Assembly: GCA_037379345.1 (NCBI GenBank)
Contig: CM074524.1
Coordinates: 3,817,635 to 3,881,634, forward strand
Length of the DNA: 64,000 bases
Reading direction: 5' to 3'
Source of the DNA: Perna viridis
Lineage: Eukaryota
Shown piece after piece: positions 1 through 64,000 of this stretch. Below the pieces are notes generated by a model, which saw only the letters and a program-made list of their open reading frames with translations, was not told the origin of the DNA and ran no database searches. Made by a program: the position numbers and the translations under genes. The number at the start of each line of letters is the position of its first letter. The stretch's first letter is position 1.

Positions 1-300
1 AATTTAATATTAAGTTTTTCATATATCCTGTGTTCTTTGGGGATAAAAATTGTATAGAATGCACTGTAGATTAAACATTAAGGGAAATAACTCAAATACA
101 ATAGAATCTGTTGGATTTTCCATGTTGATTATCTCCTAAGAGCAGGCAGATATTATCTCCTAAGAGCAGGCAGATTTGAATGAATAATCGCTCATTTCAT
201 AGTATAGACCCATAAAACAACTTAATGACAAAAATATATCGCCTTTTCTAGGGTGTATCACATTTTTCAGATTTTGCATGATTCTTACAAAGACAGCTAC
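1..300. mobile_element. MITE family C, partial copy at the window edge
   Basis: Matches 23190-23485 and ends attcttacaaagacagctac. Confidence 0.8.
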
Positions 301-1231
301 ATAAATTATCTTTCTTAAATAAACGGATATCTTTCAATCTTGAAATTGTGAGCTAGTGTATACGTATCTTTCATTGGTAACAGAAGTACATGTCAAGTTC
401 TTGTCACATTTTGCTCCGCAAATTCCTGACTGGTCTTCGTTCTAAATAATGTGCGAAGTCAAAATTTCACTAAGATTCTGGCAGGAAAGGGCCCATTTTA
501 AAAATAGTTTTTACCAAGGCTTTTTCTATTACACTCTTTAGTCATGTTCAAAGTTACGTTTTGATAAAGGGCCCATAATATCCCCAACAGTTCATGGTTG
601 GACATTTGAGCTTTATTTATGCAAGTGTAATGTACAAGTTGCGTAAATGACTGTCAATAACGACAAACCCATTGCACAGAAAGAAAAAAATTTTCTCCAG
701 TCATTAAACCGTTAGTTAAGTATATTCTTCATGCGTTTTAGACATTATAAACGATTTTCCATTTAGTTAATTTGCTAATTCGTTGTTGTCACCTAACATA
801 CTCATTAGAGTTATATATCATAGATAAGGCCTCTGTCATTACCGAGGTCAAACACACTGAACATGTGTACTTCGTGTACCCTACTGATCATATCGTAAAC
901 ATTTGACGGATTTCCCTTTAAATGTCAACTTTTAAAGTATTGTTGCTTTGAAGAAATTGTGTGGTTTCCGTTATTTTTTAAGCGGGAAAAGGATTTGACG
1001 AACAAAGAAGGCTTTCAGGTAAATTTATTTATTTTTGTTCTATCTTGTTATTGATATTTAGTTTTTATTTTAAATCTGATTGTTATAGAAAAACCACAAG
1101 ATCATTGACCCAGAAATCGGTGTTTTCCAGTTTTATCAAATTTATTTAAATATGGATGATAAGCACACTGGACACGTGGTTAACCTAAATTTAAAAAGTA
1201 AACAAAGAATCAGTCTTAATTTTTTCCATGT

Positions 1232-1267
<36 letters not shown>

Positions 1268-1560
1268 CAAAATAACAATGGATTGTATGACCAAAACCAC
1301 ATATTTCCGTCTCTTATCTGATATACAACACAGTTTATTTAAAGAATTGGTTATTTATACATTGAAATGAACACTCAAGTGTTACGTCAGTGCCACTCTT
1401 AGTAAGAATCATTGATTTGACTGAAGAGAATTTTACTGTAGAAATAAATAAATGTGAAACAAATTTCCTGTTTCTCCTGTAAACTTTCCCTCGAGTTTTT
1501 TGTGTTTTTATTATATCAATATCTCTCACGGACAGTTTATATGGGTCCGGAGTAGACAAA

Positions 1561-1735
1561 CAGGGCCGAATCCAGACACTTTCAAAAAGAGGGAGGGGGC
1601 CCTCCGAGGTTCCTCAGAAAAAGGGGAGGGTGCTAGAACATTATTTGCCATTTTTGCCAATTTTACACATGAAAACGACAAGTTTTCCAATAAAAAGGGG
1701 GTGCGAACCCCCTGCATTCCGTGGATCCGCCAATG
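1561..1735. mobile_element. GGCGGATCC-type short TIR element (related copy 7335-7568, fragment ~10860-10927)
   Basis: Ends cagggccgaatccag / gtggatccgccaatg with G-run internal motifs. Confidence 0.55.
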
Positions 1736-4700
1736 ACACATGCGTAAGACGAGATTTAATTCTTTGTTTACAGAAGTATATATGTAAAATTGCGTCCACA
1801 GTGGTCAACTCTCCTTTGATGAAATTTTGACCTCATTTTATTCCAGACATAGTGTATGGGCCGATTTTACCGGGCACAGTACTAGTGGTGTAAGGGGGGG
1901 GGGGGTTCCGGGGGTTCGAACATATTGTCAATTTTGTGCAATTGTGCATAACGTTAGCCTGGTACCCTCTTTGTAGATTTCTATATGGGAATCCTCTTTA
2001 TAAATAAGTTTCTTGATCCTTCAGTCTTTGTCATCATGATTTGACAAAGCCCAATATTAACAGGTGTTGTTATCTTGCGGAAAACATAACTTCATTTTGA
2101 CAGCATGACTAATGATGTCAACCGATATAAATAAATCAACATATTTACACTGTATTTTAAGGTAAGCACGTTTCAGTACTCTTATTCGAATTAAATGCAT
2201 GTCTGCATTTTATTGCATCATTTACATATTTCACTATTTTAACATGATGTTATGTCTTTAAATAGTTCGTTATTTCGATATGTTTCTGGAAAAACAATAT
2301 TGATTACACCAGACCTTCATTTTCCAGTCAGAGCTGATGATAGTGTTAAACTTTGAAGTTGGTTTGGTAAGGGCAAACTTTTGCCTCAAAAACATCTATA
2401 ACAGTCTACATGCAGAACATTTTATGATGTTTCTCTAGTTCTTTAATCTATTTTATAGATGATTTGATTGATTTATGGTTATAATATGAACATATACGGT
2501 CATATATGGCCTTCAAGCTTGGCTGAGATTGGGAAAATCTGTTAAAATTGAAGGCTGGAAAACACAGATTTTTTCGCACTTTCACTCTTTTAACAATGGC
2601 CACATGCGTGTTGACTCTCCGTGCTTTATATATTTTGTGTATAATTGTCAGTTAAAACCCATGTAAAAATATTTTCAGTCAACAGATGTGAGGCCACTTC
2701 CGTTCCGCACAAAACCATCTTAAAAATTACGGAAATGTTAAAGTTTTTGTAAAAGTTACATAAATGCATACTGTTATTTCTTTAATTACGCCCTAAATCT
2801 CGTCAAAATTTAACATCTTATATTCAAAATTTGCGACCATTTTACTATACTATTACTGTGCAATCAGCTTTAATCAAATTTTCAAAAATGTCCAAATTAA
2901 GAGGCCAAAAGGGGTTCTTACCGAACATTCTTGGCTGCGTAGTTTGATATTTTGTACAATAATCATAAATTTTATACGGCTGCAAAAGTTTGCGATGATG
3001 GCAGATATTAAATGACAGGGTGCTTTCGTTTGAATAGGTACTTTAAGTTTACATAAAATTGGTTGATCTTGATGAAATTTTATAACACTATTCAATACCA
3101 CAAAAAGGTGTAGGTACATGTATTAATATTTTGGGGTTGACTTGTGGTATCAACTGTTTTTGGCCACAAAGAACCATCAACAAACAATCTATGTAATTCA
3201 TGCAATTATACGTGAACTGTTTCTCAATACTCCAAGGATAAAAGACTTTACAGGGAAAATAAGCTCACGCAATAATGAAATGAAAAAACCAAAATAGCAA
3301 GTACATAGAAACACAACTTGTCCCAGAGTCGTATCAAGCTACACCTCTCAAATTTTAATAAAAAAATGTGTTTGAACAGTTCTGTTTCGAAGTTCGATTG
3401 AGACAGTTGGCCATATGTGATTAATATTCTATTTGTCTCTGCTGGCCTTGATGTTTATATACGACCATGTTTACACTGTCTGTGGCCGTTTGGTAGATAT
3501 CAGGGGAAAATATCGAGCTTCATTCGGAAAGCTTTAATGAAAATAGTTTTAGCATAGCCTATAATTGAAGAACTTTGATTTCAACTTTTAACAACTTTTC
3601 CTATATTTTGAGTAGACTTAAACTGCTCTAGGTTGAGAATACTCGCAATTTGTTAGATATAAAATGTGCGCTAAAATTTAAACATATGTGTATTACTGAG
3701 AATATTATTTATTTCCGTAGACTGATTCCTGCTGCACTGTGACATTTTTTTTTCTGAAAAAAATGTATAATTTAACACATGATTGAAGACAAAGTCTAAA
3801 AATGAACCAAAATGTAAAGTAATTTTTCATCTAAGAAGGTATATAGCTGACTTGGCATTAGATCCCTTGTACTAACCAGCTGGCCTGTGCATCATTAATT
3901 TTAATCGGTCTGTTCTTGTTCTGAACATAAAAAATAAAAAGCCTAATTACATATTTGGCTTAAGTTGTCAAGCTGAGAAATAAATGAGTACAATGTATTT
4001 AGATGAATTAGTTAGTTACATAACATGTTGTCACCATTGTAATAATGTTGTAATAAAGGTGTCCATAGTTAATGTCGCCGTATTATTGTGGACTACTTCC
4101 CTTTGGTAAGTACCAATTATTACTGATCAGGAGCTGAATAAGGGGGAAATGATCTTGTTTCCCATCTCCCAGGACATAGTTGTATCCATCGCAGTGTCAT
4201 TTTAAAACAATATGTTTTACCAGTATTTGAAATATTTAATAAACCATTCTTTTTTTTTTAAAGTTTAATACATTAATGGTTTGATTATGGCTACAAAGCA
4301 GAAATACAACTATACAAAATCTGTTCAATATACAAAATGTACATAATTGCAATTTTGGCGACTGTTATCAAAACAGACAGTGATTCCTGCTAAGTATTGC
4401 CTTTTGTTAAAATGTAACTTATACCTGGCATAACTTAACTATCATGTCACTGCTTTGGCTGCATCATGCATTTTGTCTCTACAAGGCATGGTAGACATTT
4501 ACGCATAACAAGGTTGAACCAAATTGTATACTTACTACATGTATTAGCAAGACCTAGACTACTGTCTTGCTATATAGACCTGTAATTCAGTAGATAGACA
4601 TTATTTTATAATTATACATGTATTTAGCCAAGTCTACAAGTACATTAACATATCTTCTACAGCTGATATTTAAGTCTTGTGTTATTACAAAACAAATGCG

Positions 4701-6023
4701 TTCGATTTGTACTTAGACAAAATAGAACAGACGCACTGTTCAAGTTGGTTGTCGAAAAAAATCAAACGAATTTTATGTACTATTTTCAGTTTAATTTAGT
4801 ACAAAAACATTCTTTAAACAGTGAAATTTTCAAAGGAATTGAATCTTCATATACATTTTCACATGAAATTCTCCCGTGTAAAACGAATTTCTGAACCACT
4901 TTAAAAGAGCACAAGTTCTTCATGTGAAAATGTCCTGTTCAAATTTGCAACAGTTCTACTTCAGGCAGTTGCCGTAACAATGCATTATTATTCTTCGGTA
5001 ACCGGAAATGATTGAAGTTGGTCGACGAGGATCTTCTGCAGCATGAGAACAGATTAGTACACCATGTCATAATTTTCCTCTCGTCTAAAACCACGATGTG
5101 ATACCTTATGAGCAACTCGGGGAGCAAAGGAAGCTTACCCAACCGGTGCACCTCGTTCATTCCCCCATTTTTACTTATGGTTCTTTGTGCGTGTTATTCT
5201 AACTAATATGCTAATTTTGTGTGTTTATTTCCTTTTTCTAGTGGTCATTCCTGTTTGAATAACATGTTCGAATCCTGGTTCCATTGACTTCCTTTAGCTC
5301 AATTCTCTATACTTGATGACAAGTAATTAACAAAACTAGTAATGCATGGATAATAACTGATAGACTGAAATATGGCGGGTTTATAAATTTCAATGACCTT
5401 CAAATGTCTTTGAACATTGTTATTAGGATCCTCGCTTTTCTGTAGTAGACTGTAACTGTATACATTCTATAATGACTGGCTTTGGACCGTATATTTTCTT
5501 AGGGTTTCAAATGTAAGTAATGTGATCTTCTTATAAAACGTCCCCTCCGTACCTTAAACATACACTTGAATAATGGCTACATCATGGTAATTGCTTAGTT
5601 TGAGGTAAGTGGTTCGATGTTCTTGCATTGCTATTTTCGCTATTAAAAATATGGGTACAAGCAAAAGAAAGACTAAAATGGGTCAACTTATTACGTAATA
5701 ATAGCATGGAATATTATCACAATGGTAATGTAAACTGGGTTGTATAACATTCAGGGAAAAATGTAGAAATTTTGATTCCAAATTTGAGTACATAAAATTA
5801 AATGGATGTAAATAGACAACTAAATTGTATGACCTATAAAAACAATTTGCCTGCAACAGAATTGAAATCTATATATTTTTAGTTTTCTATATTTTTTATG
5901 TGTCCATATTTTTTTTTTAGGATTTTTCTCACAGTAGCATTCCCAGATCACTTTTGAAGTTTTTTTTTAAAGGCAGCATATGCGTCATATTTGACTTATT
6001 CGTATTTAAGTCACTGAACAAAT

Positions 6024-6505
6024 GTACCTCGCTATCCACTTGATACCAGGGGTGTAGATACAGTACCTCGCTATCCACTTGATACCGAGGAATGTAGATA
6101 CAGTACCTCGCTATCCACTTGATACCGGGGGTGTAGATACAGCTACTAGCTCTCCATTTGATACCTGGAAGATGTAGATACAGTACCTCGTTATCCACTT
6201 GATACCGGGGGATGTAGATACAGTACCTCGCTATCCACTTGATACCAGAGGAATGTAGATACAGTACCTCGCTATCCACTTGATACCGGGGATGTAGATG
6301 CAGTTACTCGCTGTTCACTTGATACCTGAGGATGTAGATACAGATACTAGCTGTCCATTTGATACCAGGGGGGGGTGTAGATACAGTACCTCGCTATTCA
6401 TTCGATATCGGAGAATGTAGATACAGTTACTCGCTATCTACTTAGTACCGGGTGATGTAGATTCAGTTAGTCCCTGTCCACTTGATACCGGATAATGTAG
6501 ATACA
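6024..6505. repeat. ~40 bp minisatellite, ~12 copies
   Basis: Unit gtacctcgctatccacttgataccggggatgtagataca. Confidence 0.95.
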
Positions 6506-8053
6506 AACTTCGTTTTTACTTCGATGATGACTACCCCAATTAATTGTTCCCGTGTATGTATACGTTAAAAGTTGGGTTTTAAATACCCAAAAGAGAGGTA
6601 TATAGATCATGATGTCTTTAACAGTTTTCTCTGCAACACCATATTACAGCCTCTTATATTGGTGTGTGATTTTCAGCTTCCTGTTTGACGACTTATTAAA
6701 TGTTTGAATCGACAGTTTTCGCCACAGTTATCTCTGCCACTACTTAAAAGTCAAATTATTAAGGCTCTGCTATATCTACTTTGTGATTGACGCCCTAAAG
6801 TAATCAGTTTGTCCGTCCGTAATAATTTGTGCCCGAGCTGTTACTTTATTGTCTTTGGTGTAGGCGTCTGATATTTGGCATTAGGGTAGATCAACTCATG
6901 ATGACATGTCACATATCATGATGAACTTTAACTTTGAACTCTGATCTCAATGTCAAAATAATGATTTTCGCATTACAGATTCCTGTCTGCTGTAACGTTT
7001 TCATGTCTTTTTGTGTAGGCCGAAAATTCATATTTGGTATGAGCGTAGATCAGCTTAAGATCATGATATTTTACTTTGAACTTTGACTTCATTGTCAAAT
7101 TAATAAATTTTTCACAACTGTTGTCTAGTCTGTAATGAGTTTTGTGGATAAATTTAGTTTGTTGTGCATGGCTGAGGTACATGACTGTTACCGCAGCGGG
7201 CCTACTGTGATTGATTCCATGTAAATGAGGTCTAGTTTTACTTTTTAAAAAATCTAAAAACATTTAACACTAACTTGCTTCGGTAAGCTGCCTCGAATTG
7301 TTTCCTTGTCCAGTGTTGACATAAATTGCGTTCTCAGGGGCGGATCCAGGAATTTAGATTAGGGGGGCCGAGCGAGGCGAACAATTTTTCTAGGTTAAAT
7401 TTTTGAAATGTTCTTCTAGGGTGGGTGCAATGTAGATATCTTTTGTTGTAAAATTAGCAAGAAATTAAAGTTTCAACCTAAAACTGCCTAAATCTACACC
7501 TGAAAATCCATGCTTTCCAAATTTAGGGGGCGCACGCCCGCCACGCCCCTGCCTGATACCACCCCTGGTTCTTACATGTATATAGTGCTATTAACATCAT
7601 CATAATGCGTGTCACAGTCTCGAAAAACTAAGTCCTCATTTTAAAGGTTATAAAACAATAAAGCAACTTATTGGAGTCTACCCTTCACATGGTCATAACG
7701 TCTATACTGTTTATTTTATTTCTAACAGATATTTTTTATTTGCGAACATTATTTTTATGCTATGAACGTGAGACGAGATTTGATGAGATGTTATACCAAG
7801 TTAGTATGAACCATTAATACACAAAAGTAACACTTGATATGTTACTTCTTCTTCATGTACGCCTCTCACAATTCGATAATTGATTCCTCGACGAATCTGA
7901 TTTTCTTTTTTAGGTCTAAGATAATTCCACATAACTTTTCGTAAATGGAAATTGGTACTCTCCAAATTTGTCATCTGAGGTCTTTGAATTCTGTACATGT
8001 CCGAAAAATGTGTTGAGAGTTTTGCTCCTCTTTACCGCATTGAAGAACAAAAA

Positions 8054-8291
8054 ATGAGCAACTCGGCGGGTGTTTCTAGAAAAGCAGAGGACGCTTACCC
8101 TACCGGTGCACCTGGTCTATGCTCCCAGTTTTTAGTGGAGTCCGAGTTGCTCATTTACTTTTGTTACTTTGTATGTATGATTTTGGTTACTTTATGTTCT
8201 TTGTTTTGTATGTCTGTTTTCCATGTCTGGTCTTTGTCCCTCGATTACATTCTTTTGATTACCGCTATAACCTTGGTTCCCTTGATTACTC
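8054..8291 (+). mobile_element. ~240 bp structured interspersed repeat (SINE-like), copy 1
   Basis: Near-identical copies at 10028-10266(-), 11553-11767(+) and 30034-30271(-), with a shared 3' end GATTACTC. Confidence 0.85.
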
Positions 8292-8954
8292 ATTGACACC
8301 TTGGAGATGGTTCTGCATTCAGTTTTCTTTATAAGTGCTAGGTCTATTGTGTCCAGTTCTTAGTCTGAAGATGATAACTTGCTCAGATCTTGTAAGCTGA
8401 TGGTAAGTATCATGTGGTTGATGTGTTTGGAATATGGACTTTATAATCGTCTTCTTCTCAGCTATGGGGACTGGATCATTTGGCTCTTGTTTTGCTCATA
8501 CCTTTTCTTGTCTGCTCTCTCATTGCCATAAATTTAGAGTGAAATCCATTACACTATTTTTCGTAAGCTCTGATGTTGTTTAGAGCGTGCCTTAGCATTT
8601 GAAGTTTGTTGTTTGTCAATGCTTGTAGTACAGATGGGACATCAGTGAGAAAAACAAGTTGATCTGTGATGTACATTTAGGTTCTATGTCTGGTATTTGT
8701 TGTTTGTATCATTGATTGTATTTCTGCAGTAGTTGCCTGTTGGAATGACCTCATATTGTTTATCTTCATTAGGATATTCAATGTATAAACCAGATCCTCC
8801 GTCGTTTTATTGCATTTGTTGCCGATCCACCAGTGTAAATTCTAATTCAAGACTTTTTGGATACCGCTCTTCAATCATGGTTAGGGTGAGTATTTAGTTG
8901 ACAATGATGCTCTAGTCTAGAACAGTTGTTTCTATGAGGAGGTTTTCGACCCCT

Positions 8955-9650
8955 TTTTATACGACCGCATAAAATTTTAGGAAACTTATTTACAGGGTAG
9001 GCTTACTTAAACTGTTTTTGAGTGCAAAGGTGTACAACATTGGGACAAAAATTTGCGGTCGTATATTGGTATGGCTCTGTCGTCGTCGTCGTCGTCGTCC
9101 TCGTCCGTAGTCACTTTGTTTTCGTGCTATAACTTGATAATTTGTTGGTTGATCTAATTAAAATCTTATAACAAGTTTAAAACCACAAAAGGAAAGGTTG
9201 GTATTGATTTTGGGGATAATGGACCCAACTGTTTTAGAATTAGGTGCCGAAAAAGGGACCAAAAATAAATATTGCATAGAAATAAACTATATCTCCAGTA
9301 AAAGCATAGGAATATTTATGATATTGATTCACAGTATTCTATACCACAATCTACAGACTTGAATTGAATCTTTGGATAAAGACTTGAACTGTTCAGAAAT
9401 TAAGGGGCAAAAGGAGGGGCCATAAATATGATCAATTACGCTAGTTTTGCACTGTGAACGATCAGTCACTTCAGCTGCGCAATGTGAAAGACCAGTCACT
9501 CCAGCTGCGCACTATGCGTGATCTGCCACTCCAGCTGCGCACTGTGAACGACCAGTCACTCCAGCTGCGCACTATAAATAATCAGTCACTCCAGCTGCGC
9601 ACTGTGAACAATCAGTCACTCCAGTTGTGCACTGTGAACGATCAGTAATT
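8955..9650. mobile_element. HINE/Helentron-like non-autonomous element containing a 30 bp tandem array (9449-9647)
   Basis: Subterminal inverted repeat tatacgaccgc/gcggtcgtata, a (GTC)n microsatellite and internal tandem repeats. The 3' end is uncertain. Confidence 0.6.
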
Positions 9651-10027
9651 GTTTCATTGTATTATGACAACAATTTCTTGCCTATATTTATAAAAAAAAA
9701 ACATAGGATATTAGAGGGATATTCATTTTAGGTAAATAGAAAAATTATATATATATTTTGAAATATCGTTGAAATATCCAGGTAGAAAAGGGAATTATCT
9801 AAGGGCTAAATTTAGCGTTAAATTGTAGGAAAAGTTAAAATCATACGAGCGGAATTTTACCAATAACAAATTTATAGCAATATTGATTTTACTAAAAATG
9901 ATATTGGTTACTCAAATATCTTATTTTTTAAGGAAACAATCATGTTGTGAATTCGTTAAGGGGAATATGCAGAATATGTATGTATTCACCAGAATGGAAG
10001 TAATACAAATCTATTGAGGATGTCTAA

Positions 10028-10266
10028 GAGTAATCAATGGAACCAAGGTTATGGCGGTAATCAAAATAATGTAATTCGGGGACAAAGACCATACATTGAA
10101 AACAGACATACACAACAAAAAACATAAAGTAACCAAAATTATGCACACAAAGTAACAAAAACAAATGAGCAACTCGGACTCCACTAAAAACTGGGAGCAT
10201 GGAATTGGTGCACAGGTAGGGTAAGCGTCCTCTGCTTTTTCTAGAAACACCCGCCAAGTTGCTCAT
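10028..10266 (-). mobile_element. ~240 bp structured interspersed repeat, copy 2
   Basis: Reverse complement of 8054-8291. Confidence 0.85.
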
Positions 10267-11552
10267 TTATATAGTAGGTGATTCGTGTTTCTATTTTTTG
10301 TATAAAAAACGCGCACACACGGACAATGTGAATAAAGAACATAATTATATGAAAAGGAGAAAGGGAAATAACTACGACTTAAAAGCCAAGTCGAGTTGAC
10401 CCAAACAACAACGAAGACATGCTCTGCTTATGGAGTAAGTTCTATTCTCCTCACATATATTTACTGTATCTTTTCTATTTACTATATTATAATGGCAATA
10501 TTAAATCGGAGATGGATCACATTAAATCAGTCGAAATTTAAAATGGTGACTGAAGAATTTATTTGAAATGAAGACCTCAATGTAACATAACCCTTGCCCA
10601 AATACTGCTTAGTAAGAAGTTAAGTCTGGGAAAAGCACGCATAAACACCTTGTATAACTGTAATTTCAAAGCGTCAATGATTTTCATAGTTTAAGATTGA
10701 GTGGTATTCGTTTGTTTGATTTTTTTTAGCTTTTTTATTATCTATTTTTGTCTTCTTTTTTGCATGCCTATCAAAATTAATTGTTACTTACATGTACAAA
10801 CATAAATTCAAAGATGGAAGGTCTGGTCTTAACATTCTCAATTTGAGAAAGTTTGTTGAACTTTGTCTGATATCCAGAAACTTTGAAAAAAAGGGTGTTC
10901 CAACCGCCGGATCTCCACCTGAATCCACTATTGATCTGTGAATTGATTATGCTCTGCAAAACGAATTTTGGAAAGCATAATGGTTTTACTGCACAGAATT
11001 TTCACGAAATTTGGTGCTTAGTGTGAACATCTAGTTATGCAATGTTACCAGGATAATTTTGTTGGAGTTTTTCTTATTTGAACTGAGTTTTCTGGAGAAC
11101 ACTTCAAGTTTTAAGCAGCTTGTCGTCTTAACACAACTCTCAAAATTTGGTTGTGAATACTATCAGAAAATTTTAATCTCAAAATATGTAGGCGGTTACA
11201 ATGTATGCCGCTTTGAAACTGAAAACACTCCTTGGCATCATTAAAACGTCTCTCAAACTTCTATACGGTATTTCCTTCGATATATAATAAGGACACAATA
11301 CATAGTCGTGTTTATGACTAGATTTGTTCCTAATTCTGTCCGAGTTGTGCCTCATTTATGATAGTCACCTGTAATGCCTCACTGAACCATATTTTCAGTG
11401 CAAATCCCCCTATTATACAAGCGAGTGGGCCATTGTTTTGTTTACATTATAAATTTATGAACATCTTCGTCTCATTCAATGTAAGATACTTTAGACATGT
11501 GAGTGTACTCACAAGTTCTTCCACTCGTTGAGCGGTGCATTGGTTTCAATCA

Positions 11553-11767
11553 TAGAAACGTAGAGGACGCTTACCCCACCGGTGCACCTGGTCCATGCTC
11601 CCACTTTTTAGTGGAGTCCGAGTTGCTCATTTGCTTTTATTACTTTTTATGTATGATTTTAGTTACTTTATGTTCTTTGATGAGTATGTCTGTTTTCCAT
11701 GTCTGGTCTTTGTCCCTGGATTACATTCTTTTGATTACCGCTATAACCTTGGTTCCCTTGATTACTC
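11553..11767 (+). mobile_element. ~240 bp structured interspersed repeat, 5'-truncated copy 3
   Basis: Matches 8077-8291. Confidence 0.85.
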
Positions 11768-13060
11768 TTACTTCCGCTGTCAATTAAATAAAGAATTGTA
11801 CTGGATTTACTCTGGCTACTAATGAAAATAACTTTGTATTTATACCCGAAAGTGCGTATAAGACTTAAACAACTGTCACTATAATACTAAAGAATGAGGA
11901 GAGCCTTGAGAACACATCTTCGAAAGTGTTTTAAAAAGTATTTGGTAACGCTAATGTCCAGTAAATAGCACAATGGCTGTTTTCTCCACGATTTATTTAT
12001 ACCAGGTATATTACGGGACATTAACGTCCTGTCGCAGTTGTTGAAAGTTTACAATACTCCAATAAATTATAAGTAGATATGCGTTCTCACGAAGCCGGGT
12101 ACTGTCAGCTGTCAGGCTAAAATCGTTTTACCCACGTGGAAATTCCCCGCTGTTCATCTATGTATACCAATAAACGTTTAAATGTAATCCTCTGAAACAG
12201 TTTATTGCTTACAAATGAGAAAACTGAAAGTAAAATTAAGATGATAGTGTGGGGCATATGTGCGTGACGAATATGGAACGGTTTTAGCCAGGTCTTATTT
12301 CACCATAAGTTTGGATTACAAAAAAACTGTGTGATATTTTAATCGTATGTGTGTTAATTTGTGGAGACAACCTTAGCTGATGCTGGTGTCCTTTGACTTT
12401 TATTTGTATAATGTACTGTCTTAAATTTATATTTGTTGTTTCATAGTTGTGGAATTTTCAACCTTTTGATCAGATGATGGAAAGAAAAATGATGTGTTTT
12501 TGTACGGTAATGAATTTGAGCTAGATTGTAGAGATATCTATCGGATCCTAGATCAAATTCAACCTGGGTAAATAATCTCATAACAAAAGTGTCAGTCACT
12601 GATGTGAACAAAACAACATCAGTTTAATAATGGATGTCTTACTGAAATATTTATCATACATGCAACGTAATTGAGATTGAAATGGAAACCATTCACAAGG
12701 TTGGAAACTTGAGTAAATTGTCCAACAATGCACCAAACAGAGGAACTGAACAAGGTAATGAACACTAAGGGATTTCATATATAATTGTAAAATTAGATAA
12801 ACCCTTAATCAAAATGTATGTTTTAAAGCATAAACCTTTTAGTTTTTTATAGAAGATGGGGGCATATTTTTAAAAAGGCAGATTCGTATACACAGATAAA
12901 ATCGAGGCGAGAAATATAAGTGAAACATAATTGTAAAGACAGACACTTCCATCAAACAACTACCCCCTTTCCCATCTAATGTTTATGCCGTGGTCCCCCA
13001 TCTAATAGTTATTTCGTGGTCATTCTAAATTTCCTAAGTTGCAGATACGTTTTTCGTGTG

Positions 13061-13094
<34 letters not shown>

Positions 13095-14449
13095 TGGTTC
13101 AGAAACAATACCGTACATGAGATTCAGGACTTCTTTGTAGAGTGTGTTGATGATTTTACTCTACATTGTACATTTTTTTTTTAGAAAAATATACACTGCG
13201 TGTATACAAAAAACGTTTAAAACTTATAAAGGTACACAAAAGTACTGTGAATAACTACGATGTTTTCGTTGTTGCAAAAATGCGACAGACTATATTTAAA
13301 AACTCGCAATGTGATATTTTCAACATAACTGAATTAAATGGTTTTTTTGTTTTTTTTTTTTTTTTTGTTTTTTTGTTTTTGTTATTTTTTTTTTTTTTTT
13401 TGTTCGCAATAATTAAAATTTGATTTACAATATAAATATAATGACAAAACCGCAATAAGTAACGCATACATTAATTTCTGAATTTACAGTATTCATTTTT
13501 CATGCTAATTTTAATATTCCCATTGAAATTAATTTGGGATAAATACTGTAATCTGACTGGTTAAAATATTTTTTATACATATCTCGATGGATAAAAAATA
13601 TTGACACGCCCCTATACAGTTGAATTCAGAGCTACTTTTCTCATGTTTAAAGATAAAAATATGTTTTAAAATTATTTTATAAGAATTGGCTGTGATAAAA
13701 ATTTTGTTTATTGAAAAATGACATAAATTTTCCATGTGCACTTCGCGCAATAAACAAAATATACACATGAAAAATTACGTTATTATCCAATAGACCAATT
13801 TTTATTATTGCCACATAATGTAATGACTTAACAAAGACAGATGACCGTACATATACACCATTGACTTGCTCTGTCTTCCTATGTTTGTTCTTGACAAACA
13901 TGCATATGACGACCATCTTTGATTATAGATTATAAAAGGCTTTTGCTATAAATTACATATTGTGTAATTCTCAACTTTATCTTGACCCGGAATTTGATAG
14001 GGAAAATTTTATCGGTATTAAAAATTGCAAATTGGACCGAATCCCAAAACGGACGATGTAAAGGATGTTTCTGGTATGTAATTTTCCTTGGTTTTACTTC
14101 ATTACTCTAAATATGTCTTAGAACTACCAATTTGGTTTTAAGTGTCTACAGTTTTCGTTTTGTTTTTTCGTGTTTGTTATGTTTGTTTTATATGTTTATA
14201 ACCTATTGGCAGTCTTGAAGTCTTGGAACTTATGCCGACTGAATGTTGTTCCTAATTGTGTATCCCTTTTTGGTATTTAATCTCCTCCCAAGTCCTGTTT
14301 GTTTGTTTGTTATTTTTTATAAGGGAGGGATTCTATTTTTTGTTATCATAACGTGACGTATGGATTTTACTGTACGGAAAAAGAAAGCTCCTTTCTTCTT
14401 TGTTTGTTTGTTTGTTTTTTTTTTGTTATTTTACTGTACGGAAAAAGAA

Positions 14450-14592
14450 NNNNNNNNNNNNNNNNNNNNNNNNNNNNNNNNNNNNNNNNNNNNNNNNNNN
14501 NNNNNNNNNNNNNNNNNNNNNNNNNNNNNNNNNNNNNNNNNNNNNNNNNNNNNNNNNNNNNNNNNNNNNNNNNNNNNNNNNNNNNNNNNNNN
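14450..14592. other. Assembly gap (N run)
   Basis: Run of N characters. Confidence 0.99.
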
Positions 14593-15410
14593 TTGTACAG
14601 CTGCTTTTCTCTGATGCACATGGTTAGCTATGCAACACAATCCATAAGATTAAGATTTAAATGGCTCCAAGTCAACAAAATTATATGAATGTCAGGTACA
14701 AATTTACACCTGTTATCGACTGTGTACCACTTCTACTTCAAAAGGAAATGTCGGAGTTTATCACTTTCATTTGATATTTTATATATTGTACTTTGACAGA
14801 ATAACAATATGTTGGAATGTGTTTTTGATTAAGATATATTTACATTGGTTTTAAATCAATTTATCCTTGAAAGTACAGAAAAATTGTAAATTTTCTTATA
14901 AATGACGACATGGAGAGAAACAACCGGAAGATCGTTTTGTAATAGATCTAGAACAGTGAATATTTATTTGGACGCTGGGATGTTTATAAAAATGTTTGAG
15001 AAGCTTTTGCCTCGTGTTGTCCCTCTAATTTCATGTTATTTTTATTGATTATCGCATATGAATGTTCATTGTTTTTTATCCTAAGTACCCCTTGGGTAAT
15101 AGTATTAGACGCATTAGCTTTAAATCTAGTTACTTCACACCCTTGAAAATTTTGGTAAATACTTATGCCATTAACGGTAACTCGATGTAAAATCATTGTA
15201 TCCTATTATTACTATGAAACCAGGACAAATTTAACGTCGGGTTAAAATATAAACGGTTGTAATATCCTATTAGAGGATAGTAAAGTTTTATTTTAACCTC
15301 TATGATTATTTCTACGAGTCTCGAATGTAATAGCTAGGGATGCCTTACCATATATATCACCGGTGAGTAACCTACATTACCTTGTTTTTACAGAGGGATG
15401 CAGTGCGACC

Positions 15411-15493
15411 ATGGGGTACGGAGAAACATTGTGCGATGGAATAGACCTCCATTTTATGGAGGATAGCCAATCAGACGAGGAAGACTGGATCAG
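15411..15493 (+). CDS. KCNT: KCNT exon 1 (candidate N-terminus [28 protein letters not shown])
   Basis: Acceptor tttttacag at 15393, ATG in ACCATGG context, donor gtattg. Phase 2 matches exon 2. The N-terminus is not conserved, so support is structural only. Confidence 0.6.
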
Positions 15494-18400
15494 GTATTGT
15501 AGGCCTACGTTGAAATGGGGGTCTGTGGTTATTTCACTGGGATCAGTCTCTAGTGGGTAGTTATTCCCTGTCTGGCGGATCTCCAAGACTTCGTGATGGT
15601 GCAAATTTTATGGTAATGCTTGACAATGTACTCATGATCATGGAGTCTGTATCGGCAGATATGTTATGGTCCTTGTTGGACTGGACAAAGAAATGTTATA
15701 TTTTTGCAATTTAAAAGAGAATACTAATATTTCCAAAACCCGAGGAGGTAACGAGTTAAATGGGAAGGGACTGATGTGCTAACCAAAAAGGTCCACTTAT
15801 TTGCAAAGGATGGGAATTCTAGATATTTATATTTTATTTATATAGATAGGGTCTTCACAATGAACCACTGAAGAACATAAAAAGCATAAAAGGATGTCAC
15901 TTTAATTTTTCATGATACTTAGAGTGGTGGTTAAAACATTTCTGGACCGTTACGGTGTACACCCAGTCCTTAATATATGTTATGTTATAACCCCACTTCC
16001 CCCCTGTGGTGAAATCGGAATCGTAATTATAGACAATTGTGAACACATGCGTAGGAGGCAGAAACTTATTGGTACTGTTTCTGACATAGAGACACGAAAT
16101 GACCTCTCATCTCGCACAGCTCAACAAGATAGAAAATAAGCAAACAGGTGAAATATGTCAAAATAAAGAACAGAAAAAAACATTTTATGTGAAATTTATT
16201 GGTACGGCATTCCGTGTCTGTCAAAATTATTGGAACGGCCGGAGCAGTACTAATCGTACCGGTACCGATTCCTACGACTGTGGTGAAATCATTTTGTAAA
16301 GAATAAGAGTATATTATTAAGCGACTGACATAGGAGATGACTTTTTCATACGTTTCCCTTCCTTGTACAAAATTTACCCTATTAAACGATGATTAATCTT
16401 GCAGGGTTCTGTTCTGATTTGACCGTGCAAAGATTCTATTGGTAATTATAAATCTTACAGTTTATTAAAAAACACACACACATTTTCTTATGTATGTACA
16501 ATAACTTGAGTACTCAGTTCATGGACCTCTTTGAAATTGTAAATAAGAATAATTAAAGACCGTGAGATTTTCCCGGGTTGATTTTATACATACCCTCATT
16601 CAACTTGGAATAACCTTGTCCATCCATACGTTCGTCTATATTTTTTCATAATTATTTCAGTTCCCAATGGACGAATTGATAACACATTTGGTGTGTGGCA
16701 TTATGTAGGTGCCCAGGCATACTTTGTAACCGCTACCTGTTTCGTTGGATTTGATGATTTTTTATTTGTCATAAAGTATTAGCTCTCAATGGGTGGATTG
16801 ATTTCAAATGTAATTTGTGACTTGATATAGATATATATGTTGTGAGCATTTTTTTTGTACTTTCTGCAGATATCTACTTCCGGTAAGAACAGGGATAACC
16901 CTAACATGACAATGTGTGCAGCATCCTGTCATTTCAAGAAAAACTTGGTTGATGCACTTATTTGAATTGTTTGCCTATTTCTGGTCAGAAAAAAATCAGA
17001 AAATAGGGTTTTATATTTTTTTTTTGTTTTCTTGATAAATGCTTTGAGTTGGCAACAAAAAAGGGTATATTGGGTCAGTAAGACATATGATGTGTAAACA
17101 GTATATATTATTAAAATGTCTTTTTCCTTCCACTATTGGATACTAGAAATTATATTTGTGACTAGAAAAATATTATTTGTCCATGGCTTTCATGTATACC
17201 TACTTGAAAGAAAAGATAATGCAAAAAAAATATGTCTGTTTCTTATCTACTTATTTTGTTTGTTTGTGCCTATCCTTAACATTTTGTGGCTATTTTGAAT
17301 CATGTACTGTTAAAGTCTAGATTGTCTGTCCATTAACTCAGTGTAAAATGTTTCTGAAAAATAGAATGCTTTCTCTACAAACCTACCCTTTTTTGTCCCT
17401 GAACAAGTGGGATAGTATAGTACTTGGCTTTCCATCCATCCGTCCATCCGAAATTGGTTTAAGGGTGTAACTTTTAAGCACCTTCATTGAATTTCACCAG
17501 ACTTGGACAGTTGAAGCCTTATGACATAAGGAAGACACCTGTTGATTTTGAGTTCAGTAGGTTGAAGGTCAGGGTCACATGGACTTGACAAAATATTATT
17601 TTGGGGCGAAATTGGTTTCTGAAGGATAACTTTTGAACGCCTTTCTGGAATTTCACCAAACCTGGTTAGTTGAAGGCTTATGCAGTTATGGATAAGGAAA
17701 TAATATTCTATGAAATTTTACTTTTGTTGTGAGGTGGGGGACCTGGCTCACTGGGCTTGTTTATTTTTGCTGGTAGCAGGAAATAGGACTATTATTTTTT
17801 TTTTGCCCAGCTGTACAAATTTTAATTAGGAAAAAAATTGTTGTCCACAAGAAGAGATGCTTCTTTAGGTTACATACTCTTGTTTTGTTGCCCAATATTT
17901 AAGTAGCACTCAAGCTAAGAATTGTGCAAAATTGTGGTTGAAAAGCCTACTTATTTTTATTTTTGATATTTTGTTTAAAATGCTTAAGTAAACAGAAAAT
18001 ATCATGTGGCTTTTTTCGTATAACCTTTCCTCATAAGAGATATAAATTATATAGAATGTACTATAGAATTCAATGTTAAGGGAGATAACTCTGTAACAGA
18101 CGCTAAAATACAATAGAAACTATTGGATTTTCAATTAGAATGAAAAGCAGACCGAATAGAATGAACAATTATACATTTTATCATACAGACCTATAATGCT
18201 ACTTAATGAAAATATTAAAAAATATGTTGCCTGTTTTAGGGTGTATCATTTTCATATATTATAGAATTTGCATGATGCTACTTAAAAGACTTAAAATGTG
18301 CACAGTACAGTCCAGGATGTGAATGAACATGTCATGTCAAATTTGATCTGCTGGGATTCAACTACTGAGGGAATATATGTCATACAAAAATCTTTGAATC

Positions 18401-21400
18401 TCAATAGACCACTGTCTAAATCTATTAAGTGGAGATATTTTGTTTGAAGGTTAATTATCTGTTTTTTTCTTTATGTTAATTGAAGATTGAGAAATGAAAA
18501 TGAGGATTTTTTGGAATTAATTGAAATGATTTAAGAATGTTATAGGCAAACACCTTCTTGGTTTATTTAATACAAATCTCGAAAAGGCAAATTTACCACT
18601 TATATTTACTGGGGCTAGGTGTCCAAAATTGTCATTGACTTTTGGCATGTAAACTACATGTACACATACCCTTTATAAAGAAATAGTAATGCTTAGGGAC
18701 AAAAACATGAAATAGGACTGAGGTTGAAGCTTTCCATAATTAAGGGCAGTACCCATTTAAGTAACCGACATCAGAATTACTATATTCATCAATCACTGTT
18801 CTTGTTTTTTTTTTTCAATAGTTTTCCATCACTAAAGTGATGTTCAATAGCAAACAAATCAGGATATCAAACATTTCAATTGGCTGATTGTCAAGTCTCT
18901 TAATCTGTAGGATCTTAGCTGGCAGTGGTTAAAATGTAGGTCATAAAAATACCAAGTGACAAAACTATGCAGAAAAAAAGAATGAACATTCACAGTTGTG
19001 TACACATGGCTGGATTGTAAACATGTGAAGTTGACTTTCCATTTGATTTTCTGATTGATTTGTTTACAATGATCTTGTAAGGTCAGTTAGGATTACTGAA
19101 TGATGAAAATTAAACAAATGATAAACCTGGGATATTATTATTTAAAATATGAGATCGCAACAGAAATCTACTGGCTTTATTGACAGGTAATATCTTAATG
19201 TTTTTTTGTTTTTGTTTTATTTTTCAGAACTTGAAATTCTTTTGTATAAGTTTTACTTTTAACTTATTTAAATGTATTATGTTAAATTGTAAGCAATCAA
19301 ATGTGACCTGACTGTGAACTTTTTATCAAAATAAGTATATCCTTGTTTTACTAATCAGTGATTTAATATGACACTTTTTTCCATAAAAATCAAGAATTAA
19401 ACCAGATTTTTTTATTGCTTAATGAAATAAGGTTCAGGTTTTACATATATATACATTGTATATATAATTCCTTAAACAATAGCCCTCAATAAACTGCATT
19501 CTTGCTATACTCAGGGGTCAATATCCTAATATTGATTAACATGTATATGTACACTCCTTTACTTCTTTCTACAGAGATATGTGTGTTATTCACTTGTCTT
19601 TATGATTTCCCATACAAAGTATATATAAAGATATAACCCACTGTATAAAAATAGGAGAGACTTAAGGAAAACAATTGATGTAAGAATGTCAGAAAAAAAA
19701 TCTTTCATGGCATGCTGTTAATTATTTTATATCTGCAATCTTCAAAGTTAAACTTTTTTTTTACCAGGGGCTTGAAAGTTTAAACCATTTCAGACAGCTT
19801 AGAAATCAGATAAAGGAGTATTTATTATCTAATACATTTTAAGGTATTCATGCTTCATCAAACTAATAATTTTGGGTTAAGTGCAAAGTTCTTCTAAAAT
19901 TCTTAAAGTGTCACAAAAATGTTAAATATCAAAGATATTTTGAGTGACAGCAGTTGTTACAATATCATATTTATTCCACAGTTGTTATGGTTAAGGGGCC
20001 TGCTGCCTGAACCAAAGATGATAAATTACTTTTTTTTTCATTTTTAGCTCACCTGGCCAAAGGCCAAGTGAGCTATTGCCATCACTTGGTGTAAAACTTG
20101 GTATGAATGTTCCTTGAGGTATCCTGCATAGAACTGACATGGAGATTTTTGATCCGCTAAAAAAACATGGCTGCCGTTACTTGTTTTATTATTCATTACT
20201 GTACAACTTTTTTTACATCTATAAAATATGACAATGTCTCTTAATACTCTTTTACACACATTTATCTTGCATTTGAACTTCTTCCCTCATGAATTCCTAA
20301 ATTTAAGTCCATTGAGTTGATACTTTCATTCATATTCAACGTATTTAAGGTATTAAAATCTAAAGATAAATCAAAGGGCCTTGAACTTAGCAAACAGTTT
20401 TCCAGATTTTTTTCTAAACACTTGCAGCTTATTTTTGGTGTGTGAGTCTACCATCAAGTTTAGGTTTTGTTCCCTTTCGCTGATTTTTACTGAAATTATT
20501 GGCCTTTGGCAAATTTCACAGAAATAACAGTTTCCCTGACTTTTTTCCTAAACACTTGCAGATATTGAGCTGATTTTTTGGTATGTGAGTCAATCATGAT
20601 GAGTTACAGATGAAGTTCACATTTTGTTCTGCTATGCTTATTTTTACCGAAATAACAGGCCTTTGACTAAGCAGTTTTCATGAAAGTAACAGTTTTCCAA
20701 ATTTTTTTCTCAACACTTTCAGATATTGAACTGATTTTAGGTATGTGAGTCTACAATGTACCCTCATGAGTTACAGATCAAATTTATGTTTCATTGAGAA
20801 TTTTTATTCAATTTCCTTTTATTTTCAAATACTTTTTATTGAAGAGTCCAATATGTGGATTTGTTGGGTATGTGAGCACGCTCACCAAGGTTCTTTAATA
20901 TTAAATATGGTTTCATTTGCTAATGTTTAACCATTTAAGGAGGTAGACCTAGGGTAAGGGACACAACTCTTACAAATCATTGGAATGTTTGTATTCAACA
21001 TTTTACATCAGTCTCATGTAAGCATCAAAGTAACTTGGACTGATTTCATTCTGTTTCAAATGAAAGCTTGATAGGCTTCTTAATAAGTTGTTGTTTTATA
21101 TATTAGATCAACCTTATTATCCCAATTTGCAGGGAAACAAAATAATTACAGAATTAGGTTAAGAAAATATTTTGATTTTAATGAATATTTTGAAATTCAT
21201 ATAAGAATTAATTGGTGACACAGAGAATATTTATATACATCACTTCTACATGTTAAACAGATGAGGGATTTACTTACTAGTAGAAGGTATATTTTTAAGT
21301 ATAAGTGTTATAAATGTGTAAGAATCAAGCAAATTGGGAAACATCAGAAACATTCATGTCATAAACCCACCAATCTGACAATGTAATATCACTCAAGAAT

Positions 21401-24400
21401 ACTTTCTCTATTTGAAAATAACACTATTTAATCTCTGCATCATTGCTTTGCCCAAAAAATTTCCAATAGAATGTTCGAAAAATTATTGACAGAATTATCT
21501 GCCATTGAAATGTTCATTTTCAGTGCATTTTAATGAAATTGTAACTCAATGGTCCAGCAAGATATGGAAAATATTGTTTGCCTTTCTGATGGTGCAAATA
21601 GTCATATTACACTATCAAAATGATGGGTTTTCTCATACCATGTTTCACCTACTGCCTGATTCTTACAGGACTGACACTTAATATGAATACTTTTTTTTTT
21701 TTAGATCAGCTCCTGTGAAATACTTCTCCAATGAGTTACCGATAAGGAACAGACTAAAACGGCTCTTTCTCAGGAACCCAACAACAAGTAAGAAAATTAT
21801 TTTCTCATGAATCCTACCACAAGTAAGAAAATCATTTTCTCAGGTATCCTACAAGAAGTAAGAAAATTCATTATTTTCTCATGAATCCTACCACAAGTAA
21901 GAAAATTGATTATTTTCTCAGGAACCCTACCACAAGTAAAAAAATTATTTTCTCATGAATCCTACCACAAGTAAGAAAATTATTTTCTCAGGTATCCTAC
22001 AAGAAGTAAGATAATTCATTATTTTCTCAGGTATCCTACAAGAAGTAAGATAATTCATTATTTTCTCAGGTATCCTACCACTAGTAAGAAAATTAATTAT
22101 TTTCTTGGGAATCCCACCACAAGTTAGACCATTCATTGTTTTCTTAAGAACTCTTCCAAAAGTAATATCATTTGTTGTTTTCCCATGAACCTTTCCACAA
22201 GTTAGATCATTTATTGTTTTTTTTCAAGATTTCTACCACAAGTTTGATCAATCAATATCTCTTTCAAAATAATTGAAGATATGGGGACTTCTTTTTTTGG
22301 CCTTGAAAGATGTTAAGTAAAAACTTTGCATTTAGAAAATTTAGCTTTTGCAGAATATGTCAAGAAACATTAAATGTGTTAAGCATGTTATATTTAACAC
22401 ACTTATTAGTCAATTTCTTTATCATTTCATTCAAACATTATGATTACAAAACAGGAAGTGAAGTGTAGTCATTTTTGTCAGGTAAAATTGGCTGGAGAAT
22501 TCAAATTGATAAAAAGTGTCTGTTTTGGAAAAAATGTACATCTTGGAAATTATTTTCTGAAGCTGAAATTGTTTTATTTGATTACTTAAGAGTATGTATA
22601 AATACTCTGTTTTTGAATGTTATTGGAAACGAATTTTTGGACAGGTCTAAGAATTTGTGAAAAAAGTGAAATAAAACAAAATTTGTAAATGAAGTTGGAT
22701 ACTGTTAAATTATTGATCTTTCTTTTAAATCAGTATCAATGATTAACATTCAGTTTAAACATGTAGGGGAAAAACAATTGTAAATTATATGGGAAATAAA
22801 AATTTATGATTACAGTTTCATTTTACATCATATAATCTTTGAAACTGACTGTGTATGCTACTATTTTCATAAGGATAAAAAATCTTCAGTGCTAACAACA
22901 CTTTGATTACCTTATTCTATATGTTAAAATCACATTGACTACACAAACATGACATAAAAGTCTAGGTAACATATTTCCTCATAAAAAATCACCAAAATGA
23001 ATTTTATTATTTATGGTATTCAGCTTGATGCATTATCTATCTTGTTTGCTATGGAAATCTTTCCTGTTATCATAATTATACATCAATAAAGTAGTGCTCC
23101 AGCTAAGAATCATGCGAAATGTGATTCATGGGTGAAAAGCCTACATATTTTTATTTTTGATGTTTTGTTTGAAATCCTGCAGTAAACAGAAATTAACATT
23201 CCGTTTTTAAGAAAACTCATGCTCTTAGGAGATAAGAATTATATAAAATGCACTGTAGATTTCAAATTTAAGGGAGATAACTCTGTAAATGACACTCAAG
23301 TACAATAGAATCTATTAGATTTTTAATGTTGATTATCTCCTAAGAGCAGACAGATTTGAATGAATAATTACACGTTTTATAATATAAGCCCATAAATCAA
23401 CACAATAACAAAAATAAAAATATGTAGCCTTTTTTAGGTGTATCACATTTTACAGAATTTGCATGATTCTTACAAAGACTACTACTTAAAACTTTGACAC
23501 TCTTCACAAATGGTTTTATTATCAAACATTCAAACTTAATCCATCTTAACCAAATCAATAACTTAGTGACTATTACACTGTAGAGTTAGTAAGGTATAAT
23601 AATACATCTGTATGTAACCATACTTTATCACCATAATGACATGGTCTATATGATAAGGGTAAATCTCTTGTGTCAGATTTATACCTATGGAGAAAAATTA
23701 CATCAAGAATTAAGTAGCTGTCTTTGTAAGAATCAAACAATATCTAAAAAATGTGATACACCCCAAAAAAGGCTACATATTGTTATTTTTGTAATTAAGT
23801 TGTTTTATGGGTTTATATTATGAAATGTGTTATTCATTCAAATCTGTCTGCTCTTAGGAGATAATCAACATTGAAAATCCAATAGATTCTATTGTATTTG
23901 AGTGTCAATAACAGAGTTACTGCCCTTAATTTCGAAATTTACAATGCATTTTATATAATTTTTATCTCCTAAGGGCATAGTTATATGAAAAACTGAATGT
24001 TAATTTCTATTTACTATGGCAATTCAAACAAAATATCAAAAATAAAAATATGTAGGCTTTTCACCCATGAATCACGATTTGTATAATTCTTAGCTGGAGC
24101 ACTACTTAAATGGCCTTTTAACATATTGTAATCTACTTCATTGGGTTATCTTTGTAATATTTAATATTACTCCTACTCCATATGTTTTTTTTGTATATAT
24201 AACTTTAAAATCATTATAGAAAAAAGTGTAAAAGAGAGGAATATATATGTATATGTCAAAAAGACAATGACAACAGTGGCAATGCTACAAAACAGTAGAA
24301 AAACATCAGTCGATGGGTCTACAATAAATGTTATTCAAGATCAGATTAATGGTGTAATATGCTGCATGAGTATTAAAAAATTAATGTCATTACGAACTTT

Positions 24401-27400
24401 AAAAGATTATGATATTTACTCATAGCTTTGTTTAAGCTTTAAAAAGTTGAGGTCAACTGAGGTCATGCAGATGGCAAAAATATTAGAGAAATTGCAAATC
24501 ATGGAGGCAAAAGGGACAGAAATTCAAATTGATAATTTCAAAAAAATATTTAGAATGAGGCATATTTATTGAGATGTCTTACATGTTCCGAGACGTACAT
24601 GCAGTTCCAACCTTTTTTTTTTAATAGTCATGATAAACCAGAAAAAAATTTAATCCCAAAACTTACAGTATAGTGAAATCTAGGGAGTAATACAAGAGTT
24701 TTTCTTTCGACAGGATTTGGTTTATCTAGGGAGTAATACAAGAGTTTTTCTTTAGACAGGATTTGGTTTATCTAGGGTGTAATACAAGAGTTTTTCTTTA
24801 GACAGGATTTGGTTCATCTAGGGAGTAATACAAGAGTTTTTCTTTAGACAGGATTTGGTTCATCTAGGGTGTAATACAAGAGTTTTTCTTTCAACAGCAT
24901 TTGGTTCATCTAGGGTGTAATGCAAGAGTTTTTCTTTCAACAGCATTTGGTTTATCTAGGGTGTAATACAAGAGTTTTTCTTTAGACAGGATTTGGTTTA
25001 TCTAGGAAGTAATACATTGAGTTTTTAAAGTAACGATAAACAATTCCTGTATGTGTATAATTTTAATGAAATTTATTTTGTTTTTAGGATTAGGCAGTAG
25101 AATATTTGACCTGGTAGTGAAATTCCTGATATGCCTTTTGTATGTTATCCGTGTGGAATTGGATGATGTTCAAAGTTATGCTTGGTGAGTTACATAATGT
25201 TTAGTTGTACCAGGTGCCATAAAACTGCCAAAGACAAGTATTCAAACAGAAGTTTAAAAAGCAAATCAAATCTCTCGTCATTAAAACAGTGTTCTCGGCA
25301 TGAGTGATCGTCTTTTTGGTTATTCACAATAAACAATTGCTTATCCTAGTTATTATATAGATTTTCTTCATGATTTATCGATATTTTCAATATGAATTTT
25401 TAATTCTGTGATTGACGTATTGATATCAAAGTTGTGACGTTTTGGTGGGAGAAAGAGCCGAGTGAAATTACTGATTTTATTTCATTGTGAATTATCAAAA
25501 TTTATTACACTGGGAACATTCGATAAAACACTACTATCTATATAATAGTAATAAATATATAGGTGGTTATTTTGATGAGGTTTTTATATATTATTTAGTT
25601 GAGTAATTATGACCCAAGATTATTTTTTACAATTGTTTTGTCCATAACTTTGTTTCTCTGTACCTTGACAACATCATATCTGGCAGTAATTTTCTTCCTT
25701 AAATATTTTACCCCAAGAAGAAAGATTATTATATATCAGAAATAGCACTAGAGTGCCAAGAATTCATATTTGGAGACACTTTTTCTACTTGCTATATATT
25801 TTTAAAAAAGAACTTCTGGGTGTTTTGGATAATAAACAGAAAGAAATAATTTACCCAAATGAAATCACAAATATCTTGGAGTATGTAAATAATGCATGAC
25901 ACAGGCTTTCTCGCCACAAGAAATTTCTGACAAGAAGTAGAGTATTCACATTGTATTGATAATTGAAGATTTTTTTTCTCTGTTTCAGTCAGGGACAAGA
26001 CTGTAAAGCTCACAATTTATCCCTACCAACAGACAGTGACCAGATGAAATTCTCATCAAATGCTATCAACTGGTATGTAGCAAAGTAACAGAAAATGGGG
26101 TTATCAACTGGTATCAAGTGGTATATGTTGTAGTTACAAAAAAGGGGGAGAGTCCCAACTGGTACATGTATGGGGTATTGTGGGAAAAGTGGGAGGGTTA
26201 ACAATTGGTAAAATGTATTGGGTATTGTTTCAAGAAAAGTGGGAGGTTTATCAACTGGTACATGTATTGGGTATTGTCACAAGAAAAGGGGAGGGTTATC
26301 AACTGGTACATGTATGGGGTATTGTCACAAGAAAAGGGGAGGGTTATCAACTGGTACATGTATGGGGTATTGTCACAAGAAAAGGGGAGGGTTATCAACT
26401 GGTACATGTATGGGGTATTGTTACAAGAAAAGGGGGAGAGTACCAACTGGTACATGTATGGGGTATTGTTACAAGAAAAGGGGGAGAGTACCAACTGGTA
26501 CATGTATGGGGTATTGTTACAAGAAAAGTGGGAGAGTACCAACTGGTACATGTATGGGGTATTGTTACAAGAAATGTGGGAGGGTTATCAACTGGTATGT
26601 GGTATAGGTTTTCACCAGATTAATATTATTTTGTAGACTTACTGTGATTGTAATCTGCAGTATATCACGCCTAAATATATTTTTTTGTCTGTTGATGGAT
26701 TTTCTTCGATTTCTCAAAGCAAATATAAAGGTAAACATATGTTCTTTGAAATGTGTAAAACTAGCAGGTTAATGGGAACATCAGTGCAGAGTTGGTGCTT
26801 GACTGACAATTACTATATTGATTGTACATATATAATGTTTCCTTTTTTTAATATTACTATGAATTCTCAAGTAGCTCTGTACTGGTTGCTGTAGGTATGT
26901 GATTATATGGGTACAGAGACCTCTGGCTCAATGGATACTACAAGTCTTCTTCTCAGTCATAACACTAGTCAAAGCATGCTTGGAGCTATATATAGGATCC
27001 AAGGTGAGTGCTTTAGGAGGTAGACCTTGGGTAAGGGACACAACTCTTAAAAATCATTGGAACGTTTGTATTCAGCATTTTACATCAATCTCAAGCATCA
27101 AATTAACTTGGATTGATTTCATTCTTTTTCAAATTGAAACTTGATAGGCTTTGATGAAATTGAATATGATACAAACATGTAACTGATTTCAAGAGTTGTT
27201 TCCCTTTCCTTTTGTCTACCTCCTTAACTCCTATTCAAGGCATGATTTTGACTGGAAATTTACATATGGCATAAGGTGGCAACAAAAAATATTGGTATGG
27301 TGCTAGCCATACCTCTCATACCTGCTGCTAGGTCCCTGTTTAATGTTGGTTCAGGATTATTAAGTTTTTTTAAAAGATTTTTACATTTTTAAGGTAGAAT

Positions 27401-30400
27401 CATAGATAGTGAGAATAAAGGACTAATAACCAGTTTCTATAAGGATGTGGTAAATCTGTCGCTGTTAGTTAATTTTGTAATGATTTTCGACATTTTATAG
27501 CATGTACTGAGTCATAAAGAAAATCTGAAACTAAATTAGTTTTCCAATTCATCTGCCTAAAAGTCAAAGGTCTTTGTTAAACAGCTTGAGAGCACTTGAG
27601 TTGTGACAAAATTCTTTGTTCACTTGTCTTCATAATAAGCAAACAGTTTAACTATTACTGTTCACTACTACAACTGCACTGACTGTTGGTCATGAGTTAT
27701 TCATATTCTCTCCATGCCATGCCAAAAAATATTCAAATACTATATATATGTATTTGTATATATTTGTATACTATTTATTATATTAATGTTTCATGCTGAT
27801 GATATTTTTTTACAGGGCATCTGTATTACAAAGATGACAGGTGATGGATTCATTTTAGAATTAGTTTGTTCTGTACCAATCATTGCCACGGTAAGTTGAA
27901 TCATAATATACTGATCGGCCAACATCCTTTATTACATCTGCATAATATATAGATTGGCCAACACCATTTCTTACATCTTCATTATATACAGATTGGCCAC
28001 AAAAATTTATTACATCTGCATAATATACAGATTGGCCAACATCATTTATTACGTCTGCATAATGTACAGATTGGCCAGCATTATTTATCACATCTGCCCA
28101 ATATACTGGTTGGCCAATATCATTTATTACATCAGCATAATATAAAACCATGTTGAATATTTCTAATTTCATGTTCTGGAAAATGAAAATGAAGTTAGTT
28201 GTGTCTGTTTACTTGTTGTCCCCCAATATGACATGACAGAGTGACATAGTGATGGTAAACATCTGTCTGTTTATTTGTTGTCCTGCAATGTGACATGACA
28301 GAGGCACATAGTGATGATATTACAACTGTCTGTTTATTTGTTGTCTTGCAATGTGACAAGACAGAGGGACATAGTGATGGTATATATCTGTCAGTTTATT
28401 TGTTGTCCCCCAATGTGACAAGACAGAGGTACATAGTGATGGTGTATATCTGTCAGTTTATTTGTTGTCTCCCAATGTGACAAGACAGAGGACATAGTGA
28501 TGGTATATGTCTGTTTATTTGCTGTCCCCCAATGTGACAAGAAAGAGGGACATAGTGATGGTATATATCTGTCTGTTTATTTGTTGTTCCCCAATGTGAC
28601 ATGGCAGAGGGACATAGTGATGGTATATACATTTTGTATCTGTCTGTTTATTTGCAACACTTGAAGTAAAGGACTTGGATATATTTTAATATTTCTCAAT
28701 GCTAGAACCCTTGTAGGTATATCTCCTCGGAAACCTCTGGCTGATTGCTTCCATATTTGGTAGGATATATTGTGACAAATTATTGATGTTCTTGCTATAA
28801 TATCATTTTAATTCATCAAATTTGTAGGAGTAATGGGACTTTGGCATCTTCAAATTTCATCAGTTACAAGTGACATATGACTATGTGACGTAGTAGTATT
28901 TTTATTACATTCCATGTCTTCAAAGCTATGAAATGATGCTAATTCTTTGTATTTTAGGCGTGTTATCCACCGTTACTAAAGGATCTTTTTGCTCCTTGTT
29001 TTCTACACTGCTGGTTGATGAGAAGATCTTTACAGAAATTATTTGTATGATTTTTGTTCTTGATCCTTTATAAGTTCTGAATGACTTGCTGTCTATGTTT
29101 GTCACATTTGATACACAGGCATAAAGCCAAGTAAATCTTTAAGTTTTTCATAGCTACATTATTTAGTAACATTATAATAACAGCCAATCATTTATGATTA
29201 TCAATATCTATTTATTTGGCAATCAGAACATTTGTGTTGTTTTTTTTCATTATGAATTTATTGTTTTGAATATAATGTTGAAAATACAAACACTGATCAT
29301 TCATTGGGTACAATCTTGCACAAACCTTTAGATTAACTGTTATTGCCTTTAATATCGGTACATCTCAGCTTGTGTTTTGTTTCACTTATAGCATGACCTA
29401 CATTTGACAAAGCAGAGATTTCAGACCATATCAGTCACTCTGTCACAACAGATGTTGATTTTAGTTGTTACTTTAGCATGTTTCATATTTACCACGTAAG
29501 TACTAAATGAATAATTTGTAGATTTAATGGAAGAGACTTCTGATCAGAGTTCCGATATTTTCTTCTTGTCCATGCTTTTTAGTTCACTTGTTGTCTCTGA
29601 ATTTACATGGAAGCTTTCTGATCCTATTCCTGTCCATATGTAACCTTTGATTGCATTGAAGGTATTAATTAAACTTTCACAGACTGAGAGTTTAGTGAAT
29701 AGACTATGATTGATTTCAAGGTCAGTTAGACAAAGGTCAAAAGTTCCCGAATACTAAATTTAGAATTTTCGATGACGTCCCCCATTTTTTTTTTGTGTGT
29801 GATGGCTTATATGATTGGCCAGCAAATCAAAGGTTAAGGTCACCATCTAGTATTAGTAAACAAATTTAAAGTAGAAAAATATCTTCCTTCCACTTGTTAA
29901 ACCATTATTTTACTGAACCTTGCACAAGTAAAAGCTTAAGTGTCAAGGACAACATTTTGAGGTCTAGATCAAAGTTCAGGGACAACTTTTACAAATAGAA
30001 TTTCCTCTACTTTGTTTGTCCCTTTCTTTGGTAGAGTAATCGAGGGAACCTGGATTCTAGTGGAAATCAAAAGAATGTAATCCAGGGACAAAGACCAGAC
30101 ATGGAAAATAGACACACACAACATAGAACATAAAATAACCAAAATAATACACACAAAGTAACAAAAGCAAATGAACAACTCAGACTCCACTAAAAACTGG
30201 GAGCATAGACCAGGTGCACTGGTAAGGTAAGGGCTCTCTGCTTTTCTAGAAACACCTGCTGAGTTGCTCATAAAAGTCCAATTCAAGGTAGACAAGAGGA
30301 AAGGATAACTATGACACGTTGACAAATCAGTTTTCATGGTGAAGATGGATATACCATAACAATCCACAAGTTTATGATAACCACAAAACTTCTGTAAGAT

Positions 30401-33400
30401 GACATAAATCTTGTAGCAACAAAACCATGTTCCAGAAGCCTAATTGTAAGAAGTCTAGCATGTTACAAAATGTCTGTGTAGTTACAGTAAGCTATAGCAT
30501 AAAGTATGAGTTGTATAAAAACTCCATACAGAGATGATGAAGGAATATTGTCAGAGATGAAAGGAAAGTTGACAATACAGAATGAAAAGTCATCACATTT
30601 GTCTTACGGTTTGGTCAATAGTTTTGGCGTTTTAAATTCAATTTAAAGACTAGCCATATTTAAACTTTTTATTTCAGTATATGTGGTATACAACATATCC
30701 AACGAGGTAGTGCTAGCCACCCCCTTGCCATGTTTGAATCAGTATATTTTGTGATTGTAACATTCTCCACAGTAGGCTATGGTGATATATCTCCGGATAC
30801 TTGGCTTGGACAGCTCTTTATGACATTCATGATCTGTTTTGCTTTTGCCTTTATTCCTAGACAGGTAAGATCACTGATAGCCCTGTATTAGGAAAATATC
30901 CTTTATGACACATGTACAGAGAATTTACAATGATTTTTTCTGCAATTTTGATAAAAAGGTGAACACAGGAACAGGGAAATTTTGCCCTGTGCAATTGAAG
31001 TTGTTTTTAAAGAATACTCTGAAATTCAATTTCATTTTACTTTTCACTTTCAAAATAATGACAATGGACAATTATATACAAAATAGATCGTGGGTTAATT
31101 CCACTACATGTATTGGCAGTGTTTTCTTAGCTTTCATCAACCACAATCACCACCAGGCACACTGAATCATATAGAATTAGCTTACAGTTTATTTGTATGA
31201 CATGCACTACACAATCATTGCTTATGTATTGTTTTTGTTTGTACATAACTAAGATAATCTTTCCTTTGTAGATAGGATTTTTAAACAGCAGATGTTGAAT
31301 AAAAGCATTTGCATAATCTTCTCAGGTTTTTGACAATTTGCTGAGTACAGGTGTGAAAGGGTACATTTACCGTATTCTTCCGTGTATAACACGCATCTGT
31401 GTATTCCGCGCACCCCTTTCTTGGCAAGGGAGATCGGCGAAAAAAGTTAGTTTCTGTGTAAAACGCGCACTGGGAAGCGAGGAAAAATCACCAGCAGAAA
31501 ACCATATTGAGATGAAAGGATTCCGGTAAATCCCCGAAATGCGTATCTTTTTATCATTAATCTTTTAAATAAAAGTATTTTCTATGTTTCCCTGCGTTTG
31601 CAAGTCATTTATTAATTAAAGTAGTTTATAAATGGCGATGTATTGGATCTGAGTCAGCTAAAATGTTTATATTTCTTGTTCGAATACAAATCAGGTAATT
31701 CACTAAAACAATGGCGTCAAGTCCGACCGTTTATAAAAAGATGTTTTAATTTGCCAAGTTGTGTATTGATATCTGACATCTGTAAACAGTTCATCAAGCG
31801 GATTAAAGCATTATTAATAATTGTTTCACCTTTTAAATTGATCTTTTGTTATTTGATAATTAAATGACAATAGGCCCGAGGACAGGTTGGCACTCCCGGT
31901 ATTGTGTATTTAACAGTCTATCGCACACAGGTGAAGAAGTTATAATTAGACGACTTGATTTGAGAGAACAATAAGAAGCTAGTCTTGGGTTTTCGTACGA
32001 AATATGAAATGCAAGGAAATGGCATTGATGGATAAAACAACTATTAAATAGCAGTAAAACTTTATTTGTTTATTTCACATAAAACTGTTCTCAAAAATGC
32101 AATGGCTCGATGTTGTCTTTAGTTGACGACTTTGGTTCTGATTCCCGAAAATTACGGACCTGAAAATTACGTCTCTAGAAAAAAAATCTAGAAACTCTTT
32201 GTTTTGGTGTATACCGCACATCCCTCTTATGGTGCAGAGAAAAAGTTGAAAAAAAGTGTGCGGTATACACGGAGGAATACGGTAATTTTGATGGAAACCA
32301 GTTATTAGATAGCCAAACCTATGTAAGATTTTTTTATCCAATATTTTAGATAGAGGGAATAATGTCAACCTGGAGGGAGAGGAAGAAGACAGGTGGGGAA
32401 TACAGTAAAAATGATGCTCTTGGTCATCGACATGTTGTTGTGTTCAGTAGTCATCTGACAGCAGATAATGTTATGGACTTTCTATTGGAGTTCTATGCTC
32501 ATCCAAAGTTAGAGGTATTTATCTAATTTCTAGTTTATATCCCCACTTTGCAAAGTTGGGGATAAATAGTATGTTTTTCTGAACTATAATCGTCTATGCA
32601 AGAAGTGAATGAGGAAAAAAGAAGCTTTTTCTTGAAGCACTTAATTTATTTGCTTTCCTAGTTCTCAAGTTTTTAACAAAATTAGTAGAAAATTTAAAAG
32701 CTGGAAGTATAAATGAAGGAAAATCTGTTGACAGCCGAATAAAACCACAAAAATAAAATATACATCACAACAGTACCAAAAAATAACACACAATAAAACA
32801 AACAACACAGACAAAATAAAGTTCTGACAAGTTTACAAATAAAGTATCCATGAAATAAATAACAAAAAGGTTTAAGCCTACTAAAACTGAACTTTCAATA
32901 CTGACAATCTTACTGTATTTTAGGAGGTAGACCTAGGGTAAGGGACATAACTCTTGAATCAGTGATATGTTTGTATCATATTCAATTTCACCAAAGCCTA
33001 TCAAGCTTTCATTTGACACAGAATGAAATCAATCCATGTGACTGTGGTGCTTACATGAAATGGATGTAAACCACTGAATACAAACATTCCAATGATTTGT
33101 AAGAGTTGTGTCCCTTACCCTAGATCTACTCCTTAATAAGCACAAAATCATTAGCAGTAACTAACAAGGTTTATATATAATAACAAAACAAAACAGATTG
33201 TGATTTTGTAATGTTTTACCAGAATAAGATTTTAGTAAAAAATTACCTTTACAGGAACATATAGTAATGTTTGTCAGTTCTGATAAAAACTTTTCTTTGC
33301 AGGAACATATAGTAGTGTTTGTCAGTTCTGATAAGAACTTTCCTTTACAGGAACATATAGTAATGTTTGTCAGTTCTGATAAAAAACATACCTTTACAGG

Positions 33401-36400
33401 TACATATAGTAATGTATGTCAGTTCTTATGAAAACTTATCTTTACAGGAACATATAGTAATATTTGTCAGTTCTTATACAAACATACTTTTACAGGAACA
33501 TATAGTAGTTTGTCAGTTCTGATAAAAACATACCTTTACAGGAACATATAGTAGTGTTTGTCAGTTCTGATAAGAACTTTCCTTTACAGGAACATATAGT
33601 AATGTTTGTCAGTTCTGATAAAAACTTACATTTACAGGAACATATAGTAATGTATGTCATTTCTTATGAAAACTTATCTTTACAGGAACATATAGTAATA
33701 TTTGTCAGTTCTTAAACAAACATACTTTTACAGGAACATATAGTAGTTTGTCAGTTCTGATAAAAACATACCTTTACAGGAACATATAGTAGTGTTTGTC
33801 AGTTCTGATAAGAACTTTCCTTTACAGGAACATATAGTAATGTTTGTCAGTTCTGATAAAAACTTACATTTACAGGAACATATAGTAATGTTTGTCAGTT
33901 CTTATGAAAACTTATCTTTACAGGAACATATAGTAATGTTTGTCAGATCTGATACAAACATATTTTACAGGAACATATAGTAGTGTTTGTCAGTTCTGAT
34001 AAAAACTTTCCTTTACAGGAACATATAGTAATGTTTGTCAGTTCTGATAAAAACATACCTTTACAGGAACATATAGTAATGTTTGTCAGTTCTTACGAAA
34101 ACTTATCTTTACAGGAACATATAGTAATATTTGTCAGTTCTGATACAAACATACTTTTACAGGAACATATAGTAGTGTTTGTCAGTTCTGATGAAAACTG
34201 ATCTTTACAGGAACATATAGTAATATTTGTCAGTTCTGATAAAAACATACTTTTACAGGAACATATAGTAGTGTTTGTCAGTTCTGATGAAAACTTATCT
34301 TTACAGGAACATATAGTAATGTGTGTCAGTTCTGATGAAAACTTACCTTTAAAGGAGCATATAGTAATGTTTGTCAGTTGTGATAAACCCTTTCCTTTAC
34401 AGGAACATATAGTAGTGTTTGTCAGTTCTGATGAAAAGGATAGTAATCTTCAGGTGATATTAAAGGATCCCAAGTGGGTCAACAGGGTTGTTTACATCCA
34501 AGGATCCGCTCTGAAAGATATAGATCTGAAGAGATGTCGGTAAGTCCTTGTAACTTAATGACAATTGACTTGTATTTGTTTTCCACGTTTTTGTTATAGA
34601 ATTAATAGTATTTAACTTGAATCTTGATAAGAAGAGGGTGGTATATCATGCTGGAGCACAGCTACTTATGATAAGGGCTAGGATTAAATTTTAAATAAAA
34701 AAGACCCAGATGAGCTGTTAATCATGACAGTATGTGTAAAATTGAAAAAAAGAAAAGTTTTAACAAGATATTACAGTTTTGCTTTAATTTTTATGGCATG
34801 TGTAAAATTTTGTGATTTTGATGCAAAAAGGTATAAGAAAAATGTTGACATTTTTAATTTTGGTGAATGATAACTGGTGCGCTAAGTACCTAAGCCCAGG
34901 ATAAATATTTTGTGGAATTTAATTTGATGTTATTAAGGCAGACCTCTAAAATTTGTGAAAATTAATACCCACTACAGTTTATAATGAAACTTTGAAACTG
35001 ACCATATTTATCATGTTGGCTATATTAATGTTTTGGTGATATTTTCAGGATTCAGGAAGCTGACGCATGCTTTATTCTATCTCCTAGTTTCTACGAAAAC
35101 AGAGAAGAAGCTGTAAGTCATTTTTTATGGTAGAGAAGGGCTACTACATGTTTCTGGTTTTTCAATATTATTTTTCATCAGTCTACCAATTTATTGTTTT
35201 TCCTACATCGTCATCATGGTGATTCAAAATTTTTCTTCGTTCTTTGTGATCTCTTGCTGGATTTCTCAACAAGATAATAGTAGACCATGGATATAAATAC
35301 TAGTACAGTAGTCTCTCAGTGAAATGGTCCACCGACTAACGGCCACCCACTTTATGCAACCACATTTCAATTGCATTAACGATTTATAGTGCAAATTGAC
35401 CCATATATAAATGGCCACCCATCTGACGTGACCAGCGGCCTCAACTTTTAATGAATAACAAAGATCTGGCCTCTCATAACCAGCCATGTTCATTGCGGTA
35501 TATGAACTGTAGATGTCAGCGGAGATTGAGTTGAGCGTTTTTTCCGCAGTATATTTTCAATTAAGTTATCGACTTGAGTGTCTATTGCTCTGAAGGCCTT
35601 AGGCATAGATCAGCACATGTGCAAAATTGTAAACTGATGAATCAGACATAATTACAATTGATAATTAATAATATAAAAATGACCAGGTATTTAAAATTAC
35701 AAACAAAAGTTATTACCTTTTTAATCTGTTTGCAATTTAGCCATTAATGTTACACTTTTAATTGATTATAGTTAAGACCACATGAGAATGTGTTACAACA
35801 TACTGTAAGTGCACACAAATTGCATATTGAAGGACCGATAACTTGGAAATACTCGATCTGATAATGTTTTACATGTAAAGAATATTACAACCTGTCTTTT
35901 ATTGTTTGTTTATATATTCTAACGGTTTAAAAGTTAGCACTCGTTAAATATAGGCATTCTTTGGCACTTTTTTATTTTAGTTATCCACTCTTTCCAATTA
36001 ATTATCCTATTATTATTGATGAAATGTACATGTTTTTTATCATAGGATGAACATTCCATTATGAGATCCTGGGCAGTTAAAGATTTTGCACCAGATTGTA
36101 GACAGTATATACAGCTGTTTAAAACAGAATACAAAATACATGTGACATTTGCAGGTTTGGATCAGTGATGTTGTAGATTTATTTATTTTATTTATTTTTT
36201 AGTCTTAGTTTTATTTTTGACGTAATTTGTTCAGTGTTTCATCATGTTTTATTGTAGATTTATATTTTTTATGATACAAAATTAAAATAAAGGACCCAAC
36301 CCTAGACCGCTTGGTGACAAGCCAGTGGCAAACCCAATCGTCTAAAGAATTAATCTTTTAGCTAATTCAATTAACTGGCTATTTAAATCTCACTACCTAC

Positions 36401-39400
36401 TACAAAGCAGATAGGCCTTCCTGCGCCAATTTATTGTCTTAGTTCTGAGCACTTTAGTTCATTTCATTTTTAATATAACTTCCTTAATATTTTTGTGTGT
36501 TTTCCATATAAATATATTTAGTTTGCATTTTGTTTGGTATTTATCTGTTACATGCATTTTTTCTCTTTATTTTGTATTTTATGTTTTCTATTATTTTGTC
36601 ACTTTTTGTTGTTTGTTTTTGTTACTGTAGAGCATGTAGTCTGTGCTGATGAATTCAAGTATGCTTTGTTAGCCAACAATTGTTTGTATCCTGGATTATC
36701 TACCCTTGTTACATTGCTTCTACATACCACCACAGAACAGTATGTTTATACACACATTCAAACAATTACTTATATCACATCATAATAGTAGGCTATACTT
36801 TTTTATTCTTGTGGATTTGTCCATCTTTCTTTCACCTTTTTCTCTGTGACTGCTCCTCATCTCATGAAAATTTGATTTATACAAGATACAGTCGAACTTC
36901 ACTCACTCGAACTTGGATGGCTCAAACACCCGGGAATTCTCGAACACAATTCAAAGTACCAAAATTTTCTCCTATATAATCAATATAAATAACCTTGGAT
37001 TTCTCGAACTTTGATTTCTCAAAAACTCGAACTGACTAGTCGGTCCGTTCGGTAATAAATCTCAGAGGATAAACCTCACTAACTCGAACTCGTCAGCCAT
37101 TTTGTCAGGTTGGGTAATAGAAGGTGTGAAAAACTGAAACCCTATCATTAATCAGTGTCATTTTAGTTAATTACAGGTAATATTTAAGTCATCACTTATT
37201 AGGTAGTTTTGATAAAACTGATTGAAGTTCGAGAAAGTTCCGAAGTCAGTATGATAAAACCATGAAAGAAATTCGGATGAAAACAAATTATTGACCAATG
37301 AACCCACACTCTGGACGTTTTTAAAAGAAAACACAGCATTTTTAATGTCCACAAATCAACATAATCATCCGAAAGCGAATGAAAAAGATCCATGAACTAA
37401 CACAATTTCGGAGGAAGTAAGCAATTTCTAATGATAAAGTCGAACTCGGACCGGCAACGACAGAAATCCGGAAATATACGAACTTCAATGTCTCGAACTC
37501 CCGTTAACTCAAACACATTTCAATGGTCCCTTGGAGTTCGAGCTACCGAGGTTTGACTGTATATGTATGCCAAAGAATGAGATGGGATTTCTTCCCAGGT
37601 GACATAACCTTGAAGAAAGTGTGATTATCTTTAAAATATGTTGTCTTCTTCATGAAAACCATTTATCACACTTCAATACAAAGGTCTTTGGTATATTTGA
37701 CAAAAAGTGATAAGTGTAAAACTTGTGGTTACAATGCTATTTTCTGTCATGATGGCTAACTTATGACTAATTCTACACTTATGGCTTTTGTGAAATAAAC
37801 TGCTGGAGTTCTATGGTTTTTGGTTAACATGTTCTTTCTAATATCTTAACACAAGTTCTTTCTAATATGTTAACAGAACAGATTGGGGTAATAAGGTATT
37901 CAAAGTTTCCTTTCTGTTTCTGAAAGATTTTCAAGCAAAAAAATCTCACCCTCACAAATATTCTTTACATATGAACACTATACAATGTTTATGGCCTATT
38001 ACATTACTTACTTTAGAATAGCCACAGATTACAAGGAGCAATGGCAGCAGGTTTATGGTAGACATGCAGGGAACCAGGTTTACCATATCCAGATCTGTAA
38101 AAGTGTCTTTTTTAGATCATATATCGGGAAGCCTTTCACATCAGCTTCAGAAGGTGCACACAGAAGGTATGCTAACACTTCAGATTTAATATAGATAAGT
38201 CCTTCTGATAATCAGTCTCAGAGGGATAACACAGAAGGTATGCTCTCACTAAAGATGTAATACAGATAAGTCCTATTAATCTTTTTCAGAGGGCTTACAC
38301 AGAAGGTATGCAGAGGTGTTTACTTATACAGATGTTCGGTATTTTTACGGATTTTGACTGCAAATTACGCTCTACAGATTGTGAATATCTCCATAGTATC
38401 TGTTAAAATTTCAGAAAGTTAAGGATTTTACGAATCATTTCCATAGAATACTGTGAAAAATATGGATTGTCATCATGTAGTATAAACAGGTCTTGGTATG
38501 TTAACAGACTTCAGATTTAATACAGATAAGTCCATGTAGTGATCAACACAAGATATATGTTAGTACTTCAAAACCTATACAAGTGGTCAGTTGGTTAATG
38601 AACTGATGTTATTCTTTGAATGATCATTGACCAATAATGGGTTGAATATATAGCTGCAGATCAAAGTACGAAAAATCAATCTAAATAAAAGAACAGGTAT
38701 TGTGTTTCAGATTTGGAGTGTGTCTTGTGGCCGTCCTGGACATTACTAAACTGGACCCACGCCTACAGTTAAACCCTGGACAGGAATACATCTTGAAAGA
38801 ATCTGACTACTGTTTCTATATCGGCGAGTTTAAAGAGGAATATTCTAAAGTCTGCCATGATGTCACATCAACTCCACATCTACAGAAAACAGATAATGAT
38901 AAAAGTCACAAGAATTTAGGTGCAGATTGCTTTTTTTATCAGTGTTTGTTTTTACATTGAGCCACAAAGGGAAATGGCTGAGGCTTTGTAAACCAAAATT
39001 GCTCATGCTAATTTTTTTTTCAAAATTAATAGTTACAAAAATGGTAGTCAATCATGTTTGTTAAAAATTTTATCTTCAAGTCTGTGGCATGTTGAATAGT
39101 TAGTTTTAAGTTTAACTTTATCTTCTCTTGACAGAGCATATATCAGAGGTTCTAGAGAAACTACTACAGCATGAGTTAGAAGTCGATGATGTGGAGGAAG
39201 AAAGTGTGTTCAATAATACAATAACATTCCAATGGGGTCAGGAAATAGCACGTCGTGTACGAAGGAACTCAGAACAGAACGGTGAAGATGAAGTTCAAAC
39301 AGATATTAATGTAAATGTGATTAATTCTCAGGTGGACACACACTGCCACAGTGATTCAACAGCACCTAAAGTATTACAGATCTACAATGATATGGGACAG

Positions 39401-42400
39401 GAAGAGTAAGTTAACCTGTATACTGACACAGTCAGTACCAGTACTTCCGTCCACTCCCATCTATTACCTCTAACCTTTATACTGACAGTCAGTACCAGTA
39501 CTTCCCTCCACTCCAATCTGTTACCTCTAATCTTTATACTGACCCAGTTGGTACCATTACTTCCCTCCACTCCCGGCTACTACCTCTATCTTTATACTGA
39601 CCAAGTCAGTACCAGTACTTCCCTCCACTCCCGGCTACTACCTCTATCTTTATACTGACCAAGTCAGTACCATTACTTCCCTCCACTCCCGGCTACTACC
39701 TCTATCTTTATACTGACCAAGTCAGTACCAGTACTTCCCTCCACTCCCGGCTACTACCTCTATCTTTATACTGACCAAGTCAGTACCATTACTTCCCTCC
39801 ACTCCCGGCTACTACCTCTATCTTTATACTGACCAAGTCAGTACCAGTACTTCCATCCACTCCAAGCTATTACCACTCTTATTTCTTGTTTGACAGGCCT
39901 TCTAGTTTTTTATACACTAAAATAACAATCTTATATAAGTATTGTAAACTTCTATATGCTGTGTATGTATTTCAAATAATAACCTTTTATCAGCAACACA
40001 TTAGAAACGCATACATAGAAAGATTGAAATCTAAATATAAAAGTGCTTATAACCCAGAAATTGAAGCCAAATCCAGCACCAAGAAGTACCACGTGTAATA
40101 CAAGGAATGAACCCTGAGTGTTATTTGTGATTTGGAAGTTTATAATACTGTACTGCAAAATTTGGTAAAAAGTATATGATATAATGCAAGTCGAGTCTGA
40201 CCACCGGGGGTGAATAAAAGTAACTAATTGAACTGAAAAATATGTGGTTTTAAAACCAAAACAGAACAATTTCTCTCTGGTATTTTATACTTTCTCTTTT
40301 CAAGCCTTTTAAAACTTGCTTTCTATTACAGGACTTAGACTTATAGAAATTTCATTTAGGTAGCAGTCTTTATAAAAGTCAGACAGGAGGTGATTCTTGC
40401 ATGTCAAAAACCTACAAAATTCACTTTTATTTCTTGTTCAGAAACAGCTATAGACTACTTAATCAGTCTTAGCTTTTCATTTGGGTGTTGCACTTTTGAG
40501 ATAAAATTTATATAGATTGTACATGAAATAAGCACTTTACAAGAGTTATTGCCCTTGATGTGGTTTGATTTGGTTGATGTAAGTGGGAGGTTAAAGAGTA
40601 GTTTTCTCAAAAATACAGGTCTAAATACAGAAAAGACTATGATCACATAAAAAGATAGCATATGTAGACCACAAAAGCATTGTTTGTTCTGTGGGTTGTT
40701 CTACACCATGAATCACGTCTTCCATATCTGACTTTTATATGGACTGATACTTAAGTCATCATTAAAGTTAACTTATTTTGATATGCTTTAATTTTGCTTG
40801 TTTAGGATAGTTGTAAGTTTGTTATCAACTGGTTCTTTATTAAAGGTTTACAACTGGTCCCCCTCCTACCACTCTCTATGTTGGGAATAGAAGAACCATT
40901 TGTCACATTTTGAAAAATCCAAGGAAGAAATGTTGTCTTAAATGGGGAGAGGTAAGTTACACTGGAAAATAACTTGTTGTTCAGACATGAAAAAATTAGA
41001 TTTTGACCCAAAGTTGATATTCACCGTAAATATCCCTTGAAAGTCTGGAAGCTTATTTCCAGTGTGGACTCTACAAGGAAAAATAACTTACAGGTTCAAA
41101 AATAAAAATGAAGAATCTAATCAAGATTTGGGTAGGGGCACAATTGTAAATACAATAATTCAAAAAATATGTCAAAGATTTTACATTTTATTATAGATTT
41201 TGGAACACTCTACATATGAAAAATATCTTAGGGGAAATGGTATTGAACTCATATACACATGGACTGGTTCATTATATTCAATTATTTTATATCAAACATT
41301 AACAACCTTGGTCGTTCCACCTTGAAGGGACCATTCAAATATTGAGAATTGGAGAAACTGAAGTTCAAAGTTTTCCAGAATTTTTCGTTTATAAGGTTGA
41401 GTTCTGCTTTGGATATCTTTCAATTAATTTTCTTCAACTCTTTCATCATGGTACTTCAAAACTTTTTCCAGCATCAATTGGGGTACTGTATTCAATTTAA
41501 ATCACCTAATAAGTTAGGACGTAAACACACTCCTTGAAATGTTCACCTTTCCCATTTTAGCATTCCAGCATCATTTATCGTGCATTTACATATCCTTTTG
41601 CATTTGTTTAATGATGAATGCACAATAAAAGTGTTCATTTATTTTTGTACGTCCATTATTTTCCTTATTCAATTGTTATTTTTATATTTTTTTTTGCCAT
41701 TAGTATTTTTCATTTTTTTTTTTTTTTATTTAATTCAATTTTTTTTTCTTCATTATTTTTTTAACATTATAATTTTTTATTGTTTGTCTATCATGCATTT
41801 AAATGCACACTAACAGCGTTCTATTATTGTTCATTGAAACCCACGCTGGCAGCGTTCTATTATCATTCATTTAAACCCACACTGGCAATGTTCTATTATC
41901 GTTCATTTAAACGCACGCTGGCAATGTTTTATTATCGTTCATTTACACCCATGCTGGCAGCATTCTGTTATTGTTCATTTACACCCATGCCAGCAGTATT
42001 CTATTATTCATTTAGACACACAATAGAAGCATTCATTTAAACACATGATAGAAGCATTCATTTATCATGTGTTTGGTGAACATTTAGTGTGCTTCTAGGT
42101 ATCCTTAGTATTGGAAACCTAAACATCTCAAGGAGTGTATTACATGTAACCATTTAATTAATAATCTGGCTCCAGTTATTTACACCTTTTATTACTCAAG
42201 CTGACAAAATGGTGGACAGATTAAAGTTGGCATGGAATATTCTCTCAAGATTTATTAACATGTGAAATAACTATTGAAGCTTGTGATTAGTAATTCATGC
42301 ATTTCTTAATCCCAATTTTTTTTTATTTGAAATCCTTCAGTAGGCCTCATAGAAACTGTATTCGACAATAAGTGTTTTAATGAAAGGTGGTCACTGGAGA

Positions 42401-45400
42401 TATAAACACTTAAAATTTAGTTGCATTCTACTATAGGAAAGTAGATTTTGTACATTGTATCTAGTCCATAAATATTTCACAGTATAGCAGATCCAGGTTA
42501 AACTAACACAGTAAGAGTTGTTTTTAGGTTGTAACAAATGTATTTGAACGGTTTCTGTGATTATCTTGAGATTTGATGAATCACCCCATGCCTGGTTTTT
42601 AAACAGACCCAAACATACGTCCAAGTGTTTGAGACTCCAATTTTTATTTACATTGATTACCGGTATATAGGAGAACATTTTTGGTCTTTAAAATATGTTT
42701 GAGAAATCCTAGGAGTTTTAGTAATTTGAGTTCATACGAATGAAGTTTGACAGTATTTCTGTCCTAATATGACAAAGATGGATTATTTCGCATCAGAATC
42801 ACTCAAGCATAGAGTTGGATATTGTTTGACTTTTCAGAGATTTTTTACGTATTATTATAGGACTGTGAACACTGTACATACAAGAATGCCAAAGATTCTC
42901 GATGGAAGAACCAGCTGATTATTATGGCTGCTCACAAAGCGTCCTGTGGTATTCACAACTTTCTGGTCCCTTTACGGTCACATTACATCGGCATGCATCT
43001 TCTTAGCCCTATTGTGCTGCTACTAGAGGAAGAGTGAGTACTATTTATAAACTTTCTGGTAAAAGTTAATTATCCCTTTCACTGTAAGCATGATGATGTA
43101 GTGTTTGTGCTGCAACGAAATATTTCTGTAAATGGAAGGTTTAAGTTTAATATTGTGGAAAGAATCAAATAAAAAATAATTTTGTTTCGTTACTACAAAC
43201 CCAAATTACTTAAATAGTTATTGTTTCTGTTATGAATATTGAATGTATTTCAGTAGTAGGCAGTTATTTGATGTTTCATTGTGTCTGCCTGATTATTACA
43301 TGGATCAGTTCTAAGATACACAATATTCAGATGTTTATACAAAAACCTAATTCAATTTATTTCTCCGTTTCAGACCAGAAGATTTATTTCTAGAGACAAT
43401 CTGTGAGTTCCCCATGGTATACTGGATGCAGGGAAAGATAACAAGGTAACAGGAGGCTTGGTCTGTCTGTTCATCTGTTCATAAGCTTACAAGTTTTCTT
43501 TGGTCAGCAGACACCATGAATAACACAAATTTATTTAAGTAGTACACACAGAAACTAAAGAAGAAATGAACTCGAGCTCCACTAAAATCCTGGAGTAATT
43601 TTGACCAAGTTCACCAGTAGGGTAATTGTCCTGTTTTATAATCACCTACCATATAATGTCAGATCTAGACTGAAATGTAGGCGGGGAACTATAACATGGT
43701 GACCAGATTTGTTCTCATGGTGGGGATGGCTACACTATGATGATCAACAAGTTCTTAATTTTAACCCTTTGCCGATATATAAAGTGTTGACTTGAGTTCT
43801 GCAACAACATAAGCCTTTTTTTTAAACATTAATCAAGTTAGAAAATAATCTGTATATAACTCCATGTGCTGAGCTCTGTGTGATATTAAAACTCCATACA
43901 CAGGAACTGAAGGAAATTTGCATCAGTTGAATCAGAAATTGTATAATTAAGTTAAGATTCTCCAATTTTTACCTGTGTGTAAGATGTAAGCAGGTCAGAT
44001 AGCTACTTGTGTTCATCTTTCATTGTCAGTACCTGTATGTGTGCCGGGCATTCATCTTTCATGGTTAGTCAGTACCTGTATGTGTGCCAGGTGTTCATCT
44101 TTCATGGTTAGTCAGTACCTGTATGTGTGCCGGGCGTTCATCTTTCATGGTTAGTCAGTACCTGTATGTGTGCCGGGCATTCATCTTTCATGGTTAGTCA
44201 GTACCTGTATGTGTGCCAGACGTTCATCTTTCATGGTTAGTCAGTACCTGTATGTGTGCCGGGCGTTCATCTTTCATGGTCAGTACCTGTATGTGTGCCG
44301 GGTGTTCATCTTTCATGGTTAATCAGTACCTGTATGTGTGCCGGGCGTTCATCTTTCATGGTTAGTCAGTACCTGTATGTGTGCTGGGCGTTCATCTTTC
44401 ATGGTTAGTCAGTACCTGTATGTGTGCCGGGCGTTCATCTTTCATGGTTAGTCAGTACCTGCTTCATGTAATTTGTAAATTAAAAAGTATTCAACAATAT
44501 TATTCAAACTTTGCACTGAGTTTATATACATAGTGCAATCAACTCATTTTTTCCCTACATTTTTAGGATAGGCTGTTCCAGTGAAATATATGAGGGCTGT
44601 GGAGAAGTCACTTTTATTCTTTATGTATGATAGGGTATTCAGGTCTCTTGACGAAATATAAAGTTTAAGGAGGTAAACTTAGAGTAAGGGAAATAACTCT
44701 TGAAATCAGATATGTTTGTATCATATTCAATTTCAACAAGCCTATGTTACTTTGATGCTTATATGAGGTTGATGTAAAATGCTGAATACAAACATTCCAA
44801 TGATTTATAAGAGTTGTGTCCCTTACCTTAGGTCTACCTCCTCTTAATGAGGAATTAAGGATATGAATGAAGTTATTTCATATGGAACAGCCCTATGTTA
44901 GAGTGTTTCAATTTTTGGTCACTTAATTCTGTGAACTGTACTTACTTTGTATAATCTGTAACTAAAAAAAAATGAAACCAATATTATTCAAACTTTGCAC
45001 AGTGATAAAACATATATTGAAGATGTTCACCTCCTATTATGAAGATTTGATTAATTGTTTTATTCCTATATTCTTAGCATGTCGAACTATTTGTCCCTTA
45101 TGTTATGAATGGAACCTACTTTTTTTAAACCTATATTATTCAAACTTTGAACAGTGATTATATACGAATTGCAGATGTTTACCTCCTATTATGGAGACCT
45201 TTGGTAAATGTTTCTTTATACCTATTAAGGATAATTATGTGACAGATATATGATGGTGACATAGACATGGATTGGTCTTGTTTCAATCTCAAATAATAAA
45301 ACACTATGAATCCCATTAATAACTATTTTATACATACTTCTAGCTTGGATGACCTGTTGTTAGCTGGGATACATAAAGTCAGCCATTTTGTGATAGTAAA

Positions 45401-48400
45401 CAAAGAATCTCTTGGGGATATGGAAGAGACAATGGTAGATTCACAGACAATAGTAGCCGTTCAGACAATACTCAAGTAAGACTCTGTTACAGACAGACAA
45501 TATTCAAGTAAGACTCTGTCACAGACAGACAATACTCAAGTAAGACCTTGCCACAGACAGTGGTAGCTGTTCAGACAATACTCAAGTTAGACTCTGTCAC
45601 ATACAATAGTAGCTGTTCAGACAATGCTCAAGTAGGACTCTGTCACAGATGGACAATACTCATGTAAGACCTTGCCACAGACAGTGGTAGCTGTTCAGAC
45701 AATACTCAAGTTAGACTCTGTCACAGACAATAATAGCTGTTCAGACAATACTCAAGTTAGACTCTGTCACAGACAATAGTAGCTGTTCAGACAATACTCA
45801 AGTTAGACTCTGTCACAGACAGTAGTAGCTGTTCGGACATTTTTTAAAGTAAGACTGTCACAGACAATAGTAGCTTTTCAGACAATACTCAAGTAAGACC
45901 TTTCCACAGACAGTAATACCTGTTCAGACATTACTCAAATAAGACTGTCACAGACAATGGTAGCTGTTCAGACAATACTCAATTAAGACTCTGTCACAGA
46001 TAATAGTATCTGTTCAGACTGCTCAAGTAAGATTCTGTTACAGACAGTAGTAGCTGTTCAGACAATACTCAAGTAAGACTGTCAAAGACAGTAGTAGCCT
46101 TTCAAATAATACTCAAGTAAGACTGTCACAGACAATAGTAGCTGTTCAGACAATGCTCAAGTAAGACCTTGCCACAGACAGTAGTAGCTGTTCAGACAAT
46201 ACTCAAGTAAGACTGTCACAGACAATAGTAGCTTTTCAGACAATACTCAAGTAAGACCTTTGCACAGACAGTAGAAGCTGTTCAGACAATACTCAAATAA
46301 GACTCTGTCACAGGCAATAGTAGCTGTTCAGACAATACTCAAGTAAGACTCTGTCACAGGCAATAGTAGCTGTTCAGACAATACTCAAGTAAGACTCTGT
46401 CACAGACAGTAGTAGCATTTCAGATAATACTCAAGTAAGACTCTGTCACAGACAGTAGTAGCATTTCAGATAATACTCAAGTTAGACTCTGTCACAGACA
46501 ATAGTAGCTGTTCAGACAATGCTCAAGTAGGACTTTGTCACAGACAGGCAATACTCTAGTAAGACTCTTTCACAGACGGACAATACTCAAGTAAGACCTT
46601 GCCACAGACAGTAGTAGCTGTTCAGACAATACCCAAGTAAGACTGTCAGAGACAGTAGTAGCCTTTCAGACAATACTCAAGTAAGACTGTCACAGATAAT
46701 AGTAGCTGTTCAGACAATGCTCAAGTAAGACCTTGCCACAGACAGTGGTAGACAATACTCAAGTAAGAAGTAAGACTCTATCACAGACAGTGGTATTTGT
46801 TCAGACAATACTCAAGCAAGACTGTCACAGACAGTAGTAGCTGTCTCTTTTACATCTACACCATACCTATTCTCATTATATATTACATTAACATGCTTTG
46901 TGATTTTTTTTTCTGTTTTAAAGAAAAGATTATTTAGATGTTATCTCCACATAATACAATACAAAGTTCAAAGATCAAGTATTTTATTTTACAAATCACA
47001 GGCTCACAGGAATAGTGACCAAACAATATTTATAATTTTTAAATACACAGATACATTGTACATTTATATAGACATTCAATAATAGTTTTTTTTTACAACC
47101 ATGTACAATTATTGCAAGTAGATTTTTTGATAATACACAATATATTTGTATCTATTGTATAGAATGTTTCCCCATACTAACATCATCACAGAGCTAAGCC
47201 AGGCAACAAACATCAGATTCATGCAGTTCCAGGCCAATAATGAGTACAACAAATATGTGTCTAGGATGGAAAAGGTACATATAATATGAAGTAGGAGGGA
47301 ATACTAGGTTCAAACATTTAAAAACAGATGGACCATATGAGTATTTTAGGGTAGAAGACAAGAATTCTATTTTATCATGTTGTATATACATGTCAATATG
47401 AAATAAATTTGTATGAAGTATTTTATTCTTTTTATACCCACTTTGTTTGTGGAAATTTATAGTGATGGGGTGTCTGTCCGTTCTTACTTCCTTCCATTAT
47501 ACAGAAGTGACCCATCTCTCATCAGTTACTCCTTCTACACCACTGAATGGTATTGAAAACTTCACAGATTCATTATTACATGTTCCCATTATGCACCTCC
47601 TATTCTAGATTTTGATCCAAATTAATACAGAGGATAAAAGGTGCATGTTGTGAAATGAGGGAGTGGGTTATCAAATTAGTGAGCATTGCTTACAGTTTTT
47701 ATAGTTTGTGTTAGTAGATAGTATAGCAGTGTTAACATGAATGATGGTGGTGTTGATGAAATCATAGACCACAGAAATTTTCTTCCCTGACAATAACTTG
47801 AATATTATGTTAATAATTGTCTCAACTGTTCAGATTTAAACTCAATGGTAGTATCTGGTTGTGTCCCATGTAGCATGTTATTTTTCCCATTAGAAAATAA
47901 ATTTAAATTGTTCATTCAGAAGCATGAAGATCTGCCGTCAGATATTATACTTTTTTGATTGATTCAGTACATGAGTATTTTGATTGAATGCTTTACCTAT
48001 AATAGTTTCTTATTGGGATCTCATACATAGCATTTGTTAAATGATTTATAATAATTAAGTGTCTTTCCTGGGAAGAATCAGGCAATGAATGAAACATGGT
48101 ATGAAAAAAAACCATCATTTTGATAGTGTAATTTGACTAGTTGCACCATCAGATTCAAGTGGTATGAAAAAAAACCATCATTTTGATAGTGTAATTTGAC
48201 TAGTTGCACCATCAGATTCAAGGAAAACAGATAAGATTTTCCATATCATGCTGGACCATTGAGTTACAATATCATTGAAATGCACTGAAAATGAACATTA
48301 CAAGGGCAGATAACTCTGTCAAAAACCTCATTTTTCAGACATTCTGTTGGAAAATTTCTGAACAAAGCCAGTGATGCGGAGATTAAAAAGTGTTATTTTC

Positions 48401-51400
48401 AAATAGATAAAGTATCCTTGATTGATATTACATTGTCAGATCAGTGGGTTTTTGACATGAATGTTTCTGATTTTTCCCATTTTGTCTGATTCTTACAAAC
48501 ACTTATACTTAATTGGAAGGAATGATTTATCATATGATAAAAAATGTCAAAGAATAAATATGATGATAATAAGCCTACTGATATAGGGATCTTGGCATGA
48601 TCTTACATATTACATAATTACCCTGTTTGTTATATGCAGATTTAATTGGTTTGACATTATAAGTGACATCTGACATTATGGTATAACCAAATATGAGTGA
48701 CACATGTTCTTATTTTCTGTGTGACTATTTCTGCTGATTATAAGTGGGTTAGGCTTGACACTATAATTCCTGTAACCTCTGTGTTTTTTTGTTTTTTTGT
48801 TTTTTATTGTTTTTTTTTGATAAACTTACTGATGATATGCTTGCTACTCTAATGTCTGTAACTTCTGTGTTTTGTTTTTGAGAAACTCAGTGGTGGTATG
48901 AGTTCAGCACTATCCCATATATTCCGACTGCCATTTGCCTCCGGCCAGGTGTTCAGTGCTAGCATGCTTGACAGTCTCTTGTACCAGGTATACTGACTTT
49001 TATTGATTATTTTGTTATTTATTGCGGTTGCTCATTTTAGAACCTGCTTTCTTTATAATTAACTTACAAGTATTCTTGGAAATTATATTTTTTTCCGATT
49101 GGATGGGATAAGAATTGCATGAGATTTTAATTATTTTTCAAGGGTGCTGTTTTCATTAAAACTTCCCCCATCATGGAAGAAAAACCAAAACAGAACCCTA
49201 ATGTCTACTCCATCAGTTATAATTACATTAACCATTTTAATCATTATTTTTCTTGTGAAAAAAAAAGATAGATGTTAAATTGAATAAATGTTCTAGCAGA
49301 AACATGAAAATCAGTTGATTTACAGTATATATATGAACATAATTATATAAATTTTCTCATCACAAAATTGTTATTATTTCAGACATTTGTGAAAGGTTAT
49401 CTCATAACATTTGTTAGACTTCTGTTGGGCATTGATGCTGAGGAAAAATCTGGACATCTCTCTAGTGTAAGTTCCATCTGAAATCTGAACAAGTCTCTAG
49501 TGTAAGTCCTGTCTAAAATCTGGACATCTCTCTAGTGTAAATCCTGTCTAAAATCTGGACATCTCTGTAGTGTAAGTTCTGTCTGAAATCTGAACATCTC
49601 TGTAGTGTAAGTTCTGAAATCTGGACAATGTCTTTTTGAGGACAAATTATGTATTCTTTAGTTAAAATAAGCCCAAAAACTTGAAGCCATTAAACTATGA
49701 CTGAACACAACAGATATTTACAAACCTTAATCATTTTCTTCTGTGCAAAATTTTTGAATCAAAGTTCTTAATTACTATATGTAACATTGTTGACCTCATA
49801 GAACATGTAGACCTGCATTAAATAACTACTGTATATATGACATTTACTATACACATGCATTCAAGTACTTGAAACAGTCATTAAACATTGATAAATACAT
49901 GTGTTACATTAGTTTGTATACTGATACATTTAATTACTGTATTATACATATTACATTTGATAACTACTGGTATACACATGTTGCATTTAATTACTTTCTT
50001 GTTTCTTTTACAGCAAGTTGAAAATGACTGGTTCTAAATTCTAAGCAGGTGAAATAGGACAATTAGGTATATTGTAGGGCAGATTTCTACCTAGAGAGCT
50101 ATTTAAATTACTCAGCAGCTTACACAGATTTGTATAGACTTGCTTCAAGTCCATCTTATTATATGACACAGAAAATCTATCTAATAAAACCACTCTGATA
50201 ATGCTTCTACTAACTCACATAACAATTAGTAGATTATCAGAGAGCTACATACAGTCAATCAACTTTTTCATTTATTCTTGAATTTTCAGAGAGGAACTGG
50301 TAGCTATCCTATTATTTGTATTGAAATCAGAACCAGTCATTTTCAACTTGCTGTAATTGCTGTGTAAGAACTATACACATATTACTTTTAATTACTGGTA
50401 CCAGGATGTGAGATATAATTTCTTTACTGTACATGTTGATTACAGATTCGTATAAAGGGAGTGACATTAGCACAGTACCCTACTTACGGTGAGCTATATC
50501 ATGGTGTTGCTACTACAACTGGGGAAATACCTTTTGCTATTTATAGAACAGAGAAATCTCAGACTAATGTGAGTAAAATGGTGAAAAGCTCATTATTTAA
50601 TATTATGGAAGTGTGACTTATTTACAAAAACAATATAAGACCAAAGAAAATTCATTTGCTATTTATAGATTTTATCGCTTCAGTTTTACATTTGTTACCT
50701 GAACTTTTTCTTAAAAACAAGCTTGGCAGAGTGTGCTATTTCTGTACAGTCATGGTTGACCATAGAGATAAAGGGTCAATATATTTTTGTAAGAACATGT
50801 CAAGTTGACTGTAAGATACATGTATATCATAACTTTCTTAAAGATTTTTATGATTGGTGTGCTCTTATACATGCATTTTGAAAATGAAGCATTTTAATTA
50901 CCTACTTAGTGTGTTTAGTATTTTGGCTGCGTATTCTGTCTCTTTTCTGATTACTGCTTTGTTTTATTACGATTGAAGCTTTCTAGTCCAACATTTGAAT
51001 GATCGTGATGAATCATGGTGTGTATTTCCTGGTTTTCTATATCTATATTGACTTGATTTTCAGGATTTGTATACACATGAACCACAGATTGCTATGAAGG
51101 AACTCTTTAAGTTGGTAGGAGAAAAAAACACTTAATTATTAATAGCACTTTAAATCTGACTGAACATTTGCTATAAACCCTTAGATTAGTTTACCATTAC
51201 ACCAGAGTAGTATTACCGGTACTGTTAATAACTTAGTGCTCTTGCATTTTATTTTTGACAATTTTGACAATTAATTTTGACAATTGACAAGATATCTTTT
51301 TATTCAGGTTTTGAATATTTCTATAAATAGTCAGTGAGATGTTTGAAATTAGAGACTACTGTACAATTTCTTTCCTTTTATGTTGTATTTTTTTGGTCGT

Positions 51401-54400
51401 CTTTTTATTATTAAGTATATGCCCATCTATTTAGACAGAACATATTATGGTATACTTGTGTGTGTCATTGCAACTGTCTGTCCACAATAACTCAAAAATT
51501 TGGTGTAACTTCAATGATTTGTTTTTATTGATGTGAAATCTCCCTTTCAAAATTTTGCGCATAAATTTCTGATTTTTCATTTTTGAGTAATGGGTCTTTA
51601 TTTGTGCAAAAATGGGATGATTTTCTGTTTTCAGACTTTAGCTCAAAAACCTTTGCAGCTTTATCATTGAAATTTTGGTGAATTGTTAGTATTTATTGTT
51701 GTATGCTCCCTTTCAATTTTAAGATTAGAGTTTTGAGACATTTCAATTGTTAAAAAATTTCTGAATTTCTGATTTTCTTTTTTTTTTTAGTGTTTGGACT
51801 TTTTCAAATAAAAGAGGGGGGACTTCATTCAGTTTTCATGAAACTTTGTTCAATTGGAATTTATTCAATGTAAGGTCCTTTTTGATTTTTATGGGTTTTT
51901 TTCTGTATCAAGGTTGAATTTTGTGGTCACATGTATTCAGTTTTCAACCTATGTGGGCGTATCTAGCTGTGCTCTGCAAAGCATTTCTTTTCTCCAAAAC
52001 CCTATCTAATCCCAGAAGCTAGTGATAGAATAGTTTTAGGTTTACTGAGACACTGCACATACTGATTATAATCAGATTATTTTGTGAAGGTCATAATCTA
52101 TATTTTCTAAAGTTTGTCACTTGCATTTTTTAAGTGTAAGTATTTGTAAGAATCAGGCAAAATGGGAAAAATCAGAACATGCATGTCAAAACCCCACTGA
52201 TCTGACTAAAAAATATCACTCAAGGATGCTTTCTCTATTTGAAATTATCATTATTTGATCTCTGCATCACTGGCTTTGCTCAGAAATTTTTCAATAGAGT
52301 TATCTGCCCTTGAAATGTTCATTTTCAGTGTATTTCAGTGAAATTGTAACTTAATGGTCCAGCATGATATGGAAAATCTTTTCTGTTTTCCTTGATTCTT
52401 ATAGTGCAACTAGTCAAATCATACTATCAAAATGATGGGTTTTTTCATACCATGTTTCACCTACTGCCCAATTCTTACAGGGACTGACACTTAAATCATA
52501 AATTGTTTGGGCTTTTATATGAATTTCATAAAATGCAATGCAACATTCTACCCAGAATATAGTATTGCTTAATCAATGGGATGCAGTATATGTCATACTT
52601 ATTTCATATTCTATAGTTACCATGTAAATAATGTATTTGTGACACACCTGTGATGTTTTGATTAGAAGTGATATTGCAGAGCTGATGCCGGGTGTTTATA
52701 TTTATTATATAATTATTTTCTTTGTTTGTTCAGAAAATATTAAAATCAGTTCTCTCATTTTAGTGGAAATTTTTTGAAAACTGTAGAAAACAGAGTTTTG
52801 TGTCCGCCTTGTGGCAAAATTATGACACAACAGCTTGTATTTTCTGTATATTAGTATTCAGATAATATTTTAGCTTTGGAATAGGCAAATAGAAAATTTC
52901 TTATAGTAAATTGAAACTTCAGAAAAATAGTAGGCCTGAAATTATTGGTAGTGAATTTACCCCTTTACTAGAATCACATTCAATTTCAATTAATCACTAA
53001 TAGGTATTTACCCAAATTTATCCCCTATTTAAAAAAAATACCAAGAACAATTATGGTACATAAAATAAAAGCTGGATACATTTTATGGAATTCTTAAAAG
53101 TTCTACATAAAAATATACCGGTAATAAAACAATTATGGTAGCTTATTTTTTGCAATGTCATGTTTTATTGAACACTTCAAAAGAGATTTTGACCTGGGCC
53201 TTGGTTGATACATGTATTTCTTTTAAGTATTCCATAAAAATGATATTTTTAAGCAAATGCCCTTTAAGTGTACAGTTTGTTTAGCAAATCCTTTTAATTA
53301 TAAAATTTAATGTTGTCTTTTTTAGACAATGCTGCACTAGTAAATTCACTAGTTTACAAAGTACAAAATTTTCTGTGATACAGTATATGGACATTGATAC
53401 ACTTAAGGAGGTAGACCTAGGGTAAGGGAAACAACTCTTAAAAATCATTAGGATGTTTGTATTCAGCAATTTACATCAATCTCATGTAAGCATCAAAGAA
53501 ACATGGATTGATTTCATTCTGATTCAAATGAAAGCTTGATAGGCATTGGTGAATTGAATATGATTCAAACATATCATTTATTTCAATAGTTATGTCCCCT
53601 GCCCTAGGTCTACCTCCTTAATGAGCGAATTCTTTTACTTAAAGTAGGATTTTTAAGAGTAAAAAAATCACTCTCAAATTTTGCTTAAACATGTTCAGAA
53701 ATACACTTAATTAAGGTCTTTCCCATTTCAATGGGAAGACCTTCTTGTATTTCTTCTGATTATTATTATTATTCTTTTTTTTTTCCGCCAGGCATTTTGC
53801 CAAAGTTTTGGCTGAACGTATCACGACAACATTTTGACAATCTTTTGCAATCTGACAGGGGACTTTGGAATTCACCCTGTGAGACGTGATCATTTGTCGG
53901 TCCAGAGTTATCTGCCCCGTAGCGGAAAAACTAATTTTGCTAAAATTTCTGAAACTGTTTTAGATACACACAAACCGAAAGCTCCATATTTTTTAGAAAC
54001 CCAGGGCTGTACTATTTGACAAAGTTTCCAAAAGATTAGAGGTTTCCCTGTTTACGCGATTTCACGACCTTAAATGAATTTGTTCGGTTGGTCACTAAAC
54101 TTTTAAACCGTAAGTCGTATAGACTTGGGACCTTCACTGTTGATCATAGATGATATGTTGTGTGTTTAAAAATGTGAAGGTCAAAGGTCACTTTAAAATT
54201 TGACCTTGGCCTTGTTCCCATTCAAACTTGAAATTGGTAACAGATAGAAGAAAATGATGAACATGAAAAATATGCATCTTGATTATATGTTCAAAAGTTA
54301 TGAGAGTTCTAAGCGTTTCGATGAAGCATTTTGACGTTATAGCCCAAAAACTGGTATTTTTGGTGATTTTTGCAGTTTTTTACCAATATATCACAAACCG

Positions 54401-57400
54401 TTACAGATAGAGGTCTACTGTAGAAGCCAAATATGTTCAGAATAACAAGTTCTACTAGAAAAGTATAGGTTTTTATTCAGCATTTTCAAAACTGTAGGAG
54501 TTATGGCCAAAAAACTGATTTTTTATGCTATTTTGATAGGAACTGTCAATTTTTTCCATTTGTTTCAAATAAAAATACATAGAAACCACATATATTCTTG
54601 ATCAGGAGCATAAATGCTATCTAAAAATACCAAGGTCAAAGGTCAAAAGTCAAGGTCATTTGTTTTAATGGTGAAAAACTGGGTCAAAAATTATTTTTTG
54701 CCATTTTTGCCAATATGGTTCAAGATAGACAACTCAAACTACTTCCAATCAATTTAGAAGCATGGTTCCACATCTAATGATATGCCACAATGCATACTTC
54801 AGGTCAAATTTGACGATTTTCAGAAATTGGTGAAAATACACCGATTCACAACATTTTCAAAAATTGCATTTTTTTTGTCGTATTGACTCCAGGATACCAT
54901 ATTTTCCTTCGAGTAACCAATATAAGCCCTTTTCGACAAATTTTTTTAAGGTTTTTCCCATTTCGATGGGAAGACCTTCTTGTATTTCTTCTGATTATTA
55001 TTTTTTTTTTTTTTCCACCAGGCATTTTGCCAAAGTTTTGGCTGAACGTATCACGACAAGATTTTGACAATCTTTTGCAATCTGACAGGGGACTTTGGAA
55101 TTCACCCTGTGAGACATGATCTTTTGTCGGTCCAGAGTTATCTGCCCCATAGCGGAAAAACTAATTTTGCTAAAATTTCTGAAACTGTTTTAGATACACA
55201 CAAACTGAAAGCTCCATATTTTTTAGAAACCCAGGGCAGTACCATTTGACAAAGTTTCCAAAAGATTTGAGATTTCCCTGGTTATGCGATTTCGCGACCT
55301 AAAATGAAATTGTTCGGTTGGTCACTAAACTTTTAAACCGTAAGTCGTATAGACTTGGGACCTTCACTGTTGATCTTAAATGATTTGCAGTATGTTTTTG
55401 TATTTTTTGGTTCTTAGTCCAACTTTGACAAGATATTTTACCTCATTTGTATGGTCATTTCTGAATCTCTATGAGGCACTTTTTTGCTGTAGTTTTTTTC
55501 TTTAAGTCTTTATTGTATGAGTTATAACTACTGGTAACACGGTATTTACTGTCTAAATATGTATCTATATAGGAAAATTCTCCACCGAAATTTAGAACTA
55601 TATTCGTATACAACCAATTCCTATAGTGGTGTCTTTGTCGGTTTTGGTTATTGAAAATCACCTCTCTCTTTGAAAATTGGTGCACACATTGAAAACAACA
55701 GTACTTACCGTAATTAATGCATTTTTTTAATAAAATAATCTAAAAAATGCATCTGGATAAAGACAATAAGTAAATAATATTAATACATGCGTGAATGTTA
55801 GTTTCTGAAAACTGTCTTTAAAAGTATACTTCCAATACATTTTTCAAAAAGTGGCTTGGACCTAAATCGGGATGTCCAGCTTTTTATCAGTAAAAAACCA
55901 CTATTTAAGATCTTTAAATGCAAAACAACCCCATGTATGGCCTAACATTTAAACAACAGCATAGCGAGAATATCACGATAAATAAACATGTATTAATTAT
56001 TTTCAATTGTCATTAAATTAGGAAAATCAGAGTACTCATGTACTGAATCAATTTACATTGACTCTTTTAGTTGCCTTAAACAGAGACCGACTTCTTGGTT
56101 ATCAAAATATTTAAACAGTTATTGTACAGTAATTTTGTAAAGTCACTTTGTTCTGACATTGTTGTTCCAACTTACACAATGGAGGCACATTATTCACACT
56201 TATACACAATACTCATACTTTTGTAGAGACTTAAAAGTACGAATTTAGGGTTTACAATGTGAGTTTTATTTTGACCACATTTGTTCAATACATACTCAAA
56301 TAATACCTTTACAATGGATAATTCTATGTTAAGTGTGTTTTAGTACTTCATAGAGGAGTGGCCATTTGACCTGGAAGTGACAATTGAGACCTTTTGCTTT
56401 GAAATACTTTATAATTATCTCCCTTTGAATTTATCTATTTTCATGAAAGTCACAAGTTCATTTTGTTCTCAACTAATTGTATTGATGAAATTGACAGGAA
56501 AAATAGTTTATTACAACACAGTTACTACAGAATTCATCTTTCTTATAAGAATCAGAACTATTTTGAAATTTTAACAATTGTCAAAAACCTCGCCTTTTAA
56601 ATATACACAAGAAATAAATACTGTCGATCGAGCTATTCTACAAGCTAGAACACAATAAGCCATTAGTTGTGAGGTAAAGGTCATTTCCCATGAACATGAC
56701 AGTTGTCGGGAATTGGTGGGAAAGACCTTTCAATTGTTCTGGAACAATTGACCTTTTAATTTATCAGTACCTTTGTAAGAAGGTAGCTGTGTTTTGTTTT
56801 AACTTATGATGTTATAGCTTCTATATTTAGTCCTCATTTAGTGATAGATTTAGAAACTTAACAGTGCTTGGCTGATAGGCTGCTCGGTGTTAATAGATAG
56901 AAGTACTGTATAAACAAAGTATTGTTTGAATTAGGAATTATTTTGGAATTAAGAAAATAACCAAAAATAAATGTATGAAACTAACCCTAACTAAGGGGGT
57001 TAGTCATGCCAGCATGGCTAATGGGTAGGTTTAGTAGGATATCAAAAGTCAAGAAAACTTACTAACCCCTCTTCTTAATGATGGCATGACTAACCCTGTT
57101 AAGTAGGGGTAAGTTTTAAAAAAATATTTTTTTCACTTATTTTCTTAAATCCAAAATAATTCCAAATAATACCTAGTTTATAATGATCATAATTAGGGAT
57201 AAATAAAAAGAGGCAGTCGTCCTATAGTGATTTCTCTGTCTGTCCTTTCTTCCGTTACAAATTCATGTCTTGGCTGTAACTATTTGTCTTTTGATGTGGG
57301 TTTGATATCTTGCATGTGTGTAGATGACCTAAAAACAATGTGTCGCGTTCCATGGATAGTGGCATATGACCTTGAATATTAACCTCAATGTCAAATTCCT

Positions 57401-60400
57401 GTTTTTTCAGTGACAAACTGGTGTCCAGACTGTAATTTGTTTGTCTTTTGATGTAGGCTTTTGATATTTGGCATGTGGGAAGATCATCTAAATATGATGT
57501 GTCACCAACTATGGTTGGTGACCTTTGACCTTACCTATTGTATTTTGCACAACTGTTTATGTGTTGACTGTAATGACTTTTGCATGATTAATTGAATTTG
57601 CTAAGCATGGCTAATGTAGAGGATTTTTACTTCAAGGAACCCACCGAGATGGATTCCATCTCAATGATATCTAGTTATACATGTGGTGAATGTAAAGTAT
57701 GCATGGCTTATTTACCAGCTGTACAAGTTTTATTGTTTATTTGGTTTTGTCAGATGTTTTAACTTACATTGATGATATTCGTACTATCAAAAAATCTGTA
57801 TGAACCATAATACTATCATCGAACCACATACAGAATGACTGTAGCAACAGTTACACTCTCAGTGAATCACGAACAGAATCAGTACGAACCATAATACTGT
57901 CACCGAATCTGATATACAATACTATTTGTTGAGCAAGGATTAGAAAGTGAAGGATTTAATGATTTGTCTGAAAGTAAAAACACAATAATGAATAACTCTA
58001 ATTACTTTAACAGGATGGGAAAGACAGTGGATCCAACAACCAGTCATTCAGAAAAAAATGTGTCCGACCATCATTTCCAAAACAACCATTCCTTGGGAAA
58101 GATACTGAACATTCTGACATAGGAGATCTCATCAGAAATCGTCTTAAAAACCTTGGATTAAATCCTAATGATTACAGTTAGTTTGATTATATTTCGTTTT
58201 TAAAGCTAACAAAAACTTACAATAAAGACAAATGCTAATTCTTTCTTTAAAAAATAATACCAGAAATAAAAATTCCTTGAATTTAAGTATTTTTAAGTTT
58301 CTATGAATCTTATGTATGGGATAATAAATAATGAACGTTTCTAAATAAGTACACAAGAGATGCATGGTTTCACAAATTTTGTTTTATAGTAACCTTAAAA
58401 TTCATATTTTGTTAAGTGCAAAACACTAGTTCTTAGTGATTTTTATAACAGAGTAGAAATTTCTTATTAAGTACCAGTTCAGATAAAATTCAGACACTGC
58501 CTATTGTAAGGTGATTCATGGTGTAGAAAAACTCATGGATTAGTCAACAGTTGTTTGGTCTACATATGCTATATTTTAATGTGTCTTTTCTGTATTTTGA
58601 TCTGTTCTTTTAAGACAACTACACTTTAACCTCCCACTATAATCAACCAAATCAAACCAAATCAAGAACCATAACTCTTGCAAATTGCTAACTTCATGCA
58701 CAGTATATATAAATTTTATCTCAAAAGCACAACCCCTAAAAGGAAAACATGGTCTGATTTTGTGATCTATAACAGTTTCTGAACAAGAAATTAAAACTGA
58801 ATTCGGTGGGTTTTTGACATGCATGAATTGCCTCCTGTCTGATTTTTATAAAGACTGCTACTTAAATAGAGCAAGATATTATTTGTTATACTTTTCTAGC
58901 TCCAGATGAAGTACAGGATGTGATATCATATGTTATACTGAACCCCACACCAAAGAGAAAACTCAGACTGGGAGATATAGTGTAAGTACAGGATGTGATA
59001 TCATATGTTATACTGAACCCCAAACCAAAGAGAAAACTCAGACTGGGAGATATAGTGTAAGTACAGGATGTGATATATGTTATACTGAACCCTACACCAA
59101 AGAGAAAACTCAGACTGGGAGATATAGTGTAAGTACAGGATGTGTTATCATAAGTTATACTGAACCCCACACCAAAGAGAAAACTCAGACTGGGAGATAT
59201 AGTGTAAGTACAGGATGTGTTATCATATGTTATACTGAACACCACACCAAAGAGAAAACTCAGACTGGGAGATATAGTGTAAGTACAGGATGTGATATAT
59301 GTTATACTGAACCCTACACCAAAGAGAAAACTCAGACTGGGAGATATAGTGTAAGTACAGGATGTGTTATCATATGTTATACTAAATGCCACACCAAAGA
59401 GAAAACTCAGACTGGCAGATATAGTGTAAGTACAGGATGTGTTATATGTTATACTGAACACCACACCAAAGAGAAAACTCAGACTGGGAGATATAGTGTA
59501 AGTATAGGATGTGTTATCATATGTTATACTGAACCCCACACCAAAGAGAAAACTCAGACTGGGAGATATAGTGTAAGTACAGGATGTGTTATCATATGTT
59601 ATACTGAACCCCACACCAAAGAGAAAACTCAGACTGGGAGATATAGTGTAAGTACAGGATGTGATATATGTTATACTGAACCCCACACCAAAGAGAAAAC
59701 TGAGACTGGGAGATATAGTGTAAGTACAGGATGTGTTATCATATATTATACTGGACCCCACACCAAAGAGAAAACTGAGACTGGGAGATATAGTGTAAGT
59801 ACAGGATGTGTTATCATATGTTATACTGAACCCCACACCAAAAAGAAAACTCAGACTGGGAGATATAGTGTAAGTACAGGATGTGATATCATATGTTATA
59901 CTGAACCCCAAACCAAAGAGAAAACTGAGACTGGGAGATATAGTGTAAGTACAGGATGTGATATATGTTATACTGAACCCTACACCAAAGAGAAAACTCA
60001 GACTGGGAGATATAGTGTAAGTACAGGATGTGTTATCATAAGTTATACTGAACCCCACACCAAAGAGAAAACTCAGACTGGGAGATATAGTGTAAGTACA
60101 GGATGTGTTATCATATGTTATACTGAACACCACACCAAAGAGAAAACTCAGACTGGGAGATATAGTGTAAGTACAGGATGTGATATATGTTATACTGAAC
60201 CCTACACCAAAGAGAAAACTCAGACTGGGAGATATAGTGTAAGTACAGGATGTGTTATCATATGTTATACTAAATGCCACACCAAAGAGAAAACTCAGAC
60301 TGGCAGATATAGTGTAAGTACAGGATGTGTTATATGTTATACTGAACACCACACCAAAGAGAAAACTCAGACTGGGAGATATAGTGTAAGTATAGGATGT

Positions 60401-63239
60401 GTTATCATATGTTATACTGAACCCCACACCAAAGAGAAAACTCAGACTGGGAGATATAGTGTAAGTACAGGATGTGTTATCATATGTTATACTGAACCCC
60501 ACACCAAAGAGAAAACTCAGACTGGGAGATATAGTGTAAGTACAGGATGTGATATATGTTATACTGAACCCCACACCAAAGAGAAAACTGAGACTGGGAG
60601 ATATAGTGTAAGTACAGGATGTGTTATCATATATTATACTGGACCCCACACCAAAGAGAAAACTGAGACTGGGAGATATAGTGTAAGTACAGGATGTGTT
60701 ATCATATGTTATACTGAACCCCACACCAAAAAGAAAACTCAGACTGGGAGATATAGTGTAAGTACAGGATGTGTTATCATATGTTATACTGAACCCCACA
60801 CCAAAAAGAAAACTCAAACTGGGAGATATAGGTTACAGACCACCAATTCAACCAATGAGCATTTGGAACGTACGCAAAAATAGTCCTACGCAGAAATTAC
60901 CCCTGTTCCTCATAGTGCTGTGAAAAAAGTTCTCATTTCATTTAAAAAGTTTAAACAGTTTCTGAAAGGAAAAACATTTCTGTACATTTTATAGGTGCAT
61001 TTTGCTTCTTGTGATGTGAAGCCTAATCTCCATAATGATTTTTAAATGTACCCCTATCTTGTGAAAACACTGGGATTTCCCATGCTATTTATAGACCCTT
61101 CACTTCCGGTGACCAGTACTGCACTGCAAGTCTGCTAACCCCACATGCCATTCTGAGGATTTTGAGCTGACATATGTAGGATCATGCTGATATATAGTCA
61201 TCTGCAGGTTAAAGTTAAGGTAAAGTCCAGAGAAGCCATTGAATATTGTGAAATTAGCATAGAAGCCTATGGGAAGTGGAATTAGTGGTTTTTAGCCTAT
61301 AGTGTAAGTACAGGATGTGATGTATGTTATACTGAACCCCACACCAAAGAGAAAACTCAGACTGGGAGATATAGTGTAAGTACAGGATGTGATGTATGTT
61401 ATACTGGACCCCACACCAAAGAGAAAACTGAGACTGGGAGATATAGTGTAAGTACAGGATGTGTTATCATATGTTATACTAAATGCCACACCAAAGAGAA
61501 AACTCAGACTGGGAGATATAGTGTAAGTACAGGATGTGTTATCGTATGTTATACTAAATGCCACACCAAAGAGAAAACTCAGACTGGGAGATATAGTGTA
61601 AGTACAGGATGTGTTATCATATGTTATACTGAACCCCACACCAAAGAGAAAACTCAGACTTGGAGATATAGTGCAAGTACAGGATGTGATATATTTTATA
61701 CTGAACCCCACACCAAAGAGAAAATTCAGACTGGGAGATATAGTGTAAGTACAGGATGTGTTATCATATGTTATACTAAATACCACACCAAAGAGAAAAT
61801 TCAGACTGGGAGATATAGTGTAAGTACAGGATGTGTTATCATATGTTATACTAAATGCCACACCAAAGAGAAAACTCAAACTGGGAGATATAGTGTAAGT
61901 ACAGGATGTGTTATCATATGTTATACTGAACCCCACACCAAAGAGAAAACTCAGACTTGGAGATATAGTGCAAGTACAGGATGTGATATATTTTATACTG
62001 AACCCCACACCAAAGAGAAAATTCAGACTGGGAGATATAGTGTAAGTACAGGATGTGTTATCATATGTTATACTAAATACCACACCAAAGAGAAAACTCA
62101 GACTGGGAGATATAGTGTAAGTACAGGATGTGTTATTATATGTTATACTGAACCCCACACCAAAGAGAAAACTCAGACTGGGAGATATAGTGTAAGTACA
62201 GGATGTGATATATGTTATACTGAACCCCACACCAAAGAGAAAACTCAAACTGGGAGATATAGTGTAAGTACAGGATGTGTTATCATATGTTATACTGAAC
62301 CCCACACCAAAGAGAAAACTGAGACTGGGAGATATAGTGTAAGTACAGGATGTGTTATCATATGTTATACTGAACCCCACACCAAAGAGAAAATTCAGAC
62401 TGGGAGATATAGTGTAAGTACAGGATGTGATGGGGTATCAATATTCTGCTCACATTATTCTGGTTTTGTTGTGTTGGTTTTACAGCTTAATTGTGGCTAC
62501 TTTTTCACTTATTTGTTATTCATATAACGGTGTGCATGATATCAGACTTGACTGACATTTGTTATCACTTAACTGAAATATTTTTTTTTCTTGACCTTAA
62601 AACAACAAACTCTAGAATAAATTTAATGTACCGTGAAAGAACTTTAATTCATGGATATCCATTTTTGTGGATCAAGGAAGAAACAAAAGTTCATGGATTC
62701 TTGAATTTGTGGTTTTAATGTTTTCAGTATATACATCAATGGGAATCTTTAATTTGTTGGGTACCAGCTTTCATGGTTTGGTCTACCTACGAAAACCACA
62801 AAAATTGGTACCTTACGAACAATAGTACTTATACAGAAGTCCATGTTCTCATGGAAACAACTAGTTAATAAATAATAAAATCAAAGAAAAAATCAAAATA
62901 TGTGGTAAAGAAGAGATCTATTTTTATCATTATAGTTATGTGATACAGCCGAGTTGTATGAATGCTATCCCAAGTAAACAAGGAGGATGGAACAAAGTCA
63001 AATCAAAACTAATTAGGTCACTCAGTAATCGTGACAACCCAGGACCAAAACAAAGACTCATTTCAGAATCTGTTAAATCAACATTGCCAGAAATTCCACA
63101 TGACAATGGAATCCATTTTGAGGCTAAAACAAACAACATTAGAACAGAGACCAGTTTACCAAGGCGGCCAAGTCGGTTCACAGTTCAGACCATACCAGAT
63201 GTTCATGAGACTTTGTCCAACAAATCTACTGATGAATGA
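15411..63239 (+). CDS. KCNT: Slo2/KCNT-family (Slack/Slick-like) K+ channel, 28 coding exons, ~1192 aa: join(15411-15493,21705-21787,25088-25184,25989-26072,26895-27003,27816-27890,28958-29044,29392-29495,30678-30864,32350-32514,34403-34539,35049-35112,36046-36154,36631-36739,38017-38166,38711-38919,39135-39405,40846-40951,42861-43033,43374-43445,45344-45475,47163-47274,48883-48987,49383-49466,50446-50568,58014-58176,58900-58981,62936-63239)
   Basis: Every intron is GT-AG and the phases join into one open frame of 3579 nt. It contains hallmark KCNT motifs in order: [83 protein letters not shown]. Orthology to KCNT1 versus KCNT2 cannot be resolved from sequence alone. Confidence 0.93.
17903..18281. 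mobile_element. MITE family C copy
   Basis: TTAA|GTAGC...CTAC|TTAA plus an internal match. Confidence 0.8.
20043..20895. mobile_element. HINE-like element with ~120 bp internal tandem repeats (20390-20800)
   Basis: 5' agctcacctggcc..ggccaagtgagct hairpin and internal repeats. Confidence 0.55.
20939..21077. mobile_element. MITE family A, truncated copy
   Basis: One TIR preceded by TTAA plus an internal match. Confidence 0.8.
21305..21677. mobile_element. MITE family B (~360-450 bp, GTGT...ACAC, TTAA-flanked)
   Basis: Copies at 48059-48508 (reverse) and 52134-52490. Confidence 0.85.
21705..21787 (+). CDS. KCNT: KCNT exon 2 ([27 protein letters not shown])
   Basis: Poly-T ag acceptor and gtaaga donor. 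Resembles KCNT [21 protein letters not shown]. Confidence 0.88.
21766..22245 (+). repeat. ~35-40 bp tandem array (~12 copies) made from the exon 2 3' end and donor
   Basis: Unit ttttctcaggaacc(c/t)accacaagtaagaaaatt equals the last 22 exon nt plus gtaagaaaatt. It decays distally. Confidence 0.9.
23091..23485. mobile_element. MITE family C (~390 bp, GTAG...CTAC, TTAA-flanked)
   Basis: Copies at 1-300 (partial), 17903-18281 and 23714-24105 (inverted). Confidence 0.88.
23714..24105. mobile_element. MITE family C, inverted copy
   Basis: Reverse complement of 23091-23485, TTAA at both ends. Confidence 0.88.
24678..25016. repeat. 46 bp minisatellite, ~7 copies, ending 70 nt before exon 3
   Basis: Unit tctagggagtaatacaagagtttttctttagacaggatttggttta. 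Confidence 0.95.
25088..25184 (+). CDS. KCNT: KCNT exon 3, S1 ([26 protein letters not shown])
   Basis: ag/gtgagt boundaries. Matches the KCNT S1 CLLYIVRV motif. Confidence 0.9.
25989..26072 (+). CDS. KCNT: KCNT exon 4, S1-S2 loop ([28 protein letters not shown])
   Basis: tttcag/gtatgt boundaries, phase 2-2, ends in the conserved INW. Confidence 0.85.
26064..26600 (+). repeat. 48 bp tandem array (~11 copies) containing the exon 4 end and donor
   Basis: Core tatcaactggta recurs every ~48 bp. The last copy regenerates tatcaactg|gtatgt exactly. Confidence 0.85.
26895..27003 (+). CDS. KCNT: KCNT exon 5, S2 ([36 protein letters not shown])
   Basis: ag/gtgagt boundaries. WV.R...W..Q motif. Confidence 0.9.
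27016..27223. mobile_element. MITE family A copy, 12 nt downstream of exon 5
   Basis: Same TIR and internal sequence as 53407-53617. Confidence 0.85.
27816..27890 (+). CDS. KCNT: KCNT exon 6, S3 ([25 protein letters not shown])
   Basis: tttacag/gtaagt boundaries. F.LE...P motif. Confidence 0.88.
27902..28143. repeat. 39 bp minisatellite, ~6 copies, starting ~11 nt after exon 6
   Basis: Unit cataatatacagattggccaacatcatttattacatctg. Confidence 0.9.
28201..28654. repeat. ~60 bp minisatellite, ~7 copies
   Basis: Unit tgtctgtttatttgttgtcccccaatgtgacaagacagagggacatagtgatggtatatatc. Confidence 0.93.
28958..29044 (+). CDS. KCNT: KCNT exon 7, S4 ([29 protein letters not shown])
   Basis: ttttag/gtatga boundaries. 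Matches KCNT PPLRNLFIPVFLNCWL. Confidence 0.9.
29392..29495 (+). CDS. KCNT: KCNT exon 8, S4-S5/S5 ([34 protein letters not shown])
   Basis: ag/gtaagt boundaries, phase consistent. Confidence 0.9.
30034..30271 (-). mobile_element. ~240 bp structured interspersed repeat, copy 4 (intron 8)
   Basis: Reverse complement of 8054-8291. Confidence 0.85.
30678..30864 (+). CDS. KCNT: KCNT exon 9, pore loop and S6 (CGIQHIQR...[22 protein letters not shown]...IPRQ)
   Basis: K+ selectivity filter TVGYGD, tttcag/gtaaga boundaries. Confidence 0.97.
31370..32282. mobile_element. Non-autonomous Tc1/mariner(pogo)-type element, 913 bp
   Basis: TA|CCGTATTCTTCCGTGTATA...TATACACGGAGGAATACGG|TA. CpG-rich relative to its flanks. 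Confidence 0.88.
32350..32514 (+). CDS. KCNT: KCNT exon 10 ([19 protein letters not shown]...HVVV...[14 protein letters not shown])
   Basis: Start of RCK1, ag/gt boundaries. Confidence 0.95.
32923..33132. mobile_element. MITE family A copy (opposite orientation)
   Basis: TIRs at both ends and a 3' TTAA. Confidence 0.85.
33246..34436 (+). repeat. 48 bp tandem array (~25 copies) of the exon 11 acceptor and exon start
   Basis: Unit ctttacag|gaacatatagtartgtttgtcagttctgat..., and the last copy is the real exon start. Confidence 0.97.
34403..34539 (+). CDS. KCNT: KCNT exon 11 ([46 protein letters not shown])
   Basis: QGSALKD motif and gtaagt donor. The acceptor chosen is the last of ~25 tandem copies. 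Confidence 0.92.
35049..35112 (+). CDS. KCNT: KCNT exon 12 ([21 protein letters not shown])
   Basis: ACFIL motif, tttcag/gtaagt boundaries. Confidence 0.92.
36046..36154 (+). CDS. KCNT: KCNT exon 13 ([36 protein letters not shown])
   Basis: WAVKDFAP motif. Confidence 0.95.
36631..36739 (+). CDS. KCNT: KCNT exon 14 ([34 protein letters not shown])
   Basis: HVVC..E.KYA.LA.NC motif. Confidence 0.95.
36889..37559. mobile_element. Non-autonomous Tc1/mariner(pogo)-type element, 671 bp
   Basis: TA|CAGTCGAAC...GTTTGACTG|TA, with repeated ctcgaac subterminal motifs. Confidence 0.85.
38017..38166 (+). CDS. KCNT: KCNT exon 15 ([24 protein letters not shown]...[11 protein letters not shown])
   Basis: WQ..YGR..GN.VYHI motif. 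Confidence 0.93.
38147..38311 (+). repeat. ~70 bp degenerate triplication of the exon 15 end and donor
   Basis: acacagaag|gtatgc at 38158, 38229 and 38297, with a further remnant near 38495-38535. Confidence 0.8.
38711..38919 (+). CDS. KCNT: KCNT exon 16 (FGVCLVAV...[18 protein letters not shown]...)
   Basis: GVCL and LNPG motifs. The donor gtgcag is weak but fits the phase. Confidence 0.88.
39135..39405 (+). CDS. KCNT: KCNT exon 17, acidic RCK1-RCK2 linker
   Basis: Open 271 nt exon with gacag/gtaagt boundaries. Phases 1 and 2 fit the neighbouring exons. Confidence 0.85.
39419..39881. repeat. 58 bp minisatellite, ~8 copies, starting ~14 nt after exon 17
   Basis: Unit tatactgaccaagtcagtaccagtacttccctccactcccggctactacctctatctt. 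Confidence 0.95.
40846..40951 (+). CDS. KCNT: KCNT exon 18 ([35 protein letters not shown])
   Basis: Matches KCNT G.PP..Y.G...T.CH.L.....CCL. AAG acceptor. Confidence 0.9.
41795..42062. repeat. ~36 bp degenerate minisatellite
   Basis: Unit catttaaacccacgctggcagcgttctattatcgtt. Confidence 0.85.
42861..43033 (+). CDS. KCNT: KCNT exon 19, RCK2 start (DCEHC...[10 protein letters not shown]...PIVLLLEE)
   Basis: NF.VPLR and PIVLLL motifs. Confidence 0.95.
43374..43445 (+). CDS. KCNT: KCNT exon 20 ([23 protein letters not shown])
   Basis: FLE.IC.FPMVY motif. Confidence 0.93.
44012..44461. repeat. 43 bp minisatellite, ~10 copies
   Basis: Unit gttcatctttcatggttagtcagtacctgtatgtgtgccgggc. Confidence 0.95.
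44570..44894. mobile_element. Small TIR element (taggctgttcca/tggaacagcccta) with a nested family A MITE at 44669-44841
   Basis: Outer and inner inverted repeats are both visible. Confidence 0.7.
45344..45475 (+). CDS. KCNT: KCNT exon 21 (LDDLLLAGI...[18 protein letters not shown])
   Basis: LD.LL..GI and M.D..TIV.VQT motifs. Confidence 0.93.
45441..46843 (+). repeat. 44-46 bp tandem array (~30 copies) of the exon 21 3' end and donor
   Basis: Unit tcacagacaatagtagctgttcagacaatactcaa|gtaagactctg. Confidence 0.97.
47163..47274 (+). CDS. KCNT: KCNT exon 22 ([26 protein letters not shown]...MEK)
   Basis: TEL....N.RFMQF motif. Confidence 0.94.
48059..48508. mobile_element. MITE family B copy with an internal ~62 bp tandem duplication
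   Basis: TTAA at both ends. 48098-48221 is duplicated. Confidence 0.85.
48883..48987 (+). CDS. KCNT: KCNT exon 23 ([35 protein letters not shown])
   Basis: FRLPFA.G.VFS.SMLD.LLYQ motif. Unusual GAG acceptor. Confidence 0.92.
49383..49466 (+). CDS. KCNT: KCNT exon 24 ([28 protein letters not shown])
   Basis: FVK.Y.I...RLLLG.D motif. Confidence 0.94.
49446..49627 (+). repeat. 35 bp tandem array (5 copies) of the exon 24 end and donor
   Basis: Unit aaatctggacatctctctagt|gtaagt(t/c)c(c/t)(a/g)tct(g/a). Confidence 0.92.
50011..50353. mobile_element. MITE, 343 bp, 25 bp perfect TIR, TA target duplication
   Basis: cagcaagttgaaaatgactggttct / agaaccagtcattttcaacttgctg. Confidence 0.9.
50446..50568 (+). 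CDS. KCNT: KCNT exon 25 ([18 protein letters not shown]...[15 protein letters not shown])
   Basis: TYG.L and EIP..IYRTE motifs. Confidence 0.93.
51064..51114 (+). CDS. Possible 51 nt cassette exon ([17 protein letters not shown])
   Basis: Good ttttcag acceptor, open frame, phase 0-0 with a gtagga donor. No homology support. Confidence 0.3.
52134..52490. mobile_element. MITE family B copy
   Basis: TTAA at both ends. Matches 21305-21677. Confidence 0.85.
53407..53617. mobile_element. MITE family A (~210 bp, TIR GGAGGTAGACCTAGGG, TTAA-flanked, Kolobok-like)
   Basis: TTAA|GGAGGTAGACCTAGGG...CCCTAGGTCTACCTCC|TTAA. Other copies at 20939-21077, 27016-27223, 32923-33132 and 44669-44841. Confidence 0.88.
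53713..56752 (+). mobile_element. HINE/Helentron-like element with a duplicated 5' end (53713-54145 vs 54948-55378)
   Basis: 5' hairpin aggtctttccc..gggaagacct, a (TTA)n tract, and a 3' subterminal gggaaagacct followed by hairpin caattgttc.gaacaattg. Confidence 0.7.
56932..57173. repeat. Foldback/palindromic MITE-like sequence
   Basis: The arms ggaattattttggaattaagaaaataa...gggttagtcatgcca are mirrored by tggcatgactaaccc...ttattttcttaaatccaaaataattcc. Confidence 0.75.
58014..58176 (+). CDS. KCNT: KCNT exon 26 (DGKDSGS...[20 protein letters not shown])
   Basis: Matches KCNT ELSELVKNRMKHLGL. aacag/gttagt boundaries. Confidence 0.88.
58900..58981 (+). CDS. KCNT: KCNT exon 27 ([27 protein letters not shown])
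   Basis: Matches KCNT SYVLINP.P...L...DIV. ttttctag/gtaagt boundaries. Confidence 0.92.
58909..62431 (+). repeat. 72/75 bp tandem array (~41 copies in two blocks, 58909-60830 and 61298-62431) of nearly all of exon 27 plus its donor
   Basis: Unit aagtacaggatgtg(a/t)tatcatatgttatactgaaccccacaccaaagagaaaactcagactgggagatatagt|gt. Confidence 0.98.
60831..61297. mobile_element. 467 bp non-autonomous TIR element inserted in the exon 27 array
   Basis: Imperfect ~19 bp TIRs (ggttacagaccaccaattc / gaattagtggtttttagcc) and a TATA target duplication of the repeat unit. Confidence 0.8.
62936..63239 (+). CDS. KCNT: KCNT exon 28, terminal (YVIQPSCM...STDE*)
   Basis: Phase-2 acceptor tatag continues DIV|YVI as in KCNT DIVYLI. 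Open to TGA. Confidence 0.88.
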
Positions 63240-64000
63240 TGATGGAACATTTACATTAGTCATGTGACATATACAAGTCACATGATTGTGAATGAAATGC
63301 CAGCAGAATGATAACTATGGCAGAGTATCTTGAAGGTTGCTAGAGACTTATGTAAAAACCACATGAACTTCTTGAAGAGAAAAACAATGTTGACCACTGT
63401 CAGTTATTCTTAATTTTATTCTCCCAATTTGTATTCTTTGACCAAATGCTAGGAAGGTTTTTGCGATTTAATTTTTCTATTTATTTTAGTACTGTTGACA
63501 TTTCTGGTGCTTTCCATTAGTACCACTGGAACCTGACGTCTGTTCCATTGTTGGTTTGTACCCTATGCTTCATCTTGAATGACATAACATTCCCAGACAT
63601 GGGAGGGGGAGTACTCTTATCCATCACTGAATGGAATTTAATGAAACTTTCTCAGAATCTTCATTACATATTCCTATTGTGCCACCCAATTTTTGGTGGG
63701 GTATCAATTTTTTTAACTCAACATGAAATTAGTGAAAGTCGGTTTGACCCAGTTAATGGAAAACCTGGTGTCTATACACAGTATAATTTTGTTGCTAGAT
63801 TTATACAATAAGACTTAAATATAGACCACAAACATTATGCGTGAAATGTTAATAACCAAGAGAATGTTTGGTTTTAAGATACATGATGTGTGAGTTAGGT
63901 TCAGAAATTTGACAGAATGTTTTCAAAGTCTGTCAGTTTACATCCATAGGTACATGAATTGGTGCTATTTTTGTTCTGTAAAGAATAGAGTTGCATAAGA

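Follow-up and report, generated by a model that had tools for sequence, protein, structure and literature searches.

The window, by which we mean the whole 64,000-nucleotide stretch of DNA analyzed here, carries a K+ channel gene whose exon model was built by exon-by-exon tblastn with the molluscan KCNT homologs P0001 (a transcript-like contig of a relative, which backs the exon model only), P0044 (Elysia), P0120 (Mya), and P0008 (Tegillarca). The searches were run per exon, and the spliced protein was never joined; positions are approximate for the E1 start and for the acceptors of E16/E17 and E20, and the end of E17 (39405) was verified by homology. One exon (30678-30864) contains a K+ pore with TVGYGD; Pfam, run on single exons, returned Ion_trans_2, Slo-like_RCK (three exons), and BK_channel_a; the best PDB matches are KCNT1 (5a6e, 5u70, and 8hir); and the closest proteins are all molluscan and KCNT1/2-like. 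By sequence, this combination of a pore, Slo-type RCK domains, and KCNT1 as the closest solved relatives identifies the predicted product as a Slo2/KCNT K+ channel. Exon boundaries fall at the same residues as when P0044 (Elysia) and P0007 (Ylistrum) are aligned to the loci that encode them, and the introns are old, since their positions are common to Elysia and Ylistrum. The exons are 40% GC and the introns 31%. An N run at 14450-14592, upstream of the gene, was left as is.

Tandem arrays were located by TRF, and each junction was then read directly; moreover, an echo scan searched the introns for an 18-nt core (10 exon and 8 intron nt) with up to four mismatches. The features of the locus, with the methods by which they were identified, are as follows:

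15306-63236, forward strand: Slo2/KCNT-type K+ channel gene, ~28 exons (tblastn, splice dinucleotides, Pfam, PDB)
21766-22220, forward strand: E2 donor array; E2 is 21705-21787 (TRF, direct reading, echo scan)
26063-26597, forward strand: E4 donor array; E4 is 25989-26072 (TRF, direct reading, echo scan)
27902-28144, forward strand: 39-bp x 6 array starting 11 nt past the donor of E6, which is 27816-27890 (TRF)
33236-34437, forward strand: E11 acceptor array; E11 is 34403-34539 (TRF, echo scan)
38156-38311, forward strand: E15 donor array; E15 is 38017-38166 (TRF, direct reading, echo scan)
39419-39874, forward strand: 58-bp x 8 array starting ~6-13 nt past the E17 donor (TRF)
45441-46844, forward strand: E21 donor array; E21 is 45344-45475 (TRF, echo scan)
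49445-49616, forward strand: E24 donor array; E24 is 49383-49466 (TRF, direct reading, echo scan)
58909-62431, forward strand: E27 donor array; E27 is 58900-58981 (TRF, direct reading, echo scan)
60832-61292, no strand assigned: insertion of ~460 bp inside one unit of the E27 array, with TATAG duplicated on both flanks

Seven junctions carry arrays whose repeated unit consists of the coding end of the adjoining exon and the splice signal next to it, namely six donors (E2, E4, E15, E21, E24, and E27) and one acceptor (E11). TRF and direct reading thus find arrays where an earlier note, made from the letters of the window, had described them, and the copy numbers given there agree with the copy counts per array set out below. 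The echo scan counted 8 at the E2 donor, 2 at E4, 2 at E15, 30 at E21, 4 at E24, 40 at E27, and 24 at the E11 acceptor. An echo scan of the other 47 junctions of the gene returned 0 copies, save one AG-less match before E23; the two-copy acceptor array claimed for that exon was rejected, being a T-rich low-complexity tract at 48780-48819.

Among the donor arrays, the E2 unit (35-39 bp) joins ~22 nt of exon end to ~13 nt of intron beginning GTAAGA, and is present in ~10-12 copies, the distal ones decaying (10 in the unit alignment, including the true site, with GT kept in 10/10). The E4 unit (38-51 bp) comprises ~9-10 nt of exon end and intron beginning GTATGT, in ~11 copies, of which the proximal ones have diverged from the bulk 48-bp unit. 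The E15 unit is 71 bp long and present in three copies, that is, the true site and two echoes (by echo scan; the unit alignment recovered two). At E21, units of 32-46 bp contain up to ~31 nt of exon end followed by GTAAGA, in ~30 copies (29 in the unit alignment, including the true site, with GT kept in 25/29), and at E24, a 35-bp unit of 21-22 nt of exon and 13-14 nt of intron is present in five copies by the same count, with GT kept in 5/5. The largest array, at E27, has a 75-bp unit that takes in nearly the whole 82-nt exon plus its donor; the unit alignment found 41 copies, including the true site (GT kept in 38/41; 93-99% identity to the true unit), and TRF counted 47 with the 460-bp insertion included. 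This array has an 888-bp (12-unit) higher-order repeat, whose blocks are 96-100% identical, and its insertion resembles a transposable element, the flanking duplication being the apparent target-site duplication. The acceptor array at E11 has a 48-bp unit of (i) a ~15-18 nt pyrimidine tract plus AG and (ii) ~30-33 nt of exon start; it holds 25 copies (unit alignment, true site counted; AG kept in 25/25), with a ~238-bp higher-order period.

All of these arrays run head-to-tail in tandem (TRF, repeat families), with strict polarity, as the earlier note had stated: in each of the six donor arrays the authentic site is the first copy, and in the E11 array it is the final one. The proposal that each array arose in place also held, in that the seven units are unrelated to one another by sequence comparison, and each carries its own exon's coding end. 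Because these exon ends are conserved in orthologs (Elysia, Mya, Tegillarca, and P0001), the exon came first and the direction is from exon to array; capture of an exon boundary from an earlier intronic array was therefore rejected. The position of the junction within the unit is widely spread (intron-derived share, y/u, 0.03 to 0.94), and an exon-biased process, in which units would be mostly exonic, was dropped on this account. Arrays make up 62-87% of the length of four introns, in line with the suggestion that they feed intron growth.

The arrays beside the E6 and E17 donors, absent from the earlier list, contain no significant exon-derived sequence (E6) and no exon-derived sequence (E17). 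An exact 63-bp x 2 repeat at 48097-48222 sits 660 nt from the nearest junction, and mid-intron arrays were rejected as displaced mirages (the term is taken up below), since none resembles any exon beyond shuffled controls. Two apparent coding features were likewise discarded: an exon at 48337-48410 falls in a dispersed repeat, and an alternative exon end inside the E27 array (60762-60872) is read-through into the element inserted there. A search for an exon or gene near two upstream arrays (6024-6505 and 9449-9646) found none, so that these arrays add nothing to the test of placement.

The placement of arrays in the gene is non-random. Arrays were collapsed to one-unit seeds and placed at random; under this null 0.84 junction-spanning arrays are expected, and the strict count was 6 (P = 1e-4). 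When E4 is added and the null is matched for GC, junction-spanning arrays number 7 out of 14, with 1.15 expected (P = 5e-5); so low an expectation led us to discard GC composition as an explanation of the excess. Arrays that either span a junction or lie within 15 nt of one number 9, against 1.36 expected (P < 1e-5). The comparison with random placement, which the earlier note had proposed genome-wide, was carried out here within one gene family, and in the window gene it yields an enrichment of 7 over 0.8-1.2 expected.

Orthologous loci, picked by homology alone, comprised those of the bivalves Tegillarca and Ylistrum and two further contigs, plus three gastropods. At the independent loci other than the gastropod ones, 10 junction-spanning arrays were observed, against 1.87 expected (P = 2.6e-5; junctions read by eye), and abutting arrays were also in excess (16 against 3.26 expected). 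The pattern proposed for comparison across orthologous introns recurs in bivalves, mostly at exons other than those of the window; the scallop ortholog does carry an array at the same junction as E21. Acceptor arrays occur at these loci too (E12 of locus L001 and E6 of Tegillarca), with a pooled donor:acceptor ratio of 15:3 (binomial ~0.0075). Intron 9 of L001 consists almost wholly of arrays beginning from the E9 donor, and arrays occupy ~99% of one intron in a relative. The same junction-array architecture was seen in five independent assemblies, and junction-spanning arrays were found in 0/3 of the gastropod orthologs examined (Elysia, Lymnaea, and Lottia). That the array-bearing junctions differ among orthologs indicates turnover between species, and this turnover is fast. 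The window represents one haplotype; between the Tegillarca haplotigs L005 and L006, copy numbers are 71.6 versus 185.7, 96.6 versus 62.7, and, at the E3 junction array, 24.9 versus 25.9. These haplotig differences, the 888-bp and ~238-bp periods, the decayed distal copies, and the transposon-like insertion all fit minisatellite dynamics.

Tandem repeats of this kind, called mirages, were noticed over 20 years ago in a few amphioxus genes and have never been explained; the original paper is reportedly that of Canestro et al. in 2002. The earlier note had suggested no named class for the arrays; the name exists, and the window arrays share its defining traits, being tandem within a gene, with units that span the exon-intron boundary, at both 5' and 3' boundaries. 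Mirage minisatellites are reported from amphioxus Adh3, troponin C (TnC), the globins BflGb6 and BflGb9, and PGBD5, regular splicing is left undisturbed (Adh3, TnC, and the globins), and the mechanism is stated to be unclear (PMC3087553, PMC3902484). Amphioxus units are 10-160 bp long, AG or GT is mostly kept (as here), array length varies between haplotypes, and units evolve in concert, with divergent edge units. The differences are that the amphioxus cases come from cephalochordates, with one or a few per gene, whereas 7 of 27 introns of a single mollusc gene are affected here, with arrays reaching 41 copies (3.5 kb) and with excess and donor bias quantified, from sequence only. A search for mirage-like arrays in molluscs within the paper collection used here found no report.

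Two further systems are comparable in part. In intron 7 of human F7, the first element of a 37-bp VNTR spans the exon 7 donor, and the pseudo-donors that follow are functional yet silent, the most upstream site being picked by 5'-to-3' scanning (PMC1557585). The likeness lies in an authentic donor followed by near-identical pseudo-donors (GT kept in 10/10, 25/29, 5/5, and 38/41 in our arrays at E2, E21, E24, and E27); that system, however, is a single mammalian locus without a counterpart to acceptor arrays, and its silence was shown by experiment, whereas ours is read from DNA. The Rogers model, in which an exon segment that contains AGGT is duplicated in tandem and an intron is thereby gained (PMC3265369, PMC4974935), likewise has splice signals within the duplication and extra material removed as intron, with the mRNA unchanged. 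It makes a new intron within an exon, whereas here an existing, old intron is lengthened; such a gain was rejected, because the introns are present at the same positions in relatives.

Turning to the possible use of the echoes, an in-frame stop lies 1-9 codons past the true donor at all six donor arrays, much as the earlier note had observed (1-11 codons there); what did not stand is its significance, as 20 non-array donors reach a stop at a median of 2.5 codons. Early stops follow every donor of this AT-rich gene and are therefore uninformative about arrays, and we rejected them as an array signature. Of the acceptor echoes, the four closest to E11 keep the reading frame and contain no stop; splicing to them would insert 16-residue blocks instead of triggering NMD and could yield real isoforms. 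Echoes retain GT or AG in 86-100% of cases, which fits the overall unit identity of 85-99%, and the signals may also be under selection. By analogy with the silent pseudo-sites of F7 and amphioxus, the echo sites are probably silent.

We consider the arrays to be junction-spanning minisatellites of the mirage type and, at a probability of roughly 65%, tolerated by-products of in-place duplication, with a bias toward junctions left over. Under this reading, a segment of 20-110 bp straddling an exon-intron boundary would be duplicated in tandem at the DNA level, each array starting independently from its own junction, and would then be enlarged and homogenized through slippage and unequal exchange, like any minisatellite. 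Splicing would use a single copy, the one still continuous with the body of its exon (in donor arrays the first, in acceptor arrays the last); the remaining copies would be intronic and removed by splicing, leaving the mRNA unchanged, so that the arrays would require no function. Their main effects would be to lengthen introns and to provide material from which new exons or splice sites may form. The excess would require a bias of origin toward splice junctions, to which the rules of splicing may add a filter, as downstream donor echoes would be ignored, whereas upstream acceptor echoes would be likelier to be used, and hence harmful.

Such a bias is needed because survival alone is insufficient. 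Were duplications to arise uniformly, exonic ones being removed and junction-spanning ones persisting as their copies fall in the intron, the strict polarity and the lack of any array within an exon would be accounted for, the donor excess would be compatible with a splicing filter, and the apparently uniform junction offsets would be expected. This account, which the earlier note had offered as one of two, predicts no enrichment, however, and we regard it as unlikely: spanning arrays (7 versus 0.8-1.2 in the window; 10 versus 1.9 at independent loci) exceed uniform or GC-matched seeding by ~6-8-fold, and abutting arrays are likewise in excess (9 versus 1.36 and 16 versus 3.26). A purely neutral model with uniform origin was accordingly rejected. 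It is similarly improbable that the arrays are kept by selection as regulatory decoys, with echoes used or bound (by U1 or U2AF) so as to adjust output via NMD, favor splicing at the true site, or prevent premature polyadenylation within introns rich in AT. Most echoes do keep their splice dinucleotides, and use of any later donor copy would run into a stop; yet signal retention is expected from the overall identity of the units, early stops follow every donor of the gene, array junctions turn over among orthologs instead of being conserved, pseudo-sites are silent in the analogous systems (PMC1557585, PMC3087553), and the E11-proximal echoes would give in-frame insertions rather than NMD. An assembly artifact, or the array-to-exon capture excluded above, is very improbable; the near-identity of the 888-bp blocks means that copy numbers at E27 could be mis-assembled, but identical architecture is found in five independent assemblies, and the units carry variants, one array even holding an insertion with a target-site duplication.

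A hotspot coupled to transcription or splicing, seeding duplications within a few tens of nt of exon boundaries, is a tentative possibility that would supply the cause of the bias in our preferred reading. It would be consistent with the excess of both spanning and abutting arrays, with arrays that halt just clear of the splice signal (6-13 nt at donors, 7 nt at an acceptor), with recurrence in several bivalves at a variety of junctions, and with the 15:3 donor bias. Candidate mechanisms, all putative, include pausing of the polymerase or R-loop formation at splice sites, template switching at stalled forks, and nucleosome-edge effects; abutting arrays may also stem from deletions that erode the spacer up to the constrained splice signal. 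Moreover, the array-free gastropod orthologs of the same gene count against a hotspot, which would have to be lineage-specific. Of the mutational process offered in the earlier note as one alternative, the bias toward junctions is supported, whereas coupling to splicing, R-loops, or RNA stays a candidate.

The present analysis finds mirage structure in bivalve molluscs, in seven introns of one gene, with an excess that is measured and replicated, which suggests that the process is general and not peculiar to lancelets; long-read genomes now make this idea testable. Bivalves, like amphioxus, may possibly have a junction-directed duplication process, perhaps coupled to transcription, splicing, or chromatin at exon edges, that seeds minisatellites time and again, is among the chief drivers of intron growth, and gives rise to new exons and splice sites. 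If so, its traces would be the donor excess and the arrays that halt a few nt short of the splice signal, and the process would bear on intron growth, on exon and splice-site duplication, and on gene annotation, as echo junctions are able to mislead gene predictors in minisatellite-rich genomes. If the arrays are only a tolerated by-product, they would still offer a natural means of studying how the spliceosome picks one of several identical sites.

The window (GC ∼33%) carries, on the + strand at ∼15.3-63.2 kb, a Slo2/KCNT-type potassium-channel gene of ∼28 exons (E1-E28). The pore exon was used in a representative search for homologs, and these served as tblastn queries to map the exons one at a time; exon boundaries were fixed from splice sites read in the sequence, and all protein searches were run exon by exon, by reference. 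Single exons matched the Pfam families Ion_trans_2, Slo-like_RCK (three exons), and BK_channel_a; KCNT1 supplied the best solved relatives of the pore exon, and the closest named proteins were molluscan and KCNT1/2-like (Elysia, Mya, Ylistrum, Tegillarca, Lottia, and Lymnaea). The DNA is accordingly molluscan, probably from a bivalve, and not human. Homology to Tegillarca confirmed the 3' end of E17 (E = 5e-10). Upstream of the gene lie the single run of N (143 nt, 14450-14592), poly-T tracts of 30-60 nt (1233-1267, 13064-13093, and 13342-13401), and two minisatellites, 6024-6505 (40 bp x 12) and 9449-9646 (30 bp x 6.6), in whose neighbourhood no exon or recognisable gene was found.

TRF detected ∼20 minisatellite arrays across the window, with 14 (at least 100 bp) within the gene. 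In seven arrays, whose junctions we read directly, the unit joins the end of the adjacent exon to that exon's splice signal, so that the adjoining intron holds extra copies, or echoes, of the junction.

Junction arrays of the + strand gene. Echoes were counted with an 18-nt junction core; copy numbers come from unit alignment, true site included.
21766-22220: E2 donor array, unit 35-39 bp, 8 echoes, 10 copies
26063-26597: E4 donor array, unit ∼48 bp, 2 echoes, ∼11 copies
33236-34437: E11 acceptor array, unit 48 bp, 24 echoes, 25 copies
38156-38311: E15 donor array, unit 71 bp, 2 echoes, 3 copies
45441-46844: E21 donor array, unit 32-46 bp, 30 echoes, 29 copies
49445-49616: E24 donor array, unit 35 bp, 4 echoes, 5 copies
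58909-62431: E27 donor array, unit 75 bp, 40 echoes, 41 copies

By unit alignment, GT or AG is retained in 86-100% of copies, and copies are 78-100% identical to the true unit. The 18-nt core scan returned 0 echoes at the other 47 junctions, except for one AG-less match 5' of E23. TRF, direct reading, and the core scan bear out the seven junction arrays among those reported in an earlier note made from the sequence alone. Its statements that the units are mutually unrelated (all seven are) and that polarity is strict also hold, the first copy always being the true donor and the last always the true acceptor. Its eighth case, an acceptor array at E23, is instead a T-rich tract, and its list lacked two arrays, which begin 11 nt past the E6 donor and ∼6-13 nt past the E17 donor. 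The residues encoded by the exon parts of the units are conserved in orthologs, which indicates that the arrays came from the exons, and not the exons from the arrays. The junction can fall at any offset within the unit, so the process favours neither the exon nor the intron side; the 75-bp E27 unit covers almost all of an 82-nt exon. Comparison of the mid-intron arrays with exons revealed no similarity.

Other repeats are also present. One dispersed family of ∼215-240 bp, likely SINE- or MITE-like, occurs in both orientations at 85-94% identity and has three copies upstream of the gene (8054-8298, 10021-10239, and 11553-11770) and one within intron 8 (30033-30271); a second, of ∼140 bp, occurs at 20932-21078, 27009-27153, 32987-33129, and 53400-53553, with one copy beginning 6 nt past the E5 donor. 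Intron 2 contains inverted-repeat pairs (23084-23367 and 23830-24112; 134-149 nt, 87-91% complementary) placed as terminal inverted repeats would be in a foldback or MITE-like element of ∼1 kb. Within intron 25 (7.4 kb), 53772-54071 and 55002-55301 are 95% identical and 1,230 bp apart; the pair reflects either a large segment duplicated in tandem or a single element present twice. GTATGT opens both intron 4 (26073-26078) and exon 5 (26895-26900), which may be a donor-consensus coincidence or a remnant of an old cross-junction duplication.

Because arrays expand in place, we rejected base coverage as a null; each array was reduced to one unit, and these seeds were dropped at uniformly random positions along the collapsed gene, which has 38.9 kb and 54 junctions, discarding those that fell entirely within an exon. 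Under this seed null, 0.84 of the 14 arrays would be expected to span a junction, versus six seen in a strict count (P = 1e-4) and seven with E4 included, while nine were spanning or at most 15 nt from a junction, versus 1.36 expected (P < 1e-5). With GC-matched seeds, the expectation was only 1.15, and the probability of seven or more was 5e-5. Junction arrays are in excess in this gene, also against GC-matched seeds, and array placement is strongly non-random.

The window had been chosen for its oddness, and we therefore sought replication at orthologous loci picked by homology alone, inspecting their junctions by eye.

Junction-spanning arrays at orthologous loci, seen versus expected.
L001 (ENA ERZ25071447 ctg83322): 5 versus 0.94
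L002 (ENA contig): 1 versus 0.25
L003 (scallop Ylistrum balloti): 1 versus 0.16
L005 (blood clam Tegillarca granosa): 3 versus 0.51

Pooled over these four loci, 10 arrays span a junction versus 1.87 expected (P = 2.6e-5), and 16 are spanning or within 15 nt versus 3.26 expected. L001 has donor arrays at E6 (20 bp x 80), E7, E8, E9, and E14 and one acceptor array, at E12; its intron 9 is ∼99% array: the E9 donor supplies a 34-bp unit, and next comes a 19-bp unit, seemingly a shorter version derived from it. Tandem array makes up 56% of L001 stretch 1-20351 (20 kb), and third codon positions in L001 exons are markedly GC-rich. L002 has an E10 donor array (39 bp x 35), and Tegillarca has arrays at the E3 donor, E6 acceptor, and E12 donor. 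Junction arrays thus recur at orthologous loci, mostly at other junctions: the scallop array, at the E21 donor, shares its junction with the window, while array-bearing junctions otherwise differ from species to species, which indicates independent origins and rapid turnover. The Elysia, Lymnaea, and Lottia orthologs contain few arrays, and no junction-spanning ones were found there. In Elysia chlorotica (L004), the E27-equivalent exon occurs twice, 1.76 kb apart (21109-21192 and 22870-22953), and its copies match the annotated protein at 96% and 100% identity; this whole-exon duplication hits the same exon that bears the window's largest array.

At 59075-60850, the E27 array holds a higher-order repeat of 888 bp (12 units, spacings 75 and 72 bp) that occurs twice with 96-100% identity, the second copy having arisen either very recently or in the assembly. 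A higher-order period of ∼238 bp is seen in the E11 array, and in the E2 and E21 arrays the copies farthest from the exon are decayed. One E27 unit is split by a ∼460-bp insertion (60832-61292) with TATAG duplicated on either side, which probably represents a short transposon and its target-site duplication; tblastn read-through into it imitates an alternative exon end. Between two Tegillarca haplotigs (L005 versus L006), copy number differs at several arrays (71.6 versus 185.7 copies of a 40-bp unit; 96.6 versus 62.7 of a 42-bp unit), in what looks like haplotype-level VNTR variation. This MINISATELLITE behaviour, comprising higher-order periods, distal decay, the insertion, and haplotig differences, argues against an assembly artefact as the source of the arrays, although exact copy numbers may be off.

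Most likely, a junction-straddling segment is duplicated in tandem, the array is amplified by slippage and unequal exchange, and splicing uses only the copy contiguous with the remainder of the exon, the other copies leaving with the intron. For donor arrays, such first-site use matches the rule shown experimentally in human F7 intron 7, where a 37-bp VNTR starts on the exon 7 donor and the pseudo-donors are functional yet silent, since scanning from 5' to 3' picks the most upstream site (PMC1557585). Across all loci together, the donor:acceptor ratio is 15:3 (two-sided binomial ∼0.0075), and this donor excess fits a splicing filter. Classically, the first AG past the branch point is the one used, so echo acceptors upstream of the true acceptor would be met first. 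Alternatively, the ratio could reflect the mutational process itself. The interpretation in the earlier note finds support in part. The note had left open whether duplications are seeded at junctions or merely survive there; survival alone, with uniform origin, is rejected on the excess of junction arrays. There is likewise an excess of arrays that end close to a splice signal without reaching it, which points to either a junction-proximal origin bias or spacer erosion up to the constrained splice signal. Rogers-type intron gain is ruled out, the introns being shared with Elysia and Ylistrum.

Early in-frame stops, to which the note had drawn attention, are indeed present past the six array donors (after 1-9 codons) but are not distinctive, since the gene's other 20 donors reach one at a median of 2.5 codons; they go with AT-rich introns, and with GTAAGT in certain phases. 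The four echo acceptors closest to E11 are in frame and open over 67 codons and, as predicted from the reading frame, would if used add 16-residue blocks to the first RCK domain, rather than lead to NMD.

While the note knew of no named class, minisatellites spanning exon-intron boundaries have been called mirages in amphioxus, later being reported in troponin C, globins, and PGBD5; they occur at both 5' and 3' boundaries, differ in length between haplotypes, and leave regular splicing undisturbed, while the mechanism behind them was described as unclear (PMC3087553, PMC3902484). The window's arrays share the structural features of mirages. Full-text search of a limited literature collection found no mollusc report of such arrays. 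The arrays bring a new taxon to a kind of repeat that is known but unexplained, and they do so at unusually high density.

What the first reader, a model, noticed from the sequence alone, without database searches (positions are those of the whole stretch)
33246..34436. 25 tandem 3' splice sites before exon 11; the last four would give in-frame 16-aa insertions in RCK1
Seen: the 48 nt unit (16 codons) is tttacag|GAACATATAGTA...TCTGAT. Acceptors giving exon starts at 34211, 34259, 34307 and 34355 (AAG) are in frame and stop-free to the true start at 34403. They would add 4 to 1 copies of EHIV(M/V)FVSSD(E/K)N(L/I)xLQ. More distal acceptors hit TGA at 34199 or a frameshift. A 5-unit (~238-240 bp) higher-order periodicity is visible. 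Established: 3' site choice usually favours the first AG after the branch point, so skipping about 24 upstream look-alikes requires exon definition. Inference: possible length-graded isoforms of the gating ring.
Basis: partly seen in the sequence, partly recalled or inferred. Interest (0 to 1): 0.8.

Follow-up and report, generated by a model that had tools for sequence, protein, structure and literature searches.

The report
Splice-site-copying minisatellite in mussel channel gene
A 48-base stretch spanning the start of one exon of a mussel-type Slo2/KCNT potassium-channel gene has been copied 25 times in a row, and it is one of at least seven such exon-edge repeat arrays in this gene, a repeat type ("mirage") so far described, in the papers I could search, only in amphioxus and a few human genes, and more likely a by-product of repeat growth than a designed set of isoforms.

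Summary
A 48-nt tandem array (33236-34437, 25 copies) repeats the last 13 nt of intron 10 plus the first 35 nt of exon 11. This gives 24 decoy acceptors upstream of the real one at 34403. The last four decoys are in frame and stop-free, a TGA at 34199 blocks the next five, and a 5-unit higher-order repeat exists.

The gene is the ortholog of Mytilus KCNT1-like (Slo2). Exon 11 encodes part of RCK1.

The interpretation needs changing. The array is absent from three relatives, which have a single acceptor with a long pyrimidine tract. The exon-derived codons in the decoys show no coding constraint (1 synonymous against 44 non-synonymous codon differences). All 13 annotated Mytilus isoforms have the plain junction.

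The array is also not special to this exon. Seven of the 14 large arrays in the gene span an exon edge, six of them donors, against about one expected (P about 1.5e-5). Relatives carry such arrays at other edges.

This matches the "mirage" minisatellites of amphioxus and the human F7, IFI6 and CBS boundary minisatellites. I found no bivalve report in the searchable library.

Low-level use of the nearest decoys remains possible. No transcript data for this species could be reached.

The parts
32350..32514 (+). Exon 10 of the KCNT/Slo2-like gene. It ends ...AHPKLE and is followed by the donor GTATTT.
   Evidence: tblastn of the Mytilus ortholog P0138 gives 94.5% identity; sequence read.
32515..34402 (+). 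Intron 10 (1888 nt). Its last 1167 nt are the tandem array.
33236..34437 (+). 48-nt minisatellite with 25 copies. The unit is the last 13 nt of the intron (short pyrimidine tract plus AG) plus the first 35 nt of exon 11. Its distal part shows a 5-unit higher-order repeat.
   Evidence: TRF; unit alignment and lag analysis; block identities; pattern scan.
34211..34402 (+). The four proximal decoy units, with acceptors placing exon starts at 34211, 34259, 34307 and 34355. They are in frame and stop-free and would add 64, 48, 32 or 16 residues. The nearest one has the weaker AAG acceptor.
34199..34201 (+). In-frame TGA that closes the reading frame for decoys at 33971-34163.
34403..34539 (+). Authentic exon 11 (137 nt), part of RCK1. 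It is followed by the donor GTAAGT at 34540.
   Evidence: PDB KCNT1 gating ring 5a6e/5u70/8hir, E 4.6e-6 to 1e-5; 95.8% identical to Mytilus P0138; Pfam PF22614 on the orthologous exon.
21766..22165 (+). Sister array: 39 nt x 10.7, copying the 3' end of exon 2 plus its donor (CAA|GTAAGA). The authentic donor follows 21787.
   Evidence: z = 20.7 against intron controls
26085..26597 (+). Sister array: 48 nt x about 10.7, copying the end of exon 4 (TATCAACTG) plus GTAYRT. The authentic donor follows 26072. TRF calls 26133-26597, and degenerate copies fill 26085-26132.
   Evidence: z = 5.7
38158..38311 (+). Sister array: 71 nt x 2.2, copying ACACAGAAG|GTATGC. The authentic donor follows 38168.
   Evidence: z = 21.2
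45441..46844 (+). Sister array: about 46 nt x about 30, copying the last 32 or so nt of an RCK2 exon (...VAVQTILK) plus CAA|GTAAGA. The authentic donor follows 45475.
   Evidence: z = 24.9
49445..49616 (+). Sister array: 35 nt x 4.9, copying ...GHLSS plus AGT|GTAAGT. The authentic donor follows 49467.
   Evidence: z = 25.1
58909..62429 (+). Sister array: 75 nt x 47, copying nearly the whole small exon 58900-58981 (...[17 protein letters not shown]) plus its donor. 39 copies keep AGT|GTAAGT, and the units contain an in-frame TAA.
27902..28144 (+). Edge-adjacent array (39 nt x 6.2) starting 12 nt after the donor of exon 6. It does not contain the donor, and derivation from the exon is uncertain.
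39419..39874 (+). Edge-adjacent array (58 nt x 7.9) starting 14 nt after the donor at 39405. It does not contain the donor.

Best explanation
This is a 'mirage'-type minisatellite, a tandem array whose founding unit straddled the intron 10 / exon 11 boundary of a mytilid-type KCNT/Slo2 channel gene.

Shown:
- A 48-bp piece (13 nt of intron end plus 35 nt of exon start) was duplicated in tandem.
- The array then grew away from the exon into the intron, most recently by amplification of 5-unit blocks.
- The copy contiguous with the rest of the exon is the one that corresponds to the ancestral acceptor.
- Every upstream copy is a passenger that also carries a complete 3' splice-site module: a CTGAT branch-point-like motif supplied by the exon-derived part, a short pyrimidine tract, and an AG.

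Inferred: the last copy wins for three reasons.
- It has the best pyrimidine tract.
- It gives the shortest exon for pairing with the downstream donor at 34540.
- Only it adjoins the unique exon body.

Inferred consequences: distal decoys, if used, give a premature stop or a frameshift, and such transcripts would be removed by nonsense-mediated decay. The four nearest decoys would give in-frame +16 to +64 residue products, which I expect to be minor or absent. Being in frame is a by-product of the unit length (16 codons), not a designed isoform ladder.

The array is one instance of a process that has put such arrays on at least seven exon edges of this gene and on other edges in relatives.
For: - Array anatomy.
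- Direction exon to array: the same exon start is present with a single acceptor and a long pyrimidine tract in M. edulis (L007), L002 and L005.
- The authentic site has 13 of 18 pyrimidines at -20..-3 with a run of 11. Decoys have 9-11 of 18 with runs of 4-9. The gene's other acceptors average 12.5.
- No coding constraint in the decoys: 1 synonymous against 44 non-synonymous codon differences.
- Seven of 14 large arrays span an exon edge against 0.97 expected under uniform seeding, P = 1.5e-5. Leaving out the flagged array gives 6 of 13, P = 1.2e-4.
- Relatives carry the same kind of array at other edges: exon 9 acceptor in L002, exon 11 donor in L005/L006, exon 13 acceptor in M. edulis.
- Literature: amphioxus mirages include an acceptor-type case (BflGb6) and do not disturb splicing by RT-PCR (PMC3087553; PMC3902484). 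Human F7, LAMIN B2 and PDGF boundary minisatellites use only the authentic site (PMC1557585).
Against: - No transcript of this species was reachable, so use of only the last acceptor is inferred from orthologs.
- In human IFI6 (6-16) and CBS, the one or two pseudo-sites nearest the authentic site are used (PMC1557585). The four nearest decoys here give exons of 185-329 nt, so some use is plausible.
- The strong preference of arrays for exon edges is not explained by plain random slippage. It leaves room for a selected role or a junction-linked mutational process.
- The nearest upstream branch-point-like motif of the authentic site is TTGTGAT, a poorer match than the decoys' TTCTGAT.
Confidence: 0.75

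Rival explanations
1. One reading: the array is a functional set of alternative 3' splice sites. Graded use of the last four adds 16-64 residues in front of the first exon-11-encoded strand of RCK1, giving length-graded channel isoforms.
For: The last four decoys are in frame and stop-free. They would define exons of 185-329 nt, within usual exon sizes. Proximal pseudo-sites are used in human IFI6 and CBS boundary minisatellites.
Against: The array is absent in three relatives. Thirteen Mytilus isoforms and a relative's transcript have only the plain junction. There is no coding constraint. Decoy pyrimidine tracts are weaker, and the nearest decoy has AAG. Six sister arrays in the gene have unit lengths of 35-75 nt, several not divisible by 3, and the 75-nt array carries an in-frame TAA.
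Confidence: 0.07
2. The edge arrays are selected splicing-control elements. Reiterated decoy sites act as landing pads or sinks for U1/U2AF that tune recognition of the neighbouring authentic site in long AT-rich introns.
For: Arrays sit on exon edges far more often than uniform seeding predicts. Many decoys keep intact splice motifs: 39 of 47 donors in the 75-nt array and 21 of the 24 decoy acceptors here.
Against: Positions differ between relatives and none is shared. Decoys decay, with lost AGs in the M. edulis exon 13 array. Two edge-adjacent arrays contain no splice site. In the F7 study no autonomous regulatory element was found in the neighbouring intron sequence (section list).
Confidence: 0.1
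3. Assembly artefact: the array, or its copy number, was created by mis-assembly of repetitive reads.
For: Tandem arrays are error-prone in assemblies. Only one haplotype was seen.
Against: Units differ by consistent substitutions and indels arranged in a higher-order pattern. There are no Ns nearby. Arrays of the same kind occur in independent assemblies: the M. edulis genome and two separate metagenome samples with the same duplication.
Confidence: 0.03
4. Reverse direction: a pre-existing intronic satellite or transposon-borne repeat was recruited, and the first 35 nt of exon 11 derive from it.
For: A MITE-like hairpin (36-nt arms) lies about 100 nt upstream of the array.
Against: The exon start is conserved in relatives that have no array. 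The unit occurs nowhere else in the window. No terminal inverted repeats flank the array.
Confidence: 0.01

Closest known systems
Amphioxus 'mirage' minisatellites (Adh3, Canestro et al. 2002 as cited in PMC3087553; globin genes BflGb6 and BflGb9, PMC3087553; TnC and PGBD5, PMC3902484)
   Same: They are tandem repeats whose units span an exon-intron boundary, at either 5' or 3' edges. BflGb6 is the same acceptor type (3' end of the intron plus 5' part of the exon). Splice signals are reiterated, several loci are affected per genome, and units show concerted evolution.
   Different: The phylum differs (cephalochordate against mytilid-type bivalve). The amphioxus cases have 2-6 copies of 10-160 bp units, against 24 decoys here and up to 47 in a sister array, with at least seven arrays in one gene. 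Regular splicing and length polymorphism were shown experimentally there and are not shown here.
Human F7 intron 7 37-bp VNTR (PMC1557585)
   Same: The first unit of the minisatellite spans the exon boundary. Identical pseudo splice sites are reiterated, and only the exon-adjacent one is used. It serves as a natural model for splice-site choice.
   Different: It is donor-side with 5-9 repeats. The 5'-to-3' scanning explanation offered for donors does not carry over directly to an acceptor array, where the site used is the last one transcribed.
Human IFI6 (6-16) and CBS intron 13 boundary minisatellites (Turri 1995 and Yang 2000, as summarised in PMC1557585)
   Same: The authentic site is followed by many pseudo-sites (25 in 6-16), and the one or two nearest the authentic site are used as well.
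   Different: They are donor-side with short units, and their use was shown by transcript analysis. No transcript evidence exists here.
NAGNAG and other tandem alternative acceptors (from my own knowledge; not looked up)
   Same: Closely spaced alternative AGs give in-frame length variants.
   Different: Those are 3-nt steps that share one branch point and pyrimidine tract. Here each 48-nt step has its own full 3' splice-site module.

Membership tests
Boundary-spanning ('mirage') minisatellite | Head-to-tail tandem array of a minisatellite-sized unit | tested here: met
   TRF: period 48, 25.1 copies, 87% matches. 23 ungapped unit matches against 0 in shuffles.
Boundary-spanning ('mirage') minisatellite | The terminal unit straddles an authentic exon-intron boundary, so each unit is exon part plus intron part with the splice signal | tested here: met
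   The unit is 13 nt of intron end plus 35 nt of exon start. The exon is authenticated by orthologs and by the single-acceptor state in relatives.
Boundary-spanning ('mirage') minisatellite | The splice signal is reiterated in the copies | tested here: met
   24 of 24 upstream copies keep AG, and 21 of them (22 with the authentic site) read TTTACAG|GAACAT.
Boundary-spanning ('mirage') minisatellite | Regular splicing persists through the exon-adjacent copy | not testable with these tools
   No transcript of this species was found in the protein and contig collections. Only orthologs show the plain junction.
Boundary-spanning ('mirage') minisatellite | Length instability or polymorphism | not testable with these tools
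   Only a single haplotype is available. Indirect signs are the 95-97.5% identical 5-unit blocks and the absence of the array in relatives.
KCNT/Slo2 (Slack/Slick-type) K+ channel, RCK1 region | Sequence homology of the exon to RCK1 of KCNT1, placed directly after the pore exon | tested here: met
   phmmer against PDB hits 5a6e, 5u70 and 8hir at E 4.6e-6 to 1e-5. Pfam PF22614 is recorded on the orthologous exon. The exon map against Mytilus KCNT1-like P0138 gives 70-100% identity per exon.
Regulated tandem alternative 3' splice sites giving in-frame isoforms | Two or more acceptors that keep the frame | tested here: met
   34211, 34259, 34307 and 34355 are in frame and stop-free.
Regulated tandem alternative 3' splice sites giving in-frame isoforms | Conservation of the alternative sites in related species | tested here: not met
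   M. edulis, L002 and L005 each have a single acceptor.
Regulated tandem alternative 3' splice sites giving in-frame isoforms | Transcripts that use the alternative sites | not testable with these tools
   No transcript data exist for this species. A 110-residue query made of four units plus the exon found no protein containing repeated units.

The most novel reading that the evidence does not exclude
Exon edges in this bivalve lineage, as in amphioxus, are hot spots for the birth of minisatellites through a process linked to the splice junction itself. The resulting decoy arrays are used at a low level, so that copy-number variation between individuals grades the amount or length of Slo2 channel products.
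Probability: 0.25. Interest if true: 0.7.

Novelty: new member of a known kind. Interest (0 to 1): 0.45.

Why it matters
A natural run of 25 near-identical, complete 3' splice-site modules is the acceptor-side mirror of the human F7 donor minisatellite, which was used to work out 5' splice-site choice. It would allow first-come, branch-point scanning and exon-definition models to be compared on a native gene. At least seven exon edges of one gene carry such arrays, about seven times the uniform-seeding expectation, and relatives carry them at other edges. The 'mirage' phenomenon may therefore extend beyond amphioxus and may reflect a junction-linked mutational or persistence bias. It also matters for practice: gene predictors and short-read aligners will be misled by such arrays, and one database protein model already shows exact tandem duplications at the homologous exon.

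Tried and rejected
- I searched for transcripts or ORFs of the window's own species. The full HMMER scan with four units plus the exon and the word search with the same query found only relatives and no protein with repeated units.
- Two metagenome DNA scans, one for the unit and one for unique exon 11 sequence, found nothing.
- The M. trossulus locus could not be fetched because the gene spans 127 kb, and isoform X3 was not on record. A shorter M. edulis gene model gave the locus instead.
- Rfam at gathering thresholds found nothing in the window.
- The original amphioxus Adh3 paper is not held, so it is cited through PMC3087553.
- The array at 24678-25026, 62 nt upstream of exon 3, looked by eye like an acceptor copy, but its similarity to the edge is at control level (z = 0.1). 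It is not counted.
- The arrays at 27902 and 39419 score above controls only because the edge probe overlaps their first copy. They are counted as adjacent, not spanning.
- The edge-enrichment test is not informative for M. edulis, where two of the arrays have 500-nt units.
- Species identity stays open. The window is about equally distant from Mytilus (P0138) and from the species of P0002.
Full report
**Observation.** The stretch 33236-34437 is a tandem array of a 48-nt unit with 25.1 copies, 87% matches and TRF score 1821.
- The exon-start motif occurs 25 times, at 33255 through 34403. Spacing is 48 nt apart from single steps of 49 and 47 nt and two of 46 nt.
- A 30-nt unit pattern with up to 3 mismatches hits 23 times, only inside the array, against none in 100 shuffles.
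- Every upstream copy keeps an AG, and 22 of the 25 copies (21 decoys plus the authentic site) read TTTACAG|GAACAT.
- Reading from 34211, 34259, 34307 or 34355 gives open, in-frame 16-residue repeats that run into the exon.
- Copies at 33971-34163 are in frame but meet the TGA at 34199. Earlier ones are shifted or meet stops.
- The 5-unit periodicity is real. Lag-5 identity is 0.916 against 0.86-0.89 at other lags, and the distal 239-nt blocks are 95.4-97.5% identical.
The only correction is that exon 11 ends at 34539.

**The gene.**
- Exon 11 matches RCK1 of KCNT1 (Slo2.2) in solved structures 5a6e, 5u70 and 8hir, at E 4.6e-6 to 1e-5.
- The whole-library scan and the word searches place the gene among mollusc KCNT-like channels.
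- The closest named protein is M. trossulus KCNT1-like XP_063407916.1 (P0138), which maps exon by exon onto the + strand at 70-100% identity.
- The window therefore comes from a mytilid-type bivalve that is not Mytilus itself. The species was not determined.

**Direction of copying.**
- The unit is the last 13 nt of intron 10 plus the first 35 nt of exon 11.
- Three relatives have the same exon start behind a single acceptor with a long pyrimidine tract and no array. They are M. edulis (L007), an 8.3-kb metagenome contig (L002) and a third species (L005).
- So the exon edge was copied into the intron, not the reverse, and this happened in this lineage.
- No inverted repeats flank the array, and its unit is not found elsewhere in the window.

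**The array is not alone.** TRF lists 14 large arrays inside the gene, covering 20% of its span.
- Seven of them copy an exon edge together with its splice signal. Six are donor-side: exon 2, exon 4, and the exons ending at 38168, 45475, 49467 and 58981. The seventh is this acceptor array.
- Internal units of these seven match their exon edge far above intron controls, with z from 5.7 to 32.8 and 0 of 400 controls reaching the observed score.
- Two further arrays begin 12 and 14 nt after a donor.
- Suppose founding units arose uniformly along the pre-expansion gene. About 0.97 arrays would then span one of the 53 edges, against 7 of 14 observed, P = 1.5e-5. Leaving out the flagged array gives 6 of 13, P = 1.2e-4. 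Adding seven small arrays gives P = 8e-5.
- The null assumes uniform seeding, and the edges are mapped from protein alignments to within a few bases.

**Relatives show the same habit at other edges.**
- L002 has a 40-nt x 4.8 array on the acceptor of exon 9.
- Two separate metagenome samples (L005, L006) have a two-copy duplication of the exon 11 3' end plus its donor.
- M. edulis has a 119-nt x 3.6 array on the acceptor of exon 13. Several of its decoy AGs are lost, and the last decoy carries an in-frame stop.
- None of these positions is shared with the window.

**Known kind.**
- Tandem repeats spanning exon-intron boundaries were named 'mirages' in amphioxus: Adh3, the globins BflGb6 (acceptor type) and BflGb9, TnC and PGBD5.
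- The authors reported that they do not disturb splicing, are unstable in length, and arise by an unknown mechanism (PMC3087553; PMC3902484).
- Human genes with a minisatellite whose first unit spans a donor are F7, IFI6 (6-16), CBS, LAMIN B2 and PDGF.
- In F7, LAMIN B2 and PDGF only the authentic site is used. In 6-16 and CBS the one or two nearest pseudo-sites are used as well (PMC1557585).
- Searches for such arrays in bivalves returned nothing. That library is incomplete, so this is absence of a found report, not proof of novelty.

**How the acceptor is probably chosen (inferred).**
- Each unit supplies a CTGAT or CTTAT motif 20 nt upstream of the next AG, so each decoy is a complete module and first-AG scanning cannot explain the choice.
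- The authentic site has the best tract: 13 of 18 pyrimidines at -20..-3 with a run of 11. Decoys have 9-11 with runs of 4-9, and the gene's other acceptors average 12.5.
- The authentic site also gives the shortest exon (137 nt) for pairing with the donor at 34540. The nearest decoy has AAG.
- Distal decoys would yield premature stops, and I expect such transcripts to be cleared by nonsense-mediated decay.
- The four proximal decoys would give exons of 185-329 nt and in-frame products. If any leak occurs it should be there, by analogy with 6-16 and CBS.

**The isoform idea.** The evidence points against a designed ladder.
- The array is lineage-specific.
- All 13 annotated isoforms of three Mytilus species and a relative's transcript contig (L001/P0002) have only the plain KLE|EH junction. 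The Mytilus variation lies at the N-terminus and in a 17-residue cassette that corresponds to 51064-51126 here.
- The exon-derived codons of the decoys differ from the real exon at 1 synonymous and 44 non-synonymous codons. These counts include differences inherited through block amplification, so they are not independent events.
- The frame is kept because 48 is 16 codons and the last ten units have no indels.
- The sister arrays have units of 39, 48, 71, 46, 35 and 75 nt. Several of these are not divisible by three, and the 75-nt array, the one checked, carries an in-frame TAA.
- I could not test use of the decoys in this species.

**Origin.**
- The excess of arrays at exon edges is the unexplained part.
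- Candidate explanations are a junction-linked mutational bias, longer persistence of arrays whose anchor copy is held constant by selection on the exon, or selection for decoy sites. The data here do not separate them.
- One possible trace of the founding event: AAGTACAG lies both inside the small exon 58900-58981 and just after its donor, at the join of the 75-nt units.

All protein comparisons were made exon by exon by reference or with database proteins.
- The N run at 14450-14592 was left untouched.
- No contig was taken to be human. Some mammalian KCNT2 proteins appeared in a hit list, and nothing was fetched for them.

Noticed in passing
window 21766-22165; 26085-26597; 38158-38311; 45441-46844; 49445-49616; 58909-62429: Six further tandem arrays each copy the 3' end of an exon together with its donor site, giving about 10, 10, 2, 30, 4 and 46 decoy donors. 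The 75-nt array repeats almost a whole small exon 47 times.
   Followed up: yes
window 27902-28144 and 39419-39874: Two arrays begin 12 and 14 nt downstream of a donor without containing it. Whether they derive from the exon edge is unclear.
   Followed up: partly
L002 2194-2384; L005 555-690; L007 9179-9607: Relatives carry edge arrays at other positions of the same gene: the exon 9 acceptor (40 nt x 4.8), the exon 11 donor (2 copies, seen in two independent samples), and the M. edulis exon 13 acceptor (119 nt x 3.6, with decayed AGs).
   Followed up: yes
window 33400: One decoy unit reads TTTACAG|GTACAT, an acceptor directly followed by a donor-like GT, as at recursive splice sites. It is a single copy and probably a chance A-to-T change.
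   Followed up: no
window 32920-33136: A MITE-like hairpin lies about 100 nt upstream of the array, with 36-nt arms 86% complementary, 145 nt apart, and a nested 20-nt pair.
   Followed up: no
window 5112-5255, 7988-8331, 10014-10266 (-), 11503-11819: A dispersed repeat occurs in at least three or four copies upstream of the gene. The copies share an open frame reading ...AEDAYPTGAPG..FLVESELLI... and probably belong to a transposon or SINE family.
   Followed up: no
window 53689-54051 and 54814-55281: Two copies of a repeat about 1.1 kb apart share frames reading ...[33 protein letters not shown] on + and a matching frame on -. They lie in the long intron before the exon at 58014.
   Followed up: no
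window 6024-6505, 9449-9646, 24678-25026, 28202-28629, 41789-42012, 44011-44461, 48097-48222: These further minisatellites (units of 30-63 nt) show no detectable link to an exon edge. Arrays make up 20% of the gene span.
   Followed up: partly
protein P0003 (1275 aa, metaclust): A database KCNT-like protein model contains two exact tandem duplications, one of them a 38-residue block homologous to exon 11. This may be a read-through of an edge array or an assembly artefact in another animal.
   Followed up: no
window 51064-51126: This small exon corresponds to the 17-residue cassette (DLFTNEPQITMKKLFKL in Mytilus) that is skipped in 3 of the 13 annotated Mytilus isoforms.
   Followed up: partly
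window 14450-14592: A run of 143 N lies upstream of the first mapped coding exon.
   Followed up: no
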